From Draconibacterium sp. (GTDB lineage Bacteria > Bacteroidota > Bacteroidia > Bacteroidales > Prolixibacteraceae): DNA of 64,000 bases. The stretch covers positions 12 to 64,011 of the forward strand of contig JBFXFM010000021.1 of assembly GCA_050179035.1 (NCBI GenBank). Reading direction: 5' to 3'. Positions 1 through 64,000 of this stretch are shown one piece after another (positions within the stretch are counted from its first letter, which is position 1; the number at the start of each line of letters is the position of its first letter). A model generated the notes under the pieces. It ran no database searches. It was not told the DNA's origin and was given only the letters and a program-made list of their open reading frames with translations. Position numbers and translations under genes: made by a program.

Positions 1-121
1 ATGCCACAGTTTGCGGGCCGTTCATGATTTCGCCGGTTTCGCGCAACATGTGATAACCGTTTAGCGCAAACCTTATTTCGGGTTCGTACATGATGCCTAC
101 TTTTATGGTTGGCTGATTCAT
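1..121 (-). CDS. 5' part of a SpoIID/LytB-domain protein (runs off the left edge of the window)
   Basis: Own translation from ATG at 121: MNQPTIKVGIMYEPEIRFALNGYHMLRETGEIMNGPQTVA. It resembles the N-terminus of Bacteroidota SpoIID/LytB proteins, which as I recall follow GT2-DUF4922. Only 40 aa are visible. Confidence 0.55.
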   Translation of the reverse strand, partial: MNQPTIKVGIMYEPEIRFALNGYHMLRETGEIMNGPQTVA

Positions 122-177
122 TCTTTATTTATTAATTATTATTTTCTATTTATTAATTAACCTCATTATCCTATGCA

Positions 178-313
178 GATTGCTTCAGTCGTTCCTCCTT
201 CGCAATGACGGATACTTTTTTAGGGAGGTGGTCAGGTTTTTTGCGGCTTTGCCGCAAAAAACCTGACCTATTGTCCAATACGATACCGTCATTGCGAGTG
301 CAGCGAAGCAATC
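178..313. repeat. REP-like nested inverted repeat
   Basis: Outer arms GATTGCTTC..TTCGCAATGACG (178-210) and CGTCATTGCGA..GAAGCAATC (287-313); inner hairpin GGTCAGGTTTTTTGCGGC-TTT-GCCGCAAAAAACCTGACC (230-268). Confidence 0.8.
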
Positions 314-345
314 CGTTTGCAAATGTGCATTCCCTTTGTTTCTTG

Positions 346-1347
346 CTAAACAACATTTATTCGTAACCTGTTTTTTATCTCTTTTTTTAATTCTCTGAAC
401 ATTGCATCATCAACTGAAACCTGTTCAAAAATATTGGCGATGTCGGCGGCAGTTATTTTGTCGAAATCCTCTTTCCGGGGCGTGATGAAAACGCCGCCAA
501 AATCGACGGATGCCGGGCTGAGCAGAATCTGTTTTTCACCTTCAGCAAAAAATTGCGACGGACGGTGCAATTTCCTTGGAAATAAATGAACCGTCCATTT
601 TGCATCCGAAAAATAACAGAGCACATTCAGCATCGGTTCCTTTTTTTCGGGTTGAAATTCATGAAACTTTGCCGTAAAAAACGAAATCGCCTGAACAGCT
701 TCTTCAAAACCGGTGGCTTCGATGGAAATCATGCGGCGCAGGTAGTTTTCAAAAGCCCAGATTTTTGTTAACCCGGTTTCGGAAAGCAGGTTGTTTTTAT
801 CGGTTTTTAATATTTCAAATTCGGCCTCAACGGGCATAAAACCATTTTCGCCGGCCTGAAAATGAAGGTGGTCGGGAGCCGAAGCGCCACACTCGGGACC
901 GTTATAAAACACGGTGGAACCTTCCATTTTTTGAGCGATTTGCAACATTTCGGCAATGTTTTCAAAAAACAACTGGTCGGTGTGCGCAAGCGATGAAATC
1001 GTAAAATGCCGGTGAAAAATGGGGAAAGGATTCACCAGAATCTGAAACCTGTCGCCACAGCCGATGGCTTTTTGCTCAGCCGGACGGTTTTCGTCGCACA
1101 AAAAACATTTGCGGGCGGCAATCGATGCTGTATCGACTTTCGCAGCCGACGACCGGATTCGCTCGGGATTGAACTGCACTTTTACCACAAATCCTCCGAA
1201 ATCAAACTGCTTCTCCTCCACGCTGGCAAGTCCAGCGTAATTGGCTGCAGCCAGCGGCCAGTCTTGCTTTTGCTCTTCGGCAAATTGGGTCAAAACCTGT
1301 TCTGCATTTTGCCCGGTTTCGGAAATTATATCTTGCAGGTCGTTCAT
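346..1347 (-). CDS. DUF4922 family protein (HIT/GalT-like nucleotidyltransferase/phosphorylase fold)
   Basis: 333 aa; VKVQFNPERIRSS, CFLC, LVNPFPIF, HFTI, FYNGPECGASAPDHLHFQ (HxHxQ motif). Confidence 0.85.
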   Translation of the reverse strand: MNDLQDIISETGQNAEQVLTQFAEEQKQDWPLAAANYAGLASVEEKQFDFGGFVVKVQFNPERIRSSAAKVDTASIAARKCFLCDENRPAEQKAIGCGDRFQILVNPFPIFHRHFTISSLAHTDQLFFENIAEMLQIAQKMEGSTVFYNGPECGASAPDHLHFQAGENGFMPVEAEFEILKTDKNNLLSETGLTKIWAFENYLRRMISIEATGFEEAVQAISFFTAKFHEFQPEKKEPMLNVLCYFSDAKWTVHLFPRKLHRPSQFFAEGEKQILLSPASVDFGGVFITPRKEDFDKITAADIANIFEQVSVDDAMFRELKKEIKNRLRINVV

Positions 1348-1362
1348 AATTCAGTTCTCTTT

Positions 1363-1425
1363 CTCGCAGAGACGCGGAGACGCTTTTTTAAGAAATTCTT
1401 TAAAGATTCTTTGCGTCTTTGCGAG
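1363..1425. repeat. Intergenic imperfect inverted repeat (REP-like)
   Basis: CTCGCAGAGACGCGGAG ... CTTTGCGTCTTTGCGAG with an AT-rich inner palindrome, between GT2 and DUF4922. Confidence 0.65.
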
Positions 1426-1437
1426 CATATAATTCTT

Positions 1438-2904
1438 TCAATTCTTCTTCAAATTCATGTTTTTGCGGGCGAGCAGTTCGATGGTGCGGATGCGGTCTTT
1501 GTAAAGGTTGTGGCCGTTCATCACTTCGGTGCTCAACGCGGCGTCGGAGTTGTCGTCCCAACGGCGGCACAGGTAAATCGGGTTGTAAATTCGGCCAATC
1601 TGGTACCGGCGCGAAATGGCCAGCCCGAGCGCGTAATCCTCGCCGTAATTCACATTCGGCACCGGAATCTTGCGCAAAACCGGCGTGTAAAACGCCCGCG
1701 GAGCGCCCAGTCCGTTGATGCGCAACGCGTTGTTGCGACCGTTGTCGGGGGTCCACTCCTTGTGGTCGATAATGCCGGGCGGAATTTCTTCGAGCGCAAA
1801 GTTCACCATCTGGTAAGTGCCCACCACCATGGCGCAGTTTTGCGCATAAAACGCATCAACCACCTGTTGTACCGTGGTTTCATCGAAATAAATATCGTCG
1901 CTGTCGAGCTGAATCGCAAACTTTCCACAAGCGGCATTCATTGCTGCTTCGTTCCAGCAGCCACCAATTCCCAAATCTTTCCGTTCGGGAATTACATGAA
2001 TGAGTCGCTTGTCAGCCTGTGCATATTTTGCAATGATTTCGGTGGTGCCGTCAGTGGAGTAATTGTCAACAATAATCAGGTTAAAACTGAATGTTGTTTT
2101 TTGTGAAAGCACCGATTTGATGGCATCTTCGATGGTGCGCACCCTGTTTTTGACGGGTATGATAACCGATGCTTCGGTGGCAAATTCCTGCTCATCAAAC
2201 TTCACCGGGGTGAAAACAGGTTCAAGAAAAGCGCCTGCCTTTTTCAAGTGACGGGTGCACGCAATTTCCATTTCAATTTGAACGGCGCGGTTTTTCGGGT
2301 CAACATAGTCGAAGATTTTTTCGCCCGATTTGCGCAAATCCGACTCCTGTTCGGTGTACAAAAATTCGGGGATGCGAAGTACTCCTCCCAACAGCGAAAC
2401 ACCCAGCCGCAACGCGTACAACCCGGCAAATTTGTATGATCCGTCGATTCCGGCAGCGGCTTTTTTCAGCATTCCGGTGTTGTAAAACAGCACCGAACCA
2501 AAATTAAAATCGTCGCGCAAACTGCCTTCCTGGTAATCGATGACAGGCATGTTTTCAACCTTACCGTTTTTTACCGCGAGGTAGTTGGAATAGACCAACC
2601 CGCTTTGCGTATCGCTGGCAACCTGAAAAAATCTTTCCATGGCCAATTGTCCCATTTTCAGGGCGCTGGTGCGGTTGTAAATCATTGTGTATTCCGTTCC
2701 CGAAAGTTCAGCCATTTTCAGTACTGCTTTTCCTGAGCTGATTGATTCGGCTTCGAGCTGGTCAACGCCATCAATTTCAGCCAACTCACCGGGTTTGCAA
2801 ACCACAATAATTTTTGCAACCAGTTGCGATTTCTGCAGTCCGGCAACGGTTTGGAGCGTTTCTTCGGGTATTCCGAGTGGAAGAAAACAGGTTATGTTTT
2901 TCAT
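1438..2904 (-). CDS. Glycosyltransferase family 2 (degenerate N-terminal GT-A-like domain + intact C-terminal GT-A domain)
   Basis: 488 aa; SVIIPVKNR..IEDAIKSVL..Q, LIIVDNYSTDGT, IQLDSDD, GEDY motifs. Confidence 0.9.
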   Translation of the reverse strand: MKNITCFLPLGIPEETLQTVAGLQKSQLVAKIIVVCKPGELAEIDGVDQLEAESISSGKAVLKMAELSGTEYTMIYNRTSALKMGQLAMERFFQVASDTQSGLVYSNYLAVKNGKVENMPVIDYQEGSLRDDFNFGSVLFYNTGMLKKAAAGIDGSYKFAGLYALRLGVSLLGGVLRIPEFLYTEQESDLRKSGEKIFDYVDPKNRAVQIEMEIACTRHLKKAGAFLEPVFTPVKFDEQEFATEASVIIPVKNRVRTIEDAIKSVLSQKTTFSFNLIIVDNYSTDGTTEIIAKYAQADKRLIHVIPERKDLGIGGCWNEAAMNAACGKFAIQLDSDDIYFDETTVQQVVDAFYAQNCAMVVGTYQMVNFALEEIPPGIIDHKEWTPDNGRNNALRINGLGAPRAFYTPVLRKIPVPNVNYGEDYALGLAISRRYQIGRIYNPIYLCRRWDDNSDAALSTEVMNGHNLYKDRIRTIELLARKNMNLKKN

Positions 2905-2982
2905 ATATTTCTTGATTTCAATTTTTACAATTCATTTTTTGCGCCTTTCCCAAAATATTTTTCAGTCAAAATCCTTATTAAA

Positions 2983-3035
2983 GGCTAAAGCCGCGTTGTG
3001 TTTTGCTTTTTGCCCCAGGCTTAAGCCTGGGGTTA
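2983..3035. repeat. REP-like palindromes
   Basis: GGCTAAAGCC followed by the perfect palindrome CCCCAGGCTTAAGCCTGGGG. Confidence 0.7.
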
Positions 3036-3119
3036 AATAATTTGATTAACATGGCTTTAGCGTTTAATCTTTATGTTTTTTATTCTTTTCAATTTAAACT
3101 CAAAGCAAAAATTCGAATG

Positions 3120-6100
3120 TCATTTTATCCCAAAATACTTCAAAATCTGCCCCATCAATTCGTTCCGTTCGGTATCGGTTGTAATGGTTTCGAACGGGAA
3201 ACCAAAAACCATGGTTTTGGTTTTTCCATTGTTAGCCACTACAGCGCTTTTCTGATCGCCCTGATAGCGGAATAAAACGCTGGCTTCGTTGCCAACCGGC
3301 TCAATCGCATCAGGCGATTCGACCTTGTAAATGGCAGGATTATAATTCTGTACAAAATGGAAACCCGAAGGAAAATCAGTTTTCATGCTGTTGACAGGGA
3401 AAATTTTGCCCGACTTGCTGGCGTGGTTTGTCATGTGCCGGTAGTGCAGCACCGAAGCGGCAAATTTTGTAGCCAGCGTGTCACCACATAATTCGAGGTC
3501 GGTACCAACGTATGCACCCGAAACAAGGATTTTTGCATTTTCAGCCGAAGCATATTTTTCGATTGCGTTGCGCATCGCGGGTGTAAACAGCGTAAATGCC
3601 GGGGTGTTGGTTCCATACAACCGCCGCGTGGTTTTCTCTTCACCAAAAATAATGTCAAGCATCGCAAAACTGTTTTTATCCCAGTTGCCGGTTTCAAAAG
3701 CTTCGTCGCTCATCGAAATAAAACTGCCTCCATTGCTGACGATTGCAGCGCCGTGTACCAGTGGATAATCGAATGAATTGCCTGGTTTTACCAAAGCTTC
3801 CTGGTCGGCATGTGACGAGCCAAATCCCGAAGCATCATCGTCCTTCCACGGCGATTTTCTATCGGAATCGTACTGTTCGCCAATAAAGGCGATGTCATTT
3901 ATATAGGCTACACCTTCGTCTTCGGCATTATTAAAACCGGCCTCCTTTCCGTTATCAAACACCGCAGGTGCACAAATACGGTCGAAGGCATTGACTACCA
4001 AAACAGGTTTTTGGGTGCCATTAAAACTACAGGCCAGGATTTCGGAAGGGAAGCTTTCGCCACCGCTGTTTACTGCGGCAACTTTAAAACTGTAAATCAC
4101 TCCAGGTTTGATTTCGTTGAAAACAAAAGTGGTGTCAGTAACATCGGTTCCATTATCAAATCCATTGTTTCCGAGGCGTTTATAAATCCGGTACGAAGTT
4201 GGCACAGCCATGGGCTCCAGCGGGTCGGCCACCGGTTTCCAGCTCAGCCTGATTCTGTTATTTTCAGGTTGAATGGAAAAATGCGACACCGGCAGCGGCT
4301 GCACAGTGTAAGTTGTTCCGTTTTGTGCAGATAAAAACCTGAGTATGCCTTTGTAAAACGAGCGGCTGACATCGAATTTGAACCGCGGGTCAGTGGCCAG
4401 CGCCATGTCGGCAAAATTCTGGTGCGACAAAAACTCGGAGAGCATCGTGGGCACTTTTGGTTTCACGGCTTCGGAGTACTGTTTGTTCCACATGCCGCGG
4501 CGGGTCCATTCGGGCTCGTACAAGCGGCGCAAATCGTCGGTTACCTGAGTTTGGATGATGTCACACAAATCGCGGCTGGACCATTTCGACAGCCCGTTTG
4601 GAAAGGTGTCGGCACCAACTGTTGTATTATAAATGCCCAAAGTGCCTATAATAGCGCTGTCGGGAGTAATGCCTGCATCGGTATGAAAAGCCAGCGCCAG
4701 TTCCACCGGAATATTCAATCCGGGCGCGGGGTTGCCGGTTTTGGTACTGATTCCCATCAGGTAATTCACCCATTCGCCGCGACTCATGTAATCGTCTTTG
4801 TAATCTTCTTTTCCGCTTTCGCGCGCAGCATACAAAGCGGCGTTGGTGCCTCTGTGTGAGTAATCTTCCTTCTGCCGGTTGATGCTATACACTGTCGAGT
4901 CGGGCATTCCCGCATATTGCAGGTAGTAGCGCGCGGCTTCCTGGTAACGTGGCCGGCGGCTTGCAAACGGCAACCACAACGACGAATCGGTTTCAAAACC
5001 TTTTTCGTCACGGATTTTGCGCAGCATCTCAAGCTGCTCGGTTTTACCACGCACAATGTTGCTGGTTCCTCCGCCAAATTTTACCGCATCTGCCGAAACA
5101 AATCCGCCGGGTTCACCGGACTTGTTGCTGAGTTCAACGCTGCCGGTTTCGGGATTTTTGCCTTTTTCAAACTGAAAAGTACCGAGATAAATCCATGTTC
5201 CACCGCCCATTTGCTGGTTGATGCTGAATTCGGTTTTACCCCCGGCGTGGTGCACAGTGTATCGGGCACCGGTAATATTTGCTGCATCAGGACCGTACGA
5301 AACCGAAACTGAATAGCTGCCACTTTCGGGGAAGTCGGGCAGGTATTGTACAGATGCAGAACCTTTGGTATCTGTTTTTAACTTTCGGGTTTCGCCCATT
5401 TCAAATGGGTTTTCGCCATCGAAATAAAAGGGAACTTTCAGTCCGAAACCCTTGCGGTTATCGGGTTGCCAATTGCCGGATTCTATGTATTCCGCATTTT
5501 TAGAAGAGCCATCGGCATCGACAATAATTTCATTCTGCTGCGTATCGCGTTCTCGCGGAATGAGCACATTAGCGCCGGCATTTTCAAGCATTACCGCGAT
5601 GTACGGAACAACAAAACTCATGGTCCAGATATCTTCAACTGTCTGGAAAACACGGGCGCGCTGCCACTCCCACCGGTCAAGTGTATTTTCGTAATACCAG
5701 CCGTGGCTGTGCCATAGCGCAATGTGGCGACCGTTTAATCCTTCTGTAAATTTTGTATTTTTTGAGATATTCTCAACCAAAACAGGGCCGGAAGTTTTTT
5801 GAACTGACAAGCGTGCAGCATCTTTCGGATTTTCGGTGCGGTAATAATTGGGTATCAAATCGCTGATTTCCTTCCCCATCGTTTCGATGCTGAAACTGTA
5901 TTTTCTGAATTTTCTGCCCGATACATCTTTTAACAATGAATAGTAATCTTTTGTGTTCTCTTCGCGAAAAGGGTTATCAGAAAATCCGTCAGCCATTTTC
6001 AGCACAAACGTTTTTTGATTGTTGTCGATTATAACAGTATCAAATTTTGTTGAAAATGGAGTGCTTTTTTTAGCTTCCTGTGAAAACTTTCCGGCCGCCA

Positions 6101-6236
6101 CTTCTGCTTTTTTCAACAGTTTTTTGGGCTGTCCATTCACCGGATGTATTTGTATCCCGACAAACAGTAAAGCAGCAAGGCAAGTAAACACCAGGCGGCC
6201 AAACCCATTCCAATATATTGATTCCGAATGATTCAT
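3120..6236 (-). CDS. Large exported Amidase_3-like (N-acetylmuramoyl-L-alanine amidase fold) protein with an inserted golvesin/CBM-like domain and FN3 (family commonly labelled 'xanthan lyase')
   Basis: 1038 aa with an N-terminal signal-like segment; IALWHSHG..TVEDI..MLENAGANVLIPRERD, LAFHTDAG, PTMLSEFLSHQN; beta-sandwich insert ending in ADAVKF; FN3 (LSWKPV..YRIY..YSFKVAAVNSGGES). Confidence 0.75.
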   Translation of the reverse strand: MNHSESIYWNGFGRLVFTCLAALLFVGIQIHPVNGQPKKLLKKAEVAAGKFSQEAKKSTPFSTKFDTVIIDNNQKTFVLKMADGFSDNPFREENTKDYYSLLKDVSGRKFRKYSFSIETMGKEISDLIPNYYRTENPKDAARLSVQKTSGPVLVENISKNTKFTEGLNGRHIALWHSHGWYYENTLDRWEWQRARVFQTVEDIWTMSFVVPYIAVMLENAGANVLIPRERDTQQNEIIVDADGSSKNAEYIESGNWQPDNRKGFGLKVPFYFDGENPFEMGETRKLKTDTKGSASVQYLPDFPESGSYSVSVSYGPDAANITGARYTVHHAGGKTEFSINQQMGGGTWIYLGTFQFEKGKNPETGSVELSNKSGEPGGFVSADAVKFGGGTSNIVRGKTEQLEMLRKIRDEKGFETDSSLWLPFASRRPRYQEAARYYLQYAGMPDSTVYSINRQKEDYSHRGTNAALYAARESGKEDYKDDYMSRGEWVNYLMGISTKTGNPAPGLNIPVELALAFHTDAGITPDSAIIGTLGIYNTTVGADTFPNGLSKWSSRDLCDIIQTQVTDDLRRLYEPEWTRRGMWNKQYSEAVKPKVPTMLSEFLSHQNFADMALATDPRFKFDVSRSFYKGILRFLSAQNGTTYTVQPLPVSHFSIQPENNRIRLSWKPVADPLEPMAVPTSYRIYKRLGNNGFDNGTDVTDTTFVFNEIKPGVIYSFKVAAVNSGGESFPSEILACSFNGTQKPVLVVNAFDRICAPAVFDNGKEAGFNNAEDEGVAYINDIAFIGEQYDSDRKSPWKDDDASGFGSSHADQEALVKPGNSFDYPLVHGAAIVSNGGSFISMSDEAFETGNWDKNSFAMLDIIFGEEKTTRRLYGTNTPAFTLFTPAMRNAIEKYASAENAKILVSGAYVGTDLELCGDTLATKFAASVLHYRHMTNHASKSGKIFPVNSMKTDFPSGFHFVQNYNPAIYKVESPDAIEPVGNEASVLFRYQGDQKSAVVANNGKTKTMVFGFPFETITTDTERNELMGQILKYFGIK

Positions 6237-6252
6237 TATAAAGTTTCAGTAG

Positions 6253-7362
6253 TTACACTTTGATAAATATTTTGCGGCGGTACAAAACATAGCCAATTGC
6301 CCAGAAAACCAGCACGTGGCTGATGGCATACAACAGCGAGCCATTCAGGTCTCCCGCAAACGGTACGAAAATGTGATTGTACAACCACGACGAACCGCTT
6401 ACCACATTACCATCGGTACCCGTAATTTTGATTAGCCTACCTAAAATTTTTGCCCACAAACCCGAAAGCGCAAAAATGAAAAGCGGATTTACGCCAAAAA
6501 CCACAAAAAACGAAGTCCAGCGCGAGAATCCTTTTATATCGATTACCCAGACCAAAGCGCCAAGTAACATGGCCGCCCAGCCTGCTGTGTACAAAACATA
6601 CGAGCTTGTCCAAAGTGGTTTGTTGAGTGGAAAAACAAGTCCCCACAACGCACCGGCTGCAACACCTGCCACACCAGCCAGCAACAATTTATTGGGTACA
6701 TATTTCCGTTCGCTGGTTTGAATGAGGGTACCAGCCAGATACCCAATAATTACTGTTACCACCGCCGGAATTGTACTGAATAAACCTTCGGGGTCGAACG
6801 GTATTCCAAAACCTTTGTAAAGATGATTTTCGCCTAAAACAGCCCGGTCGAAAGCCAGTGTTGCATTTTGTTCGAGCGAGTATGGGTCGGAACCGCCAAA
6901 ATACCAGAGCAAGCCCCAGTACATCAGCAAAATGGCGCCACCCAGGTACGGCAAATATTTGCGATTTACCGCAAGCACCAGCACCGCGGCCAAGCCGTAG
7001 GCAATGGCAATTCGCTGCAAAACGCCCAAAATCCGGAGTTTTGAATAATCGGTGGCCCATTGTGGAAATGAGTTCAAAAACAGGCCAATGGCAAAAATCA
7101 GCAATGTGCGTTTGCCAATCTTTAAAAGTGACTCCTTATTTAATGTATTGCCGTATTTCGAAAACGAAAAAAACATGGAAACGCCCACCACAAATAAAAA
7201 GAAAGGAAAAACAAGGTCGGTGGGTGTGCAACCGTGCCATTTTGCATGAAGCAGTGGTGCATACACATGCGACCAGCTTCCGGGTGTATTCACCAGAATC
7301 ATCATGGCAACAGTAATTCCCCTTAAAACATCGAGGGCAAGGTAGCGTTCAGTTTTTGGCAT
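6253..7362 (-). CDS. NagX/DUF5009 (HGSNAT-like) membrane protein
   Basis: 369 aa; RYLALDVLRGITVAMMILVN, HAKWHGCTPTDLVFPFFLF, GVLQRIA, FDPEGL, NKPLWTSSYVL; multi-TM. Confidence 0.85.
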   Translation of the reverse strand: MPKTERYLALDVLRGITVAMMILVNTPGSWSHVYAPLLHAKWHGCTPTDLVFPFFLFVVGVSMFFSFSKYGNTLNKESLLKIGKRTLLIFAIGLFLNSFPQWATDYSKLRILGVLQRIAIAYGLAAVLVLAVNRKYLPYLGGAILLMYWGLLWYFGGSDPYSLEQNATLAFDRAVLGENHLYKGFGIPFDPEGLFSTIPAVVTVIIGYLAGTLIQTSERKYVPNKLLLAGVAGVAAGALWGLVFPLNKPLWTSSYVLYTAGWAAMLLGALVWVIDIKGFSRWTSFFVVFGVNPLFIFALSGLWAKILGRLIKITGTDGNVVSGSSWLYNHIFVPFAGDLNGSLLYAISHVLVFWAIGYVLYRRKIFIKV

Positions 7363-7379
7363 AGTTTAAAAATGTAAGA

Positions 7380-7401
7380 TGTATGACAGATTGCAAATAT
7401 A
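7380..7401 (-). promoter_or_regulatory. Promoter -7 element with a downstream GntR/FadR-type operator for the nagX-amidase operon
   Basis: Perfect TATATTTG on the minus strand (7394-7401); pseudo-palindrome TGTATGACA at 7380-7388. Confidence 0.5.
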
Positions 7402-7646
7402 TCAAAATATACACACGGCAAACAGGAATTGACTTAAAACACCATTTTTTTTCATGCTGAAATATTTCCTGCTTTTACTTGTTTATTCTCTTGAAAAGCT
7501 TCTCATAGAATTATATTTCAGCTATTTAATTATTGCTTAGATTGATTTATTAAAGAACAGGAATCAAATAAATACAAGATAAATCTATAATAAAGCAAAA
7601 AAGGCAGCAGCTGTTTTGCTTTCATAAATCAACCTTAAAAAAAATT

Positions 7647-7656
7647 TGGTAATACA
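7647..7656. promoter_or_regulatory. Candidate GntR/FadR operator upstream of murK-murQ
   Basis: TGGTAATACA, matching the TGTAnnACA sites at 7380 and 10267. Confidence 0.4.
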
Positions 7657-7759
7657 TGTTACATATTGTTTTGTGTTTAATCAATATTTCTATATTTACA
7701 CCTTGAATTGCTCGTTTAAACAATTCGCTATTTAACGTGATAAAAATGACAAATCGCTC

Positions 7760-8608
7760 ATGATACTGATAGCCGACAGCGGATCGACAAAAACAGCCTG
7801 GCGACTGGTTAACCAAAATGGTACGCAGGCCGAAATCACCACACAAGGTATGAACCCGTTTTTCAGAACCACCGATGATATTGCTCATGAAATCGGGGAA
7901 AAACTTTTACCGGTTACGGGAGCAGATATTTCAGAAATCTGGTTTTATGGTGCAGGGGTTGTGAGTGGGGAAAAAGGAGAAATTGTTAAACAGGCACTGC
8001 ATCGGTTTTATCCTGATGCCAGGATTGAAACTCAAAGCGATTTGGTGGGAGCTTGCCATGCGTTGCTGGGAAATCAGGCAGGCATTGCCTGTATTTTGGG
8101 TACAGGTTCGAATGCCTGTTATTATGATGGCAGTACTATTGCAGGGCATGTGTCTCCGCTGGGTTTTATTTTGGGCGACGAGGGCAGCGGTGCTGTGATG
8201 GGAAAACATCTGCTTGGCGATTATTTTAAGGAGGTTATGCCCACTGAATTACGGACTTCCTTTCAGCAAAAGTTTAACCTCACGCGCGAAGAAGCGCTGA
8301 ACCGTGTTTATCGAGAAGTACGGCCCAACCAGTTTCTGGCAGCTTTTATCCCTTTTTTGTCAGAAAATATAGCGCATCCTTATTGCCAGCTTTTTGTTGA
8401 AACCAATTTCAAAGCGTTTATCGAACGAAATGTGCTGAAGCTCCCTTCGAATCAGGGAAAGACGATTGGTTTTGCCGGTTCGGTAGCCTGGCATTTCAGC
8501 CCGGTTCTGAAAAAAGTGCTGGCACAATACCATTTTTTAAAACCTGTTATCCTCAAAGACCCGATTGACGGACTTGTTCAATACCATATACAACACATAA
8601 AAAATTAA
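7760..8608 (+). CDS. BadF/BadG/BcrA/BcrD-family sugar kinase (MurNAc/GlcNAc kinase, MurK-like)
   Basis: 282 aa; ILIADSGSTKT, FYGAG, ILGTGSN, GFILGDEGSG; directly upstream of murQ. Confidence 0.85.
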   Translation: MILIADSGSTKTAWRLVNQNGTQAEITTQGMNPFFRTTDDIAHEIGEKLLPVTGADISEIWFYGAGVVSGEKGEIVKQALHRFYPDARIETQSDLVGACHALLGNQAGIACILGTGSNACYYDGSTIAGHVSPLGFILGDEGSGAVMGKHLLGDYFKEVMPTELRTSFQQKFNLTREEALNRVYREVRPNQFLAAFIPFLSENIAHPYCQLFVETNFKAFIERNVLKLPSNQGKTIGFAGSVAWHFSPVLKKVLAQYHFLKPVILKDPIDGLVQYHIQHIKN

Positions 8609-8620
8609 ATCAAACCTGCC

Positions 8621-9442
8621 ATGAACCAGGAAAGTATTACCGAAAAAGATTCACTACACAACGATTTGGAAAAGATGTCGGTAAAAGACCTTTTACTAAA
8701 CATTCACGAAGAAGACAAGAAAGTTTTGCCAGCGGTAAATGCGACAATTCCGAAAATAGAAATGCTGGTGGAACAAATTCTGCAACGAATGAAAAAGGGA
8801 GGTCGTTTGTTTTATTTAGGCGCTGGTACCAGCGGCCGGCTGGGTATTCTGGATGCTTCAGAGATTCCGCCAACTTATGGTGTTGGTTACGACCTTGTAA
8901 TCGGACTGATTGCCGGTGGCGACCGCGCCATCCGCAAAGCTGTTGAGGCTGCCGAAGACAACGAAGAAATGGGCTGGAATGAACTTCAAAAATTTAATAT
9001 CAACACGTTGGATACAGTGGTTGGCATTGCTGCTTCGGGCCGTACACCGTATGTTGTTGGTGCGCTGCGCAAAGCCCGCGAAAACGGAATTCTTACCGGA
9101 TGTATTGTGAATAATCCGAACAGTGTGCTTGCCCAAAATGCTGACGTAGCTATTGAAGCTGTTGTGGGGCCTGAGTTTGTTACTGGTAGCACCCGCATGA
9201 AATCGGGTACATCACAAAAACTTATCCTGAACATGATTACCACTTCGCTGATGATAAAACTGGGCAGGGTGAAAGGCAACAAAATGGTAAATATGCAACT
9301 TACCAATCAGAAACTTGTACACCGGGGCACACGCATGATAATGGCCGAACTTGGGTACAACGAGCAAACTGCCAAACGTTTACTGCTTCTGCACGGGTCG
9401 GTGAATGCAGTGTTGGAAAAGGCCAATAATCAGGAATTATAA
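8621..9442 (+). CDS. murQ: N-acetylmuramic acid 6-phosphate etherase
   Basis: 273 aa; GAGTSGRLGILDASE, GIAASGRTPYV, VGPEFVTGSTRMKSGTSQKLILNM. Confidence 0.95.
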   Translation: MNQESITEKDSLHNDLEKMSVKDLLLNIHEEDKKVLPAVNATIPKIEMLVEQILQRMKKGGRLFYLGAGTSGRLGILDASEIPPTYGVGYDLVIGLIAGGDRAIRKAVEAAEDNEEMGWNELQKFNINTLDTVVGIAASGRTPYVVGALRKARENGILTGCIVNNPNSVLAQNADVAIEAVVGPEFVTGSTRMKSGTSQKLILNMITTSLMIKLGRVKGNKMVNMQLTNQKLVHRGTRMIMAELGYNEQTAKRLLLLHGSVNAVLEKANNQEL

Positions 9443-9448
9443 CCGGGA

Positions 9449-10180
9449 CTATTTTATTTGTTTGAAAAACTTGTTGTACAACTGCATATTGCGATCGATG
9501 TGCGCCTGCATTTTTTCGTAGGCCCGGTCGGCATCGCGCTCCCTTATGGCATTTACAATTTCTTTATGATATCCAAGCGTGATTTCCTTTTCACCCTCAA
9601 TGTTGGCGTAAATAAAGTTGCGCATTCGCGGTAAAAGGTTGTGTACCGGCTCCATGGTAACAATTACAAAAGGGTTTTCGGTGGCGCGGGCTACGGTCAG
9701 GTGAAAGCGGTTGTCGATGTCCGATTCAAGCTGCGTATTATCGGGGTTGCATTTGGCAAACTCAACTAAGTTGGCCTCCATGTTTTTTAAATCCTCATCG
9801 GTACGGTTAATTGCCGCCATTCGGGCAATTTCAGGTTCAAAAGCGAGCCTGAGTTCTATAATCTGTCCAATCAGGTTTTCATCAAACTTGAGGTCGTAAT
9901 ACAAATTCAGCGAGCTGATGGCATCTTTGATGTCGATGTTGGTAACCACCATTCCGCTACCTTTTTTAATCTGAATGAGGCCGCGTGCACTTAACCGCCT
10001 GAGCGCTTCTCGCAATGCAGTGCGGCTCACGGCAAACATTTCGCATAGTTCGCGCTCCGAAGGTAATTTCGAGCCAATCGGAAGTTTTTTCTCACGGATG
10101 GCACGTTCGATATTACGTTCAATCTTCTGGCTTAACGTTTGGGTGGTACCTATTTTCTGGAAAATCTGATCAAGATCCAT
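9449..10180 (-). CDS. FadR/GntR-family transcriptional regulator
   Basis: LPSERELCEMFAVSRTALREALRRL HTH plus FCD domain; likely start MDLDQIF at 10180 (the ORF track extends to 10291). Confidence 0.92.
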   Translation of the reverse strand: MDLDQIFQKIGTTQTLSQKIERNIERAIREKKLPIGSKLPSERELCEMFAVSRTALREALRRLSARGLIQIKKGSGMVVTNIDIKDAISSLNLYYDLKFDENLIGQIIELRLAFEPEIARMAAINRTDEDLKNMEANLVEFAKCNPDNTQLESDIDNRFHLTVARATENPFVIVTMEPVHNLLPRMRNFIYANIEGEKEITLGYHKEIVNAIRERDADRAYEKMQAHIDRNMQLYNKFFKQIK

Positions 10181-10266
10181 AATTAACTGGTGTTGAAAAT
10201 TGTATTGGTTAAGTAATCGATTTAACCCGATTGATACAAAGAAAATGATTTTTCGAAACCAAATGC

Positions 10267-10275
10267 TGTAATACA
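10267..10275. promoter_or_regulatory. Candidate autoregulatory GntR/FadR operator
   Basis: Palindrome TGTA-A-TACA upstream of the regulator gene. Confidence 0.45.
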
Positions 10276-10480
10276 TACTACAGAAATACATTTTTTTCGA
10301 AATGGCCGGTTCAGTTTAATTAGCTGAGCCACGATTCGGGGACCAGATTCTCAGGCGTTAAAAGATGTTATTACTGGGTTAAATTTGGGCGCGTGCGTTG
10401 GAAAGGTGCTGTGTGTTAAGTTATTTTGTCGTAAATTCACCCCGCTAAAAAAATTGTTTAACCAATTAAAATTAAATAAG

Positions 10481-11476
10481 ATGGCAGTCAGTTATAAAGA
10501 ATTAGGCCTGGTAAACAGCAAAGAGCTTTTTGCAAAAGCTGTTGCAGGCGGATACGCTATTCCGGCGTACAATTTCAATAATCTCGAACAGTTACAGGCA
10601 ATTCTTCAGGCTTGTGTTGAAACCAAGTCACCGGTAATTCTGCAGGTTTCATCAGGTGCCCGTAAATATGCCAACGCCACTTTGCTCCGCAACATGGCCA
10701 AAGGCGCTGTTGAGTACGTAAAAGAACTCGGTTACGAAATTCCGATTGTGCTGCACCTCGACCACGGCGACACCTTCGAACTTTGCAAAGAGTGTATCGA
10801 CAGTGGTTTTTCATCGGTAATGATTGATGGCTCGCACCACTCATACGAAAAAAATATTGAGCTTACCAAACAAGTGGTTGAATACGCACACGCTCACGGC
10901 GTTACTGTTGAAGGCGAACTTGGCGTTTTAGCCGGTATTGAAGACGATGTGGTTGCTGAACATTCAACTTATACCCGTCCCGAAGAAGTGGAAGATTTCG
11001 TTAAGAAAACAGGTGTTGATTCGCTTGCCATTTCAATCGGAACATCACACGGTGCCAACAAATTTACACCTGCGCAGTGCAAACGTAACGAAGAAGGTAT
11101 TTTGATTCCGCCAATGCTCCGTTTCGACATTCTCGAAGAAATTGAAAAACGTATTCCGGGTTTCCCAATCGTTCTTCATGGTTCTTCTTCGGTACCACAG
11201 GATTTGGTAAAAGAAGTGAATGAATACGGTGGCAAGATGAAAGATACAGTTGGTATTCCTGAAGAATGGTTGCGCAGGGCTGCAAAATCAGCTGTTTGCA
11301 AAATCAATATCGACTCTGACGGACGTATCGCGATGACCGCAGCAATCCGTAAAGTATTAACAGAAAACCCGGGCGAATTCGACCCACGGAAATACCTCGG
11401 TCCGGCCCGCGACTCGCTGAAAAAGCTGTACATGCACAAAAACGTTAATGTTTTAGGTTCTGCAGGACAGGCTTAA
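10481..11476 (+). CDS. fba: Class II fructose-1,6-bisphosphate aldolase
   Basis: YAIPAYNFNNLE, VLHLDHG, SVMIDGS, EGELG, SIGTSHG, VLHGSS, KINIDSD; start at ATG 10481. Confidence 0.96.
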   Translation: MAVSYKELGLVNSKELFAKAVAGGYAIPAYNFNNLEQLQAILQACVETKSPVILQVSSGARKYANATLLRNMAKGAVEYVKELGYEIPIVLHLDHGDTFELCKECIDSGFSSVMIDGSHHSYEKNIELTKQVVEYAHAHGVTVEGELGVLAGIEDDVVAEHSTYTRPEEVEDFVKKTGVDSLAISIGTSHGANKFTPAQCKRNEEGILIPPMLRFDILEEIEKRIPGFPIVLHGSSSVPQDLVKEVNEYGGKMKDTVGIPEEWLRRAAKSAVCKINIDSDGRIAMTAAIRKVLTENPGEFDPRKYLGPARDSLKKLYMHKNVNVLGSAGQA

Positions 11477-11524
11477 TTCAATTAAAAATGAAGAATTAGA
11501 AATTAAAATTTCTGAAATTATAGG

Positions 11525-11562
11525 AAAGGATGTTCGTCAACCGACGGATGTCCTTTTTTTTT
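11525..11562 (+). terminator. Intrinsic terminator of fba
   Basis: AAAGGATGTTCGTC-AACC-GACGGATGTCCTTT followed by a T-run. Confidence 0.85.
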
Positions 11563-11766
11563 GACTTCTGACGGGTTTCTGTTTGGCAATGATTGCTTTG
11601 CTTGCATTTTCAAAATATCGAAAGTATCAGAAGTCAGGAAACAAAGTTTTCGGCGAGTGCTTCCCTGAATTTTATAAAGCTGCTACTCCATTCATTTCAT
11701 TTTTCCTATTAATGTCAACTGTAAGCACAATAATTAATACTTTTATTACCCGTAATATAAAACATT

Positions 11767-12816
11767 ATGCTGCATCCTACTAACCAAAAAGCCTTGAAAC
11801 AAAAAATCTTATGGCACTTGAAACTGTTCTCAGGATCAATTCTCATCTCTGTTCTTTTTATGTTTATTCTTGGGCAACAAATTACATCGCCCGTGCAAAT
11901 GATTATGCCATTTGCACTTACATTTTTACAAATAGAAATCTTTATCTGGTTGGGAACGCGGTTTTTTAGTCCTATTAAAGTTGACTCATCTCATTTTAAA
12001 AGACAAATTGTAACCCGGCTCCTTTTATTCTATACAGTTGTACTCCTTCTGGCTTCGGCTCTTTTTATAATTGTGTATGCCATCCAGTATTCTATTTATT
12101 ACAACGATTTCAGCCAGTTTATTCCTTCGCTGCTACAGCTTGAAATGAAAGGTTTTTTTATGGCAACACTCACTGGCTTTGGGTTTGGCGCCATTTTTTT
12201 CTTTTATATCATGTGGGCACAAGCCGTTGAAAGGGCACAGAAACTCCGCGAGGAAAAACTTATTTTTCAATACGAAACTTTACAAAGCCAGGTAAATCCC
12301 CATTTTTTGTTTAACAGCCTCAACTCGCTGAGTTCGCTTATCAGAAAAGACATTGACCTATCGGAGTTATTTGTTTTGAAGCTTTCTTCGGTGTACCGTT
12401 TTATTCTCGATAACCGCGAAAAAGAACTGGTTCCGCTTTCCGGCGAACTCGATTTTGTAAACAATTACTTTTTTCTGCAACAACTGCGTGATGGCGACAA
12501 AATCATCCTGAAAAACGAAACAAGCGATGTTTCCGGGGTGCAGATTGTTCCGGTTTCGATTCAGCTTTTGGTCGAAAATGCGCTGAAACACAACATCTCG
12601 ACAAGAAAACAACCACTCGAAATTACAATTCACATGGAGGGAATCGACAAAATAACAGTCAGAAACAACCTTCAGAAAAAGAACCAGCTTGAACCTTCTT
12701 CAAAAATCGGATTGAAGAACCTGAACGAGCGCTGCCGGCTGATACTTGGCCGTGAAATTGAAATTCAGGAAACAGTGGATGAATTTGTGGTGAAAATCCC
12801 TCTAAAACTGACGTAA
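11767..12816 (+). CDS. LytS/YehU-family sensor histidine kinase
   Basis: 349 aa; N-terminal TMs; LQSQVNPHFLFNSLN, ELDF..Y..LQQLR, IQLLVENALKH, IGLKNL. Confidence 0.92.
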   Translation: MLHPTNQKALKQKILWHLKLFSGSILISVLFMFILGQQITSPVQMIMPFALTFLQIEIFIWLGTRFFSPIKVDSSHFKRQIVTRLLLFYTVVLLLASALFIIVYAIQYSIYYNDFSQFIPSLLQLEMKGFFMATLTGFGFGAIFFFYIMWAQAVERAQKLREEKLIFQYETLQSQVNPHFLFNSLNSLSSLIRKDIDLSELFVLKLSSVYRFILDNREKELVPLSGELDFVNNYFFLQQLRDGDKIILKNETSDVSGVQIVPVSIQLLVENALKHNISTRKQPLEITIHMEGIDKITVRNNLQKKNQLEPSSKIGLKNLNERCRLILGREIEIQETVDEFVVKIPLKLT

Positions 12817-12948
12817 TAGAAAATTGACAGTTTAAATTTGGTTGGAAGATGAAAAACCGATTCTTGATATTTGATACTGGATTTTTGAAAACTGATACTG
12901 GATTTTGGATACTCGATTCTCATTACTCAATTCTAAAAATCTGTTTTT

Positions 12949-13686
12949 ATGAAAGTGGTAATTGTTGAAGATGAGGCACTGGCGGTCGAAAAACTGGCGC
13001 ACCTGCTGCAAAAAGCTGACCCCGGAATCGAAGTTATACAGCACCTCGAATCGGTGGAGGATTCCATTAACTGGTTTCAGCAAAACCCTGCACCCGACCT
13101 TGTTTTTATGGACATTCAGCTTGATGACGGAATATCGTTTGAGATTTTTGACGCGGTGAAAATGGAAGCGCCTGTGATTTTTACAACGGCATACAACGAA
13201 TACGCAATCCGCGCTTTTAAAGTAAACAGTGTCGATTACTTATTGAAACCAATCGATGAATCGGCGCTTTTGGCAGCACTCGGAAAATACAGAAAACACT
13301 TTTCAGGTGATGTTGAATCCCGTATTTTCAAGGCTTTCAACCAGCTTTCGGCTAAATACAAAACCCGGTTCTTTGTAAAAACGGGACTCCGGTTTCATTC
13401 TGTTCCCGTCGAAAAAATCTGCATTTTTTTTGTTGAAGAACGCTGTTCGTTTATGGAAACAACCGAAGGGAAAATCTTCGACCTCGACTATTCGCTCGAC
13501 CAGATTGAGAAGATGATTAATCCTGAGTTGTTTTTCAGGGTAAACCGTAATTTTCTTGTAAACATCAACTGTATCGACGAAATTGTGGCATATTCATCAA
13601 GCCGGTTAAAACTCAAATCGGGCAAAACCGAAATTATTGTAAGTCGTGATAATGTGGCTGAATTTAAACAGTGGATGGACAGGTAA
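12949..13686 (+). CDS. LytTR-family response regulator
   Basis: 245 aa; IVEDE, DLVFMDIQL, IFTTAY, DYLLKPI; LytTR FFRVNRNFLVN. Confidence 0.95.
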   Translation: MKVVIVEDEALAVEKLAHLLQKADPGIEVIQHLESVEDSINWFQQNPAPDLVFMDIQLDDGISFEIFDAVKMEAPVIFTTAYNEYAIRAFKVNSVDYLLKPIDESALLAALGKYRKHFSGDVESRIFKAFNQLSAKYKTRFFVKTGLRFHSVPVEKICIFFVEERCSFMETTEGKIFDLDYSLDQIEKMINPELFFRVNRNFLVNINCIDEIVAYSSSRLKLKSGKTEIIVSRDNVAEFKQWMDR

Positions 13687-13766
13687 CAAAAAAGGCAAAC
13701 AACAAAGGATGTGTTTGATGCGTTTTCTTACTTTTCAGAAGAAATTTAAAATTATTGCTGGTTTAT

Positions 13767-13791
13767 GCAGGTTTTTTGAATAACCGGTGTC
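13767..13791 (+). promoter_or_regulatory. Candidate ECF-sigma promoter (autoregulatory)
   Basis: GCAGGTT-N13-GTGTC; the same motif with identical spacing recurs at 14398. Confidence 0.5.
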
Positions 13792-13823
13792 TTACTTTCA
13801 CTTCAACAGGATTGAAAAAATAA

Positions 13824-14396
13824 ATGACGGAAACGGAAATCATACAAAAACTTCAGCAGGGCAGCGAACAAGCCTTCAGACAATTAATTGAAAACTACCA
13901 AAAACTGGTGGTAAATACCTGTTACGGGTTGGTTCATAATACTGAAGATGCTGAAGATATTGCACAGGATGTTTTTATCGAAGTGTTTCGTTCCATTCAA
14001 AATTTCAGGGCCGATGCCAAACTTTCTACCTGGTTGTACCGCATTGCCGTAAACCGTTCGCTCAATCACATCCGCGACAACAAACGCCGCAAATGGTTTC
14101 AGTCGTTTGATGATGTGGTAAAGGAAAAAACTCTTCTGATTAACCACTATGCAAGCGAAAATCCTGGTACTGAACTCGAAAACATGCAACGTGCAACCAT
14201 TTTACACGAAGCCATCGGGTTGCTGCCCGAAAACCAGAAAACAGCTTTTACACTGAATAAGTACGAAGATCTTTCGTACAAAGAAATTGCTGAAATTATG
14301 GATACTTCGGTGGCATCGGTTGAGTCGCTTATTCATCGGGCCAAAGCAGGACTTCAGAAAAAATTATACACCTGTTATAAAAAAAAGTGCTTTTAG
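13824..14396 (+). CDS. ECF RNA polymerase sigma factor
   Basis: 190 aa; AEDIAQDVFI, STWLYRIAVN, LSYKEIAEIM..SVASVESLIHRAK. Confidence 0.95.
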   Translation: MTETEIIQKLQQGSEQAFRQLIENYQKLVVNTCYGLVHNTEDAEDIAQDVFIEVFRSIQNFRADAKLSTWLYRIAVNRSLNHIRDNKRRKWFQSFDDVVKEKTLLINHYASENPGTELENMQRATILHEAIGLLPENQKTAFTLNKYEDLSYKEIAEIMDTSVASVESLIHRAKAGLQKKLYTCYKKKCF

Positions 14397-14397
14397 C

Positions 14398-14422
14398 GCA
14401 AGTTATTTATTAATGTTGTGTC
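14398..14422 (+). promoter_or_regulatory. Second candidate ECF-sigma promoter, upstream of the anti-sigma gene
   Basis: GCAAGTT-N13-GTGTC; 20 bp between the two Gs, as at 13767. Confidence 0.5.
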
Positions 14423-14441
14423 ATATCAAAAAAATAAAACA

Positions 14442-14879
14442 ATGAATTGCAAGACTTTACATACGAAAATCATTTTCTTCCTTGAAGGGGAACTTCCTGC
14501 AAGTGAGATGGAAGAAATTAAAATTCATTTAGAAAACTGCAGCGATTGTGCCGCCTTTGCCAATGAAATGAAAAAGACACTTGCAGTTATCGAGAATGAA
14601 AAAATGCCGCATCTCAACCCGTATTTTTACACCCGTGTAAAAGCCAAACTTGAAAACCAGGCTGAAAATGTGGCTTTAGCCAGGCAAACACCGGTTTTGG
14701 TGCGTATCCTGCAACCTGCGGTATTCTCGTTGCTACTGCTGGCAGGAATTTATTCCGGAATAAAAATCGGTCAACCGGCAAAAATAAATTCCGATGTTCC
14801 GGTTTTTTCCGAAAATGAAGTGGTTCCCTATTTCAATGAAATGGAAACCGAAGCAATTGAAAACTTTTTAATGGAGTAA
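14442..14879 (+). CDS. Zinc-finger (zf-HC2) anti-sigma factor
   Basis: MNC..HLENCSDC (HxxxCxxC) and a single TM; likely start ATG 14442. Confidence 0.88.
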   Translation: MNCKTLHTKIIFFLEGELPASEMEEIKIHLENCSDCAAFANEMKKTLAVIENEKMPHLNPYFYTRVKAKLENQAENVALARQTPVLVRILQPAVFSLLLLAGIYSGIKIGQPAKINSDVPVFSENEVVPYFNEMETEAIENFLME

Positions 14880-14881
14880 TC

Positions 14882-15421
14882 ATGGTAAAAACCACTACAT
14901 ATCGAACGCTTATCTGGGTCATCGTTATTCTGGTGGCAACCAACCTGTCGATGGGCATCACCTTCCTGGTTCACAAACAGCAGGATTTGAAAGCCGCAAA
15001 ACAAGCGCAGGAAACAGCAATAGAGGTGCCAACGGAACAGCGCACAAAGTTTTTCAGGGAACAGTTAAATCTGACTCAGGATCAAGTTAACCAGTTCAGA
15101 GAGTTGAACCGCGGTTATAATCGCACTGCCTGGGAAATTACCCACCAACTTGAAGGTTTAAGAGCCCAAATGATTGAGGAAATGGGCAAGCCTGTGGCAG
15201 ACAGGCAGCGGTTAGATGAAATAACAAAAGAAATCGGAGAACTTCATACACGATTGAAAAATGTAACTATCGATTATTACATGGGAATGAAAAATGCCTG
15301 TGATGAAGAACAGAAAGAGAAGCTGAATGAAATATTCAGGTCGATGCTGAAACAAAACGAGGATGTTAAATTACCAGGAGGATACGGACGAAACGGAAGA
15401 GGATTCAGAAATAATAAATAA
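14882..15421 (+). CDS. Periplasmic heavy-metal sensor / Spy-CpxP-like protein
   Basis: 179 aa; N-terminal TM, LNLTQDQ motif, helical content. Confidence 0.75.
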   Translation: MVKTTTYRTLIWVIVILVATNLSMGITFLVHKQQDLKAAKQAQETAIEVPTEQRTKFFREQLNLTQDQVNQFRELNRGYNRTAWEITHQLEGLRAQMIEEMGKPVADRQRLDEITKEIGELHTRLKNVTIDYYMGMKNACDEEQKEKLNEIFRSMLKQNEDVKLPGGYGRNGRGFRNNK

Positions 15422-15441
15422 TCACTTAAAATTTTAAAACA

Positions 15442-15960
15442 ATGAAAACGAGTAAGTTAACAAAACTTGCCTGGGTGTTTTTTGCCTTGGCGGTAACATC
15501 AACCACTTTGTATGCACAAGGTTGGAGAAACGGGAAACAGCCTGGAAATGGCCGAAATAACTACTGTGTAAACCAGATTTTGGGTTTAAATGATGATCAG
15601 AAGGCAAAAATCGACGGGTTAAACGAAATGCACCAGACAAAAATGGGCGAACTCCGCACACAACGTCAGTCAACTACCGATGCCATCGAAAAAAGTGAGA
15701 TTCGCACGACGATGCTTAAAATCGTAAAAGCACACCGCGATGAGGTAAAATCGCTGCTCACCGCCGAACAACAAAAAGAGTACGATTTGCTGCAGACCCG
15801 CGGAAACTATGGAAAGGGCCGTGGAAATGCAAATTTTCAAGGTCGTGGACAGGGAAAAGGAAACTGCCAGTTTGCAGGTGACTACAGAAACCGCGGTAAC
15901 AGAAACGGCGGAGGTCAAGGTTATGGTAATCGCCGCAATCAAAATTGTTTCAGAAACTAA
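15442..15960 (+). CDS. Spy/CpxP-like periplasmic protein
   Basis: 172 aa; signal peptide, LGLNDDQ and LLTAEQ (LTxxQ) motifs, G/R/N-rich tail. Confidence 0.7.
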   Translation: MKTSKLTKLAWVFFALAVTSTTLYAQGWRNGKQPGNGRNNYCVNQILGLNDDQKAKIDGLNEMHQTKMGELRTQRQSTTDAIEKSEIRTTMLKIVKAHRDEVKSLLTAEQQKEYDLLQTRGNYGKGRGNANFQGRGQGKGNCQFAGDYRNRGNRNGGGQGYGNRRNQNCFRN

Positions 15961-16026
15961 ATTCATTAATAAAACTAAATTTTAAGGATTTAAATCCTAT
16001 CGTATTCACAATTAAAACTTTAAATC

Positions 16027-16689
16027 ATGAAAACAAGTAAATTATTTTTGGTTCTGGCAATTGCTCTCTTTGCATTTGCATCATGTTCAGAAGACATTAA
16101 CAGTACAGAAACAGACGAAGCTATTGCAGCAGAAGTGGATGAAAAAAGTGCCGAAGTGGCTGCTCTCTGTGGTACCTGCGATTTTACAGGTACACTAACC
16201 GAAGCCGAAATTACCAGTTTAATGGAAATGCGCGAAGAAGAAAAATTTGCCCGCGAAGTTTATCTTGCAATGAACACATTATATGATTATCGTGTGTTTG
16301 CCAATATTTCGAAGAGCGAGAATGCGCATACAAGTGCGGTTTTGTATCTCATTAATGGTTTTGGATTAACTGATCCAACTCCTTCCGGAGCCACAGAATT
16401 CAGCAACCCATTGTTTACTGATTTGTATGCTCAACTTACCGAAAAGGGCTCTGTCAGCCTGGTGGAAGCATTAAAAGTGGGTGCATTTATCGAAGAATAT
16501 GATATTGCCGATTTGGAACGCCATCTTGTTGAAACTGAAAATGCTACCGTTGCCAAAGTGTATGGAAATCTGCTCAGGGGCTCAAAATTTCACCTGAAGG
16601 CATTTACAAATGCGTTGAAAATTCAAGGCGAAACTTATACGCCAACTGTTTTATCGGTTGAAGCATATAACGAAATTATTGGAAATTAG
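16027..16689 (+). CDS. DUF2202 ferritin-like lipoprotein
   Basis: Lipobox FASC; MREEEKFAREVY, ENAH, IEEYDIADL, LLRGSKFHLKAF. Confidence 0.85.
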   Translation: MKTSKLFLVLAIALFAFASCSEDINSTETDEAIAAEVDEKSAEVAALCGTCDFTGTLTEAEITSLMEMREEEKFAREVYLAMNTLYDYRVFANISKSENAHTSAVLYLINGFGLTDPTPSGATEFSNPLFTDLYAQLTEKGSVSLVEALKVGAFIEEYDIADLERHLVETENATVAKVYGNLLRGSKFHLKAFTNALKIQGETYTPTVLSVEAYNEIIGN

Positions 16690-16734
16690 TGTTTCACAGA
16701 TTAGCGTTAGTGATGTTTGAGAAGTAGATGATGG

Positions 16735-16762
16735 CCCCGGCATTTGCCGGGGTTTCATTTTT
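16735..16762 (+). terminator. Intrinsic terminator
   Basis: CCCCGGC-ATTT-GCCGGGG followed by a T-rich tail. Confidence 0.75.
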
Positions 16763-16823
16763 ACAAACACAGTAACCTAATAAACAGACTTTTTTAATTA
16801 TTTACATTAACCCAGAAATCGAA

Positions 16824-17876
16824 ATGAAACGTTTTCCACTTCCCGATTTACTAAAAGGATTTGCAGTTTTACTGATTGTACCGGTGCATATTCTCGAAAC
16901 CTTTCTCGACTTTTCGGGTCGCGAAAGTGTATTTGGAAAGACTTTGCTGTTTTTGGGCGGACCGATTGCAGTGCCTGTTTTTATGATGATAATGGGCTAT
17001 TTTCTGGCCAAAAACCAGAAACCATTTGCCATTAATTTTTTCAGGGGCATCAAAATTTTTATTGCTGGTTTGCTGCTGAACATTGGGCTGAACTTTCATT
17101 TGTTATTGAAGATACAATTTGCTGCTTGGCAACTAAACCCGTGGGAGTACATTTTCGGCATCGATATTTTCTACTTTGCCGGTCTGTCCATCGTTTTCCT
17201 TTCGGTGCTGAAAACATTAAAATCCGGTCGTGAATGGATTGCATTGTTACTGGTTTTTGCGGTAGCCGGTGCAACTTCATTTGTAAATCAAAAGCTGATG
17301 GTACCTGAGCGAAATTACATTTTTCCGTTTATTGGCGGAACATGGTCATGGTCGTATTTTCCGTTATTTCCATGGTTGGCTTACCCGCTGGCAGGGTTTG
17401 CTTTTTTCCATTTCGAAGAGAGACTTTTGGCTTTTATCAGCAGGCAAAAGACCATTTCGGGTATTCTGTTTATCATAATTCTTGTATTTGTTTTGTATTT
17501 TGGAAAGCAAGGTTTTACAATAACAATTAATCTTCCATCTTATTATCATCACACGTTTTGGTTCTCGATATGGGCCTTTGGAGTTGTTATTTTATGGTCG
17601 GTGTTTTGGCAGTTTATGATGAATAAATTTCCCAAAAACCATTTGGGTGAATTTATTATGTGGCTCGGGAAAAACATTACTGTTTTTTATATCATTCAAT
17701 GGCTGATTATCGGGAATATTGCCACAGCTATTTACCAAACACAAACACTTAAAAGTTATCCATTCTGGTTTGCCGGAATTTTCAGCATAACAGTTTTAAT
17801 AACCTGGCTTGCTGAACGAATTGTGCAAAAGCGAATTAAGCATATCTTACCCATTGGATTGCCTTTGAAAAAGTGA
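16824..17876 (+). CDS. DUF1624/HGSNAT-like membrane acyltransferase-family protein
   Basis: 350 aa; multi-TM; DLLKGFAVL..H, PVFMMIMG, YFPLFPWLAY. Confidence 0.7.
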   Translation: MKRFPLPDLLKGFAVLLIVPVHILETFLDFSGRESVFGKTLLFLGGPIAVPVFMMIMGYFLAKNQKPFAINFFRGIKIFIAGLLLNIGLNFHLLLKIQFAAWQLNPWEYIFGIDIFYFAGLSIVFLSVLKTLKSGREWIALLLVFAVAGATSFVNQKLMVPERNYIFPFIGGTWSWSYFPLFPWLAYPLAGFAFFHFEERLLAFISRQKTISGILFIIILVFVLYFGKQGFTITINLPSYYHHTFWFSIWAFGVVILWSVFWQFMMNKFPKNHLGEFIMWLGKNITVFYIIQWLIIGNIATAIYQTQTLKSYPFWFAGIFSITVLITWLAERIVQKRIKHILPIGLPLKK

Positions 17877-17899
17877 AAAACAGTAATTATTGCTTTTGA

Positions 17900-18130
17900 T
17901 TTTTTGCTTACAATCAGCTTTCCCGATTCTGTTCTTGTGTTTCTGAATTCAACGAATATTGATAAATTCCACTTCTATAACGGTCTGCACCAAGTATCAA
18001 ATAGTTGGTTTAGCGGTCAACCAAAAATTGTTTAACCAGTTTTCCTTCGTTATTCAAAATATATAAAGAGACTGTTTCAAAATTTCACGTTGGGAAAACA
18101 GATGGGTAGAAATATACATTAACCATTTTG
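17900..18130 (-). pseudogene. Decayed T9SS type-A C-terminal sorting domain remnant
   Basis: Own translation: ..PT*NFETVSLYILNNEGKLVKQFLVDR*TNYLILGADRYRSGIYQYSLNSET, then a frameshift to RTESGKLIVSKK. Two in-frame stops and a frameshift. Confidence 0.55.
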
Positions 18131-18151
18131 CTGCATTGCTACCCGCATTTT

Positions 18152-18188
18152 GTTCCTAACGCCTGCTTGACGGCAGGCAGGGAACAAT
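18152..18188. repeat. REP-like palindrome
   Basis: TGTTCC..GCCTGCTTGACGGCAGGCAGGGAACA. Confidence 0.55.
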
Positions 18189-18375
18189 TAAACAAATTCA
18201 AAACAGTCTATCAATTTTGGTGAGTAAATTAAACCAAACTTCTACTAAGTTACTGTGAGCTAATAATCAAATAAACAGGGTTATTAATAGATTTATAGGT
18301 AATATTCAAATTCTGCCAACGACTGTTACCCTGAGTGCAGTCAAATGTTGTTCCAGCACCATTAAGTTTTTCTGA

Positions 18376-19395
18376 TTACATCGCCGATTCGAACTGTTTC
18401 AGAAACCTGACATCGTTTTCGAAAAAATGACGAATATCCTTGATTCCATAACGAAGCATTGTAATTCTTTCGATTCCCATTCCAAAGGCAAAACCTGTGT
18501 ATTTTTTACTGTCGATGTTGCAGGCTTCAAGCACATTCGGGTCAACCATTCCGCAACCCAGAATTTCGAGCCAGCCGCTGTATTTGCAAACATTGCAGCC
18601 TTTACCACCGCAAATCGAACAGCTCACGTCCATTTCGGCACTGGGTTCGGTAAACGGGAAGTACGACGGGCGCAAGCGGATTTGCGTTCCTTCGCCAAAC
18701 AACTCTTTGGCAAATTGCAGCAGTGTTTGTTTCAGGTCGGCAAACGAAACATTTTCGTCAACATACAAACCTTCAATCTGGTGGAAAATACAGTGCGAGC
18801 GTGCCGAAATGGCTTCGTTGCGAAATACGCGTCCTGGGAAAATCATACGGATTGGCGGCTGGGTGCGTTCCATTACGCGAATCTGAACGCTTGAAGTATG
18901 TGTGCGTAACAATACATCAGGATTTTTTTCGATAAAAAAAGTATCCTGCATATCGCGCGCCGGATGCTCGGGCGGAAAGTTCAGCGCCGAAAAAACATGC
19001 CAGTCATCTTCAATTTCAGGGCCTTCAGCAACTGTAAAACCGAGTCGGCCAAAAATGCCGATGATTTCGTTTTTTACGAGCGAAAGTGGGTGGCGTGTTC
19101 CCAGTTTTAAGGGTTCGCCGGGCATAGTGAGATCAATGCTTTGGTCGTTACCTCCCGCATTCTCAAAGGCTTCCTTCAGTACGTTAATTTTATCAAGAGC
19201 AAAATTTTTCAGCGTGTTAATGGCTTGCCCAACCTCTTTTTTCTGTTCGGGCGAAACGTTTTTAAAATCGTCGAACAATTGGCTGATGCTTCCTTTTTTA
19301 CTGATAAATTTTAGCCTGAGTTCTTCAACTTCCTCTTTTGTTGAAGCTGCTGCTTTCTCAATTTCTTCCTGTAAAGCCTTAATTTTCTCTAACAT
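18376..19395 (-). CDS. pheS: Phenylalanine--tRNA ligase alpha subunit
   Basis: HPARDMQDTF, LRTHTSSVQ, FHQIEGL, RPSYFPFTEPS, GFAFGMGIER; start MLEK at 19395 or 19401. Confidence 0.98.
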   Translation of the reverse strand: MLEKIKALQEEIEKAAASTKEEVEELRLKFISKKGSISQLFDDFKNVSPEQKKEVGQAINTLKNFALDKINVLKEAFENAGGNDQSIDLTMPGEPLKLGTRHPLSLVKNEIIGIFGRLGFTVAEGPEIEDDWHVFSALNFPPEHPARDMQDTFFIEKNPDVLLRTHTSSVQIRVMERTQPPIRMIFPGRVFRNEAISARSHCIFHQIEGLYVDENVSFADLKQTLLQFAKELFGEGTQIRLRPSYFPFTEPSAEMDVSCSICGGKGCNVCKYSGWLEILGCGMVDPNVLEACNIDSKKYTGFAFGMGIERITMLRYGIKDIRHFFENDVRFLKQFESAM

Positions 19396-19500
19396 CTGCA
19401 TTGCATTTTTATGATGGGCAAATGTAACCGAAATTTTTTTATTTGAATTTTATGTGTGCTTTGAAAAGAAAACCAGCAAAATTATTTACGTGAAGATAAT

Positions 19501-21225
19501 TTAACCAACCGGCAAACTGAAGCTTACAGTGGTTCCACTACCCTGAGTGCTTTCGACCCAAATGGAACCGTTATGTTTTTTTACCAGGTCGCTGCAAAGT
19601 ATTAATCCCATCCCTGTTCCTTTTTCATTAGCTGTTCCGGTTTTTGAGCGGATGGTTGAAATATTGAAAAGTTTTGCCTTTTCTTCGGCCGTCATCCCAA
19701 TCCCTCTGTCGCTCACCGAAACGGTAAATTTATTCCCGGCCTGGGTTAGCTTTATTTTCACGATTCCGTTTTCGGGCGAGAATTTTATTGCATTATCCAC
19801 GAGGTTTCTGAGGATTGTTTTCAGCATCATGTTGTCGACATGAATAAATTGACCATCATCTGCATTTTCAGTTTCAAGTTGAATTTTCTTTTTCAGTGCA
19901 ACAATTGCATAATCGGCAACAATATTTTTGCAAAGTGCGCCAATGTCGGTTTTTACAGGGTGAAACGGAAATTTGCCGGTATCGAGCCGTGCCCAGGTGA
20001 GTAAATCGTCGAGCAACCTGAAAATGCTGTGCGCGGAATTATGTATGTATTTTGAGTAGGTTTTTTGCTCGTTCTGATTCAGTTGTTCAAATTTATCATA
20101 TAATAAATCGGTAAACCCCAACAGTGTATTAAAGGGACTTCGTAAATCATGCGCCATCACCGAGATAAACCTGTCTTTATTCAGGTTAGATTTTTCAAGT
20201 TCCTGGTTCAGTATAAAAATCTCATCGCTTTTAGTTTTCATTTTCAGCCAGTTGATGGCAAGTATAAATAACAAAAAGCTCATAAAAATTCCGGCTGAAA
20301 AGACAGCAACAACCCTGAATGAAAAATAATCGGGTGTTGATTGATATTTTGTGAAATGCAAAGTCCATGTTTTCCCGTTAAAAACCAAAGGCATTTCCAG
20401 CGAATAGTAATGATTGGTTTGATTTGTCGTGCAAACCGAATCGCTGCTGAACAACACTGAGCCGGGATTTATCCCTTCATTGTCGTAAATGGTCAGGTTC
20501 AGGTTTTCATTTTTCCATTTACCGGTGATTCCTGTAATTAAATCGTTCATCCTGAACGGACTGAAAACCCACCCTGCAAGATATTGAGATGAATTATTAT
20601 TCGCCGGAGATGAATAATTTTTAAAAACAGGAACAAACATTATCGTTCCAGGTGATTTTTCGCTGACGGAATCCTGTAACAGAAAAACTTTATCGGAAAT
20701 TACAACGGCATTGCTTCTTTCGGCTAAAACCATTGCTTTTTTCCGCACGGGTTCGGTAAATGGGTCAAATCCAAAAGCTATCAGGTTACTGCCCGAAAAT
20801 GGTTCGATATATAACACCGAGGTGTAAAATTCGCGCGGACCTTCAGGTTTTACCCTGAAATCAGGAAAACCTTCTTTTTGTATTAGTTTTTCAAATTGAT
20901 CCAGTTGTTCTGACTGAATTTTTTTTACAAAACCGATTCCCTGAATTCCGGGCAATTCGCTCACCGATTTGTTTTGAAACTGGAAAAGTTTCCATTCATC
21001 ACGGGTAATACTGTCGGAGCTTGAGATATACGCTGCACTGCTGTACAAAACCTGTGCGTTAGCATTTAACTGATTTAAGATTTTGTTTTTATAATCCTGG
21101 CAGGTATTTTCAAAAGCTTGCTGGTTAATTAGTTTTAAGTCGGTAAAAGAAGAGATGGTTATTAACTCGGTAAGTAAAATACCTGCAAGCAGCACTAAAT
21201 AAGGCAGTAATGTAATTTTTTTCAT
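19501..21225 (-). CDS. CHASE-domain sensor histidine kinase
   Basis: 574 aa; two TMs flanking a CHASE domain (LPGIQGIG, YIEPFSGSN..AFGFD); AHDLRSP, NLVDNAIKF, DRGIG, GTGMGL. Confidence 0.92.
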   Translation of the reverse strand: MKKITLLPYLVLLAGILLTELITISSFTDLKLINQQAFENTCQDYKNKILNQLNANAQVLYSSAAYISSSDSITRDEWKLFQFQNKSVSELPGIQGIGFVKKIQSEQLDQFEKLIQKEGFPDFRVKPEGPREFYTSVLYIEPFSGSNLIAFGFDPFTEPVRKKAMVLAERSNAVVISDKVFLLQDSVSEKSPGTIMFVPVFKNYSSPANNNSSQYLAGWVFSPFRMNDLITGITGKWKNENLNLTIYDNEGINPGSVLFSSDSVCTTNQTNHYYSLEMPLVFNGKTWTLHFTKYQSTPDYFSFRVVAVFSAGIFMSFLLFILAINWLKMKTKSDEIFILNQELEKSNLNKDRFISVMAHDLRSPFNTLLGFTDLLYDKFEQLNQNEQKTYSKYIHNSAHSIFRLLDDLLTWARLDTGKFPFHPVKTDIGALCKNIVADYAIVALKKKIQLETENADDGQFIHVDNMMLKTILRNLVDNAIKFSPENGIVKIKLTQAGNKFTVSVSDRGIGMTAEEKAKLFNISTIRSKTGTANEKGTGMGLILCSDLVKKHNGSIWVESTQGSGTTVSFSLPVG

Positions 21226-21541
21226 ATTGCGGATGGTGGATTTATTGCAATTTCACATTCGTTTATCAGGCACATGAATAACATACTTTTCTGGGTTTCT
21301 TGTGGAATGTTGTTTATAAAATTTCCTGAAGTACTCCAAAAACCAATGGATTCAAATGCAAAGGCAGCCAGACAAATTCCGGTTAAATTTTTCAGACCCG
21401 TATTTTTTACCATTGTGCTGGTTTTAAGAATGAACCTTTTAAAAGTATAAAAAATTGATGTCTGTTATTCATCACAGCAACTTATTTCGCAAGGGGTTTG
21501 CTCGGCAAAAGTTTTTACCTATTTTTGCAACCGTAAAAACC

Positions 21542-21613
21542 GGCCCTATAGTTCAAGGGATAGAACGGAAGTTTCCTAAACTTCAAATTCGCGTTCGAGT
21601 CGCGGTGGGGCTA
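21542..21613 (+). tRNA. trnR: tRNA-Arg(CCT)
   Basis: GGCCCTA/TGGGGCT acceptor stem, GTTC/GAAC D-stem, GAAGT-TTCCTAA-ACTTC anticodon arm, TCGCG-TTCGAGT-CGCGG T-arm; CCA not encoded; TATTTTTG -7 element just upstream. Confidence 0.95.
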
Positions 21614-21615
21614 CA

Positions 21616-21645
21616 AAAGCTGCTGGTATCCGGCGGCTTTTTTTA
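21616..21645 (+). terminator. Terminator after the tRNA
   Basis: AAAGCTGCTGG-TAT-CCGGCGGCTTT followed by a T-run. Confidence 0.75.
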
Positions 21646-21690
21646 TACTTTATATTTTGATTTGCGTTAGCCGGAAATTTGTCAAATGAA

Positions 21691-22572
21691 CTAAACCGGG
21701 GCTTTTTCATCATCAGTGTATGGCGAAACAAGTTTCCTGCCTCCGTACGGAAACCTTTGCGACATGATATTCAAAATTTCGTTGGCAGTGCTTTCAATGG
21801 GCTTGTTTGATACATTTATTACAGTAAACCCGCCTTTATCAAAAATAAACATTGAGTTTCTTATTTCTTCGCGAACAGCGCGCTCGTCGATGTAAGTTTC
21901 GTTCTGGTGGTTATTCCAGCCCATTAATCGTTTTTTGCGATGGGCAATCAGTTGCGAAACCGAAATGTGCAGGCCAAAAACACGTTGAGGATCGACTTTA
22001 AAAAGTTCGTCGGGCGGTGCAATTCCGTTTACCAGCGGAACATTTGCCACTTTCCAGCCATACATGGCAAGGTAAACGCTGAGCGGAGTTTTGCCAGCCC
22101 GCGAAACACCAGTTAAAACTATTTCAGCACTTTCAAGCCTTTCGGGGCTCATTCCATCGTCGTGTGAGAGCGTGTATTCAATCGATTCAATCCTGTCGAA
22201 ATATTTGTGGTTTAACTCGCGGTAAAGTCCGGGGTACATCAGCGGTTTTGTTTCTGTAACCTCGTCGAGGTATTTTGCAAGTTTGTCGAACAGGTCAACC
22301 TCGCGCACGCCAAACTCGGTACAATATTGAATTATTTTATCTCTTAAAATGGTGTTCACCATAGTGTGTACAACAATTCCGCCATCAGTTTTAGCCCGCG
22401 TTACCACATCAAAAATCTCGTCTTCGTTTGTAACGTTTGGAACAATAATTACCGGAATGTTATTATTCGGATACTGAATGAGCAACGCCTGAACAACATT
22501 GTTGCCGGCCATTCCGCGTCCACCCGAAACCACGTAAATGGGAGGTGGAATATCTTTTCTTATTGTATTCAT
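21691..22572 (-). CDS. ppsR: PEP synthase/PPDK regulatory kinase-pyrophosphorylase (DUF299)
   Basis: YFDRIESIEYTLSHDDG, LTGVSRAGKTPLSVYLA..GWKVANVPL, PIESTA; likely start 22572. Confidence 0.9.
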   Translation of the reverse strand: MNTIRKDIPPPIYVVSGGRGMAGNNVVQALLIQYPNNNIPVIIVPNVTNEDEIFDVVTRAKTDGGIVVHTMVNTILRDKIIQYCTEFGVREVDLFDKLAKYLDEVTETKPLMYPGLYRELNHKYFDRIESIEYTLSHDDGMSPERLESAEIVLTGVSRAGKTPLSVYLAMYGWKVANVPLVNGIAPPDELFKVDPQRVFGLHISVSQLIAHRKKRLMGWNNHQNETYIDERAVREEIRNSMFIFDKGGFTVINVSNKPIESTANEILNIMSQRFPYGGRKLVSPYTDDEKAPV

Positions 22573-22781
22573 AGCTGTTGTTTTTTGGTAAAACAAAAAT
22601 AGTCAGCCGTAGTTTGTTTTGCCTGAAAAATAAAAACCGCTCCCCGCAGGAAGAGCAGTTTTAACAAAATAATAACGGATTGATTATGTTTAAACACAGA
22701 ACCAAAATACATTTTCTTTTGGAATGTGCGCAAACTTTGGGTATTTAAGTAATTAGAAAAAAAATGTCATATTTCAATTTC

Positions 22782-22883
22782 TTCACTCACCCCGAGTTCA
22801 CCCGATGTGAATCGTGAGAACTCTGCCCCTCTCTTTATAAAGAGAGGGGCGAAGCCACCTTGAGGTGGCTTGGGGTGAGTGAA
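22782..22883. repeat. Multi-branched REP-like palindromic element
   Basis: Outer TTCACTCACCCC/GGGGTGAGTGAA; inner GAGTTC..GAACTC, GCCCCTCTCTTTATAAAGAGAGGGGC and AGCCACCTTGAGGTGGCT. Confidence 0.8.
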
Positions 22884-22958
22884 TTAAAATACGGCAATAA
22901 ATACATCTTATTACTTAGTTTTTCACTTTGTGAATACTTTGATGGAGCCGTTTTAAAG

Positions 22959-23150
22959 CTACACAGAATCAGTTCGCTTCAAAGGTTTTATTGGTCTTAT
23001 AACCACTTCGGTTTCACACTGCGGACAAATATAAATTTCGCATCCGGTGCAGGCAAAACAGTTGCTGCAGGTTCGGGGCAAATCGAAATTTGAAAACCTG
23101 AATCCACATTTTTCGCAGGTATAGAAAACCTCTTTACGTTTGGTAATCAT
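22959..23150 (-). CDS. Small 8-Cys zinc-ribbon-like protein
   Basis: 63 aa; CxxC-x12-CxxCxxCxxC-x4-CxxC; start overlaps the permease stop by 4 bp. Confidence 0.7.
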   Translation of the reverse strand: MITKRKEVFYTCEKCGFRFSNFDLPRTCSNCFACTGCEIYICPQCETEVVIRPIKPLKRTDSV

Positions 23151-23959
23151 CTCACGAAATGTTTAACCAGTTTTAAAACACCAAAAACGATAACCAGGGT
23201 AAAAATAATTGCCGCACCCGAAGGAATATCGAGCATCCACGAAATAATTAACCCCGAAACCGAGCCAACAAATGCGAATAAAGTGGAAAGCAGGAGCAGC
23301 TTTTTAAAATCGCTGGTAAACAGGTTGGCTGTAGCCTGCGGAATGGTCAGCAGCGAAAGTATCAGTATAATTCCGACAACCCTGATGTTGAGTACCACTG
23401 TGAGCGCAATGAGTGTGATGATTACGTAATTAAAAAGCGTAACCGGCAATCCGGCGGTTCTGGCAAATTCCTCGTCGAAAGCGATGTATAATATTGGTTT
23501 GAAGAATATCAGAAATACAACAAGAATTATTGCAACAAGAAAAAACATCCACCAAAGTTCGCTGGTGGTTACTGTGAGTATGTTTCCAAAAAGGTAACTC
23601 ATCAGGTTTGGGGTGTAGCCGGGTGTAAGAAAAACAAAAATTATTCCGAGCGCCATCCCGAGCGACCACCAGATAGCAATCGACGAATCTTCGCGGATTT
23701 CGGCCACTTTTGTAAAAAATTGTATGCCCAATGCCGAAAAAATAGCAAAAAGTACTGCCCCTAATAACGGGTTAAATCCAAGGAAAAAGGCAAGACCGAT
23801 GCCGCCAAAAGAAGCGTGGGTTATTCCACCACTGATAAATACAATGCGTTTTGCCACAACATAACCACCAATCACGCCACACGAAATACTGGCAAAGACC
23901 GCTGACAAAAAGGCTTTTACAAAGAAATCATATTGAAGTAATTCGACAGGTGAGTTCAT
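23147..23959 (-). CDS. Zn/Mn ABC transporter permease (ZnuB-like)
   Basis: FISGGITHASFGG, SYLFGNIL, DEEFA, VVGIILILSLLTIP. Confidence 0.93.
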   Translation of the reverse strand: MNSPVELLQYDFFVKAFLSAVFASISCGVIGGYVVAKRIVFISGGITHASFGGIGLAFFLGFNPLLGAVLFAIFSALGIQFFTKVAEIREDSSIAIWWSLGMALGIIFVFLTPGYTPNLMSYLFGNILTVTTSELWWMFFLVAIILVVFLIFFKPILYIAFDEEFARTAGLPVTLFNYVIITLIALTVVLNIRVVGIILILSLLTIPQATANLFTSDFKKLLLLSTLFAFVGSVSGLIISWMLDIPSGAAIIFTLVIVFGVLKLVKHFVR

Positions 23960-24702
23960 GAAATGTGATTTTTTAAAACCCGGTGGGGCACTTTACCGTG
24001 AGAAATGAGTTGTATGGGACAATTATAATCGTCAAGCTGCTCCTGTGTGATTTTATTGTCGGTATGATAATGCAATCTACCGTTTACACAGGCAATGGTT
24101 TTTACATACCCTGCAATGGTTCCAACATCATGCGAAACCAGGATGATGGTCATATTTTCGTTTAGTTTTCCTAATTTTTCGTACAATTCGCCTTCAAAGC
24201 GGTTATCTACAAAAGTATCCGGTTCATCTAAAATCAGAATTTTTGGGTTGCTGATGATGGCCCTGCATAAAAAAACCCGCTGCATTTGTCCACCCGAAAG
24301 TTCGCCGATGGCTTTGTTGCTGATTTCTATTATCCCGGTTTCGGCAAGTAAATCGTTAACTCTCTGTTTTGTTTTCTCTTTAGTTTCTTTGGTTAAACTC
24401 ATTATCAACCCCGATTTTACCACATCGAAAACTGTGATGGGAAACCGGCGGTCGATGTTTTTTACCTGCGGCAGATAACCAATTGGTTTTTTCTGAAGAT
24501 TTATGTCGCTTCTGAAAATTATTTTTCCCTCAAAAGGTTGAATCAGCCCGAGAATAGCTTTTAAGAGCGAAGTTTTTCCACCACCGTTTGGCCCGATAAC
24601 TCCAATAAAATCGTTGTCAAAAATCTGAAGATTAACATTGGTAATAACCGGTTTACGGTCATACCCAACTGTCATGTTTTCGATATGAATTAAAGGTTCC
24701 AT
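23956..24702 (-). CDS. Zn/Mn ABC transporter ATP-binding protein (ZnuC-like)
   Basis: GPNGGGKTS, LSGGQMQR, ILDEP, LVSHD. Confidence 0.94.
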   Translation of the reverse strand: MEPLIHIENMTVGYDRKPVITNVNLQIFDNDFIGVIGPNGGGKTSLLKAILGLIQPFEGKIIFRSDINLQKKPIGYLPQVKNIDRRFPITVFDVVKSGLIMSLTKETKEKTKQRVNDLLAETGIIEISNKAIGELSGGQMQRVFLCRAIISNPKILILDEPDTFVDNRFEGELYEKLGKLNENMTIILVSHDVGTIAGYVKTIACVNGRLHYHTDNKITQEQLDDYNCPIQLISHGKVPHRVLKNHIS

Positions 24703-25574
24703 TACAAATTACTGATAATTGTTTGTGTCATTTCACGTAAGTTTCCTGACCAATCGGGACTGAGCGGATGTACCTGAACCACCTCGCCGCCGGTTTCTTC
24801 GGCAAAAACCCGGGCATGTTCACGATCGAGTTCGCCCTGAATATAAATCACTTTAATGTTTTCGCGCCTGGCTAAATCAATTAATTCGGTCATTCGTTGC
24901 GGCGTTGGTTCTTTTCCGCCCGATTCGAGTGAAAGCTGTTCAATTCCGTAATCGCGGGCAAAATAGGAGAGGCTCGGGTGAAATGTGATAATTTTTTTCC
25001 CGGGAAAAGGCGCCAGCTTACTGCGAATTTCAGCATCAACTGAATCGATTTCGGCGATAAATGTTTTGTAGTTGGTTTCGTATTTTTCCTTTTCTGGTGG
25101 ATTAATTGCCGAAATTTCGGTCAGTATTTTCGCTGCCATTTGCTTTACCAGCGCGGGCGAAAGCCAAATATGAGGGTCAACACCTGTCAGCATTGTTTCC
25201 CCGTTTTCAGTGGATTTATTGGCTGCAATCAGGTCGAGCCCCTCCGATAAATCAACCACTTTCATGGCTGGGTTGGCAGCAATAATTTTGTCTTTCCACG
25301 ATAGCTCGAACCCGATATAACCCATTCTGAACCAGATTGCGGTTTGCGCAATTCCCGCCATTTGCGATGGTAATAACGAGTAGGCAGCCGGACTGGTTCC
25401 CGGTGGTAAAAGAACATTGACAGTAAAATCGTTCCCTGCAATCTTTTCAATAAAGGTTTTTTGAGGCAGAATACTTACAGTAATGTTTTTTGATGAGTTT
25501 TCAACAGTAGCTTTTCTTTGCCCGCATCCGGCAAATATCAATGCTATTGAAAGAATCAGGATAAGATTTTTCAT
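24702..25574 (-). CDS. Zn/Mn ABC transporter substrate-binding lipoprotein (ZnuA/TroA-like)
   Basis: Lipobox FAGC; VSILPQ, DPHIWLSP, FHPSLSYFARDYG. Confidence 0.92.
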   Translation of the reverse strand: MKNLILILSIALIFAGCGQRKATVENSSKNITVSILPQKTFIEKIAGNDFTVNVLLPPGTSPAAYSLLPSQMAGIAQTAIWFRMGYIGFELSWKDKIIAANPAMKVVDLSEGLDLIAANKSTENGETMLTGVDPHIWLSPALVKQMAAKILTEISAINPPEKEKYETNYKTFIAEIDSVDAEIRSKLAPFPGKKIITFHPSLSYFARDYGIEQLSLESGGKEPTPQRMTELIDLARRENIKVIYIQGELDREHARVFAEETGGEVVQVHPLSPDWSGNLREMTQTIISNL

Positions 25575-25594
25575 ACTGATTTTAAGATTAATTT

Positions 25595-25879
25595 TTAATG
25601 TATGCAGTCGTGTTTATGTTCGTTGGCATCTTCTTTTGGAGGAACAGGGTCGTACCCCGAAGTTCCCCATGGATGACAGCGTGAAATCCGTTTTGTGGCA
25701 AGCCAGAATCCTTTAAACGGCCCGTGTATTTTAACCGCCTGCAAAGCATATTCTGAGCAAGTGGGGTAGTGGCGACACGACGCCGGTGTAAATGGAGAAA
25801 TGGCATATTTGTATATGTAAACCGGCACCAGCAACACCCATCCAATTAATTTGTATATGGTTTTTACAATACGCTGCAT
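25595..25879 (-). CDS. yidD: Membrane protein insertion efficiency factor
   Basis: [38 protein letters not shown]; likely start 25879. Confidence 0.92.
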
Positions 25880-26009
25880 AACTGCAAATTTATAATTTAT
25901 ACCGGAGTTCAAGAAAATATAACTGCAATTCATAACTGTTGATTTGAAATCAGTCTGAATGGCAATATATTTTTAAATTTGCGTCCATTCAGCAAAAACA
26001 AAAAAATAA

Positions 26010-26990
26010 ATGGAGAAGATAGTGGCAATTGGTGTCGATATTGGCGGAACCAACACGGTTATCGGCATTGTTGACCAGGATGGAACAGTGATATTAAAGA
26101 CCAATATTCCGACACCTGCTCATTGTGATTTTGAACGATATGTTGCAGATCTTTCGGATACCATTAAAAAGCTGATTTCAGAAGCTGAAAAGCAGGTTAA
26201 GAATGTGAAAGTTATGGGAATCGGTGTTGGAGCTCCCATTGGAAATTACCACACCGGAACCATCGATTTTGCCACCAACTTATCGTTTAAAGGACGATTG
26301 CCGGTTGTTGATTCGGTTCGTCGCCATTTCGCAGAAATTCCTGTTATTGTTCTCACCAACGACGCCAATGCTGCAGCCATGGGCGAAATGATGTATGGTG
26401 GTGCAAAAGGAATGCGCGATTTTGTGATGTTTACCCTCGGAACTGGTGTTGGAAGTGGTATTGTTGCCAACGGTAATCTGGTTATCGGAGCCGATGGATT
26501 GGCTGGTGAAATTGGGCATTCGGTTTTAATTCCGGGTGGAAGACTTTGTAGCTGCGGTTTTTACGGCCACCTCGAAGCATACTGTTCAGCTCCGGCTATG
26601 AAAAATACCGCCATTGAACTTTTGAAACAGGATGATAATACCCACAGTTTGCTTGCTAAAAAATCATTTGCCGAACTCGATTCGAAAATGATTTTTGAGG
26701 CTGCTGAAAAGGGCGATAAAATTGCACTCGAAGTTTTTGAAAAAACAGGCGAATGGCTGGGAATGGGACTAGCCAACACGGTGTATCACCTGAGCCCCGG
26801 GGCATTTTTTCTGTTTGGTGGGCCAACTGCTGCGGGTGATTTGCTTTTCAAACCAACAAAAGCCAGCATGGAAAAACATCTGCTTTCGATTTACAAAAAC
26901 AAAATTGAAATTCTTCCTTCGAAACTGAATCCTGGCGAAGCTGCAATTACAGGAGCAAGTGCTATGGTTTGGAAGGAGCTTGAAAAATAA
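26010..26990 (+). CDS. ROK-family sugar kinase (glucokinase-like)
   Basis: GVDIGGTNT, NDANAAAMGE, TLGTGVGSG, GEIGH, CSCG..GHLEAY. Confidence 0.92.
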   Translation: MEKIVAIGVDIGGTNTVIGIVDQDGTVILKTNIPTPAHCDFERYVADLSDTIKKLISEAEKQVKNVKVMGIGVGAPIGNYHTGTIDFATNLSFKGRLPVVDSVRRHFAEIPVIVLTNDANAAAMGEMMYGGAKGMRDFVMFTLGTGVGSGIVANGNLVIGADGLAGEIGHSVLIPGGRLCSCGFYGHLEAYCSAPAMKNTAIELLKQDDNTHSLLAKKSFAELDSKMIFEAAEKGDKIALEVFEKTGEWLGMGLANTVYHLSPGAFFLFGGPTAAGDLLFKPTKASMEKHLLSIYKNKIEILPSKLNPGEAAITGASAMVWKELEK

Positions 26991-27071
26991 GCCTGAATTT
27001 TTTTAAATTGGGTTTTCCATTCAACATTTACCCGATTTGTTACCGGATTAAACCAGTTTAAACTTTTGATT

Positions 27072-28496
27072 ATGAATAAAACACAAACAATTAATTTCCT
27101 GCTGATTTTGTTGTTGTTTGCCGGATTTCAGAAAAAAGCAAGTTGTAAAAATCCTCATCAAAAACATAAGGAGAAGATTTTCTTTTACCAGACAACCCCT
27201 GATAAATCGTTACTGTTTGCCAAACAGGAAATTAAAGCTCAAAGTACACCAGACAACAACAACCCGACCATTGAAATACTTACTGAAAAAACCTTTCAGG
27301 AAATGGACGGGTTTGGTTTTACGCTTACCGGTGGCAGCGCTTTTCATATCAATAACATGTCGGCAACAAAACGCCACGAACTTTTAACCGAACTATTTGC
27401 TTTTGATAAAGAAAATATCGGTATCAGTTACCTGAGAATCAGTTTGGGGGCATCGGATTTGGATGCTGAGGTTTTTTCGTACAATGATTTGCCTGCAGGT
27501 AAAACAGACGTGAAAATGGAGCGGTTCTCGCTTGCACCCGATAAAAAATTTCTGATACCTGTTTTAAAAGAAATTCTGGCTATCAATCCGGATATAAAAA
27601 TTCTGGCTTCGCCGTGGTCGCCGCCAACATGGATGAAAACCAACAACGCATCGAAAGGTGGAAGTCTGAAATCTGAATATTACGATGCCTACGCAAAGTA
27701 TTTTGTGAAATATATTCAGGAGATGCAAAAAGAGGGAATTGAAATTGATGCAATTACAGTACAAAACGAACCGCTGCACCCGGGAAACAATCCAAGTTTG
27801 CTGATGCCCGCAACCGAACAGGCCGATTTTATTAAACGCAGTCTGGGACCAGCTTTTCAGGCGGCAGGAATTAAAACAAAGATCATTATTTACGACCATA
27901 ATGCCGACAAACCCGAATATCCGATTTCGGTTTTAAACGATTCGGAAGCAAAGAAATATATCGATGGATCGGCGTTTCACCTGTACGGCGGTGTAATTGA
28001 AAATGTAAGCAAAGTGCATGAATCACACCCCGATAAAAACCTCTATTTTACAGAACAGTGGATTGGGGCTCCCGGCAATTTTGGCGGTGATTTACAGTGG
28101 CACGTGAAAAACCTGATTATTGGAGCATCGCGTAACTGGTGTAAAACTGTGCTCGAATGGAACCTGGCTGCCGATCCAAAGCAAAAACCTCACACGCCGG
28201 GCGGCTGTACACAATGTTTGGGTGCAGTAACCATCGATGGTGATTTGGTTGTCCGCAATCCGGCTTATTATATTGTAGCTCATGCATCAAAGTTTGTGCG
28301 ACCAGGTTCGGTGCGGGTGGAAACAAATATCCCGCCGGGGCTGCCAAATGTGGCTTTTAAAGCCCCCGACGGGACATTTGTAATTGTTGTGCTGAATGAC
28401 TCAGATTCAGGGAAAATATTCAATTTGAAAATTGGAGGAAAAACATTTTCCGCTTCTCTTGAAAAAGGGTCAGTGGGAACCTACATTTTGGATTAG
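27072..28496 (+). CDS. Glycoside hydrolase family 30 (glucosylceramidase / beta-1,6-glucanase-like)
   Basis: FQEMDGFG, ASPWSPPTWMK, TVQNEP (acid/base), YFTEQ (nucleophile); signal peptide. Confidence 0.92.
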   Translation: MNKTQTINFLLILLLFAGFQKKASCKNPHQKHKEKIFFYQTTPDKSLLFAKQEIKAQSTPDNNNPTIEILTEKTFQEMDGFGFTLTGGSAFHINNMSATKRHELLTELFAFDKENIGISYLRISLGASDLDAEVFSYNDLPAGKTDVKMERFSLAPDKKFLIPVLKEILAINPDIKILASPWSPPTWMKTNNASKGGSLKSEYYDAYAKYFVKYIQEMQKEGIEIDAITVQNEPLHPGNNPSLLMPATEQADFIKRSLGPAFQAAGIKTKIIIYDHNADKPEYPISVLNDSEAKKYIDGSAFHLYGGVIENVSKVHESHPDKNLYFTEQWIGAPGNFGGDLQWHVKNLIIGASRNWCKTVLEWNLAADPKQKPHTPGGCTQCLGAVTIDGDLVVRNPAYYIVAHASKFVRPGSVRVETNIPPGLPNVAFKAPDGTFVIVVLNDSDSGKIFNLKIGGKTFSASLEKGSVGTYILD

Positions 28497-28628
28497 TAAA
28501 AGGTACTTCGTAAATATTTTGCCAGGTTGTTTGCTAATGATTACAGCATAAACAATAATCGTATTCGGAATTTTAAGACCTGATGAAATTTTAGCACCAA
28601 AGAACGTTAAACTCTTGACCGTAATTAA

Positions 28629-29189
28629 CTATTTTGTTAAATCATCTAAACTGGTGGATTCGTATTCGTTGCGGTTGTTTTTCATGGCTAATGTTCCCTG
28701 TGCCGACCACATGGAAATTCCGTCTTTTATATTGCCTTTCATATAACATTTGCCTGTAATTCCGTCAAGTTTTCCAAGCCCTCCGTTGATATACATCTCA
28801 CCAAAAAAAGATTCTCTTTTGACATCATATACAATAATGCCGTTAAAAAAATAACAGTCACCGTTTTCACCGGTAATTGTTCCTTCAATGCTTTCGTAAA
28901 TTTTCCGGCCATTAGATTTTGGGTCCCATTGCCAATGCCAGATTTTAAACGGGCTTTCTTCAGGAATGATATTTCCCATCAAATTGCAATACCCTTTAAT
29001 TGTACCAGATGCAGGTAATCCGCACTCAAGCAGATTTGTAGTATCGGGTATTGTTTCAAACCTTGCAGCATGACTTTCCGGGTACTCTTCTGTGGCTTTA
29101 CACAGATCGTTGTAACTGATCATTCTATGATTGATTGAGCAGCCACCTGCCAATAAAACGGCAAAAATTAGAGGAATCAGATTTTTCAT
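28629..29189 (-). CDS. Hypothetical lipoprotein, possibly allene-oxide-cyclase/dirigent-like barrel
   Basis: Lipobox AGGC; INGGLGKLDGITG resembles the I.GGTG.F.GA.G barrel motif. Confidence 0.6.
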   Translation of the reverse strand: MKNLIPLIFAVLLAGGCSINHRMISYNDLCKATEEYPESHAARFETIPDTTNLLECGLPASGTIKGYCNLMGNIIPEESPFKIWHWQWDPKSNGRKIYESIEGTITGENGDCYFFNGIIVYDVKRESFFGEMYINGGLGKLDGITGKCYMKGNIKDGISMWSAQGTLAMKNNRNEYESTSLDDLTK

Positions 29190-29397
29190 AGCAATCATTT
29201 TTGTTGTTAATAATTTGAATTAAAGAACCTTGTTGTTTTTTAATCAAATTTCCAACAAAACGGCAGGCACTACATAGAAGCTATTCTCCGGATGATTACA
29301 GGGATTGATATTTGATTGAAAAATTTGTGCAGCGATTAAAATTATTGCGCAAAGCGGAGTTTTTTTAAGAATGATGAAAGTTATTCTTATGTAATAA

Positions 29398-31452
29398 TTA
29401 AAGCGTATCCTGCTCCTCCAGCCATTTTCCAACCCGGTCGTGTTCGGCCTGAAATCCAGCTTCGATATGCTTTATTATTGCCTGAAACCTTGGTTCATTT
29501 CTGATGCTGTCAAAAAGTGGGTCTTCCTTAATGAGATAAGTCCACCACTTGCCAAATACTTTCTTTTTATATAATTCCTCAAGATATTTGTATGCATTTT
29601 CTTTATCACCTTGAAAGGCATAAACTGCGGCAAGATCGCAGTAATCCAGCATTCGACCTGCATTTATCCTGCTCTTTTCAATACTTTCCAGGCTAATTTT
29701 TTTTTGAAGATTAAAATAGTAATTGGCCTTTTCGATTTTACCAACTTTCCAACAAGTATAACCAACAATTCGCGCACTATGAAAAGGAATTTCATTATCT
29801 TCTTCCAGAAGCGAAACAAATTTCATGGCATAATCATATGCTTCCTCGAATCGTTGTGAATTGATACAGGAATTAATTAAATCCACACTAATATTTCTCT
29901 TTTGACCAGATTCATAAATCCTTTTATTAATCTGATACCAAATCTCAGTATTTTCAGCTATCCATGCCTTAAAAATCAATAACGATAAAGAATCTCCATC
30001 AAGTTTTAATTTTTCCTGGAAATAATGTTCTGCCTGTTCATAGTGACCAACCAACCAAAAGGAATACCCTATTTCCCATAATAAATTAGGAAAATCTTTG
30101 CCATGATATCGTTTTGCGCATTCAAACAAATTGTAAAGACCCTCAACATGATCATCCTGTAATTCCCTGTGTATATAAGCCAGATTACGAAATGCATATT
30201 GGTAGTTTGGGTTGTATTTAATCGCTTTATTAAATTCTTTTATGGCTAACTCGTATTTACCCAATTGATTATATCGAACCCCTTTTAATACATATGCTTC
30301 TGAGCATTTATCGTCAAAACTTAGTGCCTTGTTTGCAAGAATTAACGCAGAATCCATAAAATCTTCAGAAAAGTAAGTTTTCCAGAAATTTTTATTAAGG
30401 TTTATTTTTGCCAATCCTATATAAGCTAAAGCAATTGTTGAATCCAATTCTATCGCCTTTTGAAAAAGATACCATGCTTTTTCCATTGAAAGCGAGTCTG
30501 GGCTATCATCAAGAATATCATTCCCTCTTTGGTAATAATCATAAGCTGTCAGGTTTATTGTGGGTACTTTTCGGATGAGTTGCATTTCTTCGGGTGTTAT
30601 TGCAGCTTGTAACTTATCGGCGACTGTCTCAGCAATATCGCTTTGAAGTGAAAAAATATCCTCCCAGTTCCTGTCGTAATTATCCGACCAAACATGTGTT
30701 TCATCTTTGGTGCGAATCAACTGTACAATTAATCGTATTTGATTCTCTTCTTTCTGAAAGCTACCTTCTAAAAGATATGCAACATCCTGTTCTCGACCTA
30801 TAGTAACGGCAGTTTTGTCACTATTCCTGTATTGCTCAACAGATGTCCGGGAAATAACGCGAAGGTCTTTGATTTTTGACAAATTCAGAAGAATGGCATC
30901 CATCATTCCATCTGCCAAATATTGATTTAGTGTATCATTACTCAGGTATTTAAACGGAAGCAAGGCTATCGATTTGTCCTTGATATTATCTTTTATAATG
31001 CTTTTTAATAAAAAAAAAGTCGATGGAATAAGAATAACCAGAATAGCCGCAATCCCGAAATAAATCTTTGAACGGGTTTGTTTTTTTGGGATTGTTTTAA
31101 CCAGCTGCTCAGCAGGTTTTTCTTCCGGTTCCAGATTTCTCAGTTCACCAGGAGCTACCCCAAAATATTCATGAAAGCATTTATTGAAATAGGTGGGACT
31201 TCCAAAGCCAACTCTGTACGAAATTTCAGCTACTGTCAGTTCTTCATTCTGCAATAACTCTTTGGCTTTTTTAAGTCTGATTTCGCGGATAAACTGGCTG
31301 GCATTTTGGTTGGTTATTGTGTTTAGTTTGCGGTTCAGGTTCGAGTGGCTCATACCGGCTGCCTTGGCCAGTTCTTCCGGACCAAAACCCTCGTTGGCCA
31401 GATTGGCTTCAACAAAAATGGTAAGCTTTTGTATCAAGGCATTTGGCTCCAT
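29398..31452 (-). CDS. Transmembrane AraC-type regulator (HTH + TM + TolB-N-like + TPR)
   Basis: 684 aa; AraC HTH (ISYRVGFGSPTYFNKCFHEYFG), TM, SIALLPF..GMMDAIL..LSKIKDLRVISRTS, TPRs. Confidence 0.88.
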   Translation of the reverse strand: MEPNALIQKLTIFVEANLANEGFGPEELAKAAGMSHSNLNRKLNTITNQNASQFIREIRLKKAKELLQNEELTVAEISYRVGFGSPTYFNKCFHEYFGVAPGELRNLEPEEKPAEQLVKTIPKKQTRSKIYFGIAAILVILIPSTFFLLKSIIKDNIKDKSIALLPFKYLSNDTLNQYLADGMMDAILLNLSKIKDLRVISRTSVEQYRNSDKTAVTIGREQDVAYLLEGSFQKEENQIRLIVQLIRTKDETHVWSDNYDRNWEDIFSLQSDIAETVADKLQAAITPEEMQLIRKVPTINLTAYDYYQRGNDILDDSPDSLSMEKAWYLFQKAIELDSTIALAYIGLAKINLNKNFWKTYFSEDFMDSALILANKALSFDDKCSEAYVLKGVRYNQLGKYELAIKEFNKAIKYNPNYQYAFRNLAYIHRELQDDHVEGLYNLFECAKRYHGKDFPNLLWEIGYSFWLVGHYEQAEHYFQEKLKLDGDSLSLLIFKAWIAENTEIWYQINKRIYESGQKRNISVDLINSCINSQRFEEAYDYAMKFVSLLEEDNEIPFHSARIVGYTCWKVGKIEKANYYFNLQKKISLESIEKSRINAGRMLDYCDLAAVYAFQGDKENAYKYLEELYKKKVFGKWWTYLIKEDPLFDSIRNEPRFQAIIKHIEAGFQAEHDRVGKWLEEQDTL

Positions 31453-31590
31453 TTACAATTAGCTTTGTTAGTCTATTGTTAATCAAACTATTAAAGGTAC
31501 AAATTTTTTATTTAAACACAACGGAGTCTAATTTTTTCTGAAGGCAAACTTCTGTAAAGTAATTTCGGTTGAATGTATAAGGAAATGGAC

Positions 31591-31637
31591 ATCAAAAAAA
31601 ACAGCGGAACCTTTTTTGATTCCGCTGTTTTTTTGAT
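31591..31637. terminator. Bidirectional-type terminator ending the DUF47-PiT operon
   Basis: ATCAAAAAAAACAGCGGAA..TTCCGCTGTTTTTTTGAT. Confidence 0.85.
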
Positions 31638-31651
31638 ATTATGGTAACAAG

Positions 31652-32713
31652 TTAAATTCCCATTGCATGAAGTGCCAGATAAACAAGCCCGGCAATCAGC
31701 ATACTCACTGGGATGGTCAGAATCCAGGCTACCAGCAGGTTCGACGCAACTCCCCAACGAACTGCCGAAAGACGTTTTGTCATACCCACACCCATAATTG
31801 AACCGGCAATGGTATGCGTTGTACTCACCGGAATTCCTAATCCTTGCGAAACACCAAAAAGTGTGATTGCACCGGCAGTTTCGGCAGCAACTCCTTCAAC
31901 CGGGGTCACTTTTGTGATTTTTGTGCCCATGGTTTTTACAATACGCCAGCCTCCCATCATTGTTCCCAACGAAATGGCTGCATAACACGAAATAGGAATC
32001 CATGCAGGTACATGTAAATGTTTTTTCCCGGCAGCATCAATGGTTTCCGATACATGTGCCCAATCAGGGATTGGTAATCCATCGATATTCAATTGGGCTA
32101 CATAAACAAGCATGGCCGCACTAATGATACCCACAACTTTCTGCGAGTCGCTGCCACCGTGCCCTAAACTGAATGCGCCGGATGATACAAGCTGTAATCG
32201 CTTGAACCATTTATTGGAATGGTGCGGGTTAGCCCGTCTGAAAGCCCACAAAATAACAATTGTTAACAGGTACGAGATAATCATACCAATTATTGGTGCC
32301 AGAAAAATAAAACCGATGGTTTTAAATATTACGGCCTGGTTAATCACTGTAAAAGTTCCGGTGTGTGCAACTGCTGCACCGGCAAAACCGCCTATAAGTG
32401 TATGCGACGAAGAAGATGGAATTCCAAAATACCAGGTGAGCAGGTTCCAGATAATGGCAGCAATAATACCTGCAAGAATAACCTGTAAGTTGATGACACC
32501 GCCGTCAACAGTTTTTGCAACTGTGTTTGCCACTTTCAGGTCGAAAATCCAATAGGCCATAAAGTTGAAAAAGGCTGCCCAGATCACGGCGGGCAGGGGA
32601 GCCAGAACTTTGGTGGAAACAACAGTGGCAATTGAGTTGGCTGCGTCATGAAAACCATTGATGAGGTCGAACACAAATGCCAAAACTATGATGATAATTA
32701 GCAATGTAAGCAT
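31652..32713 (-). CDS. Inorganic phosphate transporter (PiT family)
   Basis: NGFHDAANSIAT, GIPSSSSH, SLGHGGSDSQK, GIPVSTTH. Confidence 0.95.
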   Translation of the reverse strand: MLTLLIIIIVLAFVFDLINGFHDAANSIATVVSTKVLAPLPAVIWAAFFNFMAYWIFDLKVANTVAKTVDGGVINLQVILAGIIAAIIWNLLTWYFGIPSSSSHTLIGGFAGAAVAHTGTFTVINQAVIFKTIGFIFLAPIIGMIISYLLTIVILWAFRRANPHHSNKWFKRLQLVSSGAFSLGHGGSDSQKVVGIISAAMLVYVAQLNIDGLPIPDWAHVSETIDAAGKKHLHVPAWIPISCYAAISLGTMMGGWRIVKTMGTKITKVTPVEGVAAETAGAITLFGVSQGLGIPVSTTHTIAGSIMGVGMTKRLSAVRWGVASNLLVAWILTIPVSMLIAGLVYLALHAMGI

Positions 32714-32753
32714 AATCAGAATTTATTATTTCTAAACTTTTTGCTGAATAACA

Positions 32754-33407
32754 TCAGGCATATTTAACCAGAATGGTTTTCACCACATCGGCAACGTCTT
32801 CAATTTTGTTGGCAATTTTTTCAAAATTCAGCAGAATTTCCTTTTGCTTTATCAATTCAATCGGGTCTTTTTCGTTTTCAAAAAGCCCCGAAATAGCTTT
32901 GTGGTAAAGTTCATCCACGCGGCTTTCCATTTTGTGAATTTCTTTACAGGTTTTTAAAACCTTGTCAGCCTTTTTTGTGTCGTCCAATCCGCCTACAGCT
33001 ACTTTTATCAATTGGCTGCCCTGAGATATTTGTGTAGCCATTTCTTTCATAAAGCTGCTGAAGTTATTACAACGGTAAATTTCAATTTTACCCGAAGTTC
33101 CATAAATCAGGTCAACCACATCGTCGATGGTTGAAGTTAACTCATGAATATCTTCCCTATCGAAAGGGGTTATAAATGAACGATTTAACTCATCAAATAT
33201 CTTGTTAGTAAACTCATCGCCTTTTTTCTCGATGGCTTTAATTGTCAACCCAACTGTTAAACGCTCCTCGAGTGTTGGTGCATTAATCAGTTTTTCGAGT
33301 GCGGCCGATGCTTCAATTGTGTTTTCGGCTGCCTGGTTAAACATGGCATAAAATTTTTTCTCTTTCGGGGTAAAATACTTAAGTAAACCTGAAATATCCA
33401 TATGCAA
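32754..33407 (-). CDS. DUF47 (PhoU-like) phosphate transport regulator
   Basis: IEKKGD, FITPFDREDI, LDD.VD, ME..VD, IEDVAD. Confidence 0.93.
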   Translation of the reverse strand: MHMDISGLLKYFTPKEKKFYAMFNQAAENTIEASAALEKLINAPTLEERLTVGLTIKAIEKKGDEFTNKIFDELNRSFITPFDREDIHELTSTIDDVVDLIYGTSGKIEIYRCNNFSSFMKEMATQISQGSQLIKVAVGGLDDTKKADKVLKTCKEIHKMESRVDELYHKAISGLFENEKDPIELIKQKEILLNFEKIANKIEDVADVVKTILVKYA

Positions 33408-33642
33408 TTAATTTAGTCTGTTTTTGTCGATAAATCTGAACCCTGCTTATAATTTGCAGATAGCGTTATTTTTTACCGGCGCAAAAATGCAAATAAAATT
33501 GATTGTTGAAATATTTTTTTAACAAAGTTTACGCATTGTTAATCAGCGCTTAATGTGTTTTGATGCAATAGGTATAAAACAAAACAGCCGCTGCAGTTAC
33601 TGCGCGGCTTATTGTGTTTTCAATCCGTAATTATTGGTTATT

Positions 33643-33993
33643 TTATTTCGAGTTTTCCATTTTAATTTTAAGTTCGGTTTCTTTTGCATTAAGCGAAAGA
33701 ACCTGGGTAGCCGGTTTATATGAAATGTAACTTGTAACTACCTTGTACTCGCCTGGCTTCACCCCATTGAATGCAAAGTTTCCATCAAAGTCGGTGTAGG
33801 TTTTCAGGTCGGTACCTTCAATTTTTACTTCAACACCAGCTAGTGATTCGCCTGAGATTGCATCGGCAATTGAGCCTGCAAGAACAACAGTAGCTGCGTT
33901 ATCAACACTTGCCGGAGCTTTAGTTTCGTTTTCTTTGGCAGAAACTGCGATGGTGAGAACCAGTGCCAACATGCTAAAAATTATCTTTTTCAT
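33643..33993 (-). CDS. Stand-alone CarboxypepD_reg-like (TBDR N-terminal-extension) domain protein
   Basis: Signal peptide; GSIADAISGESLAGVEVKIEGT..TYTDFDGNF..SYISY; likely start 33993. Confidence 0.85.
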   Translation of the reverse strand: MKKIIFSMLALVLTIAVSAKENETKAPASVDNAATVVLAGSIADAISGESLAGVEVKIEGTDLKTYTDFDGNFAFNGVKPGEYKVVTSYISYKPATQVLSLNAKETELKIKMENSK

Positions 33994-34022
33994 TGCTTTA
34001 ATTTTTCTTCCATTATGCAACG

Positions 34023-34080
34023 TAAAAGTATGCCTACACTATTAAACCAGAATTACAGAAATATTACAGTTTTATTACAT
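34023..34080 (-). promoter_or_regulatory. Candidate Pho box (4 repeats, 11-bp period) + -7 element
   Basis: Plus strand from 34041: ATTAAACCAGA ATTACAGAAAT ATTACAGTTTT ATTACAT (TTA at 34042/53/64/75); TACTTTTA on the minus strand at 34023-34030. Confidence 0.7.
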
Positions 34081-34550
34081 TATTTTTCTTCTACATATTT
34101 TCGTTCGCTGATGAGATTTCCCAAGTCATCGTATTTTTTCCAGGTGCCGCTTTTTTCTCCATTAGTGTATTCAAGCTCATACAAAAGAACTCCGCTGTCA
34201 TTCCAGATTTTCCAATGGCCGTGTTTCTGGCCGTCCTTGTACCCTGCAACAGAAACTTTAATATTTTTATTGTTGTACATTTCCCAGGTTCCATCCATCA
34301 GGTTGTTTTTATATGAACGGATTTCGTTTATCTGGCCATTTTCGAAGTAGATTTTTACAACGCCCTCTTTTTTACCTTCAGTAATTTTCATTTCCATTTT
34401 TACCTGACCATTTTCGTAACTGGTTTTGTAGGTACCGGTGTATAGCGAATTGTTGAGGTAAAATAATCCGTCGGTTTCTTTTATATCTTGTGCATCGACC
34501 AGCGAAACCGCTAATAAAATAAGGCCAATTACGAATACAAATTTTTTCAT
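34080..34550 (-). CDS. Exported MORN-repeat (YwqK-like) protein
   Basis: Signal peptide; repeated G..K.YYENGQ / G.W..Y...G motifs; likely start 34550. Confidence 0.85.
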   Translation of the reverse strand: MKKFVFVIGLILLAVSLVDAQDIKETDGLFYLNNSLYTGTYKTSYENGQVKMEMKITEGKKEGVVKIYFENGQINEIRSYKNNLMDGTWEMYNNKNIKVSVAGYKDGQKHGHWKIWNDSGVLLYELEYTNGEKSGTWKKYDDLGNLISERKYVEEK

Positions 34551-34610
34551 TTTTTCATTTTTTTCGTATAACAAAGTAAACGTATTTTTTGAATTTAAGG
34601 TTTTAAAATA

Positions 34611-34638
34611 AGGCTCCGGGCAAAGTTGCCCGGAACCT
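34611..34638 (-). terminator. Hairpin downstream of TBDR-1
   Basis: AGGCTCCGGGCAA-AG-TTGCCCGGAACCT. Confidence 0.65.
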
Positions 34639-34676
34639 TCAAGCTGGTAAAAATCACCAACCTGTCATCACTAATT

Positions 34677-37601
34677 TTAATTTATCCTGTATGATAATGA
34701 GACGGTGTAGGTACGTCCCAGTTCGTATTGCTGGTATAAATAATCGTTGTTGTTGTATTTAACAGCTTTTTTAAATGCCGAATCGAGGATGTTGTTTACT
34801 TTAAATCCGAGGGTAAAATTGCGTAATACAGTTTTTGTAATGTTAAAATTCATCATTCCTTCGGTCGATTCATAAATGTCGGGTGTATCAATATTTGTCT
34901 CGGTCATCCGATCGCCAAATTTGTTGTAATCGAGTGTCGAGTTTAACCCTATTTCGGAATTTGAGTAGCTTAAATTTACATTTACAAGGTATGGCGACTG
35001 GCCAGGGAATGGTCTGGTTTTTTTAACCTCCCAGCCGTTGTTGGCAGCAGTTTCCTGTTCAAATTTGTTCACATCAACTTTCGAATCGATGAATGAAAAA
35101 TTGAGACCAAAACTAAAATCACGCAAACCATCAGCAATAAAATCGAGGTTTTTACGCGCTTCTAATTCAATTCCGGCAAGCTTACCTGTTTCGGAATTCT
35201 GATATTGAATTTGAGGATTTGGAACTTCGATAAGGTATTGCAGTACAATGGGGTTACTAAATTGTTTGTAATATGCGCTAACCGCAAACAACTCGCCAGG
35301 CCTTACAAACCATTCCCAACGGAGGTCGTAATTATTGATTTCGGTTCGTTTAAGGTTTGGGTTACCATTGTAAATTACACCACCAATAAAGTCGAACGAA
35401 GCAAAAGGCGCAAGTTCCCGCAGGTTGGGACGGGCAATGGTTTTACTGGCCGATGCTCTTACATTCATCGTTTCGGATAGTGCAAACACCAGGTTTACCG
35501 AGGGCAGCAGGTCTTTTTCATCAATTTCTCCTTCATAGTCGGCCAGATTCTCATCCGGAATGTATGAGAGCGCCACTACTTTTTCTCTGGGTTGCAGTTT
35601 CACTGACATGTAGGTGGTTTCGTAACGGGCTCCTACAATTGCCTTGAATTTTGGAGTGAAGTTGTAGGTTACCATTGCATACAAGGCATTAATATCGGTG
35701 GTTCCGAGATAATTGTTCTGATGTTTGGTTTGGTTGTACAAATAGTTGCCAATAATGTTTCTGTCTCTGGAATCAACTCCGATTATCCCTGTATTTGCAG
35801 GTCCGAAGTATTGATCTGAATTTCCGCCATAAGAAGTTCCTTTGTCGCGTTCGTACTGGTAAATGGTTTCAAAGAAATTACGCTCTTTGGTTGAATAAAG
35901 TCCGCCAAGCTTTATTTTGTTTGAACTGTTTTTTGATTGAAGAAATGGAATTGTGATGTCAATTTTTCCCTGTAACTGTTCGTCTTTTAATTCGCGCCAG
36001 AAATGAAAAGGCATATCGTATTCAGCCCTCGACATATAATATCCTGTGGTGTCATTATTTTCATCAAGTCGGTATGAGTTGGCGAAAAGCCGCATATCGG
36101 GTTCGTATTGTTTTGAAACGATTTTACTCCCACTGTAATCAATGCGGGTATTGTTCAGTCCCACGAAATTATGGTGTCCACTGATTTTGCCCATCTGCAT
36201 TTCGCGTTCGGTAAAACTCAGTGAGCGGGTTTGGAAGCGGGTATCGCCCGAAAGTGCAGCGGGGAAAACCCCATCCTGAAAACGTGCTGACTTCTCTGCA
36301 TCGTGGTTGTATGAATAGTTGATTTCAACTGAACCATTGTTGCTGTATTTAAAAGCCAATGTTGAAAGCCCGGTAATTTGCGGATTCTCGGTGGCTTTGG
36401 TGTCGTTCAGTATATAGTTTTCGCCCAATGCTTCAGCTCCGGCCTGAACAAGTTCCCAGTTGGCCGAAACGCCATCGCGGTAGTACGAAAAATTGCGGCG
36501 GTAATTTACACCCATAACAAAACCAATTTGTTTGTTGCGAAATACCTGCCATTGGTTACCAATTGAAAAAGCCACTTTCTGGTCGAGTGGGGCTGTCATT
36601 TCGGAGGGTGACATTTGAGAATTTACCGAACGGGCTGCATCATGGAGCAATGCTGCTTCATTTGGATATTTATCGCCCTGACGTGCTTTAATGTAGAGGT
36701 TTGTTGTTAACTCCCCGCCTCTGTCAACCAAAATACCCGGAATGTTGCGATATCCTTTGTCGTATCCAAGCCAATCGGTATTCGAACCCTGATAGGTTAA
36801 AAAGTCATTGTTAAAAGTTGATTGGTCGTTGTAGGCAGTGGAGATTTCAAAATTAAGCGTGAATTGTTCGGGGAAAGCTTTGGTTTTGATGTTCACATTT
36901 CCGCCGGTAAACGAACCAGGTAAGTCGGGAGTAAAAGTTTTTGAGGTGATAATGTTTTCGAGCAGGTTAGCAGGAATCAGGTCGAGGTCAGCAGAATTTT
37001 TATACGGATCAGTTCCGGGCAACTGCTGACCGTCCATTTGTACGCTTGAATAACGGTCGCCGAGTCCGCGAACAAATATGTCTTTGCCATTCATTACCGA
37101 AACGCCGGTAACTTTTATCATCGATTCGGCAGCATTCGAGCTTCCGAATCTTTTCATCTCAATCGAAGAAATCCCATCCTGTATTCCTTCAGCTTTTTTT
37201 TGCATGCTTAAAATGGCATTTTCGCTGTTGGTTAATTGTTTGGCCGTAATGGTAACTTCTGCAATTTCTTCAGTAGCTGGTGCCAACTGAATATTCATAA
37301 CTGTTACATCGCCGGGTTTTACTTCAATCCCTGAAATAGTTTGTGGTGCATACGAGATGTAACTAAAAACAAGAGTTACCATTCCTGAGGGCAGGTTTGG
37401 CAAGGTAAAATTACCATCGAAATCGGTAATTGTACCCGTTGTGGTTCCTTCAATAATAATGTTTACACCAATTAGGGTTTCCCCCGATTTTGCATCTGTA
37501 ATGGTGCCTCGAACAGTTCCTTTGTCTTGCGAAAATATGTTTTGTGATGACAGAAAGATGAAGAAAAGGATACTGAGAATTTTTACCAACTGTGTTTTCA
37601 T
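34677..37601 (-). CDS. TonB-dependent receptor (TBDR-1), no adjacent SusD
   Basis: 974 aa; signal, NTE domain, plug FVRGLGDRY..DLIPANLLENII..KTFTPDLPG.FTGGNVNIKT; C-terminal SLSYRIN. Confidence 0.95.
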   Translation of the reverse strand: MKTQLVKILSILFFIFLSSQNIFSQDKGTVRGTITDAKSGETLIGVNIIIEGTTTGTITDFDGNFTLPNLPSGMVTLVFSYISYAPQTISGIEVKPGDVTVMNIQLAPATEEIAEVTITAKQLTNSENAILSMQKKAEGIQDGISSIEMKRFGSSNAAESMIKVTGVSVMNGKDIFVRGLGDRYSSVQMDGQQLPGTDPYKNSADLDLIPANLLENIITSKTFTPDLPGSFTGGNVNIKTKAFPEQFTLNFEISTAYNDQSTFNNDFLTYQGSNTDWLGYDKGYRNIPGILVDRGGELTTNLYIKARQGDKYPNEAALLHDAARSVNSQMSPSEMTAPLDQKVAFSIGNQWQVFRNKQIGFVMGVNYRRNFSYYRDGVSANWELVQAGAEALGENYILNDTKATENPQITGLSTLAFKYSNNGSVEINYSYNHDAEKSARFQDGVFPAALSGDTRFQTRSLSFTEREMQMGKISGHHNFVGLNNTRIDYSGSKIVSKQYEPDMRLFANSYRLDENNDTTGYYMSRAEYDMPFHFWRELKDEQLQGKIDITIPFLQSKNSSNKIKLGGLYSTKERNFFETIYQYERDKGTSYGGNSDQYFGPANTGIIGVDSRDRNIIGNYLYNQTKHQNNYLGTTDINALYAMVTYNFTPKFKAIVGARYETTYMSVKLQPREKVVALSYIPDENLADYEGEIDEKDLLPSVNLVFALSETMNVRASASKTIARPNLRELAPFASFDFIGGVIYNGNPNLKRTEINNYDLRWEWFVRPGELFAVSAYYKQFSNPIVLQYLIEVPNPQIQYQNSETGKLAGIELEARKNLDFIADGLRDFSFGLNFSFIDSKVDVNKFEQETAANNGWEVKKTRPFPGQSPYLVNVNLSYSNSEIGLNSTLDYNKFGDRMTETNIDTPDIYESTEGMMNFNITKTVLRNFTLGFKVNNILDSAFKKAVKYNNNDYLYQQYELGRTYTVSLSYRIN

Positions 37602-37627
37602 TAATTAATTATTTGTTAGTACTTAAA

Positions 37628-37666
37628 AAAAATACCCCCGGAGTATTTTACTCCGGGGGAAATTTT
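37628..37666 (-). terminator. Intra-operon hairpin between T9SS protein 1 and TBDR-1
   Basis: CCCCCGGAGTA-TTT-TACTCCGGGGG, flanked by an A-run and a T-run. Confidence 0.75.
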
Positions 37667-37681
37667 TATTTTATGTGTGAA

Positions 37682-40651
37682 TTATCTCACAATCATTTTG
37701 TTTACTGCTTTATTTTCACCGGCGTTGAGCTGGTAGAGATAAATACCTCTTTGCAAACCTGAAACATTAACCTTGTAAGTTCCTTTCTGCTGAGTTTCGC
37801 TTATCACCGATTTTACAATTTTACCTGTAACATCATAAACCATCAGGCTTACATTGGCCATTTCAGGAATGGTATATTCAATGGTTGTGGTTCCGTCAAA
37901 AGGATTCGGATAGTTTTGTTTCAATTCAAAACTGTTAATCCCCATTTCGTTAACCGAAACGTACAATTCGCCAAAATAGCCCATATTATCCAGAGCAGTC
38001 CACATTTTAGCCCAGTTTTCATGGCCAAACGCTCCTTTGTAAGCTGTTTCCTCTAATCCTGTGGTTACAAAAGCACCGGTAATCGGAGCTACATTTTCCC
38101 AGGCTGAACTTTGCGGATTCGGACGTGGGTCGAGTTTTCCATCGGCTTCGCGCGAAATTCCCGATATCATTGGGTTTGCTATGGTATTTGCGTTAGCAGT
38201 TAAGTGGTTAACAAGAAAAGCGCCTGTTACATCTTCGGCATCGCTTGTAACCTGAATCATTTTACCGGCAGCAAGTTCGTCGCCAGCACCAAAACCAAAC
38301 CAGATGTTATTTTTGAAAACGAGGTCGCCGTTTTCCATGTGTTTGCGTGAGTCGGTTCCTTTGTCGGCAGCGCGGTCTTCCACTTCAATAGCGCTGAAAG
38401 CAAATTCAGTAAAAATTGAGTTGGCATACATACCACCTGCTCCATCGCGCAACATTAAAGCCACGTCGCCTACATTTGAAGCGGTTCCCGGGCCAATGTA
38501 AGTAGCATTGAAAATTGTAGGTTTTGCAAATCTTGGGTTATCATCGGGGTGAGCGCCATCGTGTTCGCCACCTGAGCCTGCATCGTCAGTACCCTGAATT
38601 GCAAACCAGAACTGGCCACCGCCTCTCCATCCGTCGTCATAATCAAAAGCATCGTCGCCACAGAAAGCAGCAATGAGGTATTTTGTCATTACAGTACCAC
38701 CCCAGAATTCGAAACCATCATCAGAGTTGGCAAACACTTCCACGTTTTCGATTACGGTCTGGCTGCCAACACCGGCAACCGACAAACCGTTGATTTCGTT
38801 ACCTGGCGAGAGTTCAGCACCACCGTGGCGTATTGAAACATATTTGAAAACTCCTGTATTGTGAGTATCGTCGTCTCCGCCAAATTTGGCACGTTCTTCA
38901 CCAGCAGGGATACCTTCAATTGCAGATTCGGCAGCGGTGAACCCGATAACGCCTTTACCCAGAAGGATAACACCACCCCAAAGACCTCGGTCTTCGTGGG
39001 TTAAATCAGCAGGGTCGGTTAAATCATCATCTTCGGCAGTGAAGATAATCGGGAGTTCAGCAGTACCTTCGGCCATAATTTTGGCATCGCGTGTAATAAT
39101 CAGTGCCGAAGCATTGTCACCGGTTGTAGGTGTTGCTTTGGCTTTGATAACCGTTCCGGCATCAATTGTTAAAGTACCCGATTCGAGGAAAACAAAACCA
39201 TCGAGCAGGTAAGTTTTGTCTGCTGTCCAGTGTGCATCACCGGTTAAGGTAGCGTCGGTAACCAATACTTCAGTTCCGCCGGCAGAGAAATCAAGATCCC
39301 CGAAATAACCCATTTTATCAAGTGCTGTCCAACCAAGCGCCCAGTTGGTTGAGCCAAAGGCTCCCCTGTAACTTGTGCTCATTATATTTTCATTGTCTGA
39401 AGAAGCAGAGCCGCTCCATGCCGGACTGCCGGCTGCAAGTCTTGGGTCGAGCTGACCATTAGCTTCACGGCTGATTCCGCGGAATTTTGGGTTTGCTATG
39501 GTATTTGCGTTAGCAGTTAAGTGGTTAACAAGAAAAGCGCCTGTTACATCTTCGGCATCGCTTGTAACCTGAATCATTTTACCGGCAGCAAGTTCGTCGC
39601 CAGCACCAAAACCAAACCAGATGTTATTTTTGAAAACGAGGTCGCCGTTTTCCATGTGTTTGCGTGAGTCGGTTCCTTTGTCGGCAGCGCGGTCTTCCAC
39701 TTCAATAGCGCTGAAAGCAAATTCAGTAAAAATTGAGTTGGCATACATACCACCTGCTCCATCGCGCAACATTAAAGCCACGTCGCCTACATTTGAAGCG
39801 GTTCCCGGGCCAATGTAAGTAGCATTGAAAATTGTAGGTTTTGCAAATCTTGGGTTATCATCGGGGTGAGCGCCATCGTGTTCGCCACCTGAGCCTGCAT
39901 CGTCAGTACCCTGAATTGCAAACCAGAACTGGCCACCGCCTCTCCATCCGTCGTCATAATCAAAAGCATCGTCGCCACAGAAAGCAGCAATGAGGTATTT
40001 TGTCATTACAGTACCACCCCAGAATTCGAAACCATCATCAGAGTTGGCAAACACTTCCACGTTTTCGATTACGGTCTGGCTGCCAACACCGGCAACCGAC
40101 AAACCGTTGATTTCGTTACCTGGCGAGAGTTCAGCACCACCGTGGCGTATTGAAACATATTTGAAAACTCCTGTATTGTGAGTATCGTCGTCTCCGCCAA
40201 ATTTGGCACGTTCTTCACCAGCAGGGATACCTTCAATTGCAGATTCGGCAGCGGTGAACCCGATAACGCCTTTACCCAGAAGGATAACACCACCCCAAAG
40301 ACCTCGGTCTTCGTGGGTTAAATCAGCAGGGTCGGTTAAATCATCATCTTCGGCAGTGAAGATAATCGGGAGTTCAGCAGTACCTTCGGCCATAATTTTG
40401 GCATCGCGTGTAATAATCAGTGCCGAAGCATTGTCACCGGTTGTAGGTGTTGCTTTGGCTTTGATAACCGTTCCGGCATCAATTGTTAAAGTACCCGATT
40501 CGAGGAAAACAAAACCATCGAGCAGGTAAGTTTTGTCTGCTGTCCAGTGTGCATCACCGGTTAAGGTGGCATCGGTAACAGTTATTATGGTTTGTGCATT
40601 CATTGCAAAAGCCATAATAAGAAAGGAAATCATTAAAGTAAATTTTCTCAT
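37682..40651 (-). CDS. T9SS-secreted protein 1: two tandem beta-helix-like domains + type-A CTD
   Basis: 989 aa; signal peptide; duplicated ~439-aa unit (TLTIDAGT, NEINGLSVAGVGSQT, DDGFEFWGG, DDAFDYDDG); CTD QNYPNPF..YDVTGK..GIYLYQL..KMIVR. Confidence 0.92.
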   Translation of the reverse strand: MRKFTLMISFLIMAFAMNAQTIITVTDATLTGDAHWTADKTYLLDGFVFLESGTLTIDAGTVIKAKATPTTGDNASALIITRDAKIMAEGTAELPIIFTAEDDDLTDPADLTHEDRGLWGGVILLGKGVIGFTAAESAIEGIPAGEERAKFGGDDDTHNTGVFKYVSIRHGGAELSPGNEINGLSVAGVGSQTVIENVEVFANSDDGFEFWGGTVMTKYLIAAFCGDDAFDYDDGWRGGGQFWFAIQGTDDAGSGGEHDGAHPDDNPRFAKPTIFNATYIGPGTASNVGDVALMLRDGAGGMYANSIFTEFAFSAIEVEDRAADKGTDSRKHMENGDLVFKNNIWFGFGAGDELAAGKMIQVTSDAEDVTGAFLVNHLTANANTIANPKFRGISREANGQLDPRLAAGSPAWSGSASSDNENIMSTSYRGAFGSTNWALGWTALDKMGYFGDLDFSAGGTEVLVTDATLTGDAHWTADKTYLLDGFVFLESGTLTIDAGTVIKAKATPTTGDNASALIITRDAKIMAEGTAELPIIFTAEDDDLTDPADLTHEDRGLWGGVILLGKGVIGFTAAESAIEGIPAGEERAKFGGDDDTHNTGVFKYVSIRHGGAELSPGNEINGLSVAGVGSQTVIENVEVFANSDDGFEFWGGTVMTKYLIAAFCGDDAFDYDDGWRGGGQFWFAIQGTDDAGSGGEHDGAHPDDNPRFAKPTIFNATYIGPGTASNVGDVALMLRDGAGGMYANSIFTEFAFSAIEVEDRAADKGTDSRKHMENGDLVFKNNIWFGFGAGDELAAGKMIQVTSDAEDVTGAFLVNHLTANANTIANPMISGISREADGKLDPRPNPQSSAWENVAPITGAFVTTGLEETAYKGAFGHENWAKMWTALDNMGYFGELYVSVNEMGINSFELKQNYPNPFDGTTTIEYTIPEMANVSLMVYDVTGKIVKSVISETQQKGTYKVNVSGLQRGIYLYQLNAGENKAVNKMIVR
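38170..39250. repeat. Copy B of the 1081-bp intragenic direct repeat
   Basis: Offset 1317 bp from copy A; six pairs of shadow ORFs in different frames translate identically; boundaries read by eye. Confidence 0.92.
39487..40567. repeat. Copy A of the 1081-bp intragenic direct repeat
   Basis: Matches 38170-39250; first mismatches at 39486/38169 and 40568/39251. Confidence 0.92.
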
Positions 40652-40692
40652 AATGTATTTATTTTCTGTGATTTAAAATAAAATAACGGGGG

Positions 40693-40750
40693 CGAAAAAA
40701 AGGTATTAATATTACAAGGGGGTTAATATTAATTTAAGGACTTGTTACAT
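40693..40750 (-). promoter_or_regulatory. Candidate Pho box (4 repeats, 11-bp period) for the T9SS-1/TBDR-1 operon
   Basis: Plus strand from 40711: ATTACAAGGGG GTTAATATTAA TTTAAGGACTT GTTACAT (TTA at 40712/23/34/45); degenerate -7 element TTTTTTCG. Confidence 0.65.
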
Positions 40751-40890
40751 TAGATTAATAAAAATGTAACAATTATAAAAATGTAATAGTAACAGCGTTT
40801 TCAGCTCTTGAGTATAGAAGCAATGGTGTTAACTAAATTTGACGTGTTAATGTTAACTTAAGAAACCGTAGTGCGATATTTAGGTTGGAG

Positions 40891-42651
40891 CTACCTTTTT
40901 GCCAGCGTAAACAGGAACTCGACACCACCGGTTTCGCGGTTACGCACCGAGATATCGCCTTTGTGCAACTGAACTGCGTTTTTTACGATAGCCAGCCCCA
41001 GTCCGGTTCCTCCGGCTTCGCGGGTGCGGCCATGGTCAACCCGGTAAAACCTTTCAAAAATCCGCGAAAGGTGTTCTTCCGGAATTCCGGCGCCCGTGTC
41101 GGAATACGAGAAATAGTAGTATTTATCGTCTTCGTGATAAACTTTTATCTGTATAGAAATTCCTTTTCCACCGTAATTGATCGAGTTTTCCACAAGGTTT
41201 TGGAAAACCGAGAAAAGCAGCGATTCGTTACCATTTATAATTGTATTTTCAGGGATTTCGGTTGTAAATCTGATGTTTTTTTCATCAATCCGGTTGGCAA
41301 AATTCTGGTAAACTTCTTCGATGAGGGTTTTCAAATCAGTTAGTTTAAACCTGAAAAGTTCTCCCGCGTCTTCAATGTTTGTCAGCAACGAAACATCGTT
41401 TATCAGGTGGGTGAGGCGCTGCGACTGCAAGTATGCTTTTTCAAGAAAATAGCGTTGTTTTTCAGCCGAAACAGGCCTGTTTTCCAATATTGTCTCAAGA
41501 TATCCTTTAATTGACGCCAACGGAGTTTTCAACTCGTGGGCAATGTTCGAAGTGAGTTGCTGTTTCATCAGCCTTCGCTTTTCGAGCCGGGTGATATCTG
41601 TAATCACGACTTCGAAACTAAGGTCGGGGAAAATGATGCTTTGTACTTTTAGAAATTTTTCGCCTTTTGAAATAGTAAACTCCGACTGTTGCAGATTTTC
41701 TGACGAACTGTTGGTAATTGACGGATTTTCTACAAACCGGGTTAGTTCGGCAAACTCTTCCATTTTGAAAATGTGCTCGGGTACAGTAACTTTTTTGTCG
41801 GATATCGAATTGAGGTACTGAATAAAATAGCGGTTCGAAAGTGTTTTTTGTTTTCCGGGCGAAAAGAAAGCGATGCCTTCGTTTAGCGCATTCAGATGGC
41901 TTAGCAGTTTTTCGCGTTCGGTGGCCAACTCGTCCTTGGTTTTTTTCAGGTCACTATAAATAGCAATAATTTGCGAACCAATCGTTCCCAGTTCGTTACC
42001 CGGAAATTCGGTAACCGTGTCAATCTGTTCTTTTTTACCAGCTTTTACTGCAAAATCGCGGAGCTTTGTAATGGCGTCGGCCATACGCGAAGTAATGAAA
42101 AACAATACAATACCAATAATGGAAAATGCAGCTACAATAAAAAAGATGTAATATCGCTCCGTCTTCAGAAAATTCTGGACCTGAACGTCGTAAACAACCG
42201 CTGTACGTACAAAAAAGTGACTGTATTTTTTGGCGTAATAGTAATAAACTTCATTTGTTGTATCCGAGAGGCGGATATTGGCTCCTGATTTGTGTTTAAA
42301 GGCTTTGTCAATTTCAGGTCGGTGGAGGTGGTTTTCCATGGTTCGGTAATTCTCAACCGAACTGTCGAAAATTACTTCGCCATTCAGCATAATAACAGTA
42401 ATTCTCAGGTGTTCCTGCGGAATTATTTCCTTTAATCCCGTAATGCGACTCATTTGGTTTTGTCTAACCAAATCGTTCTTTTCAATAAATAAAGCGGTGA
42501 TTTCGGTAATATTATCGAGCGTATTTTCCAACTGCCGGGTGCGGAATTTTTTCTCGCGTTCGTACTGAAATGCCAGCACGGATGCCGTAAACAAAAAGAA
42601 AACCACAATGTAGTAGAGAAAAATTTTTCCCCTGAAGGAATTTGAATTCAC
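40891..42651 (-). CDS. PhoR-like sensor histidine kinase
   Basis: 586 aa; two TMs; TSNIAHELKTPLASIKGYLET, NLVENSINY, DTGAGIP..RIFERFYRVD..R.REAGGTGLGL. Confidence 0.9.
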   Translation of the reverse strand: MNSNSFRGKIFLYYIVVFFLFTASVLAFQYEREKKFRTRQLENTLDNITEITALFIEKNDLVRQNQMSRITGLKEIIPQEHLRITVIMLNGEVIFDSSVENYRTMENHLHRPEIDKAFKHKSGANIRLSDTTNEVYYYYAKKYSHFFVRTAVVYDVQVQNFLKTERYYIFFIVAAFSIIGIVLFFITSRMADAITKLRDFAVKAGKKEQIDTVTEFPGNELGTIGSQIIAIYSDLKKTKDELATEREKLLSHLNALNEGIAFFSPGKQKTLSNRYFIQYLNSISDKKVTVPEHIFKMEEFAELTRFVENPSITNSSSENLQQSEFTISKGEKFLKVQSIIFPDLSFEVVITDITRLEKRRLMKQQLTSNIAHELKTPLASIKGYLETILENRPVSAEKQRYFLEKAYLQSQRLTHLINDVSLLTNIEDAGELFRFKLTDLKTLIEEVYQNFANRIDEKNIRFTTEIPENTIINGNESLLFSVFQNLVENSINYGGKGISIQIKVYHEDDKYYYFSYSDTGAGIPEEHLSRIFERFYRVDHGRTREAGGTGLGLAIVKNAVQLHKGDISVRNRETGGVEFLFTLAKR

Positions 42652-42666
42652 ACTTGTATTTTTGAA

Positions 42667-43353
42667 CTATTCAATATTTACAAAGCTGTAGCCGTACCCC
42701 GATTTGCCTTTTATATTATCGCTGTACTGGCCTATTTTCCTGCGCAAACGGGCAATATTCACATCCACATTGCGGTCGGTAACAATCACATCGTAATTCC
42801 AGATGCTTTTCAGAATTTCCTCGCGGCTGATGTATTTTCCCATATTTTTTACAAGCAATACAAGAATTTCGTACTCTTTGCGGGTGAGGTTAACTGGTAT
42901 GCCTTCAATCAGTGTTTCCTTTTTATCAGGGTTGATTTTCAGGTCGCGGTAAACCATCTGGTTACTTTCTTTTTCGGGTTTGGTACCTCTTTTCAAGATC
43001 GCTTTTATTCGGGCAATAATTTCCTTTATTGAAAAGGGTTTCGAGATGTAATCGTCGGCACCCACATTAAAACCGGTGAGAATGTCGTTTTCTTCGGTTT
43101 TGGCGGTAAGAAAAATAATAGGGATTTCAAGTTTTTTTTCTTTCCGTATCACATTGGCAACCTTGAAACCAGAGATTCCACCCATCATTACATCAAGCAG
43201 AATGAGGTCGAATTCCTCAAGTGGTTTTTTCAGTGCATCTTCGCCAGAGTGGGCAATATCAATGTCGAAACCTTCGCTTTCAAGATTAAATTCAAGAATT
43301 TCGCAAAGGTCTTTTTCGTCGTCAACGATCAGTATTTTTTTCTTCGATTCCAT
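42667..43353 (-). CDS. PhoB/PhoP-like OmpR-family response regulator
   Basis: 228 aa; IVDDE, LLDVMM, FLTAK, DDYISKPF; wHTH LTRKEYEIL..RNVDVNIARLRRKI. Confidence 0.92.
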   Translation of the reverse strand: MESKKKILIVDDEKDLCEILEFNLESEGFDIDIAHSGEDALKKPLEEFDLILLDVMMGGISGFKVANVIRKEKKLEIPIIFLTAKTEENDILTGFNVGADDYISKPFSIKEIIARIKAILKRGTKPEKESNQMVYRDLKINPDKKETLIEGIPVNLTRKEYEILVLLVKNMGKYISREEILKSIWNYDVIVTDRNVDVNIARLRRKIGQYSDNIKGKSGYGYSFVNIE

Positions 43354-43490
43354 TTTAAAAGGCTTATCAGAAATTTAACTTTAATTGAACCTAAATTTTA
43401 CATTTCGTGCAATTTGGCTGGTGTTGTTTATTCGCTGTCCTAAAAAACCTGTTTTATTAAACATTTTACCCGCCAGATATTACATAAATG

Positions 43491-43555
43491 TATAAGTAGA
43501 GCAAAGTTGTTACAATCCGGTCACTAAATTATTAAATATTATTAATTTATATTTG
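43491..43555. promoter_or_regulatory. Divergent phoBR/porin promoter region with a candidate Pho box
   Basis: GTTACAATCCG GTCACTAAATT ATTAAAT from 43509 (11-bp period); perfect TATATTTG on the plus strand at 43548-43555; weak TACTTATA on the minus strand at 43491-43498. Confidence 0.55.
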
Positions 43556-43580
43556 CGCCGACATTTTTTACAACATAATA

Positions 43581-44576
43581 ATGAAGCGATATCTACTGTT
43601 CCTGTTATTGACTTTATTCCCCGCATTTCTTTATTCCCAACCCGCTGAATTTGTTCCTTCCGGCAAACCATTTGCTACCATTTTCGCCAACTTCCACCAG
43701 GGAATTACAGGTTCGGCAAAAGAGGAAGCTGCTTTCGAACTTGTGCGCGGGTACATTGGATACGAGTACAATTTCAGTCCTGAATTTTACGCAAAAATCA
43801 ATGTGGATGTTGGAAGCCCAAACGACCTTTCGCCCTACTCGAAAGCGCGTCGTTATGCATATTTTAAAAATGCCTATTTGCGCTACATGAAAAAAGGGCT
43901 TACCATCGATTTCGGGTTAATTGATATGCGCCAGTTTAAGTTGCAGGAAGCAGTATGGGAACGCCGCTACCTTATGAAATCACTTGCCGATGAATACCAG
44001 CTTGGGCAGTCAGCCGACCTTGGAATGAACGTAAACTACAAATTTACAAACTGGATTGATGCCGATTTTTCTGTTTCCAACGGCGAAGGGTACAGCAGCA
44101 TTCAAATGGACGATGTGTTTAAATATGGAATCGGCTCAACAATTACATTACCTGAAGATTTTACCTCGCGAATCTTTTATGAATTCACCAAAAAGGAAAT
44201 CACCGAAACCACGCTAACTCTTTTTACTTCGTACGACTTTAAAAAGATTTGGAATATCGCGGGTGAAGCGGTGATGAGGCAAAACGACAAGTGGAAAGAG
44301 AACCAAAATATTTTTGGCTGGTCGGTATATGCAAAATACAACCTTACAAAAAAATACCAGCTTTTTGCACGTTACGACCGCGTAACATCTAATATTCTTA
44401 AAGACGAAATCAACCCGTGGAATCTGGCGAATGACGGAACTGCGCTTGTTGCCGGAATCCAGTTTCAGCCCATCAGCAAAATTAAAATGGCACTCAATTA
44501 CCACGACTGGTATCCGCTGGCTGCCAACATGGAAGGCGGTGGTTTTATTTATTTCGATGTTGAAGTAAAACTGTAA
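43581..44576 (+). CDS. Outer-membrane porin (possibly phosphate-selective OprO/P-like)
   Basis: 331 aa; signal peptide; amphipathic beta-strands; AYFKNAYL; C-terminal YFDVEVKL. Substrate inferred from context only. Confidence 0.7.
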   Translation: MKRYLLFLLLTLFPAFLYSQPAEFVPSGKPFATIFANFHQGITGSAKEEAAFELVRGYIGYEYNFSPEFYAKINVDVGSPNDLSPYSKARRYAYFKNAYLRYMKKGLTIDFGLIDMRQFKLQEAVWERRYLMKSLADEYQLGQSADLGMNVNYKFTNWIDADFSVSNGEGYSSIQMDDVFKYGIGSTITLPEDFTSRIFYEFTKKEITETTLTLFTSYDFKKIWNIAGEAVMRQNDKWKENQNIFGWSVYAKYNLTKKYQLFARYDRVTSNILKDEINPWNLANDGTALVAGIQFQPISKIKMALNYHDWYPLAANMEGGGFIYFDVEVKL

Positions 44577-44586
44577 ACAGCCAGCC

Positions 44587-45897
44587 ATGAAAAGAAATTT
44601 TATTCTGATATCTGCATTTATTTTAATGTTAGTTAGCTGCCGAAAAAGTGATTATGAGCTCGAAACCAGCGGCAATAATATTGTTGACAATGGTGCCGGA
44701 ACCGGAACTGTTACCTGGACAAAAGACAAAGAATATGTAATTGAAGGTTTTGTTTTTGTAAACGACGGGCAAACACTTACCATTGAACCTGGAACCGTGG
44801 TGCGCTTTGCAGCCGGTGAAGGTGAAAATGCCAGTGCGTTGATTGTTTCGCGTGGAGGTAAAATTATGGCCGAAGGAACTGCCGATGAACCCATTATTTT
44901 TACAGCAGAATCAGACGACCTGATTCTTTCGGTGGAAAAAGAAAAAAGGGGTTTATGGGGCGGATTGATGATTCTTGGAAATGCCCCGATTAACGTAAAA
45001 GGCGGCGAATCGACAATCGAAGGTATTCCTTTCTCAGAGCCGCGCGGTGTGTTTGGCGGGCCCGACGAAAACGACGATTCGGGTGTTCTGAAATATGTTT
45101 CAATTCGCCATGGAGGAACAAACATTGGCGATGGCAACGAAATTAACGGACTTACACTGGGCGGCGTAGGCAGCAAAACTATCGTCGATTATGTTGAAAT
45201 TATTTCGAATGAAGACGATGGAGTTGAAATTTTTGGCGGCACTGTAAACCTGAAACACATGGCGGTTTCGGGTTGTGGCGACGATGCTTTCGACTACGAT
45301 TTGGGCTGGAATGGAAAAGGGCAGTTCTGGCTCGCTGTTCAGAATGATAATCTTGGCGACCAGATTATTGAGGCTGGTGGCGGAACCGACCCTGTAATTG
45401 GTACGCCAAATTCACTTCCCAATATATTCAATGTTACCCTTGTTGGCAACGGAAATAATGGAGATGGCGGATGTGTGAAATTTTTTAATTACGCCGGAGG
45501 AAATATTGCCAACTCGGTTATTATCAACAATAATCACGGTATTTTGCTCGAAGTTACCGATGCCCAGCACGACAGTTACGCACAGTGGCTGCAAGGGAAA
45601 CTTGAGGTGAAGAACAATGTTTTTTACGATGTGGCATCTTCAACACCGGCAACAGTTTTTTCACTCACCGGTTTTTATTCGACCGACCAGCAAACTTTAT
45701 GGTCCAACAGTTTTGTCACTTCTAAAAACGAATTCACCAATCCGAACATGGATTGGAAAAACGGTGATTATTTGCCAAATCCGAAATTGCAGGGGAACAT
45801 GGCAGAATACCCCGATTCATGGTTTCAGGTTGTAAATTTTAAGGGCGCGTTTGGCGAAAGTAATTGGATTGAAGGCTGGACTTTGCTTGCAGAATAA
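44587..45897 (+). CDS. Lipoprotein carrying one copy of the same beta-helix-like domain as T9SS protein 1
   Basis: Lipobox LVSC followed by RKSDYELE; TLTIEPGT, NEINGLTLGGVGSKT, DDGVEIFGG, DDAFDYDLG. Confidence 0.9.
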   Translation: MKRNFILISAFILMLVSCRKSDYELETSGNNIVDNGAGTGTVTWTKDKEYVIEGFVFVNDGQTLTIEPGTVVRFAAGEGENASALIVSRGGKIMAEGTADEPIIFTAESDDLILSVEKEKRGLWGGLMILGNAPINVKGGESTIEGIPFSEPRGVFGGPDENDDSGVLKYVSIRHGGTNIGDGNEINGLTLGGVGSKTIVDYVEIISNEDDGVEIFGGTVNLKHMAVSGCGDDAFDYDLGWNGKGQFWLAVQNDNLGDQIIEAGGGTDPVIGTPNSLPNIFNVTLVGNGNNGDGGCVKFFNYAGGNIANSVIINNNHGILLEVTDAQHDSYAQWLQGKLEVKNNVFYDVASSTPATVFSLTGFYSTDQQTLWSNSFVTSKNEFTNPNMDWKNGDYLPNPKLQGNMAEYPDSWFQVVNFKGAFGESNWIEGWTLLAE

Positions 45898-46308
45898 TCA
45901 ATACACCGGAAAAAACCCGCTCACTCTTGATTTTACATTTTGCACACTGGCCAACATCTGCCGGGCATTCAGGTTAAAATATTGCTGGGCTTCGGTGTTG
46001 TTGTAAAATTTGCCAAATTTTCTGAGTGGTTTTACGCGCTGTTCAAGTGTATCGGCTAATTCCATAAACTCTTCAATGCCAACTTCCTGGGTTTCGAGCG
46101 TATAAATTACATCGGTTTCGTAATCGTAAGTAAAGTCGGCATGTAACGCCAGAACCCATTCCTGTGTTGTATCATCCTCGTTTTCACTTCTGAATTGGGT
46201 ATAACAAACAAGCATTCGGCCATCGGGCATTCCGAAAAAACTTACAGGCAAAAACGTCTGAAAACAGGTGTTATTCGATTTGTATATTAAACGTGATTTT
46301 GTTGACAT
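45898..46308 (-). CDS. Hypothetical cytoplasmic protein, paralog of 53189-53563
   Basis: MSTKSRLIYKSNNTCFQTFLPVSFFGMPDG; likely start 46308, preceded by AAAGGAGG. Confidence 0.8.
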   Translation of the reverse strand: MSTKSRLIYKSNNTCFQTFLPVSFFGMPDGRMLVCYTQFRSENEDDTTQEWVLALHADFTYDYETDVIYTLETQEVGIEEFMELADTLEQRVKPLRKFGKFYNNTEAQQYFNLNARQMLASVQNVKSRVSGFFPVY

Positions 46309-46352
46309 GGCGCCTCCTTTTTTTAATTTGAGCAAATTACACCGAATGATTT

Positions 46353-46410
46353 CAAAAGCAGCGAAAATCAGATTAATGTTTGGTAAACAATGGGTTAAAA
46401 AAATGTTACG
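46353..46410 (-). promoter_or_regulatory. Candidate Pho box for the 45898-46308 gene
   Basis: ATTAATGTTTG GTAAACAATGG GTTAAAAAAAT GTTACG from 46372; TGCTTTTG -7 element on the minus strand at 46353-46360. Confidence 0.55.
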
Positions 46411-46513
46411 TAAGCAAAGGGAAGGAATGTTGTAATTGTTGTCATTGTTGTTGTAGGATTACTGAAATTCAGGAGCTATGGGTTACCATTCCTTCTTCAG
46501 AACACAGCTCTTT

Positions 46514-46553
46514 GGGGGCTTTTTTATATTAGCCCCGGTGCTTTAGCCCGGGG
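46514..46553. repeat. REP-like GC-rich palindromes
   Basis: GGGGCT-TTTTTATATT-AGCCCC overlapping CCCCGGTGCTTTAGCCCGGGG. Confidence 0.55.
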
Positions 46554-46719
46554 ATCTGGCGCACCTCTCATAATCTGAAAGTAGTTTGAAATACAGGTGC
46601 TGACAACCGGTTTTTTCAGATTTACAAGTTGAGGCAGGATGTTCAAAAATCTAAGGCAAAACTTCAGCCTAAATCAGGTGAATGATTGTAAACCGTTTTT
46701 TGTATTTTTAAGAAAAAAA

Positions 46720-47256
46720 ATGATGAGACTTTTATCCTTGCTTTTCATTATAATTCTGGCCACCGGTTGCCAAACCGAAAACAGAAAGGCTGAACCCTCG
46801 CAAAAACGAAGCCACCCGAGCCATCGGTACAATTATGTAACTGTCGATACAACAACATTGAATTATTTCGAAACCGACTACCTGCCGGTTTACTCCGATA
46901 TTTATTATGAGAATGGCACACAGCGGTTCCCGATTACAGCCACTGTGAGTTTGCGCAACACTTCGCTTACCGATTCGGCGTATGTACTTTCGGCCCGATA
47001 TTACGACTCGTATGGTAAAATGCTTCACGTTTATATCGATTCCACCTTGTTGCTGTCGCCACTTGAGTCGGTTGAACTGGTAGTTGAAGAAGGTGAAAAA
47101 GCAGGTGGAGCCGGCGCTAATTTTATCATCGAATGGGCGGCTGCCAAATACACCAACCAGATGCTGATTCAATCGGTAATGATTAGCACGTACGGGCAGC
47201 AGGGCGTTTCATTTCTTTCGGAAGCGAAGGTTATTCAACGGAAAAACCGGGAATGA
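46720..47256 (+). CDS. DUF3124 lipoprotein
   Basis: Lipobox ATGC; YLPVYSDIY, TVSLRNT, RYYDSYG, GGAGANFIIEW, IQSVMI. Confidence 0.85.
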   Translation: MMRLLSLLFIIILATGCQTENRKAEPSQKRSHPSHRYNYVTVDTTTLNYFETDYLPVYSDIYYENGTQRFPITATVSLRNTSLTDSAYVLSARYYDSYGKMLHVYIDSTLLLSPLESVELVVEEGEKAGGAGANFIIEWAAAKYTNQMLIQSVMISTYGQQGVSFLSEAKVIQRKNRE

Positions 47257-47259
47257 TTT

Positions 47260-48393
47260 TTATTGTTCCAGATTCAACACTTTTGCAATTTCTGCCCACG
47301 AAATGTATTTGTAGTTCTGGCTTTTCTTTTTCCTTCCGTCGTAATTAAAACCATCCTGCACCACCAGCATTCCCTGCGGAAATCCGGGCAAAGCAACCGT
47401 GGTAATATCCAATCCGTCGGTTTCTTCAACACCATCAACAACTCCATCAGTAATCCTGAAACTGCCCAGATATTTGTTTTCTCCCTGCCGTTCGAAAACT
47501 GCGTACGAAAAGTTTCCCTGCGATGAGGCTACCAGGTAGCCATTTAGACTGTCGGTTGCATAAATCGCCAGTCCTTCAATATCGTATTTTATATTCAGAT
47601 TTTCTTCGGAGCTTTTTTGTATGAATTTCCCCTCGGTTGAACCCTCGGGTTCGGCGTCAAATTTCCAAATTCCGGCCTGTTCTTCACCGATGTAAAGGAT
47701 TCCGGTTTCGTCGTCGGCTACCATTCCTTCGGTTTGGGTGCCAATTTTCAGTGAGCGAACCAGTTTTGCATCAACTTTATTTTCGGCAGCAAAAAGTTCG
47801 TATTGTTCCACTTCGCCCGATTTGCCGTTTACAAAAACATAAAACAGCCCGGTTTTTTTACTTCGGTACATGCACAAACCATACACTTCGTCGCTCATGG
47901 CCGATTTGATAATACGGTTGTGTACCGAGTCGAGCCCACCATTTTCAACTATTCTGAAAAGTGAAACCGATTGCATGGTACGGTTGCTGGCAGCGAGAAT
48001 ATCGATGGTGTCGCCATTCAGCGGAAAACCGTAACGCAGGTCGCAATTGTTCATATCGCCGGTGGCGTAATAGTTGAGTTGTTTTCCGGTTAAATCGTAA
48101 GTTGCGAGTCCGCCTTTTTTATCGGTCCCGATAATTACTGATTTTTCAGGGTTTTGAGGATGAATCCAAATTGCCGGGTCATCAGCCGAATCGTCGTTTT
48201 TTCCGCGCGGTGTTGGTTCGGTTTCAATACTTGCGGCAACCAGATTCTTAATGTGTTCGCCTGCTTTGCGCGAGCCTTCGCCAGGGCGGTTACACGAATT
48301 AAATGTTATCAAAACAAACAGCCCGATAAACAGGCTGGTTGTTCCAGGGAATATTTTCATTTCTTTCATCGGTATTTTTGAATCAATTTTCAT
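47260..48393 (-). CDS. Beta-propeller phytase (3-phytase), lipoprotein
   Basis: DSADDPAIWIHP, IIGTDKKGGL, MNNCDLR, YGLCMY, TQTEGMVAD, YIGEE..GIWK, DIEGL, ETDGLD, VVQDG; lipobox FNSC; the true start may lie ~33 bp inside the ORF. Confidence 0.93.
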   Translation of the reverse strand: MKIDSKIPMKEMKIFPGTTSLFIGLFVLITFNSCNRPGEGSRKAGEHIKNLVAASIETEPTPRGKNDDSADDPAIWIHPQNPEKSVIIGTDKKGGLATYDLTGKQLNYYATGDMNNCDLRYGFPLNGDTIDILAASNRTMQSVSLFRIVENGGLDSVHNRIIKSAMSDEVYGLCMYRSKKTGLFYVFVNGKSGEVEQYELFAAENKVDAKLVRSLKIGTQTEGMVADDETGILYIGEEQAGIWKFDAEPEGSTEGKFIQKSSEENLNIKYDIEGLAIYATDSLNGYLVASSQGNFSYAVFERQGENKYLGSFRITDGVVDGVEETDGLDITTVALPGFPQGMLVVQDGFNYDGRKKKSQNYKYISWAEIAKVLNLEQ

Positions 48394-48400
48394 AAGTATT

Positions 48401-51274
48401 TTAAAAATTGAGTTTTAAACCAACCCGTGCCCACCAGGAGTAATATTCCTGTTGCAAAAGTTTATCGGGCGTACCCAGGTAGTATTTTAACGGGGCGTTT
48501 GTGAGATTTATTACATCGACAAAAACATTCAGATTTTTTGTGATTGAATAATTCGTTGTAAAATCGAAATGCCAGGCTTTATCGTAGTATTCATCCAAAT
48601 CGCTGTCGGCACCCAGTTCGTGTAAAAAGGCATCGTGATAATTGGCCGTAATTTTTGCATAAAACTTTTTGGTTTCGTAGAAAAGTGCAAGATTGGCTGT
48701 GTGTTTTGCCTGCCCCGGAAGCATTATTTTTTCCTTTTCGCCGTTTTCGTCAAAAAATACGCTCAAATCATCTTCACCAAAAATCACAACAGCGTCGCTG
48801 TAATTGGCCGGGTAGCGCTGGCTGATGTAAGCTTCTGAGAATGTGTAAGTATAGTTGGTATAAATTCCAAAGTTTTTCAGAAAGTTATCGAAAAAGAAAA
48901 GTTTCGACTGGTATTGCAACTCGGCGCCATATACAAAAGCATCGCGTCCGTTGGCTGCAATGGTAATTTCGTCGAGCGAGGTTCCGGTTGAAGCGTCGCT
49001 TTGGTGTGCAAACCGTTTAAAATAAAAGATAAAGTCGTCAATCTGTTTATAGAAAAAGCCCCCTGAAAGTAAGCCTTGTTCGCCAAAATAGGTTTCGCCA
49101 AGCAAATCGAAATTGATGGCTGTCGGGTATTTCAGGTCGGGGTTTCCAAAGGTGTATTGGTCGTTGTCTTTCTCTTCCTTGTAAGGCAACACATCTTTAA
49201 AATTGGGGCGCGAGTAGGTTCGTGTAACAGCAGCCCTGAAGTTTGTATTCTTATTCAAACTATATCTTACCTGCAATTGCGGTAGCAGAAACTGGTGCGA
49301 ACGCTGGTCGTTCAATGTGTCGAGCCGTACAAATTTCTTCCCGTCGGCAATTACATTGTGTCCGGTGTAGTTGATGTTGGTTTTTTCGAACCTCAACCCA
49401 CCCAACAACATCAGGTTGTTGAAGTTGTGTTTTATCATTCCGTAAGCCGCATAAATATCTTCGTTTGCGGTATAGTCAGCACCGTAAGATTCCTGTCGGG
49501 TTCTGGTGGGATCATACACAAACTGGTGCCTGTTGTATTCGTAAAAATCGCGCACTTTTTCGGGCGAAGGCATAGCTTCAATTACATAACCATGATTCAG
49601 CAGGTTGGGGTCGGTAAAACCATCACTCACACCGTAAAGCGTAAGCGGTTCAGCCACGCCGGGGTACGGATTTACTAATTTTGAATAAGGATATCCACCG
49701 TAAACCTGCGAGTTGTCGTCGCGGCTTTTATCTTTCATCCGTACTTTTCCCCCAAATTTGAAACTTCCGTTGCGGTAAGGTATTTCAAGATTCAGTTTTG
49801 CTGTTACATTGATGTCTTTGATGATGTTGTTTTCGAGCTGTAGTCCGTCAAATTCATATTTTGCATAATCAGTAACCAACTGCTCATCGCCTTCGGTAGG
49901 GTAACTAATGGTGGGCCAGTTGGGGTCGGTTAAATCAAATTTCATCATCACGCCGTGCCCCGGACTGTCGAACCCGGTTTCGAGACGGGTGGGGTCTTTT
50001 TCCGATGAATAGGCATAAGCAATTTCGTAATCGATTTTTGTTTTTCCCAGGTTGTGCATACCGCCGAGGTTCAGGGTGTAAATCTCCTGAACCTGCCGTG
50101 TATCGCGAATATCGTGCGCCACCGAGCAGTCGCGGTAAAGTGTTTCACTGATGGCATCGGAGGTTTCGTAAGTTATTCTGCGCCGCAGTTCCTGGTCGGT
50201 AAAACTGTTAAACATTCCGCGAAGGTAAACCGATGAACCTTCGTTAAAGATGTAGTCCATGGTTGTGCTCACGCCAATACGGGTGCGCGTAATATCGTAA
50301 TGTCGAAGTTCCATTTTCTTGTACTGCACCTTGTAATTGTCGATGCTGTCGCCCTGACTTCCCCAAAACGGACCTTTTATATAATTGAATTCCATGTTAT
50401 CGGAGCCCAGGTTGTTTTTGTAATAACTGCTGTTGAGGTAAAATCCGAATTTGCCGTAACGTGCGCCGTATGAAAACTGCACCTGGTAGTTTTCGGTTTG
50501 TCTCAGGTTGTTGTACCCCCCTGAAATTGCAGCCGAAATATCTGGTTTCTGGTCGAGCGCTTTTTTGGTAACAATGTTCACATTTCCGCCAATTCCATCA
50601 GCGTCCATATCGGGGGTTAGCACTTTGGTAATTTCAACAAATTCAATCTGGTCAGCCGAAATTACATCGAGACCAACATAACGCACATCGCCTTCGGGCG
50701 AAGGAATTTGTTCGCCGTTGATGTTAAAGTTGGTAAGCTCCGGCGGGGTTCCGCGGAGTTGTACAAAACGACCTTCTCCCTGGTCGCGCTGCAAGGTAAT
50801 TCCGGGGATTCGCTGAATAACTTCAGCCGCATTCATGTCAGGGAATTTCTCGATTTGTTCAGAAGAAACTATGTTTTTGATGTTTTCAGCTAATTTCTGG
50901 TCGAGCAGGGCTTTTTGCTGACCGCGTGCCAGCGCAGTTATATTAATTTGACCGATTTCCTGTGTTGACGGGTCGAGTGCGATTTTCAGGTTTTTAAGCA
51001 GAGGTTCTGAAAAACTTACCGGAACCACTTTCGTTTGATAACCCATAAACGAAACCAGCAGCGTTACCTGTCTGGATTTTATTCCTGTTAATTCGAAAAA
51101 ACCGTTGTTGTCGGTGATGGTTCCGTGGGTTGTATTTTCAACAACAATCCCTGCACCGGGCAGGGCTTCGTTGGTGGTGGCATCGGTAATAATTCCCGAA
51201 ACCGAATAATTCTGGGCAGCTAATTGTGTGGTTAGAATAAATGAGAAAAGGAAGACAAGGATTTTAGGCTTCAT
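48401..51274 (-). CDS. TonB-dependent receptor (TBDR-2, phytase-associated type), no adjacent SusD
   Basis: 957 aa; NTE; plug PDMNAAEVIQRIPGI.LQRDQGEGRFVQLRG..DADGIGGNVN; C-terminal GLKLNF. Confidence 0.95.
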   Translation of the reverse strand: MKPKILVFLFSFILTTQLAAQNYSVSGIITDATTNEALPGAGIVVENTTHGTITDNNGFFELTGIKSRQVTLLVSFMGYQTKVVPVSFSEPLLKNLKIALDPSTQEIGQINITALARGQQKALLDQKLAENIKNIVSSEQIEKFPDMNAAEVIQRIPGITLQRDQGEGRFVQLRGTPPELTNFNINGEQIPSPEGDVRYVGLDVISADQIEFVEITKVLTPDMDADGIGGNVNIVTKKALDQKPDISAAISGGYNNLRQTENYQVQFSYGARYGKFGFYLNSSYYKNNLGSDNMEFNYIKGPFWGSQGDSIDNYKVQYKKMELRHYDITRTRIGVSTTMDYIFNEGSSVYLRGMFNSFTDQELRRRITYETSDAISETLYRDCSVAHDIRDTRQVQEIYTLNLGGMHNLGKTKIDYEIAYAYSSEKDPTRLETGFDSPGHGVMMKFDLTDPNWPTISYPTEGDEQLVTDYAKYEFDGLQLENNIIKDINVTAKLNLEIPYRNGSFKFGGKVRMKDKSRDDNSQVYGGYPYSKLVNPYPGVAEPLTLYGVSDGFTDPNLLNHGYVIEAMPSPEKVRDFYEYNRHQFVYDPTRTRQESYGADYTANEDIYAAYGMIKHNFNNLMLLGGLRFEKTNINYTGHNVIADGKKFVRLDTLNDQRSHQFLLPQLQVRYSLNKNTNFRAAVTRTYSRPNFKDVLPYKEEKDNDQYTFGNPDLKYPTAINFDLLGETYFGEQGLLSGGFFYKQIDDFIFYFKRFAHQSDASTGTSLDEITIAANGRDAFVYGAELQYQSKLFFFDNFLKNFGIYTNYTYTFSEAYISQRYPANYSDAVVIFGEDDLSVFFDENGEKEKIMLPGQAKHTANLALFYETKKFYAKITANYHDAFLHELGADSDLDEYYDKAWHFDFTTNYSITKNLNVFVDVINLTNAPLKYYLGTPDKLLQQEYYSWWARVGLKLNF

Positions 51275-51318
51275 CGTTGATTTTTTATTTTCAGGAACGA
51301 TTGCTTATCGTAAAAATT

Positions 51319-51352
51319 CACCCTGAACAAAGCTGGAAGCCCGTTCAGGGTG
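51319..51352 (-). terminator. Intra-operon hairpin between T9SS protein 2 and TBDR-2
   Basis: CACCCTGAAC..GTTCAGGGTG. Confidence 0.65.
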
Positions 51353-51374
51353 ATATATTAAATCAATCAGGTTA

Positions 51375-53009
51375 CTAATTAATAATGATTTTCCGGGTTA
51401 CTGAACCGGTTTCGCCAGTAAAACGAATAAAGAAAATGCCTTTGTTTATTGCACTTACATCGATGGTTTGCCTTGTCGATTCAACCAACCCGCGCTGCAC
51501 GGTTTTGCCTGTAATATCGTGAATGCTGAATGTTTCAAAACGGTTTTCTGACAAATCAAAATTCAGTTTTCCGTTGTTCACAGGATTTGGATAAACGTTA
51601 ACCACGGGTTCGGCGCCGATTTGTTCTTTAACCGCATTTGTGCCCGATTTGTAATAAACCACTAATTGCGGAACACGCTCGGGGTGGTTCTGTCCGTCGC
51701 CGCCATCTTCCGGGTCGGCAATATTTTCGAACGATTCCAACTCGCGTGCATTTTCAGCTTCGCTCACGCCCTGGTTTTCACCTTCCATGATAAAAGCTAT
51801 GGCATTTCCCGAATTCCAGCCCTGTAATCCGATGATTTCCTGAACCACCGATTTGATATCCGCAGTGCGGTGTTTTGTGTAAAGTCCCCATTCTTCGGCA
51901 ACTTCCCAGCGTACCGAGGCTGAAGTTTTTGGTCTGTCGGTAATTAAAGCTTCCATGCTAAATGTTTCGGGGTTAGCATTTTTTTCGCCACGGATGGTGA
52001 TGTTGGCTTCATCAGTTGCCGATTTTCCTTCGTGCGAGTGGATTACAATATATGCCGAATCGATGGTAGCATCAGCAGGAATGGTGATTCCGCGGAAACG
52101 TAACCCAAGGTTTACAATGTTGATTGTACTGGCATCCACATATTCATACCCAATATCAAGGTCGTCATCATACAAATCGTCCATTTCATCGTTCTCCTGT
52201 TCGGCATCGTCTGATGATACATTGATAACCACACCTTCTTCCATGATGGTGTCGGTTTTCTGAATATAAACTTCCAGTTTTTCGTTGTCGGTTGTGCCTG
52301 CCGGTTCAGAATAATACACCACCAATTGCGGAACGCGCTCGGGGTGGTTCTGTCCGTCGCCTCCATCTTCGGGGTCGGCAATATTTTCGAACGATTCAAG
52401 TTCGCGTGCATTTTCGGCTTCGCTCACACCCTGGTTTTCGCCTTCAAGAATAAATGAGATGGCATTTCCTGAATTCCATCCGCTCAAACCAATTATTTCC
52501 TGAACCACCGATTTGATATCAGGTGTGCGGTGTTTTGTGTAAAGTCCCCATTCTTCGGCAATTTCCCAGCGTACCGAGGCTGAAGTTTTTGGCCGGTCGG
52601 TAATAAGCGCTTCCATAGTAAATGTTTCGGGGTTGGCATTTTTTTCGCCTTTTATTGTGATGTTGGCCACATCGGTGGCCGATTTTCCTTCGTGAGAGTG
52701 GATTACAATAAATGCCGAATCGATTGTTGCACCTGCCGGAATTGTAATTCCAAGGAAACGCATCCCAAGGTTTACAATGTTTATTTCGCTTGCATCAACA
52801 TATTCATAACCAATGTCGAGGTCGTCGTCAAACAAGTCGTCCATTGCATCGTTTTCCTGCTCTGCATCGTCAGACGAAACATTGATTACCACACCTTCTT
52901 CCATAATGGTGTCGGTTTTCTGAATGTAAACTTCCAGTTTCTTGTTTTGCGCAAAAACTGAAGTGGTAAAAAACAAAAGGAATAAGGAATAAAGTAGAGT
53001 TGATTTCAT
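51375..53009 (-). CDS. T9SS-secreted protein 2: two tandem acidic ~220-aa domains + type-A CTD
   Basis: 544 aa; signal peptide; units offset by 660 bp (SSDDAEQEND..DDDLDIG..LG.RF.GITIP..ATIDSA..WNSGNAI); CTD VYPNPV..DITGK..KIIIN. Confidence 0.9.
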   Translation of the reverse strand: MKSTLLYSLFLLFFTTSVFAQNKKLEVYIQKTDTIMEEGVVINVSSDDAEQENDAMDDLFDDDLDIGYEYVDASEINIVNLGMRFLGITIPAGATIDSAFIVIHSHEGKSATDVANITIKGEKNANPETFTMEALITDRPKTSASVRWEIAEEWGLYTKHRTPDIKSVVQEIIGLSGWNSGNAISFILEGENQGVSEAENARELESFENIADPEDGGDGQNHPERVPQLVVYYSEPAGTTDNEKLEVYIQKTDTIMEEGVVINVSSDDAEQENDEMDDLYDDDLDIGYEYVDASTINIVNLGLRFRGITIPADATIDSAYIVIHSHEGKSATDEANITIRGEKNANPETFSMEALITDRPKTSASVRWEVAEEWGLYTKHRTADIKSVVQEIIGLQGWNSGNAIAFIMEGENQGVSEAENARELESFENIADPEDGGDGQNHPERVPQLVVYYKSGTNAVKEQIGAEPVVNVYPNPVNNGKLNFDLSENRFETFSIHDITGKTVQRGLVESTRQTIDVSAINKGIFFIRFTGETGSVTRKIIIN

Positions 53010-53034
53010 AGTTTTTGATTTTGCAATTTTGATG

Positions 53035-53092
53035 CAAGATTAACAAGTGGCATTTAAACGCAGGTTACAATCAGATTAAGTGAATGTTACAG
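53035..53092 (-). promoter_or_regulatory. Candidate Pho box (4 repeats, 11-bp period) for the T9SS-2/TBDR-2/phytase operon
   Basis: TTTAAACGCAG GTTACAATCAG ATTAAGTGAAT GTTACAG from 53053; TAATCTTG -7 element on the minus strand at 53035-53042. Confidence 0.7.
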
Positions 53093-53188
53093 AAACATAA
53101 TTTCTGATTACAACTTTTTGTAAGAAATCGGTCACCAGGATTTTCACCCAGGTGAAAAGATTTTGCTCAAACAATGATTTGAATTTGT

Positions 53189-53563
53189 TTACGCAAATAC
53201 TGTCTCTTTTCTGCTTCCGGCCATTCGGTTAATATGTACCTGCGCTTCAGCATAACTATCGATATTGCGCAGCGATTTGGTAATTTTTATGCGGGTTTCG
53301 GGCCTGTCAACCATTTCCCTGAAATCGTCGAGGCAAATTTCGATACTGCTGTACCTGTAAATCTGGCCGGTTTCAAAATCATAGCTAAAATCTTCAAGTT
53401 CAGCAAAAACAAATTCAAGCCCTGTATTATGAAAGTTGATTTCGTAAAAACGGGCATAAACAAGCGATATACTTCCATCGGGCATTCCGTAAAAATAAAC
53501 GGGGAGTGCTGTATGAAAATAGGTCATGTTCGACTTATAAATTAAAACGGGTTTTGTGCTCAT
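53189..53563 (-). CDS. Hypothetical cytoplasmic protein, paralog of 45898-46308
   Basis: MSTKPVLIYKSNMTYFHTALPVYFYGMPDG; last gene of the plcP-like/GT operon; start 53563 or 53569. Confidence 0.8.
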   Translation of the reverse strand: MSTKPVLIYKSNMTYFHTALPVYFYGMPDGSISLVYARFYEINFHNTGLEFVFAELEDFSYDFETGQIYRYSSIEICLDDFREMVDRPETRIKITKSLRNIDSYAEAQVHINRMAGSRKETVFA

Positions 53564-53580
53564 ATTCATTCAATTAAAGG

Positions 53581-54567
53581 TTAAATGGTGTTACGCATAA
53601 TTATTTTTTCGATGATTTCGTTGGTTCTGTCGGGGAAATCAATTTTCAGCGGCTGTATGTTTTCGAGCCAAAGCCTGATTTTGGCTACATCTTCAGAGAG
53701 GTCGTTTAAAACCTGAACTCCCATTTCGCGCAGGAAAGCTGCATTGCATTGTTGTTCGTACTGGTTTTTCATCGGAATCACACAAAGTTTTTTCCCCATG
53801 TGAAGGGCTTCGGCCGGGGTTTCAAAACCGGCATTACAAAGAATCCCGCTGCAACTGATAAACGACTCGTGAAATTTTTCGATTGAAACGGGTTGAAAAT
53901 GAATATTTTGTTTGCTGTATGATTTTTGGCTGTGTTTCGAAAAAACTTCCCACTGTACCTGTGGAAATGCGCCTAAAACCCTTTCAATCTCTTCGTTACT
54001 GTACGATGGCAAATAAACCGAGTAGTGGTTGTTTGTGGAGTGATTTGCGTTTCGGATTGCAGTTCGGATTACCGGGCTGAAATTGAAGCTGTCGAGCTGA
54101 TTAAAATGAAACCCATATTTTAGCGAAACCGGCGCATAATTTCGGAGAATAAATTTTCCCAGTGCATCATGTTTTTCAGGTTTTGGAGTGGCGTTGTGCA
54201 AAACCGCATTCTGATGACTAAGCCCGATGCACTTTTTGCCCTTAATTTTGCAGGCCCAAGCCGAAACAGGTTCAAAATCGCTGATAACCAGGTCGTATTT
54301 TTGTACTGGCAATTTTATCAAATCAACAAGAAACCTGGGTAACCTTGACTTTGCAATTGTTTTTTTTAAATCAACACCGCCGGTTGTACCAAAAATAAAA
54401 CTCACGCCATAAAACCTGTATTTTACTTCGAACGGGAGTTGAATATCACCCTGAATTCCACTGACGAGCACGTCAGTTTCGGCCATTTTCTGCAGAACAG
54501 GAACGATTTCGGTTGCCCTCGCCAAATGCCCGTTGCCGGTTCCCTGAATTGCGTACAATACTTTCAT
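53581..54567 (-). CDS. GT-B glycosyltransferase (MJ1255/VC2487-like, related to GT28/MGDG synthase)
   Basis: MKVLYAIQGTGNGHLARA, VISDFEPVSAWA, NAGFETPAEAL..GKKLCVIPMKNQYEQ. Confidence 0.88.
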   Translation of the reverse strand: MKVLYAIQGTGNGHLARATEIVPVLQKMAETDVLVSGIQGDIQLPFEVKYRFYGVSFIFGTTGGVDLKKTIAKSRLPRFLVDLIKLPVQKYDLVISDFEPVSAWACKIKGKKCIGLSHQNAVLHNATPKPEKHDALGKFILRNYAPVSLKYGFHFNQLDSFNFSPVIRTAIRNANHSTNNHYSVYLPSYSNEEIERVLGAFPQVQWEVFSKHSQKSYSKQNIHFQPVSIEKFHESFISCSGILCNAGFETPAEALHMGKKLCVIPMKNQYEQQCNAAFLREMGVQVLNDLSEDVAKIRLWLENIQPLKIDFPDRTNEIIEKIIMRNTI

Positions 54568-54570
54568 TTT

Positions 54571-55407
54571 TTACAATATGTTGGTAAAAACAAGTTCTTT
54601 AATCAACGATTGGTATAACTGTCGTCCTTCGGGAATATCAGGTTCGTCATTGGGAAATTCGTCGTCGTTTTCGGTGTGGTAAAAAAGTTTCCATTCTTTT
54701 GAATCGTATTCGGCTGCGGTAAAATTTTCAACCCAGTCGCCGCAATTCAGGTATTTAATGGTTTTGCCATTTATAATCAGCTCTTTTTCTTTTGGGATGT
54801 GGGTGTGCCCGCAAATCACCGATTGATAGCCCTGCGTTTCGGCCACTTCGCCAATTTTCTTCTCAAAAACCGAAGGTTCGGGTTTTTCGCGGAGCCAACG
54901 TTTTTTAATACTCCGGTAAAAGATGATTTCGTTTTTTCCAAAAAGCCTTAAAAACGGCTGAAGTGCGTTGTTCAGCCACGAAAGCAATCCGTACGAAGCC
55001 GCCCCGATTTTGGCTAACCATTTTGTTTCGTGAATCACAAGGTCGAAAATATCGCCATGAAAAATCCAGGTCTTCTGGCCATCAAGGTCCAATACCAACT
55101 GGTTTACAATGCGCAGGTTTCCAATCTGAATTTTTTCAAACTTCCGTAAAAATTCATCGTGATTACCTGTAATGTAATAAACCTGAACCCCTCTTTCCAT
55201 CATTTTAATCAGCTGCCTGATTACTTTGAGGTGGGCTTTGGGGAAAAAATTTCGCGAAAACCGCCACGAATCAATGATGTCGCCGTTTAAGACAAGGGTT
55301 TTGGGTTGTATCGATTTCAGGTATTTTAAAACCTTTTTGGGGTGACAGGCGTGTGTGGCAAGATGAATATCGGATATTACAGCCACTTCCGGTTCTCTTA
55401 TCTTCAT
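54571..55407 (-). CDS. PlcP/LpxH-like metallophosphoesterase
   Basis: VISDIHL, NGDIIDSW, GNHDE, FHGD.FD.V....KWLA, CGHTH, YLNCGDWVE; likely start 55407. Confidence 0.88.
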   Translation of the reverse strand: MKIREPEVAVISDIHLATHACHPKKVLKYLKSIQPKTLVLNGDIIDSWRFSRNFFPKAHLKVIRQLIKMMERGVQVYYITGNHDEFLRKFEKIQIGNLRIVNQLVLDLDGQKTWIFHGDIFDLVIHETKWLAKIGAASYGLLSWLNNALQPFLRLFGKNEIIFYRSIKKRWLREKPEPSVFEKKIGEVAETQGYQSVICGHTHIPKEKELIINGKTIKYLNCGDWVENFTAAEYDSKEWKLFYHTENDDEFPNDEPDIPEGRQLYQSLIKELVFTNIL

Positions 55408-55428
55408 AGTTAATTCACTATAATGCTG

Positions 55429-55486
55429 CAAATTAGGCTGATTGTTATTAATCTACAGTTACAGTTCAGTTACGATAAAAATAAAG
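55429..55486 (-). promoter_or_regulatory. Candidate Pho box for the plcP-like/GT/hypothetical operon
   Basis: ATTAATCTACA GTTACAGTTCA GTTACGATAAA AATAAAG from 55447; CTAATTTG -7 element on the minus strand at 55429-55436. Confidence 0.65.
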
Positions 55487-55530
55487 TTAAAGGCAGCGAA
55501 GATTCAGATTTTACAGTTTCATGTTTTATT

Positions 55531-55576
55531 TTTAACCGGTTTTTAACCGGTTGAACAGTAGTGTTTTGTAGTTTTG
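55531..55576 (+). promoter_or_regulatory. Promoter of the DUF2062 gene with two TTAACC repeats 11 bp apart
   Basis: TTAACC at 55532 and 55543; perfect TAGTTTTG at 55569-55576. Confidence 0.5.
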
Positions 55577-55592
55577 CGGCGCAATGAAACGA

Positions 55593-55610
55593 ATCCCGAT
55601 TTATCGGGAT
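55593..55610. repeat. Short palindrome in the DUF2062 leader
   Basis: ATCCCGAT-TT-ATCGGGAT. Confidence 0.55.
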
Positions 55611-55690
55611 GAGTTACATCGGGTGAGAAAATTGATAAAATAGACGAAGCATAACCGCCAACTAATCAGCAACTTTAATATTTTGTACAG

Positions 55691-56185
55691 ATGAAAATAC
55701 GACCATTCAGATTCGATTCGATAAATACAATCCTGAACAGGCGCAAAGCGCGAATATTCAGGTTATTAAATGCCCAACCCGATAATCCGAAGCATAAGGC
55801 ACTTTCGATTACAACCGGTATTTATCTCGGGTTTTTTCCTGTAATCGGGGCTACTACAGTTTTAAGCCTGATAGTATCATTTGTTTTCAGGCTGAATCAT
55901 TTTTTGGTACAGGGATTAAATCTGTTGCTCGCACCGGTGCATCTTGCAGTAATTCTTCCTGTGCTGAAAGCAGGGCGGTGGCTGTTTTTTGGCGATGGAC
56001 ACGTAATCAGCGCAATTTCGTTTCAACATGGAATCAGCCTTGAAGCGTTTCAACCGCTTTTTGAAAGTGTTGCAGGCGGAATAGTTCTTTGGGCAATTGT
56101 TGCAGCAGTAACCAGTCCGGGCGTTTATTTTCTGATATTAAAAATCGTTGAAAAACAAATAAAGGAAACAGTTTCAAACCAATAG
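55691..56185 (+). CDS. DUF2062 membrane protein
   Basis: ALSITTGIYLGFFPVIG, FRLN, NLLLAP, GRWL; multi-TM. Confidence 0.8.
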   Translation: MKIRPFRFDSINTILNRRKARIFRLLNAQPDNPKHKALSITTGIYLGFFPVIGATTVLSLIVSFVFRLNHFLVQGLNLLLAPVHLAVILPVLKAGRWLFFGDGHVISAISFQHGISLEAFQPLFESVAGGIVLWAIVAAVTSPGVYFLILKIVEKQIKETVSNQ

Positions 56186-56206
56186 GATTAAACTGCATCA
56201 GGAAAA

Positions 56207-56245
56207 CAAAAACGGGCTGTAAACACCTGTTTTACAGCCCGCTGT
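56207..56245. terminator. Terminator between the convergent DUF2062 and peroxiredoxin genes
   Basis: ACGGGCTGTAAA..TTTACAGCCCG. Confidence 0.75.
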
Positions 56246-56270
56246 TCAAATGATATTCTTACAGCACCTG

Positions 56271-56981
56271 CTATTTTTTCAGAATTCTGTCAAGCACAGT
56301 TTCTTTCGAAATCTTTTTGGTACAGAAGAACCAGTCTTTGCATTCCAATCCTTCTTCTTTGCCGTCCATGCGGTCTTTTGCGGTTCCGCACGAACCGGCA
56401 GGCGAAATAATAACATCATCACCCGGACGCCAGTCGGCAGGTGTTGCAATTTTAAATTCGTCGGCAGTTTGCAGCGCAAGAATCACGCGGTACAGTTCGT
56501 CGAAATTACGGCCAAGGCTGAGCGGATAATAAATAATGGTGCGGATAACGCCAACCGGGTCAATCACAAATACAGCGCGAACAGCTTTTGTATTGCTTTC
56601 GCCAGGCATCATCATTCCGTATTTTTTAGCTACTTCCATCGTAATGTCTTCGATGAGCGGGAAAGTAACTTCCACGTCTTTCATGCCTTTGTACTCAATT
56701 TTTTCCTTGATGGTGCGCAGCCAGGCAATGTGGCTGTACAAACCGTCAACCGAGAGGCCCACGAGCTTGCAGTTGGCTTCGTTGAATTGTTTTTCGAGCG
56801 TGGCAAAAGTCATAAACTCCGAGGTGCAAACCGGTGTAAAGTCGGCCGGGTGGCTGAAAAGAATTACCCAGCTACCTTTGTAATCGGCCGGGAAATTTAT
56901 ATCACCCTGTGTTGTTACTGCCTTAAATTCAGGCGCTTTGTCGCCAATGCGTGGCATGGCATAAACTTGATTTTCTTCCAT
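56271..56981 (-). CDS. Peroxiredoxin (Prx6/archaeal-type)
   Basis: LFSHPADFTPVCTSE, GLSVDGLYSHIAW, VRAVFVIDP, YYPLSLGRNFDE, ATPADW..DWFFC. Confidence 0.95.
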   Translation of the reverse strand: MEENQVYAMPRIGDKAPEFKAVTTQGDINFPADYKGSWVILFSHPADFTPVCTSEFMTFATLEKQFNEANCKLVGLSVDGLYSHIAWLRTIKEKIEYKGMKDVEVTFPLIEDITMEVAKKYGMMMPGESNTKAVRAVFVIDPVGVIRTIIYYPLSLGRNFDELYRVILALQTADEFKIATPADWRPGDDVIISPAGSCGTAKDRMDGKEEGLECKDWFFCTKKISKETVLDRILKK

Positions 56982-57059
56982 TTTTATAAAATTTAAATAT
57001 TAATGTAATTATTTTGTTGGCCTTTCTGCGGCCATGGTTTTACTTTATTCAATTGATTT

Positions 57060-57479
57060 TCAGCATTTATTAAAAGTCCCTTTTATTTGCAACACAAATT
57101 CTTCGGGTTTAAAACCAGGCAGATGTTTGTTTTCGAAATATTTCCTGAGTAAATCGTCAAGTTCCGCATCGTGGTAATCTTCAATTAAATCGCAGGTTGA
57201 ACAATACAAATGATGGTGACTTTCAAGAATTCCATCGTACCGCATAAAATCGCGGTCGGTGGTAACTTTTTTTATCAGTCCGTTTTCAACCAGTATTTCA
57301 AGTACTTTATAAACTGTGCCGATGGCAATATTCGGATGTGTTTTTCTGATGAACTCAACAATGTTATCGGCTGTGGGATGATTATTCAACTCATAAATCG
57401 CTTCAAGAATAGCCATTCGTTGAGGAGTGATTTTCATTCCTTTTTCAGCCAGTTTCTGTTTTAATAATTCGTTGTCCAT
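57060..57479 (-). CDS. Fur-family regulator, PerR-like
   Basis: KITPQRMAIL, HPTAD, GTVYKVL, RYD, HHHLYCSTC; directly upstream of the peroxiredoxin. Confidence 0.9.
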   Translation of the reverse strand: MDNELLKQKLAEKGMKITPQRMAILEAIYELNNHPTADNIVEFIRKTHPNIAIGTVYKVLEILVENGLIKKVTTDRDFMRYDGILESHHHLYCSTCDLIEDYHDAELDDLLRKYFENKHLPGFKPEEFVLQIKGTFNKC

Positions 57480-57500
57480 TTTGTTTGAAAAATACTTAAA

Positions 57501-57515
57501 TAAGAATTATTCTCC
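57501..57515. promoter_or_regulatory. Candidate PerR/Fur box
   Basis: TAAGAAT-T-ATTCTCC (7-1-7 pseudo-palindrome) just downstream of a GACTTTTG -7-like element on the minus strand. Confidence 0.5.
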
Positions 57516-57624
57516 GTTAAGAACAAAAGTCATGTGAAAAGGTTTACGCGAAATTCAATATTGGGTTGATTTATTTATCATGTTTTAGGAATTTTTAAGA
57601 ACTGCTTGTTTTCAGGGAAAAAAA

Positions 57625-57662
57625 ACGGGACTTACCAGGTTTTAAGCCGATAAGTCCCGTCA
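57625..57662 (-). terminator. Terminator after DUF2147
   Basis: ACGGGACTTA..TAAGTCCCGT, with a T-run on the minus strand. Confidence 0.75.
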
Positions 57663-57684
57663 ATATTTTGAACTAAAAAATTAT

Positions 57685-58128
57685 TTACAAAGTTGTGCGG
57701 TACCACTCCGAGCTTTTGCCCATCCAGCGCATTCCCATCACAAAACCTTTCAGTTTCAGCAGGTCGTTGCCTTCAAGCCACGCATAACAATCGTAGGTTT
57801 TGCCACCTTTCGGGTCGTAAATTTTGCCGTCCTTCCACTCTTTTTCACCAGCATCGTAAACAAATCCGCTTAAAATCTGCAACCCAATCAACGAACGGGT
57901 TTGTAATTTTGCGTCCGGATTTTTGTCGTCAACCGGTGGCTTGCCATTCACATATTTTTCAGGAATCATGTACACGATAGTTCCAATGTACTTTCCGTTA
58001 ACTTTTTCGACTTTGATTTTTGTGGTTTTTTCGTCGTTCCACCAAATACCCACAATTTTATCGGCTTCCTGTGCAATGCCTGCCATGGTGTATAACCCAA
58101 GAAATAAAATGAGAATCAGCTTTTTCAT
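57685..58128 (-). CDS. DUF2147 exported protein
   Basis: IVGIWW, DDKNPDAKLQTR.LIGLQIL, WKDGKIYDPKGGKTY; likely start 58128. Confidence 0.9.
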   Translation of the reverse strand: MKKLILILFLGLYTMAGIAQEADKIVGIWWNDEKTTKIKVEKVNGKYIGTIVYMIPEKYVNGKPPVDDKNPDAKLQTRSLIGLQILSGFVYDAGEKEWKDGKIYDPKGGKTYDCYAWLEGNDLLKLKGFVMGMRWMGKSSEWYRTTL

Positions 58129-58228
58129 ACATTTCAATTTTAAATTTAGCGGAATAAATATATCAATATTTTAAACCTGAATCAGTACCTTGCTGTTCTT
58201 TTTCAAATTACTAAAAATCACTACCACA

Positions 58229-60616
58229 ATGAAGATTTTAAAACGCATTCTGATTGGGCTTGCAATATTGATAGTTTTAACTGTGCTGGCAGGTTTGTTT
58301 TTTCTGAAAAACCTTCAAAAATCGGCTATCCCTGATTATAATAAAGATGTAAAACTGGGCGGGTTAACCGCTGAAGTAACCATAAAGCGCGATTCGTTTG
58401 GTATTCCGCACATCGAAGCGCAAAACGAAAACGACCTGTATGTCGCGGTGGGTTTTGCAATGGCGCAAGACCGGCTCTGGCAAATGGATTTGTTGCGGAG
58501 GGTTACGCAGGGACGGCTTTCTGAAATTCTGGGCAAAGAACAGGTAAATACCGATTTGCTTTTGCGTTCGCTACGGTTTGAAGAAAAATCGGAGAAAATT
58601 ATGGTGGACTTGTCACCCGAAATCAAAGCAGCACTTGAAGCTTTTTCGGCCGGTGTAAATCAATATATGGCTTATCATCCGCTGCCGCCCGAGTTTAAAA
58701 TTCTTGGTTATCATCCCGAACCGTGGCAACCTGTTCATTCGGTAAACCTGATTGGCTACATGGCGTGGGACCTTTCATCGGGCTGGGGAATGGAGCTGCT
58801 TTTGGAGCAACTGAAAACAAAAGTTTCAGCACAACAACTTGTTGAACTAATTCCCGACCTTGCAAATGCAAAAACTGCTGTTTATCCCGAATTTAACAAA
58901 CCTGCAATTCCGGTTGGCGAAACACTTTTGTCAGCGTCTGAAAACCTTGATGCACTGGGTGCACAGGTTTTTTATGGCAGCAACAACTGGGCGGTTTCGG
59001 GAGCCAAAAGTACCAACGGAAAACCCATCATGGCCAACGACATGCACCTCGGCTTAAACGCGCCCGGAATCTGGTACCAAATGCACCAGCGTGTTGACGG
59101 TAAACTTAATGTAACCGGACTTGTATTGCCCGGCCAGCCGTTTGTGATTGCCGGCCACAACGATTCCATCGCCTGGGGAATGACCAATGTAATGGTTGAC
59201 GACCTCGATTTTTATGCCGAAAAACTGAACGAAGATTCAACAAAATATCTGCTCGATGGCGAATGGAAAGATTTGCTGGTGAAAACAGAAATCATAAAAA
59301 CCAAGGAAGGGGAGGAGGTTGAAAAAACGCTCCGGTTTACGCACCGTGGGCCAATCGTAAACGACTTTAAAAAGGAGGCGGCAACTCCGGTTTCCATCCA
59401 CTGGCTGGGTAACGAAATGAGCAACGAAATCCGCTCGGTATTTTTGCTGAACCGGGCAAAAAACTGGAGCGATTTCAGGGATGCGGTTTCCACATTTAAA
59501 GCCGTGAGCCAGAATATTGTGTATGCCGATGTTGCCGGAAACATCGGGCTGCAATGCAGCGCCGGTGTACCGATACGCGCGGGTAACGGCATTCAGGTTT
59601 ACCCCGGCGACAGCAGCAAATACGACTGGCAGGGAATGGTGCCGTTTGAAGAATTGCCGTTTGAGTTTAACCCGCCACGCGGGTATGTTTCGTCGGCAAA
59701 CAACAAAACTGTACCCGACGATTATCCCTATTACATCAGTTATTGGTTCGCCACCACCGACCGCATCGACCGTATCCGGGAAATGCTCGATGCAAAACCA
59801 CAACTGGGAACCGAGGATTTTGCCGCCATTCATGGCGATGTAAAATCGAAAAAAGCTGAAAAGTTTACACCGGTTTTTGTAGCAGCAATTAAAACAGATA
59901 CAAATCTGAGTGAAACTGAAAAAGTCGCTCTATCGAAACTTGAAAGCTGGAATTTTGAACTTACCCGCGAAAGCCAGGCGGCTTCGGTTTTTGAATTTCT
60001 TTACCGGAAAACTGCTGAAAATCTGATCAAAGACGATCTGACACCGGAGTTGTTTACTGCGGTAAAAGGACAGCGGATTTTACTTGAAAGCCTGATGCAG
60101 TATATTCTTACCAACAAAACTTCGGAATGGATTGATGACAAATCGACTACCGAAACCGAGACAATTGAAAACATTGTAGTGCGTTCGTATAAAGAAACTG
60201 TTGCAGAGTTAACGACAGATTTGGGCAGCGACCCTGAGAAATGGAACTGGGGAAAAATGCACACTTTTACCATGAGTCATCCGCTGGGCGTGGTAAAAAT
60301 GCTCGATAAGGCTTTTCACCTGAACCGCGGTCCCTACGAAACAAAGGGAAGTTTTCATACCGTTGGGCCTTACACGTACTCATATAACAATTTATACAAA
60401 GTGAATAAAGGCGCATCGCACAGGCATATTTTTACCACAGCCAAATGGGACGACTCTAAAACTGTGATTCCAACCGGAACCAGTGGCATTCCGGCCAGCC
60501 CGTTTTATCTCGACCAAACTGAAATGTACCTGAACAACCAGTATCATGCTGATCCGTTTAGCAAAGCAGAGGTTGAAAAAGCAGCAAAATTCAGCATGAA
60601 GGTTGTGCCGAAATAG
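58229..60616 (+). CDS. Penicillin acylase / acyl-homoserine-lactone acylase family Ntn-hydrolase
   Basis: N-terminal TM; RDSFGIPHI, AQDRLWQMD, GSNNW (Ser nucleophile), ANDMHL, NP..GYVSSANN, PTGTSG. Confidence 0.93.
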   Translation: MKILKRILIGLAILIVLTVLAGLFFLKNLQKSAIPDYNKDVKLGGLTAEVTIKRDSFGIPHIEAQNENDLYVAVGFAMAQDRLWQMDLLRRVTQGRLSEILGKEQVNTDLLLRSLRFEEKSEKIMVDLSPEIKAALEAFSAGVNQYMAYHPLPPEFKILGYHPEPWQPVHSVNLIGYMAWDLSSGWGMELLLEQLKTKVSAQQLVELIPDLANAKTAVYPEFNKPAIPVGETLLSASENLDALGAQVFYGSNNWAVSGAKSTNGKPIMANDMHLGLNAPGIWYQMHQRVDGKLNVTGLVLPGQPFVIAGHNDSIAWGMTNVMVDDLDFYAEKLNEDSTKYLLDGEWKDLLVKTEIIKTKEGEEVEKTLRFTHRGPIVNDFKKEAATPVSIHWLGNEMSNEIRSVFLLNRAKNWSDFRDAVSTFKAVSQNIVYADVAGNIGLQCSAGVPIRAGNGIQVYPGDSSKYDWQGMVPFEELPFEFNPPRGYVSSANNKTVPDDYPYYISYWFATTDRIDRIREMLDAKPQLGTEDFAAIHGDVKSKKAEKFTPVFVAAIKTDTNLSETEKVALSKLESWNFELTRESQAASVFEFLYRKTAENLIKDDLTPELFTAVKGQRILLESLMQYILTNKTSEWIDDKSTTETETIENIVVRSYKETVAELTTDLGSDPEKWNWGKMHTFTMSHPLGVVKMLDKAFHLNRGPYETKGSFHTVGPYTYSYNNLYKVNKGASHRHIFTTAKWDDSKTVIPTGTSGIPASPFYLDQTEMYLNNQYHADPFSKAEVEKAAKFSMKVVPK

Positions 60617-60633
60617 GGGAGAAAGTTGGAAGT

Positions 60634-60691
60634 CAGAAGTCCGGTGACCGGAGTCGGAAGAAACCCTCCGGTCACCGGACTTCCGGCTTTT
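60634..60691. terminator. Long hairpin between the convergent acylase and nagB genes
   Basis: GAAGTCCGGTGACCGGAG..CTCCGGTCACCGGACTTC. Confidence 0.8.
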
Positions 60692-61470
60692 TACACCGAT
60701 TCGCTGAAATATTTTACTGTACCTACTTTTAGTTCCATGGTAGCTTCCTCGTCGCAAACGATGATTCCTGCCGGGTGCATTTGCAAAGCAGAAAGTGTCC
60801 ACATGTGGTTAATGCCTTCTTCTACAACTTTTTGAAGCGCCCGGGCTTTTTTATAACCGTTCACAATAATCACCACTTCCTTTGCATCGAGTACTGTTTG
60901 TACCCCAACAGTAAGCGCCTGTTTCGGAACTTTGGCCAGGTCGTTATCAAAAAAGCGTGAGTTGGCCAGAATCGTATCGTAATTGAGGTTTACCAATCGT
61001 GTACGTGAACTCAGCGACGACCCCGGCACATTAAAAGCAATGTGTCCGTCGGCACCCATTCCACCTAAAAACAGGTGAATTCCGCCAAACGATTTGATTT
61101 TTGCTTCGTAATTTTCGCACTCTTTTTCGGGGTCAGCAGCATTTCCATCAAGAATATGAATATTCTTTTTATCGATGTCGATATGATTGAAAAAGGTGGT
61201 AAACATAAAACTGTGGTAGCTCTCCGGATGATTTTCATCGATTCCCACATATTCGTCCATGTTAAAAGTGACCACATTTTTAAATGAAACAACTCCTGAT
61301 TGATTCAGTTCAATCAGTTTTTTGTAAGTACCGATTGGCGACGAACCCGTGGGTAACCCCAGCACAAAAGGTTTTTCAGCCGTTGGTTTGAATTCGTTAA
61401 TTTTTTGTGCAATGTATTCAGCCACCCAACTGCTGATTTCGTCGTATGTTTTATGAATTATCAGTTTCAT
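60691..61470 (-). CDS. nagB: Glucosamine-6-phosphate deaminase
   Basis: [47 protein letters not shown]. Confidence 0.95.
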
Positions 61471-61571
61471 TTCCTACTATTTTTAATTATTAAAACAATC
61501 ACAATTTATGTTTCTGTTTTTTATTCTTTCATTCATGCATTATAGCATTCACGCATTCATGCATTCCAAAA

Positions 61572-63890
61572 TTAACTCCCCGCCACCGATTTCTCAAGTT
61601 TGAAAGCTTCTTCAAGAAACTCTTCCACACTCAGGTCGCGGTGATAAACCATTCCATGAGTGGCGCGTAGCAATGGCGATTCGTTTTGATAAAAGAAATC
61701 TTTTCCGAGCAATAATTGTATTTGTTTGTGCTGTTCGAACCAAACCCGTTGCGTCAGTTCGCTGAATTTTCCGTCGAGCTGGTAACTCGGGAAAGAGGCG
61801 TTTACCTGTGTTACATAACATTCGGAGAACGATTTGTCGAGCGTTGCCAATGCATTCAGCGACACAGGAACAATTACTTCCACGTCCCACGGATTGTATT
61901 TAAACCACACATTCCGGTAGCCAATAATTCGAAGTTTGCTCAGGTCCTCCTCTTTGCTCCACGCTTCAACAGCGCGGGCAATTGCCTGCAAAACCTTGTA
62001 ATGGGTGTCGGGACCGCTGCCCTGCGGGTCCATTGCCAGGCTGATTACCGTGGGTTTGTATTTTCTGAAATCTTCGAGAATTGGCAATACATCGCCTTCA
62101 AAATTGGGTGTACTTCCAAAAGTGCTTCCCTGGTAAAAACTCAGGCGCAGGTGGTGTACATTTTTTACCATAATTCCGTAGTGTGCCCAAACCAGTTCTT
62201 CCTCAAACTCGCGAATCATCCCTTTCAGCTTCTGAATTTTGGGTGGATTTTTCCCGCCATCGTAACTGGATTTCAGCGACGAAAGGATTTCGTAAATCAC
62301 ATCGCGGAGTTCGTCTTTCGATTTGATGTTCCAGATGGAAGCCATCGCGCGCACGGCGCGGTGACAAACACCCCGGCGCTTTTCGTCATTGTTCTGAGCC
62401 GCAATATTATCGAGATAATGGTAAATATCTTTGTCCCACTTGTATTGATACCCGTCTTTAAAAAAGTCGGGATAGTTTACCATTTCAATTTTTCCCTGGT
62501 TAATAAGGTCTTTTGTATCAACCAGCAAATCGTATAAAAAGCGGTTGGTTACAGCTGTAAACCCTGAAGTCAGCACCGAAAAATGCAATTCGTTGCTGGC
62601 ATCGCGGCTTTGGCGGTTGGTTGCCGGCATAATTCCCAGCATAATATCGTCGTGGTGCGGGCCGGTGTGGTAATAAACCTGATTTAATTCTTTTTGCATG
62701 CCCTTTTTCAGTTTCACTAATATCGAATCGATTACAGTTTGCACTGTGTTGTCGTTCAGATCAGGAATCATGCGGCAATATTTGTCGGCTTTCAGGTCGT
62801 CAACTTCGAGCTTTGGCCCGAATTTGTTGATTTTCCTGCAAAGTTCGATTACCGCCCGTTCGGTTTTCTTGTGTGTCCACGGGCCGGTTTTGTAAAATGT
62901 GTCGATACTGTCGTCGAGTTTCACAGCAGCGCCATCGGTTAAATAAAACCTGGCGTTGGGTAACTTTTGTAACGCAGTGGCTGGTGCGTCAACAGTTGGA
63001 ACGCTTTCAACCGCCAACTTAATTGTATCGGCAATGGCTTCGCCGGCGGCATACACAATGGCTTTTGCATTGGGGTTAAAACAAATTGTTCCGAGGCCAA
63101 TGGTAATAACAAGCCGGGTGCGCGAAACCTCAATTCCGCCAAGGTCGGTGGCCAAAACTGCCTGGGTCTCAAAATTTGTTTTAGTCAGCCGGGTCGAATC
63201 AAAATGCCCTGAACCTTTTGTATTAAAGGCAATATGTCCGTCGGGGCCAATGCCACTCATGAAAAACCCGATTCCGCCTTTTTCCCTGATATTGTTTTCG
63301 TACTGCGTACACCAGTTATCGATTTTAAAAATCGAATCCTGCTGTAGTTTTTCAAGTGCAGTGTGCGCTTCGCGGAAACGCAGTGTTAAATCAATTTTGT
63401 AATCGGGAAAAACTTCGGGAAAATGTTTTCCATCAGTAAGCCCGATATCTTCAGACTTTATCAGCAGCGATTTTGATTTATTAAACCCGAACCCTTCGAT
63501 ATAATTGACTTTGGCAAAGTTGTACAAACTGTTGTGTTGCTCTGACGCGATGGGATAAAAATCGCCCATCTGTACAAACTGAAGTTCGCTGAGATTTGGT
63601 TTTTCCTTCAGTTTCAGGTTGTATTTTTCAAACAGTTCCTTGCCTTGTTTGTTGGTCCAGTTATCGAGAATAAAATGCAGGTAATGAATAAAATACTGTG
63701 CTGTTTTACTGGCTGGCAAACTAACCACGCCTGTCGGGTTTTCGGCTGCCCACTCAATAAAGCTGAGCGCCGACAAAAGGCCTAACTGCGGAAAACTGGC
63801 CACTGTGAGAAACGGGGTTTTTGTTGAAATTTTTTTGATGCTGGCATTTTCAAGAAATGCCTTTTCAACGTTGGTGAATTTTGATTCCAT
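61572..63890 (-). CDS. NagB-like domain fused to a PIG-L/LmbE deacetylase-like domain
   Basis: 772 aa; GIGPDGHIAFN in the N-terminal domain; GPHHDDIMLG and GSGPDTH in the C-terminal domain. Confidence 0.85.
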   Translation of the reverse strand: MESKFTNVEKAFLENASIKKISTKTPFLTVASFPQLGLLSALSFIEWAAENPTGVVSLPASKTAQYFIHYLHFILDNWTNKQGKELFEKYNLKLKEKPNLSELQFVQMGDFYPIASEQHNSLYNFAKVNYIEGFGFNKSKSLLIKSEDIGLTDGKHFPEVFPDYKIDLTLRFREAHTALEKLQQDSIFKIDNWCTQYENNIREKGGIGFFMSGIGPDGHIAFNTKGSGHFDSTRLTKTNFETQAVLATDLGGIEVSRTRLVITIGLGTICFNPNAKAIVYAAGEAIADTIKLAVESVPTVDAPATALQKLPNARFYLTDGAAVKLDDSIDTFYKTGPWTHKKTERAVIELCRKINKFGPKLEVDDLKADKYCRMIPDLNDNTVQTVIDSILVKLKKGMQKELNQVYYHTGPHHDDIMLGIMPATNRQSRDASNELHFSVLTSGFTAVTNRFLYDLLVDTKDLINQGKIEMVNYPDFFKDGYQYKWDKDIYHYLDNIAAQNNDEKRRGVCHRAVRAMASIWNIKSKDELRDVIYEILSSLKSSYDGGKNPPKIQKLKGMIREFEEELVWAHYGIMVKNVHHLRLSFYQGSTFGSTPNFEGDVLPILEDFRKYKPTVISLAMDPQGSGPDTHYKVLQAIARAVEAWSKEEDLSKLRIIGYRNVWFKYNPWDVEVIVPVSLNALATLDKSFSECYVTQVNASFPSYQLDGKFSELTQRVWFEQHKQIQLLLGKDFFYQNESPLLRATHGMVYHRDLSVEEFLEEAFKLEKSVAGS

Positions 63891-63896
63891 ATTCTG

Positions 63897-64000
63897 CTAT
63901 TTTATCATTGACAATTTTTCGAGGGCATATGCTGCAATGCCCATGGTTCCGGCCTTTGTGCCGAGTTCTGAGAATTTTATCTCGGTGTCGCTGCTGATGT
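63897..64000 (-). CDS. C-terminal end of a ROK-family protein (probable NagC/XylR-like repressor); truncated by the window
   Basis: Own translation: ISSDTEIKFSELGTKAGTMGIAAYALEKLSMIK*. Confidence 0.65.
   Translation of the reverse strand, partial: ISSDTEIKFSELGTKAGTMGIAAYALEKLSMIK

Follow-up and report, generated by a model that had tools for sequence, protein, structure and literature searches.

Tannerella forsythia is a MurNAc-auxotrophic periodontal pathogen whose enzyme NamZ1 acts on peptide-free glycans only, and the amidase which removes the stem peptides ahead of NamZ, LytB and AmpG has been described in the literature as 'so far unidentified'. The first gene of its GppX-regulated peptidoglycan-salvage operon Tanf_08345-08385 (called 'glycosylation related' in an older paper) is Tanf_08345, which bears the label 'putative xanthan lyase' and has no function known. 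The same public name is often given to the family of an open reading frame (3120..6236, minus strand; 1038 aa plus stop) encoded in a 64,000-nt window of Draconibacterium sp., the whole stretch of DNA analysed here. We consider it likely that the protein, below called the split amidase, is exported by Sec and acts in peptidoglycan salvage as a zinc-dependent N-acetylmuramoyl-L-alanine amidase whose catalytic domain has the Amidase_3 fold and is split. The case is built computationally on the fold, on the conservation and mapping of four residues, on the domain architecture and on the gene context.

A split Amidase_3-type catalytic domain

The earlier note on this DNA had read four Amidase_3-type residues in the order H/E/H/E, and all four were found in that order in the translated reading frame: H178 (codon 5703-5705) in the motif WHSHG at residues 175-179, E201 (5634-5636) in TVEDI, H518 (4683-4685) in AFHTDAG and E601 (4434-4436) in MLSEFL. 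The WHSHG motif is present as described, but of its two histidines only H178 is conserved, position 176 being Q, H, P, N or A in relatives. None of the four residues varies among 151 representatives of clusters at 50% identity, which reach down to about 35% identity, or in an alignment of 121 sequences (36-67% identity), and because of this invariance the residue pattern is more than a chance occurrence.

Against the Pfam family Amidase_3 (PF01520), the intact protein scores 16.5 bits, below the gathering score of 27, and with the insert spliced out in silico it reaches 24.3 bits (E 3.8e-5, profile positions 29-173 of 174), which is still below 27. Most of the shortfall is accounted for by the insert. 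Among close relatives, 42 of 43 match Amidase_3 at E <= 0.1, and some intact relatives have precomputed PF01520 matches; after splicing, 29 of 29 sequences match, with a best E of 1.3e-12. In searches of the PDB, the intact protein and an intact-family profile matched nothing beyond FN3 domains and the binding module of xanthan lyase, with no amidase retrieved, and amidases appear among the matches only once the insert is spliced out. Seven of the eight matches of the spliced-core profile are then Amidase_3 structures, with CwlD (7rag, 2e-4) and LytH (7tj4, 1e-3) followed by 3ne8, 5emi, 8c2o and 4bin, and the remaining one is a Cullin-1 chain at E 1.5.

When a spliced core of 488 sequences was aligned by hhalign in global mode with a three-sequence profile of E. 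coli AmiA/B/C (E 4.2e-5), H178, E201, H518 and E601 were paired with H196, E211, H265 and E373 of AmiC; against the single AmiC sequence, the C-terminal half alone was aligned. The hhalign probabilities of these two comparisons are just 31-42%. We take H196, E211 and H265 of AmiC to be zinc ligands and E373 to be the catalytic glutamate, located in strand 1, helix 1, strand 3 and a late strand, respectively.

An AlphaFold model was obtained from the 121-sequence alignment, for which two extra searches had been seeded with distant representatives, and reached a pLDDT of 93.4 and a pTM of 0.92. An earlier model from 43 sequences (at least 58% identical) could not be used for this purpose: its pLDDT was 63, and that of the amidase core lay under 50. 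The comparison by AlphaFold and Foldseek which the earlier note had proposed returned CwlD (7rag_B, TM 0.57), CwlV (1jwq, 0.52) and Rv3717 (4m6h, 0.58) at Foldseek probability 1.0, and phage Amidase_3 endolysins at the same value, in local alignments of 129-180 columns which do not span the insert, so that the fold is confirmed for the larger half alone. Evolutionary couplings from mean-field DCA join both halves of the domain across the insert, through the pairs W204-A614 (rank 3), W175-Q606 and T205-S588. Further pairs link the loop of H178 with the helix of E201 (S177-V200, S177-T205) and would place H518 beside E601 (A514-T597, F517-S600). Together with W175-Q606 and W204-A614, they lend indirect support to the convergence of the four residues on a single metal site, the point on which the earlier note had made its reading depend. 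The idea of a zinc amidase split by an inserted carbohydrate-binding domain is thereby upheld as regards fold and residues, by the splice test, the hhalign map onto AmiC and Foldseek, and the activity itself may be predicted from them.

Domain architecture

All domains of the protein are encoded on the minus strand. The N-terminus resembles a signal peptide (residues 1-35; 6132..6236), with a hydrophobic stretch at residues 15-28 followed by VNG-Q, and cleavage is putatively located between G and Q. In this protein and its close relatives, G/A-Q lies directly past the hydrophobic run, and in the wider family such a run is found in 428 of 479 members, with [AGSV]Q next in 247 of these 428. From this sequence pattern we infer export and signal-peptide cleavage, in agreement with the earlier description of an exported protein. 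An N-terminal alpha/beta domain follows (residues 37-160; 5757..6128), modelled at pLDDT >90 and with no Pfam match.

In the N-terminal half of the Amidase_3 domain (residues 163-234; 5535..5750), strand 1 is followed by H178, a hairpin, helix 1 with E201 at its start, strand 2 and the motif PRERD. The C-terminal half (residues 503-640; 4317..4730) contains one strand at whose end H518 lies (HTDAG) and another with E601, and corresponds to positions 91-173 of the Pfam Amidase_3 profile. Between strand 2 and the strand with the third ligand lies a nested insert of ~270 aa. Its first part is a beta-sandwich of Golvesin_C/CBM-like type (residues 236-390; 5067..5531), with bounds taken from the confident model and nearly identical to the earlier estimate of about 5070-5530. 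Pfam Golvesin_C (PF25275) matches residues 279-387 at 94.4 bits, passing the gathering threshold of 31.6 bits, and is found in 43/43 members of the close-relative alignment. The sandwich is thus present between ligands 2 and 3 as had been claimed, but the insert is larger than the ~150 aa first assumed and also comprises a nested helical module (residues 395-500; 4737..5054). This module differs in length among clades and contains invariant E433, Y437, Q440, D478, Y479 and D482, with R486 and W489 invariant or nearly so; its last helix probably stands in for canonical helix 2.

The catalytic domain is followed, as the earlier note had it, by a fibronectin type III domain (residues 650-737; 4026..4289; Pfam fn3 at 652-734, E 3.4e-9) and a further C-terminal alpha/beta domain of ~290 aa (residues 745-1038; 3123..4004), modelled at pLDDT >90. 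Searches with seven diverse members found no Pfam family for the latter even at E <= 1. A Foldseek match to 3fij_D (240 columns, TM 0.51), which we assign to this domain, suggests that it possibly adopts a class-I glutamine-amidotransferase-like fold.

Gene neighbourhood

Upstream of the split amidase gene and co-oriented with it, at a gap of 16 nt, lies a gene for a NagX/HGSNAT-family membrane acyltransferase (6253..7362, minus strand), which adjoins the split amidase gene in 46 of 80 related loci and is probably part of the same transcript. The orientation given in the earlier note holds, but the name 'nagX' reflects no more than a likeness at the level of the family (156 bits, where the equivalog cut-off is 480). 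A search for RNA evidence gave metagenomic DNA runs only (landfill, biofilm, wastewater). Divergent from these genes, again as reported before, are a MurNAc kinase of the MurK family (7760..8608, plus strand), which matches PDB 8oqw and 8ow9 ('putative novel MurNAc kinase') over its full length at E about 1e-70, and MurQ, a MurNAc-6-phosphate etherase (8621..9442, plus strand; NCBIfam TIGR00274 at 310 bits, cut-off 302).

Downstream, on the minus strand, are encoded a GT2 glycosyltransferase of 488 aa (1438..2904; present in 62/80 loci) and a DUF4922 protein resembling HIT-type nucleotide-sugar phosphorylases (346..1347; present in 67/80 loci). DUF4922 has been tied to GDP-hexose phosphorylases in the literature, and no PDB relative of it was found by sequence. 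The core of split amidase, GT2 and DUF4922 is kept in 62-67 of the 80 loci, down to 42% identity. GT2 and DUF4922 look cytoplasmic and lie inside the cassette with no known role in peptidoglycan salvage, which counts against a salvage function.

At the left end of the window, a SpoIID/LytB-like gene begins (1..122, minus strand) and runs off the edge. In the related locus L053, a Pfam SpoIID gene (16079-17413) begins with a sequence to which the encoded 40-aa fragment is 92.5% identical, as detected by tblastn without the low-complexity filter; BLASTP of the fragment against the same SpoIID protein gave no match. In L053, whose split amidase is 83% identical, the genes for amidase, GT2, DUF4922, SpoIID, MFS and NamZ follow each other in this order, and the order in the window is the same as far as the start of SpoIID. 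For each of SpoIID, an AmpG-like MFS protein, NamZ, a GH3-beta-lactamase fusion and an SSF transporter, a gene is found in 25-39 of the 80 loci. The neighbouring salvage genes are mostly missing from distant clades (Alistipes, Ca. Coprenecus), which likewise counts against the salvage function. The surrounding genes form a MurNAc/peptidoglycan salvage locus, which bears out the setting of MurNAc recycling put forward earlier. Many related loci also encode an AmiE-like domain of the beta-lactamase fold, and therefore the split amidase need not be the sole amidase of the pathway.

Comparison with known systems

The T. forsythia operon and L053 share the same gene order, namely xanthan-lyase-like gene, gtf, gtf, lytB (SpoIID), ampG and namZ. 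The arrangements differ in that murK and murQ lie at the end of the T. forsythia operon, whereas they are upstream and divergent in the window and in L053; moreover, a NagX-like gene precedes the split amidase in the window, where murT is not adjacent. The T. forsythia locus is absent among the 80 loci listed. By name and synteny, the split amidase would be the orthologue of Tanf_08345.

Solved Amidase_3 amidases include C. difficile CwlD (7rag), Paenibacillus CwlV (1jwq), S. aureus LytH (7tj4), M. tuberculosis Rv3717 (4m6h) and E. coli AmiA/AmiC (8c2o/4bin). The split amidase has in common with them the fold (Foldseek probability 1.0), the H/E/H order of ligands with the catalytic glutamate, and the motifs I-x-L-x-x-x-H-G, E at the start of helix 1, L-x-x-x-G-x-x-V-x-x-x-R-x-x-D, H-x-D-A and P-x-x-L-x-E. 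Its split architecture is different from that of the solved enzymes: it has the ~270-aa nested insert, has gained a hairpin of 8 residues between H178 and E201, is about 1000 aa long with three further domains and a sub-gathering Pfam score, and comes without AMIN, LysM or SPOR domains, nor was an autoinhibitory helix identified.

In B. subtilis, the pairs SpoIIP-SpoIID (engulfment) and LytC-LytB work in succession, with the amidase taking off stem peptides and the SpoIID protein then cutting the denuded glycan. These pairs likewise combine an Amidase_3-type amidase with an encoded SpoIID-domain protein, but they belong to different organisms and serve sporulation or autolysis rather than nutrient salvage. 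AmiE has the same proposed position in the pathway, in which the removal of peptides opens the glycan to degradation by NamZ and NagZ, but its fold is of the beta-lactamase/PBP type instead of Amidase_3. The GH3-beta-lactamase fusion, a separate gene in related loci, may be the counterpart of AmiE.

Proposed mechanism and alternative explanations

In the mechanism that we propose, Zn2+ would be held by H178, E201 and H518, and E601 would serve as the general base when the lactyl-L-Ala amide is hydrolysed in peptidoglycan or muropeptides. The binding of zinc, the scissile bond and the substrate, whether polymer or muropeptide, are what we infer. Working in the periplasm, the enzyme would release peptide-free glycan strands, which would be the sole substrates for the adjacent SpoIID/LytB-type lytic transglycosylase, the exo-muramidase NamZ and NagZ, and the products would be imported via AmpG or MurT and subsequently converted by MurK and MurQ. 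As a candidate for the step with which cell-wall scavenging begins in Bacteroidota, the split amidase ranks first. A far more speculative extension, which we regard as doubtful, is that the whole family, including Tanf_08345, comprises the long-sought periplasmic amidases with which Bacteroidota strip stem peptides off the foreign peptidoglycan that they scavenge. Selectivity or activation would then be provided in cis by the nested CBM/helical insert and the C-terminal alpha/beta domain (compare the partner proteins GerS for CwlD and ActH for LytH), so that the producer's own sacculus is spared, and GT2 and DUF4922 would mediate a previously undescribed cytoplasmic, nucleotide-sugar-linked step reusing imported GlcNAc-MurNAc disaccharides.

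The tight linkage of GT2 and DUF4922, the closest-kept neighbours at 62-67 of 80 loci, also lends itself to another interpretation, namely that an Amidase_3-fold zinc hydrolase acts on a non-peptidoglycan amide of a glycoconjugate and takes part in glycan or glycoprotein modification together with these two proteins. The first description of the T. forsythia operon as glycosylation-related and the CBM-like domain shared with a xanthan-active enzyme would fit such a role. We nevertheless judge it unlikely, as all structural and sequence neighbours of the core are MurNAc-L-Ala amidases and the remaining conserved neighbours (SpoIID, AmpG, NamZ, NagZ-like, MurK, MurQ) are enzymes of peptidoglycan or MurNAc. 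That a true peptidoglycan amidase serves the cell's own wall, in growth, division or turnover, instead of scavenging appears quite improbable to us: the targeting domains of division amidases (AMIN/LysM/SPOR-type) are missing by Pfam and the gene is embedded among catabolic and uptake genes, beside murK-murQ, even though AmiA/B/C, LytH and CwlD, its nearest characterised relatives, act on the wall of the cell that makes them and a periplasmic location would give access to the own sacculus. Salvage and turnover are compatible, and this role is a variant of the salvage explanation rather than its opposite.

Pseudoenzymes usually lose metal ligands and catalytic residues. The three metal ligands, the catalytic glutamate, HxDAG and other active-site-proximal residues are invariant family-wide, which makes it very improbable that the protein is a glycan-binding scaffold or 'enhancer', catalytically dead itself, by which other wall hydrolases are recruited or activated, a role suggested by its several binding-type modules (the CBM-like sandwich, FN3 and the C-terminal domain, whose fold is possibly GATase1-like) and by the SpoIID/LytB 'amidase enhancer' homologue in the same cassette. 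Hardly tenable, finally, is a xanthan or other polysaccharide lyase, in line with the NCBI name of many relatives and a significant match to the Paenibacillus nanensis xanthan lyase 6f2p. The homology is to the nested sandwich and is limited to the C-terminal residues 944-1036 of 6f2p (28% identity over about 100-155 residues), a stretch that we regard as a binding module. Neither Pfam nor the PDB profile search nor Foldseek revealed a PL8 lyase domain (the catalytic alpha/alpha-toroid and beta-sheet domains of the Lyase_8 families). The PL8 catalytic machinery of 6f2p is wholly missing, and the identity as a xanthan lyase is effectively refuted.

Implications for annotation and peptidoglycan salvage

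For T. forsythia, both the stem-peptide amidase and the role of the operon's 'xanthan lyase' now have a specific and directly testable candidate. The family is large, with 887 clusters at 50% identity (E <= 1e-30) and thousands of homologues at 90% clustering, and the named matches are Bacteroidota from gut, environmental and engineered habitats. Much of it is mislabelled owing to one binding module, as the name 'xanthan lyase' derives solely from the nested sandwich. More generally, a catalytic domain which is split by a nested insert falls under HMM thresholds, and its recognition is restored by removing the insert in silico. The chemistry would be ordinary for Amidase_3, and a few database entries already bear the name of an amidase.

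A predicted split Amidase_3 domain

The open reading frame at 3120..6236 (reverse strand) encodes a protein of 1038 residues and belongs to a very large family, which numbers over 6500 homologues when clustered at 90% and, at E <= 1e-30, comprises 887 clusters at 50% identity. The earlier note had proposed a zinc amidase interrupted by a carbohydrate-binding domain, and the four motifs it quoted were all located in the ORF in the proposed order, namely WHSHG (residues 175-179), TVEDI, AFHTDAG and MLSEFL, which contain H178 (codon 5703-5705), E201 (5634-5636), H518 (4683-4685) and E601 (4434-4436), respectively, all on the reverse strand. These four residues are invariant in every occupied column among 151 cluster representatives, to about 35% identity, and also in a curated alignment of 121 sequences, and as judged from the alignments the pattern exceeds chance. 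Because H176, the other histidine of WHSHG, is not conserved (Q/H/P/N/A in relatives), H178 is the candidate ligand.

Against Pfam Amidase_3, the intact protein scores 16.5 bits, which is below threshold and covers the C-terminal half of the profile only, and a weak match is likewise found in 42 of 43 close relatives. When the stretch separating ligands two and three was deleted in silico in 29 diverse members, keeping residues 163-234 and 503-640, all 29 spliced cores matched Amidase_3 (best E 1.3e-12), the target's own core scoring 24.3 bits and covering positions 29-173 of the 174 in the profile. In a search of the whole set of PDB sequences, the spliced-core profile gave eight matches, seven of them Amidase_3 amidases, CwlD 7rag (2e-4), LytH 7tj4 (1e-3) and then 3ne8, 5emi, 8c2o, 4bin and 7agl; the eighth was a Cullin-1 chain (E 1.5), and a profile of the intact family found none of these amidases in the PDB. 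In an hhalign comparison with E. coli AmiA/B/C (E 4.2e-5), the 488-sequence spliced core pairs IALWHSHG with IMLDPGHG, TVED with TREK, AFHTDA with SIHADA and PTMLSEF with PSILVET, so that H178, E201, H518 and E601 correspond to AmiC H196, E211 and H265, which we take from the AmiC literature to be zinc ligands, and E373, presumably the catalytic glutamate.

A first AlphaFold model, built from a shallow alignment, left the amidase core unusable. The model from the 121-sequence alignment, assembled after two more homology searches that used distant representatives as queries, reached a mean pLDDT of 93.4 and a pTM of 0.92, and its secondary-structure order is that of Amidase_3. Before the insert, a strand (171-175) is followed by H178, a short extra hairpin, a helix (201-219) starting at E201 and a strand (223-225); after it come a strand (511-520) ending at H518, a strand (532-536), a helix (552-572), a strand (579-584), a strand (597-604) carrying E601, and the C-terminal helices. 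Foldseek returned a probability of 1.0 for CwlD 7rag_B (TM 0.57 on the target), Rv3717 4m6h (0.58), several phage Amidase_3 endolysins and, as the earlier note had envisaged, CwlV 1jwq (0.52), in local alignments of 129-180 columns that are therefore unable to bridge the insert. Mean-field DCA over both core halves (494 family sequences, effective number 194) yielded the pairs A514-T597 and F517-S600, which set the strand register and place H518 beside E601, and S177-V200, S177-T205 and H176-M206, which link the loop carrying H178 to the N-terminal end of the E201 helix. The pre- and post-insert halves are joined by W204-A614, ranked third of all pairs at about 14 SD over the mean, and likewise by W175-Q606, T205-S588 and R188-M582. 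Indirectly, these couplings support a single assembled domain with one active site, and the fold is very probably Amidase_3 with the active site intact.

Domain architecture and predicted export

The protein comprises a signal-peptide-like region (residues 1-35), an alpha/beta domain (37-160) that is confident in the model and has no family match, the N-terminal amidase half (163-234), a beta-sandwich (236-390; Pfam Golvesin_C at 279-387, 94 bits), a helical module (395-500), the C-terminal amidase half (503-640), an FN3 domain (650-737; Pfam fn3 at 652-734, E 3.4e-9) and a C-terminal alpha/beta domain (745-1038; 3123-4004, reverse strand) with a high-confidence model. The FN3 and further C-terminal domain thus lie as previously described, and the sandwich is indeed present in the insert, but sandwich and helical module together make this about 270 residues in two modules, not the roughly 150 first proposed. 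The helical module has invariant residues of its own (E433, Y437, Q440, D478, Y479, D482; R486 and W489 are at least nearly invariant). Across clades the module differs in length, with about 45 additional residues in the Prolixibacteraceae/Draconibacterium clade (at residues ~399-424 and ~452-476, window ~4809-5042) relative to those of Alistipes and Bacteroidales, and only the core motif around ...PR[FY]xEGARYWLQWAGF...DYxDDYxSRGxWVN... is common to the clades.

A Pfam search found no family for the C-terminal domain, whose invariant residues include N749, G786, N820, S841, G865, G907 and P1014. Its sole structural lead is a 240-column Foldseek match of the target to 3fij_D, which probably falls on this domain and would point to a fold like that of class-I glutamine amidotransferases, the class to which we assign 3fij. 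At the expected place of the nucleophile elbow of that fold, the target has S-G-A-Y, in which Ala replaces the Cys of the amidotransferases, so that the domain is possibly a relative without catalytic function.

In the target and its close relatives, the hydrophobic run is followed by G/A and then Q. In Bacteroidota, signal peptidase I is known to cleave before Gln. Because [AGSV]Q is common in the family (247/479 members, about half, in a crude scan) and a lipobox-like sequence is rare (only 38/479), the protein is predicted to be exported and cleaved by signal peptidase I before Gln.

Gene context and the T. forsythia salvage operon

Sixteen nucleotides upstream, on the same strand, lies the membrane acyltransferase that had been called nagX; the position holds, but the label applies at the level of the NagX/HGSNAT family only (156 bits vs an equivalog cut-off of 480). 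The proposed divergent murK-murQ pair is borne out by a MurK-family kinase, which matches two kinases of solved structure, 8oqw and 8ow9 (E ~1e-70; 8ow9 is entered as 'putative novel MurNAc kinase' in the PDB), and by an adjacent MurQ, which passes the equivalog cut-off of TIGR00274. A GT2 glycosyltransferase (488 aa) and a DUF4922 protein occupy 346-2904 (reverse strand), and the start of a SpoIID/LytB-like gene lies at 1-122 (40 codons in the window).

Among 80 related loci from species-representative genomes, many of them incomplete, the target, GT2 and DUF4922 share a strand in 62-67, among them relatives with identities as low as 42-49%, and the SpoIID/LytB-like gene directly follows DUF4922 in at least 25. 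The same loci hold NamZ (39), SpoIID (33), a GH3-beta-lactamase fusion (31), an AmpG-like MFS (29), an SSF transporter (25), MurK (46) and MurQ (40). In Draconibacterium orientale (target 83% identical) the order is target, GT2, DUF4922, SpoIID, MFS, NamZ. The linkage to salvage genes is looser in more distant clades, and in Ca. Coprenecus no salvage genes were found near the target homologue.

The peptidoglycan-salvage operon Tanf_08345-08385 of T. forsythia, one transcript under GppX control, contains in order a xanthan lyase of unknown function, two glycosyltransferases, lytB, ampG, namZ1, murT, murK and murQ. NamZ1 of this organism acts on peptide-free glycans only, its cell extracts release peptide-free disaccharides only, and the authors describe the MurNAc-L-Ala amidase as 'so far unidentified'. 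From the identical gene order and the shared 'xanthan lyase' name, we infer that the target is orthologous to Tanf_08345; GT2 and DUF4922 probably correspond to the two 'glycosyltransferases'. A full-text literature search found no function assigned to Tanf_08345 and no link of the family to amidase activity.

Proposed function and alternatives

With fold, residues, architecture and context established computationally, we infer export, metal binding, cleaved bond and substrate in the following scheme. After export, the sandwich, perhaps with the FN3 and C-terminal domains, would hold the peptidoglycan glycan, and the lactyl-L-Ala amide would be hydrolysed at a zinc site formed by H178, E201 and H518, where E601 would serve as general base. 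The denuded strands would then be cut by the SpoIID-like lytic transglycosylase, NamZ and NagZ, the disaccharides and MurNAc would enter via AmpG or MurT, and MurK and MurQ would convert MurNAc to GlcNAc-6-P. This order would mirror the amidase-then-SpoIID logic of SpoIIP-SpoIID and LytC-LytB in B. subtilis. We consider it likely that the target acts in salvage as an amidase of peptidoglycan or muropeptides; as such, it would fill the named gap in cell-wall scavenging of Bacteroidota and T. forsythia.

Many relatives are named 'xanthan lyase' by NCBI, and a few already carry the automatic annotation N-acetylmuramoyl-L-alanine amidase. The sandwich matches only residues 944-1036 of the Paenibacillus xanthan lyase 6f2p, and Pfam, PDB profile searches and Foldseek found no PL8 lyase domain in the target; the name traces to the sandwich alone, and a true lyase, lacking its lyase domain, is scarcely credible. 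The invariant catalytic set speaks against a dead scaffold, which is very improbable. Cleavage of another amide substrate, together with GT2 and DUF4922, the most tightly co-conserved neighbours across the 80 loci, seems unlikely, and somewhat less likely still is service to the cell's own wall instead of salvage, a variant of the main explanation. The target is best seen as an uncharacterised, widespread and largely mis-named Amidase_3 variant, with a nested two-module insert in a four-domain, predicted exported protein and with chemistry expected to be conventional, and this reading would correct the 'xanthan lyase' annotation of its family.

Further features of the neighbourhood

The N-terminal half of GT2 (~240 aa) has no domain assignment, and GDP-L-galactose/GDP-glucose phosphorylases have DUF4922 as their HIT-type domain; that both perform nucleotide-dependent processing of imported GlcNAc-MurNAc is a possibility and pure speculation. 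DUF4922 and the SpoIID-like gene are separated by ~220 nt, within which a nested perfect hairpin spans 200-297, with outer arms of 12 nt (200-211 / 286-297) and inner arms of 18 nt (230-247 / 251-268). Single-copy in the window, it may act as a terminator/attenuator or represent a small repeat insertion; the corresponding genes of D. orientale (L053) abut directly.

In the related locus L004 (2789-8762) and about 30 others, three more genes, absent from the window, lie upstream of the NagX-like gene: a GH9-CE4 (polysaccharide deacetylase) fusion, a transglutaminase-like protein and an SSF (MurT-like) transporter. Their occurrence together with a NagX-type N-acetyltransferase hints that such loci handle the de-N-acetylated amino sugars of modified peptidoglycan. 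One gene at 15948-18980 of L004, found in 31/80 loci, combines a NagZ-like GH3 with a domain of beta-lactamase fold and resembles NagZ and the exo-amidase AmiE of B. subtilis joined together; if AmiE-like, such loci would have two kinds of amidase, possibly dividing the work between polymer and MurNAc-peptide. In an Alistipes locus (L081, 8560-10011), a sodium:solute symporter (SSF) gene overlaps the 'xanthan lyase' start by ~10 nt and, because T. forsythia MurT shares the SSF superfamily, the two may form a minimal transporter-amidase pair.

Directly after murQ lies a GntR/FCD regulator (9449-10291, reverse strand; best NCBIfam match NanR, below cut-off), which keeps this place in 11 related loci and may respond to MurNAc. 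Among genome loci, that of a Draconibacterium sp. MAG comes closest (target 87% identical at the protein level), and the window's exact sequence occurs in a landfill-metagenome run, with near-identical sequences in biofilm and wastewater metagenomes.

Follow-up and report, generated by a model that had tools for sequence, protein, structure and literature searches.

The window, a 64,000-nt stretch of DNA, is a landfill metagenome contig, and its sequence occurs only in DNA metagenomes. Within it, a 24-kb chromosomal stretch (hereafter, the block) unites PhoBR, the master regulator of phosphate starvation, with genes probably under its control, namely those for lipid remodelling, a phosphate transporter, a phytase, and outer-membrane importers; the genes flanking the block on both sides have no phosphorus link. 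Every gene that the initial annotation had listed for the block was recovered, with unchanged coordinates. The genes, together with two terminator-like hairpins, are as follows:

31652..32713 (−), PiT-type inorganic phosphate transporter, 353 aa (PF01384 PHO4, 286.5 bits)
32754..33407 (−), DUF47/PhoU_div protein (PF01865, 89.4 bits)
33643..34020 (−), 125-aa secreted protein with a CarboxypepD_reg domain only (PF13715/PF13620)
34080..34574 (−), 164-aa MORN-repeat protein with a signal peptide (PF07661 MORN_2)
34677..37601 (−), TonB-dependent receptor 1 (TBDR1), 974 aa, with plug, barrel, and CarboxypepD_reg domains
37635..37659 (−), terminator-like hairpin separating TBDR1 from the T9SS beta-helix gene (11-bp stem with 8 GC pairs, U-run; −23.5 kcal/mol, z −4.4)
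37682..40651 (−), 989-aa T9SS cargo protein with a type-A C-terminal sorting domain (Por_Secre_tail)
40891..42651 (−), PhoR sensor histidine kinase, 586 aa (NF053855 Bacteroidota PhoR equivalog, 673 bits, cut-off 500)
42667..43353 (−), PhoB response regulator, 228 aa (NF053854 Bacteroidota PhoB equivalog, 316.9 bits, cut-off 270)
43581..44576 (+), 331-aa outer-membrane beta-barrel ("porin"; weak DUF2490, DUF5777, and Porin_4 matches)
44587..45897 (+), 436-aa acidic lipoprotein (LVSC lipobox)
45898..46335 (−), poorly characterised 145-aa protein, a paralogue of the 126-aa protein
46639..47256 (+), DUF3124 lipoprotein, 205 aa (PF11322, 138.6 bits)
47260..48393 (−), beta-propeller phytase with a lipoprotein signal (FNSC) (PF02333, 358 bits)
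48401..51274 (−), TonB-dependent receptor 2 (TBDR2), 957 aa, TonB-Xanth-Caul subfamily (TIGR01782, 471 bits, cut-off 310)
51318..51353 (−), terminator-like hairpin separating TBDR2 from the 544-aa T9SS gene (14-bp stem; −23.1 kcal/mol, z −6.2)
51375..53009 (−), 544-aa T9SS cargo protein with a type-A sorting domain (Por_Secre_tail)
53189..53569 (−), poorly characterised 126-aa protein, final gene of the plcP-glycosyltransferase operon
53581..54567 (−), glycosyltransferase Glyco_trans_1_3, MJ1255/VC2487 family (PF13528, 118 bits; PF04101 weak)
54571..55431 (−), LpxH-like metallophosphoesterase (PF00149, PF12850)
55691..56185 (+), DUF2062 membrane protein (PF09835, 41 bits)

The DUF47 gene lies 40 nt 5′ of the PiT gene, and the two probably form one operon; a PiT orthologue in a related locus (L001) is 90% identical and occupies the same position. 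In some bacteria, PhoB represses Pit systems. The 125-aa protein resembles the domain at the N terminus of Bacteroidetes TBDRs; its gene, with a terminator-like hairpin 3′ of it (about 33575–33625), adjoins the MORN gene in at least 11 loci, and the MORN gene also neighbours phoBR in loci of distant Bacteroidales (L021, L022, and L028). The 145-aa protein, for which Pfam and NCBIfam gave no match, is 43% identical to the 126-aa protein (E 5e-29).

The 331-aa barrel has homologues that NCBI names "porin", a few of them with PF07642, and in about 20 loci its gene pairs with the lipoprotein gene and diverges from phoB. The lipoprotein (pI 4.3) has at least 7996 homologues, for which database annotation gives Pfam PF28492. 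Its AF2 model, of moderate confidence (pLDDT 65, pTM 0.70), resembles only right-handed beta-helices, and Foldseek returned nearly all beta-helix proteins, with none at E<1e-3; judged from the model, the lipoprotein is a probable right-handed beta-helix. The 989-aa T9SS protein carries the domain of this lipoprotein twice, in tandem (42% identity). The corresponding DNA copies (38170–39250 and 39487–40567; 1081 bp, offset 1317) are 100% identical; runs X1–X3 gave twofold depth and a junction contig for this repeat, and run X9 shows a single-copy form. A further hairpin (−29.7 kcal/mol, z −6.4) lies 3′ of TBDR1, at about 34600–34660.

The 544-aa T9SS protein is an internal tandem duplication of an acidic CBM96-like beta-sandwich module (52275–52949 and 51615–52274, 88% identical). 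With its AF2 model (pLDDT 91.6), Foldseek retrieved a chondroitin-sulfate-binding CBM (8wab, E 2.5e-7) and an alginate-binding CBM (7vbo, E 4e-5); the module fold resembles polyanion-binding CBMs. Across the 78 metagenome loci surveyed, a TBDR lies directly 3′ of the 544-aa-family gene in 55 of 56 loci, and a beta-propeller phytase accompanies the family in about 36 of 39; the order T9SS module, TBDR, phytase was present in all five family members looked up, with unrelated flanks. The phytase of the block matches Bacillus phytase (1poo/2poo, E 7e-94). In this phytase module, the T9SS protein has the look of a binding partner dedicated to the cell surface role, and the family, with its CBM96-like modules linked to a TBDR and a phytase, is the one part of the block that is apparently new. 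The capture proteins are strongly acidic (pI 4.2–4.4), so direct binding of anionic phytate would require metal bridging.

The metallophosphoesterase retains the motifs DIH, GDIID, GNHDE, and GHTH; it falls below the cut-off of the LpxH models (67.8 against 134), and its closest solved structures are LpxH (E 8.6e-10). We consider it a probable PlcP phospholipase C, and the neighbouring glycosyltransferase, which scores 154.8 bits against TIGR00661 (under the cut-off of 195.9), a probable glycolipid synthase. The 126-aa protein is represented by just 57 cluster representatives in 1.84 billion proteins, and its homologues adjoin the glycosyltransferase, PlcP, or phytase genes in L014, L015, and L016. 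The DUF2062 gene is divergent from plcP and absent from the related loci compared; whether it belongs to the regulon is uncertain.

Six transcription units of the block are preceded by a Pho-box-like element, that is, three to four direct repeats of T[G/T]TAA[C/T] with a period of 11 bp, located just 5′ of the Bacteroidetes −7 box. The candidate sites are as follows:

34038..34081 (−), best candidate, four T[G/T]TAA[C/T] units at 11-bp spacing, AATGTAATAAAACTGTAATATTTCTGTAATTCTGGTTTAAT (exact pattern matches; PWM 30.3, the highest in the window)
40729..40773 (both strands scored), repeats 5′ of the 989-aa T9SS gene (PWM 18.3 on +, 16.8 on −; first PWM 16.6)
43506..43559 (−), four units in the divergent phoB/porin intergenic region (PWM 22.2–25.4)
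46380..46412 (−), weaker site in the divergent 145-aa gene/DUF3124 region (PWM 15.4–15.7 for two units, 12.5–14.7 for three)
53061..53114 (−), repeats 5′ of the 544-aa T9SS gene (PWM 23.1; first PWM 19.5)
55444..55476 (−), repeats 5′ of plcP (PWM 20.9)
55529–55550 (+), second, perfect tandem of TTTTTAACCGG (×2) facing DUF2062 (PWM 15.8)

The phoB/porin site shows a phylogenetic footprint over 16 loci, and the first PWM was trained on this footprint alone. With this matrix, the upstream regions of the block scored higher than the window's 23 remaining intergenic regions (Mann-Whitney P=0.0009 after exclusion of the training site); under the second PWM, the seven top three-unit matches and all eight two-unit matches above 13 fell inside the block. 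The 53061..53114 site was outside both training sets. The best candidate lies immediately 5′ of the TAcTTTTAC −7-like box of the 125-aa gene, where the motif forms a footprint in 11 loci; the site is kept in L001, L005, L007, L010, L011, L014, L015, L018, L019, and L026 and persists even with a spacer of up to 442 nt. The L004 orthologue of the weaker 46380..46412 site scores 15.3, and sites also lie upstream of the plcP orthologues in L015 (24.0), L016 (19.6), and L026 (14.2). Over 657 kb of loci, 99 sites were found versus 23 in shuffles, 80 of the 99 being intergenic, and in distant orders, too, the motif precedes phoB. The Pho box is a computational construct, and AT-rich repeats are easily over-read. 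Conserved before six units and enriched relative to other intergenic regions of the window, the repeat makes it probable that the block is one regulon, as had been proposed; PhoB is predicted to bind the candidate boxes, and Pi limitation to induce the genes behind them.

The clustering of phosphorus genes is not chance, as more than 20 related loci keep the core order. In these Prolixibacteraceae loci, the porin and lipoprotein genes diverge from phoB-phoR, which is followed by a TBDR plus beta-helix protein, the MORN and 125-aa genes, and DUF47-PiT; several of them add the phytase and plcP modules. Taken together, the data support a coherent neighbourhood for phosphorus acquisition and phosphorus sparing, which is likely to be the Pho-regulon region, centred on canonical phoBR, in the chromosome of a Draconibacterium-like member of the Prolixibacteraceae (Bacteroidota).

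We propose that, under Pi limitation, phosphorylated PhoB would bind arrays of three to four T[G/T]TAA[C/T] repeats 11 bp apart, occupying the position of the −33 element just 5′ of the Bacteroidetes −7 box, and would thereby switch on at least six units: phoBR, with the porin and the acidic beta-helix surface lipoprotein transcribed divergently; the T9SS-anchored double beta-helix protein followed by TBDR1; the small, periplasmic TBDR-N-terminal-like protein; the T9SS-anchored double CBM96-like binding protein followed by TBDR2 and the lipoprotein phytase; plcP with the glycosyltransferase and the 126-aa protein; and, on weaker evidence, the 145-aa paralogue with DUF3124. The acidic surface-anchored proteins would capture metal-complexed organophosphate (e.g., phytate), the TonB receptors would import it, and the phytase would free Pi in the periplasm for uptake via PiT (with DUF47) or a Pst system encoded elsewhere, while glycolipids would substitute for phospholipids through PlcP and the glycosyltransferase. 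The substrates and topology assigned here to the block's proteins are putative.

The regulon could be as proposed and yet the acidic beta-helix proteins, and possibly the CBM-like protein, could be enzymes or activators rather than SusD-like binders, acting as phosphoesterases or as lyases that free phosphorus-containing polymers, in the way that ElpS stimulates a phosphatase. This is a possibility of some weight, although the less probable one. The lipoprotein probably belongs to the same family as Caulobacter ElpS and F. johnsoniae FI/FII/FIII; among the block's beta-helix proteins and their homologues, numerous Asp, Glu, His, and Arg positions are invariant (SIRHGG, NEINGL, DDGxE, GDDAFDYD), their fold relatives are chiefly lyases and hydrolases, and ElpS increases extracellular phosphatase activity (PMC2996285). 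However, sequence searches matched no catalytic family, re-folded ElpS had no phosphatase activity (PMC2996285), and the CBM-like module is nearest to non-catalytic binding modules and occurs as an appendage of PhoX phosphatase in L064 and L069. PhoB might also control only phoBR, the porin-lipoprotein pair, the 125-aa gene, and plcP, with the TBDR modules and DUF47-PiT regulated independently and devoted to nutrients of another kind (glycans, metals) or to Pi uptake that is constitutive. Strong terminator-like hairpins stand before both TBDR genes and neither carries its own box, so separate regulation is conceivable; the motif match upstream of DUF47 (33408–33642) is weak, beta-helix and CBM-like folds typify proteins that act on polysaccharides, and the Caulobacter TBDR that adjoins ElpS, Cc0171, is reported to be constitutive (PMC2996285). 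We regard such partial control as unlikely, given that both module-heading T9SS genes have strong upstream boxes, that only 1–78 nt separate module gene and TBDR in relatives, that the phytase starts just 7 nt past TBDR2, that elsewhere PhoX carries the CBM-like module as a fusion, that TBDR and beta-helix pairs adjoining phoBR have boxes in many loci, and that in F. johnsoniae Pi depletion induces the TBDTs Fjoh_0545 and Fjoh_1368 (PMC8115612).

The initial annotation had described a self-contained island with its own two-component regulator, and a horizontally acquired unit governed by a dedicated PhoBR-like paralogue would account for the tight packing of phosphorus functions, for the two phoBR loci (L002 and L004) in one MAG (JTS-AC24), and for the different TBDR/beta-helix cassettes (about 30% identity) that relatives carry in the gap separating phoR from the MORN gene. 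That origin is highly improbable. Both regulators exceed the Bacteroidota equivalog cut-offs, which identifies them, at the level of sequence, as the organism's canonical, genome-wide PhoB/PhoR pair rather than one private to the block; moreover, the motif independently precedes a 757-aa PHO4-family transporter outside the block in L006, L008, and L012. No integrase or transposase was found in the window, its sole tRNA (at 21542) is 10 kb from the block, GC content is 0.38–0.48 all along with no step at the borders, and the core synteny, family-wide and extending into other orders, looks vertically inherited. Nor is the block self-sufficient, since no pstSCAB, phoU, or phosphatase genes were found within the window.

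The Pho-regulon neighbourhood that we favour has close parallels. The block had been likened to a PUL that uses T9SS proteins instead of SusD, and this holds insofar as SusD is lacking and neither receptor is SusC-type (81.6 bits for TBDR1 against TIGR04056 and 66 bits for TBDR2, with a cut-off of 368), but the implied novelty does not: PUL-like phosphorus loci with TonB receptors and without SusD are known from F. johnsoniae (PUSIII/IV; Lidbury et al., 2021, PMC8115612). In that species, transcriptomics and proteomics revealed clusters induced by Pi depletion in which TBDTs and beta-helix lipoproteins or T9SS proteins lie near phoBR (PMC8115612). The induced genes include phoBR with a TBDT, an FII lipoprotein, a porin, and a glycosyltransferase, as well as a phytase with a TBDT, and PlcP, and are equivalents of the phoBR, phytase-TBDT, and PlcP modules of the block (PMC8115612). 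A plcP-glycosyltransferase operon with a Pho box has likewise been described (Sebastián et al., 2016, PMC4796936). The block is therefore a real and tidy example of a kind of cluster already described and tested in Flavobacterium.

The block (positions 31652-56185) is bordered by genes without a phosphorus link: an AraC/TPR regulator, GH30, ROK kinase, and ZnuABC on its left flank, and a peroxiredoxin, a Fur-family regulator, and a penicillin amidase on its right. An ORF listing combined with Pfam and NCBIfam scans confirmed the presence and positions of all genes named in the initial annotation, which are arranged as follows.

Genes of the block (window coordinates, strand, product)
31652-32713, minus: PiT
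32754-33407, minus: DUF47 protein, followed by PiT
33643-34020, minus: 125-aa protein with CarboxypepD_reg only
34080-34574, minus: MORN protein
34677-37601, minus: TonB receptor 1 (TBDR1)
37682-40651, minus: 989-aa T9SS cargo protein, followed by TBDR1
40891-42651, minus: phoR
42667-43353, minus: phoB, followed by phoR
43581-44576, plus: porin-like beta-barrel, followed by the 436-aa lipoprotein
44587-45897, plus: 436-aa lipoprotein
45898-46335, minus: 145-aa protein, no known domain
46639-47256, plus: DUF3124 protein
47260-48393, minus: beta-propeller phytase with a lipoprotein signal, 7 nt downstream of TBDR2
48401-51274, minus: TonB receptor 2 (TBDR2), between the 544-aa T9SS gene and the phytase gene
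51375-53009, minus: 544-aa T9SS cargo protein, heading the TBDR2/phytase unit
53189-53569, minus: 126-aa protein, no known domain, closing the plcP-GT operon
53581-54567, minus: glycosyltransferase (GT), starting 4 nt downstream of the plcP-like gene
54571-55431, minus: plcP-like metallophosphoesterase, followed by the GT and 126-aa genes
55691-56185, plus: DUF2062 protein

Both T9SS proteins carry PF18962 and TIGR04183 above cut-off as well as visible signal peptides, which classes them as type-A cargo. The proteins of the block without an assigned function gave no usable match in relaxed Pfam scans (E ≤ 10), and at the same relaxed threshold the porin had no match to PF07396 (OprP); its homologues carry the name "porin," and a few have PF07642. 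Searched by sequence against the PDB, the 436-aa lipoprotein and the porin had no match, and the 544-aa protein matched through its sorting domain only. The runs that contain the window sequence are all DNA metagenomes (landfill, biofilm, and wastewater). Directly right of the block, the peroxiredoxin and Fur-family regulator (possibly PerR-like) lie at 56271-57479, and the peroxiredoxin gene is overlapped on the opposite strand by a spurious 248-aa ORF. Elsewhere in the window, a 772-aa protein without a Pfam match (61572-63890) and a 1038-aa protein with Golvesin_C and fn3 (3120-6236) bear no relation to the finding.

The block had been described as a self-contained island with its own two-component regulator. 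However, PhoR scores 673 bits against the Bacteroidota equivalog NF053855 (cut-off 500) and PhoB 316.9 bits against NF053854 (cut-off 270); judged by these matches, the phoBR pair is the predicted canonical phosphate two-component system of the organism and not one specific to an island. The window derives from a landfill-metagenome contig, and the PhoR of a Draconibacterium orientale MAG shares 89% identity with its own. When all block proteins were searched by tblastn against 28 related loci, a core of conserved order emerged: the porin and lipoprotein genes divergent from phoB-phoR, then a TBDR with one or two lipoprotein paralogues, the MORN gene followed by the 125-aa gene, and DUF47 followed by PiT. 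The core genes that L001 has in common with the window are 81-95% identical. The phytase/TBDR2 module is attached to the core in five Draconibacterium-type loci (L001, L002, L004, L006, and L016), plcP and/or the GT gene are near it in L014, L015, L016, and L026, and the TBDR/beta-helix cassettes found between phoR and the MORN gene vary among relatives (~30% identity). In distant Bacteroidales contigs, the MORN gene adjoins phoBR either with the 125-aa gene (L028) or alone (L021 and L022). The MORN and 125-aa pair (33643-34574) accompanies phoBR across the Prolixibacteraceae and in the Paludibacter contig L028; the 125-aa product, a secreted protein resembling a TBDR N-terminus, may modulate TBDR/TonB coupling.

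If the block were a mobile island, its borders should be recognizable. Within the window, we found no step in GC content at them, no integrase or transposase, no tRNA or repeat borders, no compositional shift, and no patchy distribution; the sole tRNA of the window lies 10 kb from the block. The flat GC content, the lack of mobility genes, and a core kept across the family lead us to reject the mobile-island reading, and, together with the distant tRNA, indicate that the block is a vertically inherited regulon neighborhood with a variable periphery. Nor is this neighborhood self-contained, since pstSCAB, phoU, and a phosphatase are all missing from the window.

The Draconibacterium MAG JTS-AC24 has two separate phoBR loci (L002 and L004), each holding the porin, lipoprotein, phytase, and TBDR2 and encoding a PhoR 71-72% identical to that of the window; these represent either a genuine duplication or a bin of mixed origin. 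A 757-aa PHO4-family transporter of twice the usual length is encoded a few kb from phoBR in L006 (1177-3450), L008 (4523-6796), and L012 (407-2683), and is absent from the block of the window. The Flavobacteriaceae contig L023 was considered as a PUSIV-like locus and rejected as uninformative, its PhoR-like kinase being an orphan that follows a trp operon.

TGTAAY-like hexamers recur in the intergenic DNA of the block as direct repeats with 11-bp spacing. The gap between the MORN and 125-aa genes contains TGTAAT-N5-TGTAAT-N5-TGTAAT-N5-TTTAAT directly upstream of a TAcTTTTAC box that, by its sequence, resembles the Bacteroidetes −7 element, and this array and box are kept in 10 related loci, with one spacer widened to 442 nt. 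The array of the 125-aa gene is the strongest and best conserved of the candidates. In the divergent phoB/porin region, a four-unit footprint (TTAAT / TTAAT / AGTAAY / TGTAAC) is found in 16 loci. A search with the simple pattern TGTAAY-N5-TGTAAY (≤1 mismatch) was marginal (5 matches versus 1.4 expected, equaled in 2 of 100 shuffles), and an approach based on footprints and position weight matrices (PWMs) was therefore needed. A first unit PWM, trained on the phoB/porin footprint only, scored 11.4-20.4 in 8 of 10 block upstream regions, whereas none of the window's 23 remaining intergenic regions exceeded 11.8 (Mann-Whitney test with the training site left out: two units, P = 0.0009; three units, P = 0.006). 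With a second PWM trained on both footprints (phoB/porin and 125-aa gene), the top seven three-unit matches in the window and all eight two-unit matches above 13 fell inside the block. Such sites precede the 125-aa gene (34038-34081), phoB/porin (43506-43559), plcP (55444-55476), both T9SS genes (53061-53114 for the 544-aa and 40729-40773 for the 989-aa protein), and the 145-aa/DUF3124 pair, and a further one faces DUF2062; among the top seven three-unit matches, one is inside the PiT gene, and the region upstream of DUF47-PiT has a weak match. Over 657 kb of related loci, the second PWM found 99 sites, 80 of them intergenic, versus 23 in shuffled sequence, and its sites precede phoB in distant orders, TBDR/beta-helix modules, and the plcP orthologues of L015, L016, and L026. 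Arrays are also present upstream of the 757-aa PHO4-family transporter in all three loci that encode it, independently of the training set.

In E. coli, the Pho box consists of CTGTCAT-N4-CTGTCAT in place of the −35 element. The arrays described here likewise are direct repeats of 11-bp period directly upstream of the downstream promoter element, and their best unit, CTGTAAT, is one position off the E. coli unit as usually quoted; they differ in having three to four units, some of them degenerate (TTTAAY and AGTAAY), and in being paired with a Bacteroidetes −7 box of the TAnnTTTG type. The repeat arrays thus have the architecture of a Pho box and are a candidate PhoB site, and their conservation and enrichment in the block make it probable that its genes are co-regulated, as the initial annotation had proposed in calling them one regulon. 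In a literature search outside subscription journals, we found no defined Pho-box consensus for Bacteroidetes. A scan for sigma-70 promoters, a model ill-suited to Bacteroidetes promoters, revealed no enrichment (36 versus 40.7 expected, and 15 versus 22.7). Pho-box-like repeats upstream of the distant phytase cassettes L031, L033, and L036 are suggestive but, given their high AT content and small number, carry no evidential weight. Two further sites were noted. A perfect 11-bp tandem, TTTTTAACCGG TTTTTAACCGG, with the palindrome AACCGGTT, lies at 55529-55550 in the plcP-DUF2062 gap, facing DUF2062, and may be a second PhoB site or the site of another regulator. In L016, a 795-aa multihaem cytochrome/TPR protein (1530-3917) is divergent from a gene of the 126-aa family, with a Pho-box-like site between them.

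No box was found upstream of TBDR1, TBDR2, or the MORN gene. These three genes and the DUF47 gene are preceded by terminator-like hairpins (z −4.2 to −6.4), located as follows.

Terminator-like hairpins (window coordinates)
~33575-33625: after the 125-aa gene
~34600-34660: after TBDR1
37635-37659: gap between the 989-aa T9SS gene and TBDR1
51318-51353: gap between the 544-aa T9SS gene and TBDR2

Given the hairpins and the lack of a box of their own, both TBDRs would require read-through from the preceding T9SS gene, and the hairpins in between suggest an attenuated read-through that would yield more binder than transporter.

The plcP-like protein matches PF00149 and PF12850 and has all metallophosphoesterase motifs. 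It scores below the LpxH equivalog cut-offs, and its nearest solved structure is LpxH, in keeping with the LpxH-like character ascribed to PlcP in the literature; on these domain matches, it is a putative PlcP. The GT is a member of the Glyco_trans_1_3 / MJ1255 family. A lipid-remodeling plcP-glycosyltransferase operon is also said to have been described by Zavaleta-Pastor and colleagues in 2010. The 126-aa protein is paralogous to the 145-aa protein (43% identity), whose gene stands alone near a Pho-box-like site, and neither has a visible signal peptide. Among 1.84 billion proteins, their tiny family counts 57 representatives; members occur near Pho genes in L001, L004, and L014-L016.

The 436-aa lipoprotein is acidic (pI 4.3), has a lipobox, and belongs to a family with at least 7996 matches (database Pfam PF28492). 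Its structural model is of moderate confidence (pLDDT 65, pTM 0.70). The fold search gave no match with E < 1e-3; its list consists almost entirely of right-handed beta-helices, including tailspikes, PL6 lyases, polygalacturonases, pectin methylesterases, and the adhesin PfbA. Pairs of a TBDR and a paralogue of this lipoprotein adjoin phoBR in many loci. In the window, the 989-aa T9SS protein consists of two copies of the same domain plus a sorting domain, and within its gene 38170-39250 and 39487-40567 are identical (1081 bp, 100%; tandem period 1317 bp). The assembly graphs of three metagenomes show this repeat at twofold depth together with a junction contig, and the allele present in a wastewater metagenome (X9) has one copy. 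The duplication is real and recent, and the beta-helix copy number is polymorphic among near-identical strains.

The other T9SS protein, of 544 aa, comprises two modules that are 88% identical (within 51615-52949) and a sorting domain. One module was modeled confidently (pLDDT 91.6), and its best fold matches are a chondroitin-sulfate-binding CBM (8wab, E 2.5e-7, TM 0.55-0.70) and an alginate-binding CBM (7vbo, E 4e-5). Pfam CBM96 (PF24517) had no match on the module of the window at E ≤ 10; a PhoX-fused relative in metagenome contig L064 has a sub-threshold match (21.4 versus 26). The module is very acidic (pI 4.2), so any ligands would probably be metal-bridged polyanions. Downstream, TBDR2 falls in the TonB-Xanth-Caul subfamily (471 bits, cut-off 310), and the adjacent, co-oriented phytase matches PF02333 with 358 bits and 1poo with E 7e-94. 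In all five family members looked up, the T9SS-module gene is followed by a TBDR and a PF02333 phytase gene in otherwise unrelated surroundings. We then scanned metagenome contigs, which yielded 78 loci (L038-L115). Of the 56 loci with sufficient sequence, 55 have a TBDR2-like gene directly downstream of the module gene, and tblastn detected a phytase in 28 of the 39 with room for one. Eight near-identical contigs encode a divergent PF02333 protein after the TBDR (checked on L069), which raises the phytase total to ~36/39; one of the three exceptions has an adjacent calcineurin-like phosphoesterase. These fractions are approximate because the loci are partly redundant. Relatives have one or two module copies. 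In L064 (977-4921) and L069 (1542-5735), a fusion protein joins two or three partial copies of the module (BLASTP E 4e-19 to 2e-13) to PhoX alkaline phosphatase and T9SS sorting domains. The operon linkage and the PhoX fusion repeatedly tie the module to phosphorus-scavenging enzymes and support a predicted role in binding or capture.

Taken together, these data allow a joint reading, to which we give somewhat less than an even chance: the 544-aa protein would represent a new family of T9SS-anchored, strongly acidic, CBM96-like modules for surface capture of metal-complexed phytate or other organophosphate, forming a conserved three-gene cassette of binder, TonB receptor, and beta-propeller phytase across Bacteroidota and occurring also on secreted PhoX. 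If this holds, and the three- to four-unit T[G/T]TAA[C/T] array is the Bacteroidota Pho box, it would amount to SusD-independent, T9SS-based selfish uptake of organophosphate. Phytate is the largest organic phosphorus pool in many soils and sediments, and the cassette hints at how Bacteroidota may import it without leaking Pi to competitors. Searching literature outside subscription journals, we found no description of a T9SS-TBDR-phytase triad or of a CBM96-like third gene. The cassette with its PhoX fusions and the candidate Pho box, neither of which we found described, are what is most interesting in the block. Such a box would allow regulons to be predicted from sequence alone. For the Pho regulon of Prolixibacteraceae, a family common in sediments, landfills, and wastewater, the block also offers a compact reference map based on synteny, and it carries the Flavobacterium "Pus" picture over into another order. 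Of the initial interpretation, the function and the probable co-regulation stand; the private regulator, the self-containment, and the novelty do not.

Like a classical polysaccharide utilization locus (PUL), the block combines genes for surface capture (putative here), TonB-dependent import, periplasmic hydrolysis, and sensing and regulation. In contrast to one, it has no SusD-family Pfam match on any of its ORFs, its TBDRs are not of the SusC type (81.6 and 66 bits against TIGR04056, cut-off 368), no CAZyme domain occurs in 31652-56185 (the GH30 gene at 27066-28496 is outside, beyond the AraC-type regulator), and global PhoBR replaces the hybrid two-component system or ECF sigma/anti-sigma pair. 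The block is not a PUL in the strict sense.

Several of its modules have individual counterparts. In Caulobacter, ElpS (CC0170) is a Pho-induced surface lipoprotein next to the TBDR CC0171, stimulates phosphatase without being one itself, and is released via T2SS and a protease (PMC2996285). The block likewise places a surface lipoprotein family beside a TonB-Xanth-Caul-type receptor, a putative relation that runs through the 31-36% identity reported between ElpS and the F. johnsoniae surface lipoproteins FI-FIII (PMC8115612); here, however, one paralogue is a lipoprotein and the other T9SS cargo. The plcP-GT operons of marine bacteria have Pho boxes, and PlcP homologues also occur in Flavobacteria (Sebastián et al., 2016, PMC4796936). 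The operon here shares the LpxH-like metallophosphoesterase, the GT that follows it, and the candidate Pho box upstream, and differs in the family of its GT and in the extra 126-aa gene. A gene pair of beta-propeller phytase and TBDR was described by Lim et al. (2007), as cited in PMC8115612; the PF02333 phytase directly beside a TBDR recurs here, whereas a third gene, for the T9SS-anchored acidic CBM96-like protein, heads the cassette in the window and in ~36/39 loci.

The closest parallel is F. johnsoniae, whose PUL-like "Pus" clusters are induced by Pi depletion, as shown by transcriptomics and proteomics (Lidbury et al., 2021, PMC8115612). PUSIV (Fjoh_0541-0549) comprises phoBR, the TBDT Fjoh_0545, a porin, a lipid-remodeling GT, and FII (Fjoh_0546), a lipoprotein with a pectin-lyase fold; PUSIII comprises a TBDT, lipoprotein FI, and two T9SS-domain proteins; and the phytase Fjoh_1367, the TBDT Fjoh_1368, and PlcP are likewise induced by Pi depletion (PMC8115612). 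With these and the Pho boxes of plcP-GT operons, the central idea of the initial annotation had already been published with experimental support (PMC8115612, PMC4796936), and a PUL-like phosphorus locus is not new as a main claim. The block shares the PUL-like logic without CAZymes, for which induction by Pi depletion was shown in F. johnsoniae. As in PUSIV, phoBR is embedded among a TBDT, a probable beta-helix lipoprotein (resembling FII by description), a porin, and a GT, and as in PUSIII there are T9SS-domain proteins. The gene order differs from that of PUSIV, the porin is not a PF07396 OprP, and the probable beta-helix protein has, in addition, a tandem-duplicated form anchored by the T9SS. 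In the Prolixibacteraceae, the block corresponds to the F. johnsoniae Pus clusters, with its modules gathered around phoBR: phytase/TBDR, plcP/GT, and DUF47-PiT are scattered in F. johnsoniae, whereas here they are contiguous with phoBR.

Follow-up and report, generated by a model that had tools for sequence, protein, structure and literature searches.

The stretch of DNA analysed here, 64 kb in length and hereafter called the window, comes from a Draconibacterium-like bacterium and carries an island of phosphate-scavenging genes together with a two-component system encoded on the minus strand. Its regulator gene, phoB (42667-43353, minus strand), matches NCBIfam NF053854 with 316.9 bits (cut-off 270) and its sensor gene, phoR (40891-42651, minus strand), matches NF053855 with 673 bits (cut-off 500), so that both products pass the cut-offs of the Bacteroidota PhoB and PhoR equivalogs. 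The window encodes no OmpR-type regulator besides the phoB product, and a PDB sequence search with this protein did not discriminate between members of the OmpR family. Six promoters of the island contain direct repeats of the form (C/T)(G/T)TAA(C/T)A, with 3-4 repeats per site spaced exactly 11 bp apart, and PhoB and PhoR are the presumed cognate regulator pair of these arrays, which we call A to F. Read in gene orientation, on the minus strand, each unit is (T)GTAA or TTAA followed by C or T.

Array A (34042..34078, minus strand) consists of four exact units, TGTAAT, TGTAAT, TGTAAT and TTTAAT (half-sites at 34042/53/64/75), with the K positions at 34078, 34067, 34056 and 34045. A degenerate -7-like box, TACTTTTA (34023..34030, minus strand), lies 11 nt after the proximal TTAA, and the gene of this promoter (33643-33993, minus strand, ATG at 33993) encodes a small CarbopepD_reg protein. 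The four exact units of array B (40712..40748, minus strand; TGTAAC, CTTAAA, ATTAAC and TGTAAT, half-sites at 40712/23/34/45) precede a degenerate -7 region, TTTTTTCG (40693..40700, minus strand), and a probable operon, suggested by short gaps and a common strand, of a 989-aa T9SS-tail protein (37682-40651), a TonB-dependent receptor (34677-37601) and perhaps a MORN protein (34080-34574). Plus-strand GTAAC words at 40744-40790 were also considered as sites and were rejected, being out of the 11-bp register. Array C (43510..43546, minus strand; ATTAAT, TTTAAT, AGTGAC and TGTAAC) has half-sites at 43510/21/32, one mismatch in its third unit (GTGA) and its fourth unit at 43543; from its degenerate -7-like box, TACTTATA (43491..43498, minus strand), it is about 135 nt to the phoB ATG (43353). 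The array is oriented towards phoB-phoR, suggesting autoregulation, and not towards the plus-strand gene at 43581.

The remaining three promoters have recognisable -7 boxes. Array D (46373..46409, minus strand; CGTAAC, TTTAAC, GTTTAC with one mismatch, TTTA, and ATTAAT; half-sites at 46373/84/95/406) is separated by a spacer that is 1 nt longer from its -7-like box, TGCTTTTG (46353..46360, minus strand), and precedes the gene of an orphan 136-aa protein (45898-46308, minus strand, ATG at 46308). Array E (53054..53090, minus strand), with the four exact units TGTAAC, CTTAAT, TGTAAC and TTTAAA (half-sites at 53054/65/76/87) and the -7 box TAATCTTG (53035..53042, minus strand), heads a probable operon of a T9SS-tail protein (51375-53009), a TonB-dependent receptor (48401-51274) and a beta-propeller phytase (47260-48393). 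In array F (55448..55484, minus strand) a degenerate TTATT unit, the conserved TTAT at 55481, is joined to CGTAAC, TGTAAC and ATTAAT, exact at 55448/59/70; its -7 box is CTAATTTG (55429..55436, minus strand), and the probable operon encodes a PlcP-like metallophosphoesterase (54571-55407), a glycosyltransferase (53581-54567) and an orphan 126-aa protein (53189-53569). The function of the PlcP and glycosyltransferase pair is already known (PMC4796936). Every half-site coordinate given in an earlier note is correct, including the bracketed mismatch units of C and D; the -7 elements of A, D, E and F lie where it had placed them, and its division into three recognisable (D, E, F) and three degenerate (A, B, C) elements is confirmed.

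Some operons of the island do not fit, because neither the plus-strand operon 43581-45897 nor the PhoU_div-Pit operon has a canonical array in the window. In close relatives, what looked like arrays ahead of plus-strand gene 43581 turned out to be the phoB array itself, whose palindromic TTAA units also read on the opposite strand, and these were rejected as sites in their own right. TTAA is a palindromic word, and arrays made of TTAA alone therefore give no orientation by themselves. The PhoU_div-Pit promoter (33408-33642), with two in-register TTAA units and an inverted one-mismatch match at 33528-33554, was not counted. The plus-strand gene 43581 has a perfect TATATTTG box at 43548-43555 that directly adjoins the distal unit of array C.

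Within the window, KTAA-N7-KTAA-N7-KTAA has 7 matches against 0.28 expected, a number reached in 0 of 100 dinucleotide shuffles, and three KTAAY units with at most one mismatch give 13 matches, array D among them, against 0.64 expected. The exact matches are confined to the island and there to the minus strand, all of them co-oriented with the genes, and at periods of 7-10 and 12-15 we found 0-1 triple and zero quadruple arrays. A 60-column weight matrix trained on relatives only (loci L001-L080, from other genomes) ranks the six sites as the six best matches in the 64 kb, with scores of 37.9 for A, 31.4 for C, 30.8 for B, 25.4 for F, 24.2 for E and 19.4 for D. The best score in shuffled windows averages 15.7 and reaches 23.2 at most, so array D alone is marginal on score, falling within the range of the best shuffled matches. 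Outside positions 34,000-55,500 of the window the matrix found no site above 17.

The comparison with relatives covered about 280 related loci overall, among them 80 Prolixibacteraceae phoB loci with 1.3 Mb of sequence around phoB. In this 1.3 Mb from 80 Prolixibacteraceae genomes, three consecutive KTAA words occur 337 times at period 11 and 2-16 times at periods 7-10 and 12-16, and four consecutive words occur 117 times at period 11 and 0-3 times at other periods. Arrays of the A type precede small CarbopepD_reg homologues in 32 related loci, and array B has an orthologous array in one relative (L056). Array C is kept upstream of phoB in relatives, there with GTAA in unit 3; across the related loci 44 arrays precede a phoB homologue, and such an arrangement is also present in Alistipes. 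Array D is kept upstream of homologues in loci L001, L004, L024, L025 and L059, whose orthologues share 46-94% amino-acid identity, and the three units and TTATT of array F are kept upstream of homologues in 10 related loci.

The distance between array and -7 box is rigid too. Counted from KTAA, the half-site lies 11 nt from the TA of the -7 box, or 12 nt in D, and each start codon is preceded by a recognisable or degenerate form of this TAnnTTTG box. Of 219 arrays in Prolixibacteraceae relatives, 86 have the TTTG of the box exactly at +19, counting from the proximal K, whereas 5 have it at +18 and 1 has it at +20; TA is enriched at +15/+16, and the profile across relatives is clearly TAnnTTTG(C). 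The -7-like box of promoter C is kept there as TAnTTATA. Among 115 four-unit arrays, 95 have TGTAA as the unit nearest the promoter, and no further unit follows downstream of the proximal half-site. Bacteroides promoters normally have a -33 TTTG, about 19-21 bp ahead of the -7 box. In the promoters studied here that element is missing and the KTAAY of the third unit takes its position, which fits an activator-dependent promoter. The sites thus have the make-up of a Pho box: at least two direct repeats at an 11-bp period (here 3-4 units in exact register), about 6-7 conserved and 4-5 weak bases per unit (here YKTAAYA and four variable positions), and a constant gap of about 10 bp to the downstream promoter element, with the upstream one replaced.

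A Pho box should also precede genes of phosphate acquisition, above all pstS, and our independent test set consisted of 80 loci chosen by PstS homology alone, with a matrix score of at least 20 as the threshold for a site. A co-oriented site lies directly upstream of pstS, or of the porin gene that heads a porin-pstS pair, in 72 of the 80 loci, compared with 0/80 on the opposite strand and 0/80 downstream; upstream sequence is incomplete in 4 of the 8 misses. Only 22 of the 80 loci have the array within 350 nt upstream of pstS. The remaining ones are porin-pstS pairs, in which it lies about 1.1 kb upstream, before the porin gene. A collection-wide scan gave, among the at least 120 stretches listed, 92 labelled Bacteroidota and 9 labelled Ignavibacteria or Chlorobi-like. 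Downstream of the matches listed are genes for TonB receptors, PHO4/PiT, PstS, the Na/Pi cotransporter NptA, PhoU_div, Porin_O_P (OprP-like), PlcP-like proteins and phoBR. The phylum-wide profile gives (G/T)TAA(C/T), identical to the consensus proposed from this one locus. Judged from these gene associations, the motif is general to Bacteroidota Pho promoters and not special to this island. The scan also brought out a second type of array, TTTTAA(G/T), which is distinct from the YKTAAY class and precedes OEP efflux, DabA and SulP genes. These arrays are predicted to belong to other OmpR-type regulons, and by the same evidence the loose KTAA period-11 pattern is not PhoB-specific. Since four KTAA words in register also catch this other class, the loose pattern is unfit to predict PhoB sites alone.

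Repeats of this kind are familiar from other phyla. The PhoP box of Bacillus subtilis consists of TT(A/T/C)ACA repeats with 11-bp periodicity, of which four (two dimers) form the activation core, and Firmicute sigma-A promoters carry -35 and -10 elements. The arrays resemble the E. coli Pho box in being 11-bp direct repeats of seven conserved and four less conserved bases, in replacing the upstream promoter element (-35 in E. coli) and in often comprising four units, i.e. two boxes (PMC4415409; PMC1906773). The E. coli box, CTGTCAT, is followed by the -10 element at a distance of 10 bp, and PhoB dimers bind the box head-to-tail in a regulon that includes pstS, a porin gene and phoBR (PMC1906773; PMC4415409). 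Unlike in E. coli, the core here is YKTAAYA, the partner element is the Bacteroidota -7 box TAnnTTTG, the replaced element is the -33 TTTG, and the sigma factor putatively contacted would be the Bacteroidota primary sigma. The SphR box of Synechocystis, CTTAACCT, has three or more 8-bp repeats in tandem, joined by 3-bp linkers; its unit (CTTAAC) is nearly identical, its period is 11 bp and at least three units are needed there (PMC1906773), whereas phylum and promoter type differ and the second position of the Bacteroidota units may be G or T without restriction. The PhoP operators of Streptomyces coelicolor are likewise built of 11-nt direct repeat units of variable number and quality, with a GC-rich core, GTTCACC, and more variable structures than those found here. 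Among Bacteroidota, phosphate depletion induces the phoBR cluster of F. johnsoniae (glycosyltransferase, porin, PhoR, PhoB, TonB transporter, lipoproteins), except for the porin gene beside phoBR, which does not respond as its neighbours do (PMC8115612), and B. fragilis PhoB (BF1576) shifts a 512-bp pst promoter fragment (PMC3547664). The link to these two species is one of gene content and family membership: our island has a gene composition similar to that of the F. johnsoniae cluster, and its regulators belong with those of both species to the NCBIfam Bacteroidota PhoB/PhoR equivalogs. Neither PMC8115612 nor PMC3547664 defines a binding motif for these PhoB proteins.

We consider it highly probable that arrays A to F are Pho boxes, that is, predicted operators for the phosphorylated form of the PhoB encoded at 42667-43353. 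The earlier note had likewise proposed that the local PhoB-like regulator binds them and activates from there, and all computational tests support this reading; from the pattern, its statistics, conservation, geometry and gene associations we infer binding by PhoB, activation and a phosphate signal. By analogy, the arrays would work in the manner of the boxes of E. coli PhoB and Synechocystis SphR, a known type of operator. Each 11-bp unit, (C/T)(G/T)TAA(C/T)A plus four variable bases, would take one PhoB DNA-binding domain, and four head-to-tail units in register would accommodate two PhoB dimers along the same side of the helix. Between the end of the proximal unit and the -7 box TAnnTTTG there are 10 bp, and with this gap the array covers the usual place of the Bacteroidota -33 TTTG. 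These promoters, which lack a -33 element, would then need PhoB for recruitment of RNA polymerase, comparable to class-II-type activation at E. coli Pho promoters, with PhoR phosphorylating PhoB when phosphate is limiting. The predicted targets are phoBR, two operons of a T9SS-secreted protein and a TonB-dependent receptor (one of them also with the phytase), the operon of the PlcP-like phospholipase and glycosyltransferase (lipid remodelling), the small CarbopepD_reg gene and an orphan small-protein gene.

Periodicity of this kind might have no dedicated protein behind it and simply reflect composition, arising by chance, from intrinsic curvature or from the AT-richness of promoter DNA, and the intergenic regions are indeed AT-rich with TTAA common. 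Yet the matches number 7 where 0.28 are expected, the period is exactly 11 rather than 10-10.5, the excess of period 11 over other periods is at least 20-fold in 1.3 Mb, and the arrays are strand- and gene-specific and missing from the other promoters of the window. The period, shuffle and pstS tests effectively refute an origin in composition, to which we give next to no probability.

Two other explanations accept that a protein binds. According to one, a different OmpR-family regulator, encoded elsewhere in the genome, uses the arrays as its operators and controls phosphate-related genes by coincidence, while PhoB binds something else. The visible part of the genome is 64 kb, period-11 KTAA arrays of the same geometry also serve other regulons, and the TTTTAA(G/T) arrays adjoin OmpR-type regulators that are 30-37% identical to the PhoB of the window. 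We nevertheless regard this as improbable, as the YKTAAY class is separate from the TTTTAA(G/T) class, the window has no second OmpR-type regulator, and YKTAAY arrays co-occur with phoBR, precede phoB itself and precede the pstS operons of 72 of the 80 independent loci. According to the other, PhoB does bind the arrays and mainly represses or has mixed roles, for instance by occluding the plus-strand promoter at 43548-43555. Overlap of the arrays with the core promoter region, the contact of array C with the box of the opposite-strand gene 43581 and the uninduced porin gene of F. johnsoniae (PMC8115612) would be compatible with such a role. It too seems unlikely to us, to a similar degree, because the array replaces a -33 element instead of overlapping one, the rigid distance to the -7 box is what one would expect of an activator contacting polymerase, the target genes are ones that phosphate starvation induces in other Bacteroidota (PMC8115612; PMC3547664), and boxes of the same design activate in E. 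coli (PMC4415409) and Synechocystis (PMC1906773).

Operation of arrays A to F as activating Pho boxes would be mechanistically as expected, and its value would therefore be practical rather than conceptual. In soil, sea and gut, Bacteroidota have a major part in mineralising organic phosphorus, with Pho regulons that depart from the proteobacterial model and include TonB-dependent systems, T9SS exoproteins and lipid remodelling. The searchable open literature describes B. fragilis PhoB and the genes with which F. johnsoniae responds to phosphate, but not the binding motif. It seems to us reasonably likely, taken as one joint claim, that the arrays represent a so far undescribed Pho box and promoter architecture of the whole Bacteroidota (in the GTDB sense, including Ignavibacteria and Chlorobi-like lineages), namely four YKTAAYA units at 11 bp, 10 bp, TAnnTTTG and no -33; that this rule is rigid enough for predicting Pho regulons straight from sequence; that it adds an orphan small-protein family, duplicated T9SS-secreted proteins and a small CarbopepD_reg protein, all unannotated, to the regulon; and that the geometry is reused in one or more further OmpR-type regulons, whose units are TTTTAA(G/T). 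With a rule of fixed geometry, any genome or metagenome bin of Bacteroidota could be searched for its Pho regulon, uncharacterised genes could be assigned to the phosphate response, and compact phosphate-responsive promoters could be designed for Bacteroides and Flavobacterium genetics. The orphan small-protein family has a confident structure model to which no known fold corresponds. The window sequence occurs in no RNA runs and is found in DNA metagenomes, the best match being a landfill sample.

The phosphorus-acquisition island spans about 31.6-55.5 kb of the window (42% G+C). It encodes a PHO4/Pit transporter and PhoU_div, two TonB-dependent receptors, a beta-propeller phytase, and a PlcP-like metallophosphoesterase together with a glycosyltransferase. 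Two proteins with T9SS sorting tails are internally duplicated, and the larger of them is related to a lipoprotein of the island. Also encoded are a porin-like protein, DUF3124, small CarbopepD_reg and MORN proteins, two paralogous orphan small proteins and a two-component pair. The regulator (42667-43353, minus strand) and kinase (40891-42651, minus strand) of this pair score as the Bacteroidota PhoB and PhoR equivalogs of NCBIfam (316.9 bits against a cut-off of 270, and 673 against 500), and the window encodes no OmpR-type regulator other than this PhoB. Draconibacterium, Mariniphaga and Maribellus of the Prolixibacteraceae are the nearest relatives; identity of the regulator reaches at most 95%, with a Draconibacterium MAG, and one landfill metagenome contains the window sequence almost completely.

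Six direct-repeat arrays with an 11-bp period, for which the half-site coordinates of the earlier note all proved right, lie in this island on the minus strand, which is the strand of five of the six downstream genes and, for site C, of phoB: A (34042-34078), B (40712-40748), C (43510-43546), D (46373-46409), E (53054-53090) and F (55448-55484). Seen in gene orientation, their units are (T)GTAA or TTAA with C or T as the next base. Exact KTAA triples (K, G or T) with this period occur seven times in the window compared to 0.28 expected from dinucleotide shuffles, in four loci (A, B, E and F) and without exception on the minus strand, while the control periods of 7-10 and 12-15 bp give at most one triple each and no quadruple. 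Allowing one mismatch in three KTAAY units yields 13 matches compared to 0.64 expected, and the sites gained are C and D, precisely the two that had been flagged as imperfect. A 60-column weight matrix, trained on related loci only with the window left out, ranks the same six sites as the top six in 64 kb (A 37.9, C 31.4, B 30.8, F 25.4, E 24.2, D 19.4); the best score in shuffled windows averages 15.7 and is 23.2 at the highest. No site outside the island scores above 17, in agreement with the note, which had seen no such arrays in promoters there.

The arrays are also conserved around phoB. In 80 loci around phoB homologues of 64-95% identity, all from Prolixibacteraceae and 1.3 Mb in total, KTAA triples number 337 at period 11 compared to 2-16 at every other period from 7 to 16, and quadruples 117 compared to 0-3. 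When these arrays are aligned on the promoter-proximal unit, the unit is T-K-T-A-A-Y, no extra unit follows downstream, and a clear TAnnTTTG(C) profile, the -7 box, starts 15 nt 3' of the proximal K. Counted from that K, TTTG stands at exactly +19 in 86 of 219 arrays compared to 5 at +18 and 1 at +20; secondary peaks at +30 and +8 are arrays one unit out of register. Four units are present in 118 arrays and three in 105; of 115 four-unit arrays, 95 have TGTAA as the proximal unit. From the proximal unit to the next ATG the median distance is 69 nt. In 44 arrays the next gene is phoB itself; TonB receptors (38 and 3), the small CarbopepD_reg gene (32), a PlcP-like gene (11), the lipoprotein (9) and the orphan proteins (9) also follow arrays, as do a 756-aa PHO4 transporter (8), a PstS and a PhoU-like protein.

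A collection-wide search for four KTAA-N7 units followed by N15 and TTTG matched at least 120 genome stretches. Among the 120 matches listed, 92 are labelled Bacteroidota, from many families (Chitinophagaceae, Flavobacteriales, Sphingobacteriales, Cytophagales, and Bacteroidales including Prevotella, Alistipes and Bacteroides), 9 are Ignavibacteria or Chlorobi-like and 19 belong to other taxa. A Prevotella-like PHO4 gene and homologues of PhoB/PhoR suggest that several of these 19 are Bacteroidales contigs placed in the wrong bin. Five loci labelled Clostridium, Lachnospiraceae, Dysosmobacter or 'bacterium' (L127, L136, L163, L190, L200) have Pho-type arrays with Prevotella-like 750-aa PHO4 genes, and two of them (L136, L200) have PhoB/PhoR homologues 45-50% identical to those of the window; the five contigs probably come from Bacteroidales and were mis-binned into Firmicutes MAGs.

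By downstream gene, the matches listed include two classes. The Pho class (61 arrays) precedes TonB receptors, porin331-like and Porin_O_P porins, PHO4, PstS, a Na/Pi cotransporter, PhoU_div, PlcP-like and lipoprotein genes, and in Alistipes phoB-phoR; its unit is [C/T][G/T]TAA[C/T]A, with G at the second position in 52% and C/T after TAA in 95%, and TA stands at +15/+16 in 31 of the 61 arrays, a feature not imposed by the search pattern. The second class (19 arrays: L083, L097, L156, L194, L110, L197, L145, L184, L192, L096, L103, L179, L099, L187, L108, L129, L140, L143, L149), from Chryseobacterium, Pedobacter, Sphingobacterium, Dyadobacter and others, shares the four units, the 11-bp period and the TTTG distance, has the unit TTTTAA[G/T], never with G before TAA, and precedes OEP/TolC-like efflux proteins, DabA, SulP and one unknown protein. 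Many of these loci encode other OmpR-type regulators, 28-37% identical to the window's PhoB, and the second-class arrays are probably operators of other two-component regulons. Since the window's 23 units match the Pho class (C/T after TAA in 20 of 23), the consensus (G/T)TAA(C/T) is correct as originally proposed, and TTAA alone would be too loose a pattern to single out PhoB.

If the arrays are Pho boxes, then pstS should carry them. In 80 loci picked by PstS homology alone from Prolixibacteraceae, Marinilabiliaceae and other Bacteroidales, a site was found within 350 nt upstream of pstS in 22, and the full 2.5 kb upstream held a co-oriented site scoring at least 20 in 72, compared to 0 of 80 both on the opposite strand and on the plus strand downstream. 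Some of these sites are 50-180 nt before pstS; the others, about 1.06-1.36 kb upstream, immediately precede the gene for a ~328-aa porin, the first of a porin-pstS pair. Of the eight misses, four are loci whose upstream sequence is truncated. Together with the conservation around phoB and the phylum-wide association with Pho genes, this result supports the earlier note's Pho-box interpretation, and the sequence comparisons argue for a probable Pho box, mechanistically of the expected kind and newly delineated in Bacteroidota. In the open literature searched, no Pho-box consensus for Bacteroidota was found; earlier descriptions may exist. In Marinilabiliales (most of the PstS-selected loci L202-L279), pstS is usually the second gene, behind the porin gene; this porin belongs to an 'FKPxGKP' family that has no Pfam match, is homologous to 43581-44576 of the window and is likely the phosphate porin of Marinilabiliales.

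By the -33 TTTG spacing rule of Bacteroides and Flavobacterium promoters, the third unit sits at the place of the -33 TTTG. The distance from TGTAAY to the TA of the -7 box is 10 bp, as is that from E. coli boxes to the -10 element downstream (PMC1906773). From this spacing and the position of the third unit we infer activator-dependent promoters, in which two PhoB dimers would take the place of the -33 contact. By analogy, the design matches that of PhoB-type regulators, whose boxes consist of 11-bp direct repeat units of seven conserved and four variable bases and whose dimers bind head-to-tail and contact a sigma subunit (PMC4415409); Synechocystis SphR requires at least three CTTAACCT repeats (PMC1906773). 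In F. johnsoniae, phosphate depletion induces a phoBR cluster similar in gene composition to that of the window (PMC8115612), and in B. fragilis a fragment of a pst promoter is shifted by PhoB (PMC3547664); a binding motif is given in neither report. The PlcP-like and glycosyltransferase operon fits a known phosphate-starvation lipid remodelling system (PMC4796936).

Array C points towards phoB, and relatives carry an equivalent array upstream of phoB (ATTAAT.. TTAAT.. GTAAnC.. GTAACA.., then TAnTTATA), with GTAA where the window has GTGA; phoBR autoregulation is thus predicted. Orientation and this equivalent array led us to reject C as the promoter of the plus-strand gene at 43581, and in close relatives many of the arrays that seem to precede the porin gene are the phoB array's palindromic TTAA units seen from the opposite strand. 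The 43581-45897 operon (plus strand) has a perfect -7 box, TATATTTG (43548-43555, plus strand), which directly adjoins the distal unit of C, and its promoter has neither a -33 TTTG nor an array in its own orientation; PhoB bound at C may activate, repress or ignore it.

The -7 boxes are degenerate at three of the six sites. Array D, although marginal in matrix score, is kept upstream of homologues at only 46-49% identity, and F has three good units plus a degenerate TTATT conserved in all relatives. Upstream of PhoU_div-Pit, no more than two TTAA units are in register, together with an inverted one-mismatch array match (33528-33554). Immediately 5' of them, a G+C-rich hairpin and the T-run after it (AGCCGCGCAGTAACTGCAGCGGCTGTTTTGTTTT, minus strand, about 33590-33625) resemble a terminator for the small CarbopepD_reg gene, and read-through from promoter A into phoU_div-pit is probably absent. 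Between phoR and B, additional plus-strand GTAAC/GTAAT words (40744-40790) are out of the 11-bp register, and an inverted repeat, TGTTACAT...ATGTAACA, overlaps the distal unit of B; a phoR terminator and auxiliary half-sites are candidate roles only.

The orphan small-protein genes (53189-53569 and 45898-46308, minus strand) encode cytoplasmic paralogues, 40% identical, with no Pfam or NCBIfam match; among 5.8 billion proteins their family forms only 39 clusters. AlphaFold gives a confident model (pLDDT 88, pTM 0.83), a beta-sheet with two helices, which matches no PDB fold at E <= 0.001. As the relatives' genes carry their own Pho-type arrays, the orphans are predicted to be an unannotated Pho-regulon family. 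Both T9SS-tail proteins (37682-40651 and 51375-53009) are internal tandem duplications. In one, repeats 1317 nt apart are 94% identical over the reported 300-nt repeat and the ~439-aa copies seem nearly identical to each other at the protein level, which could reflect a recent duplication or an assembly artefact; in the other, repeats 660 nt apart are 88% identical. The repeat unit of the first is homologous to the lipoprotein at 44587-45897.
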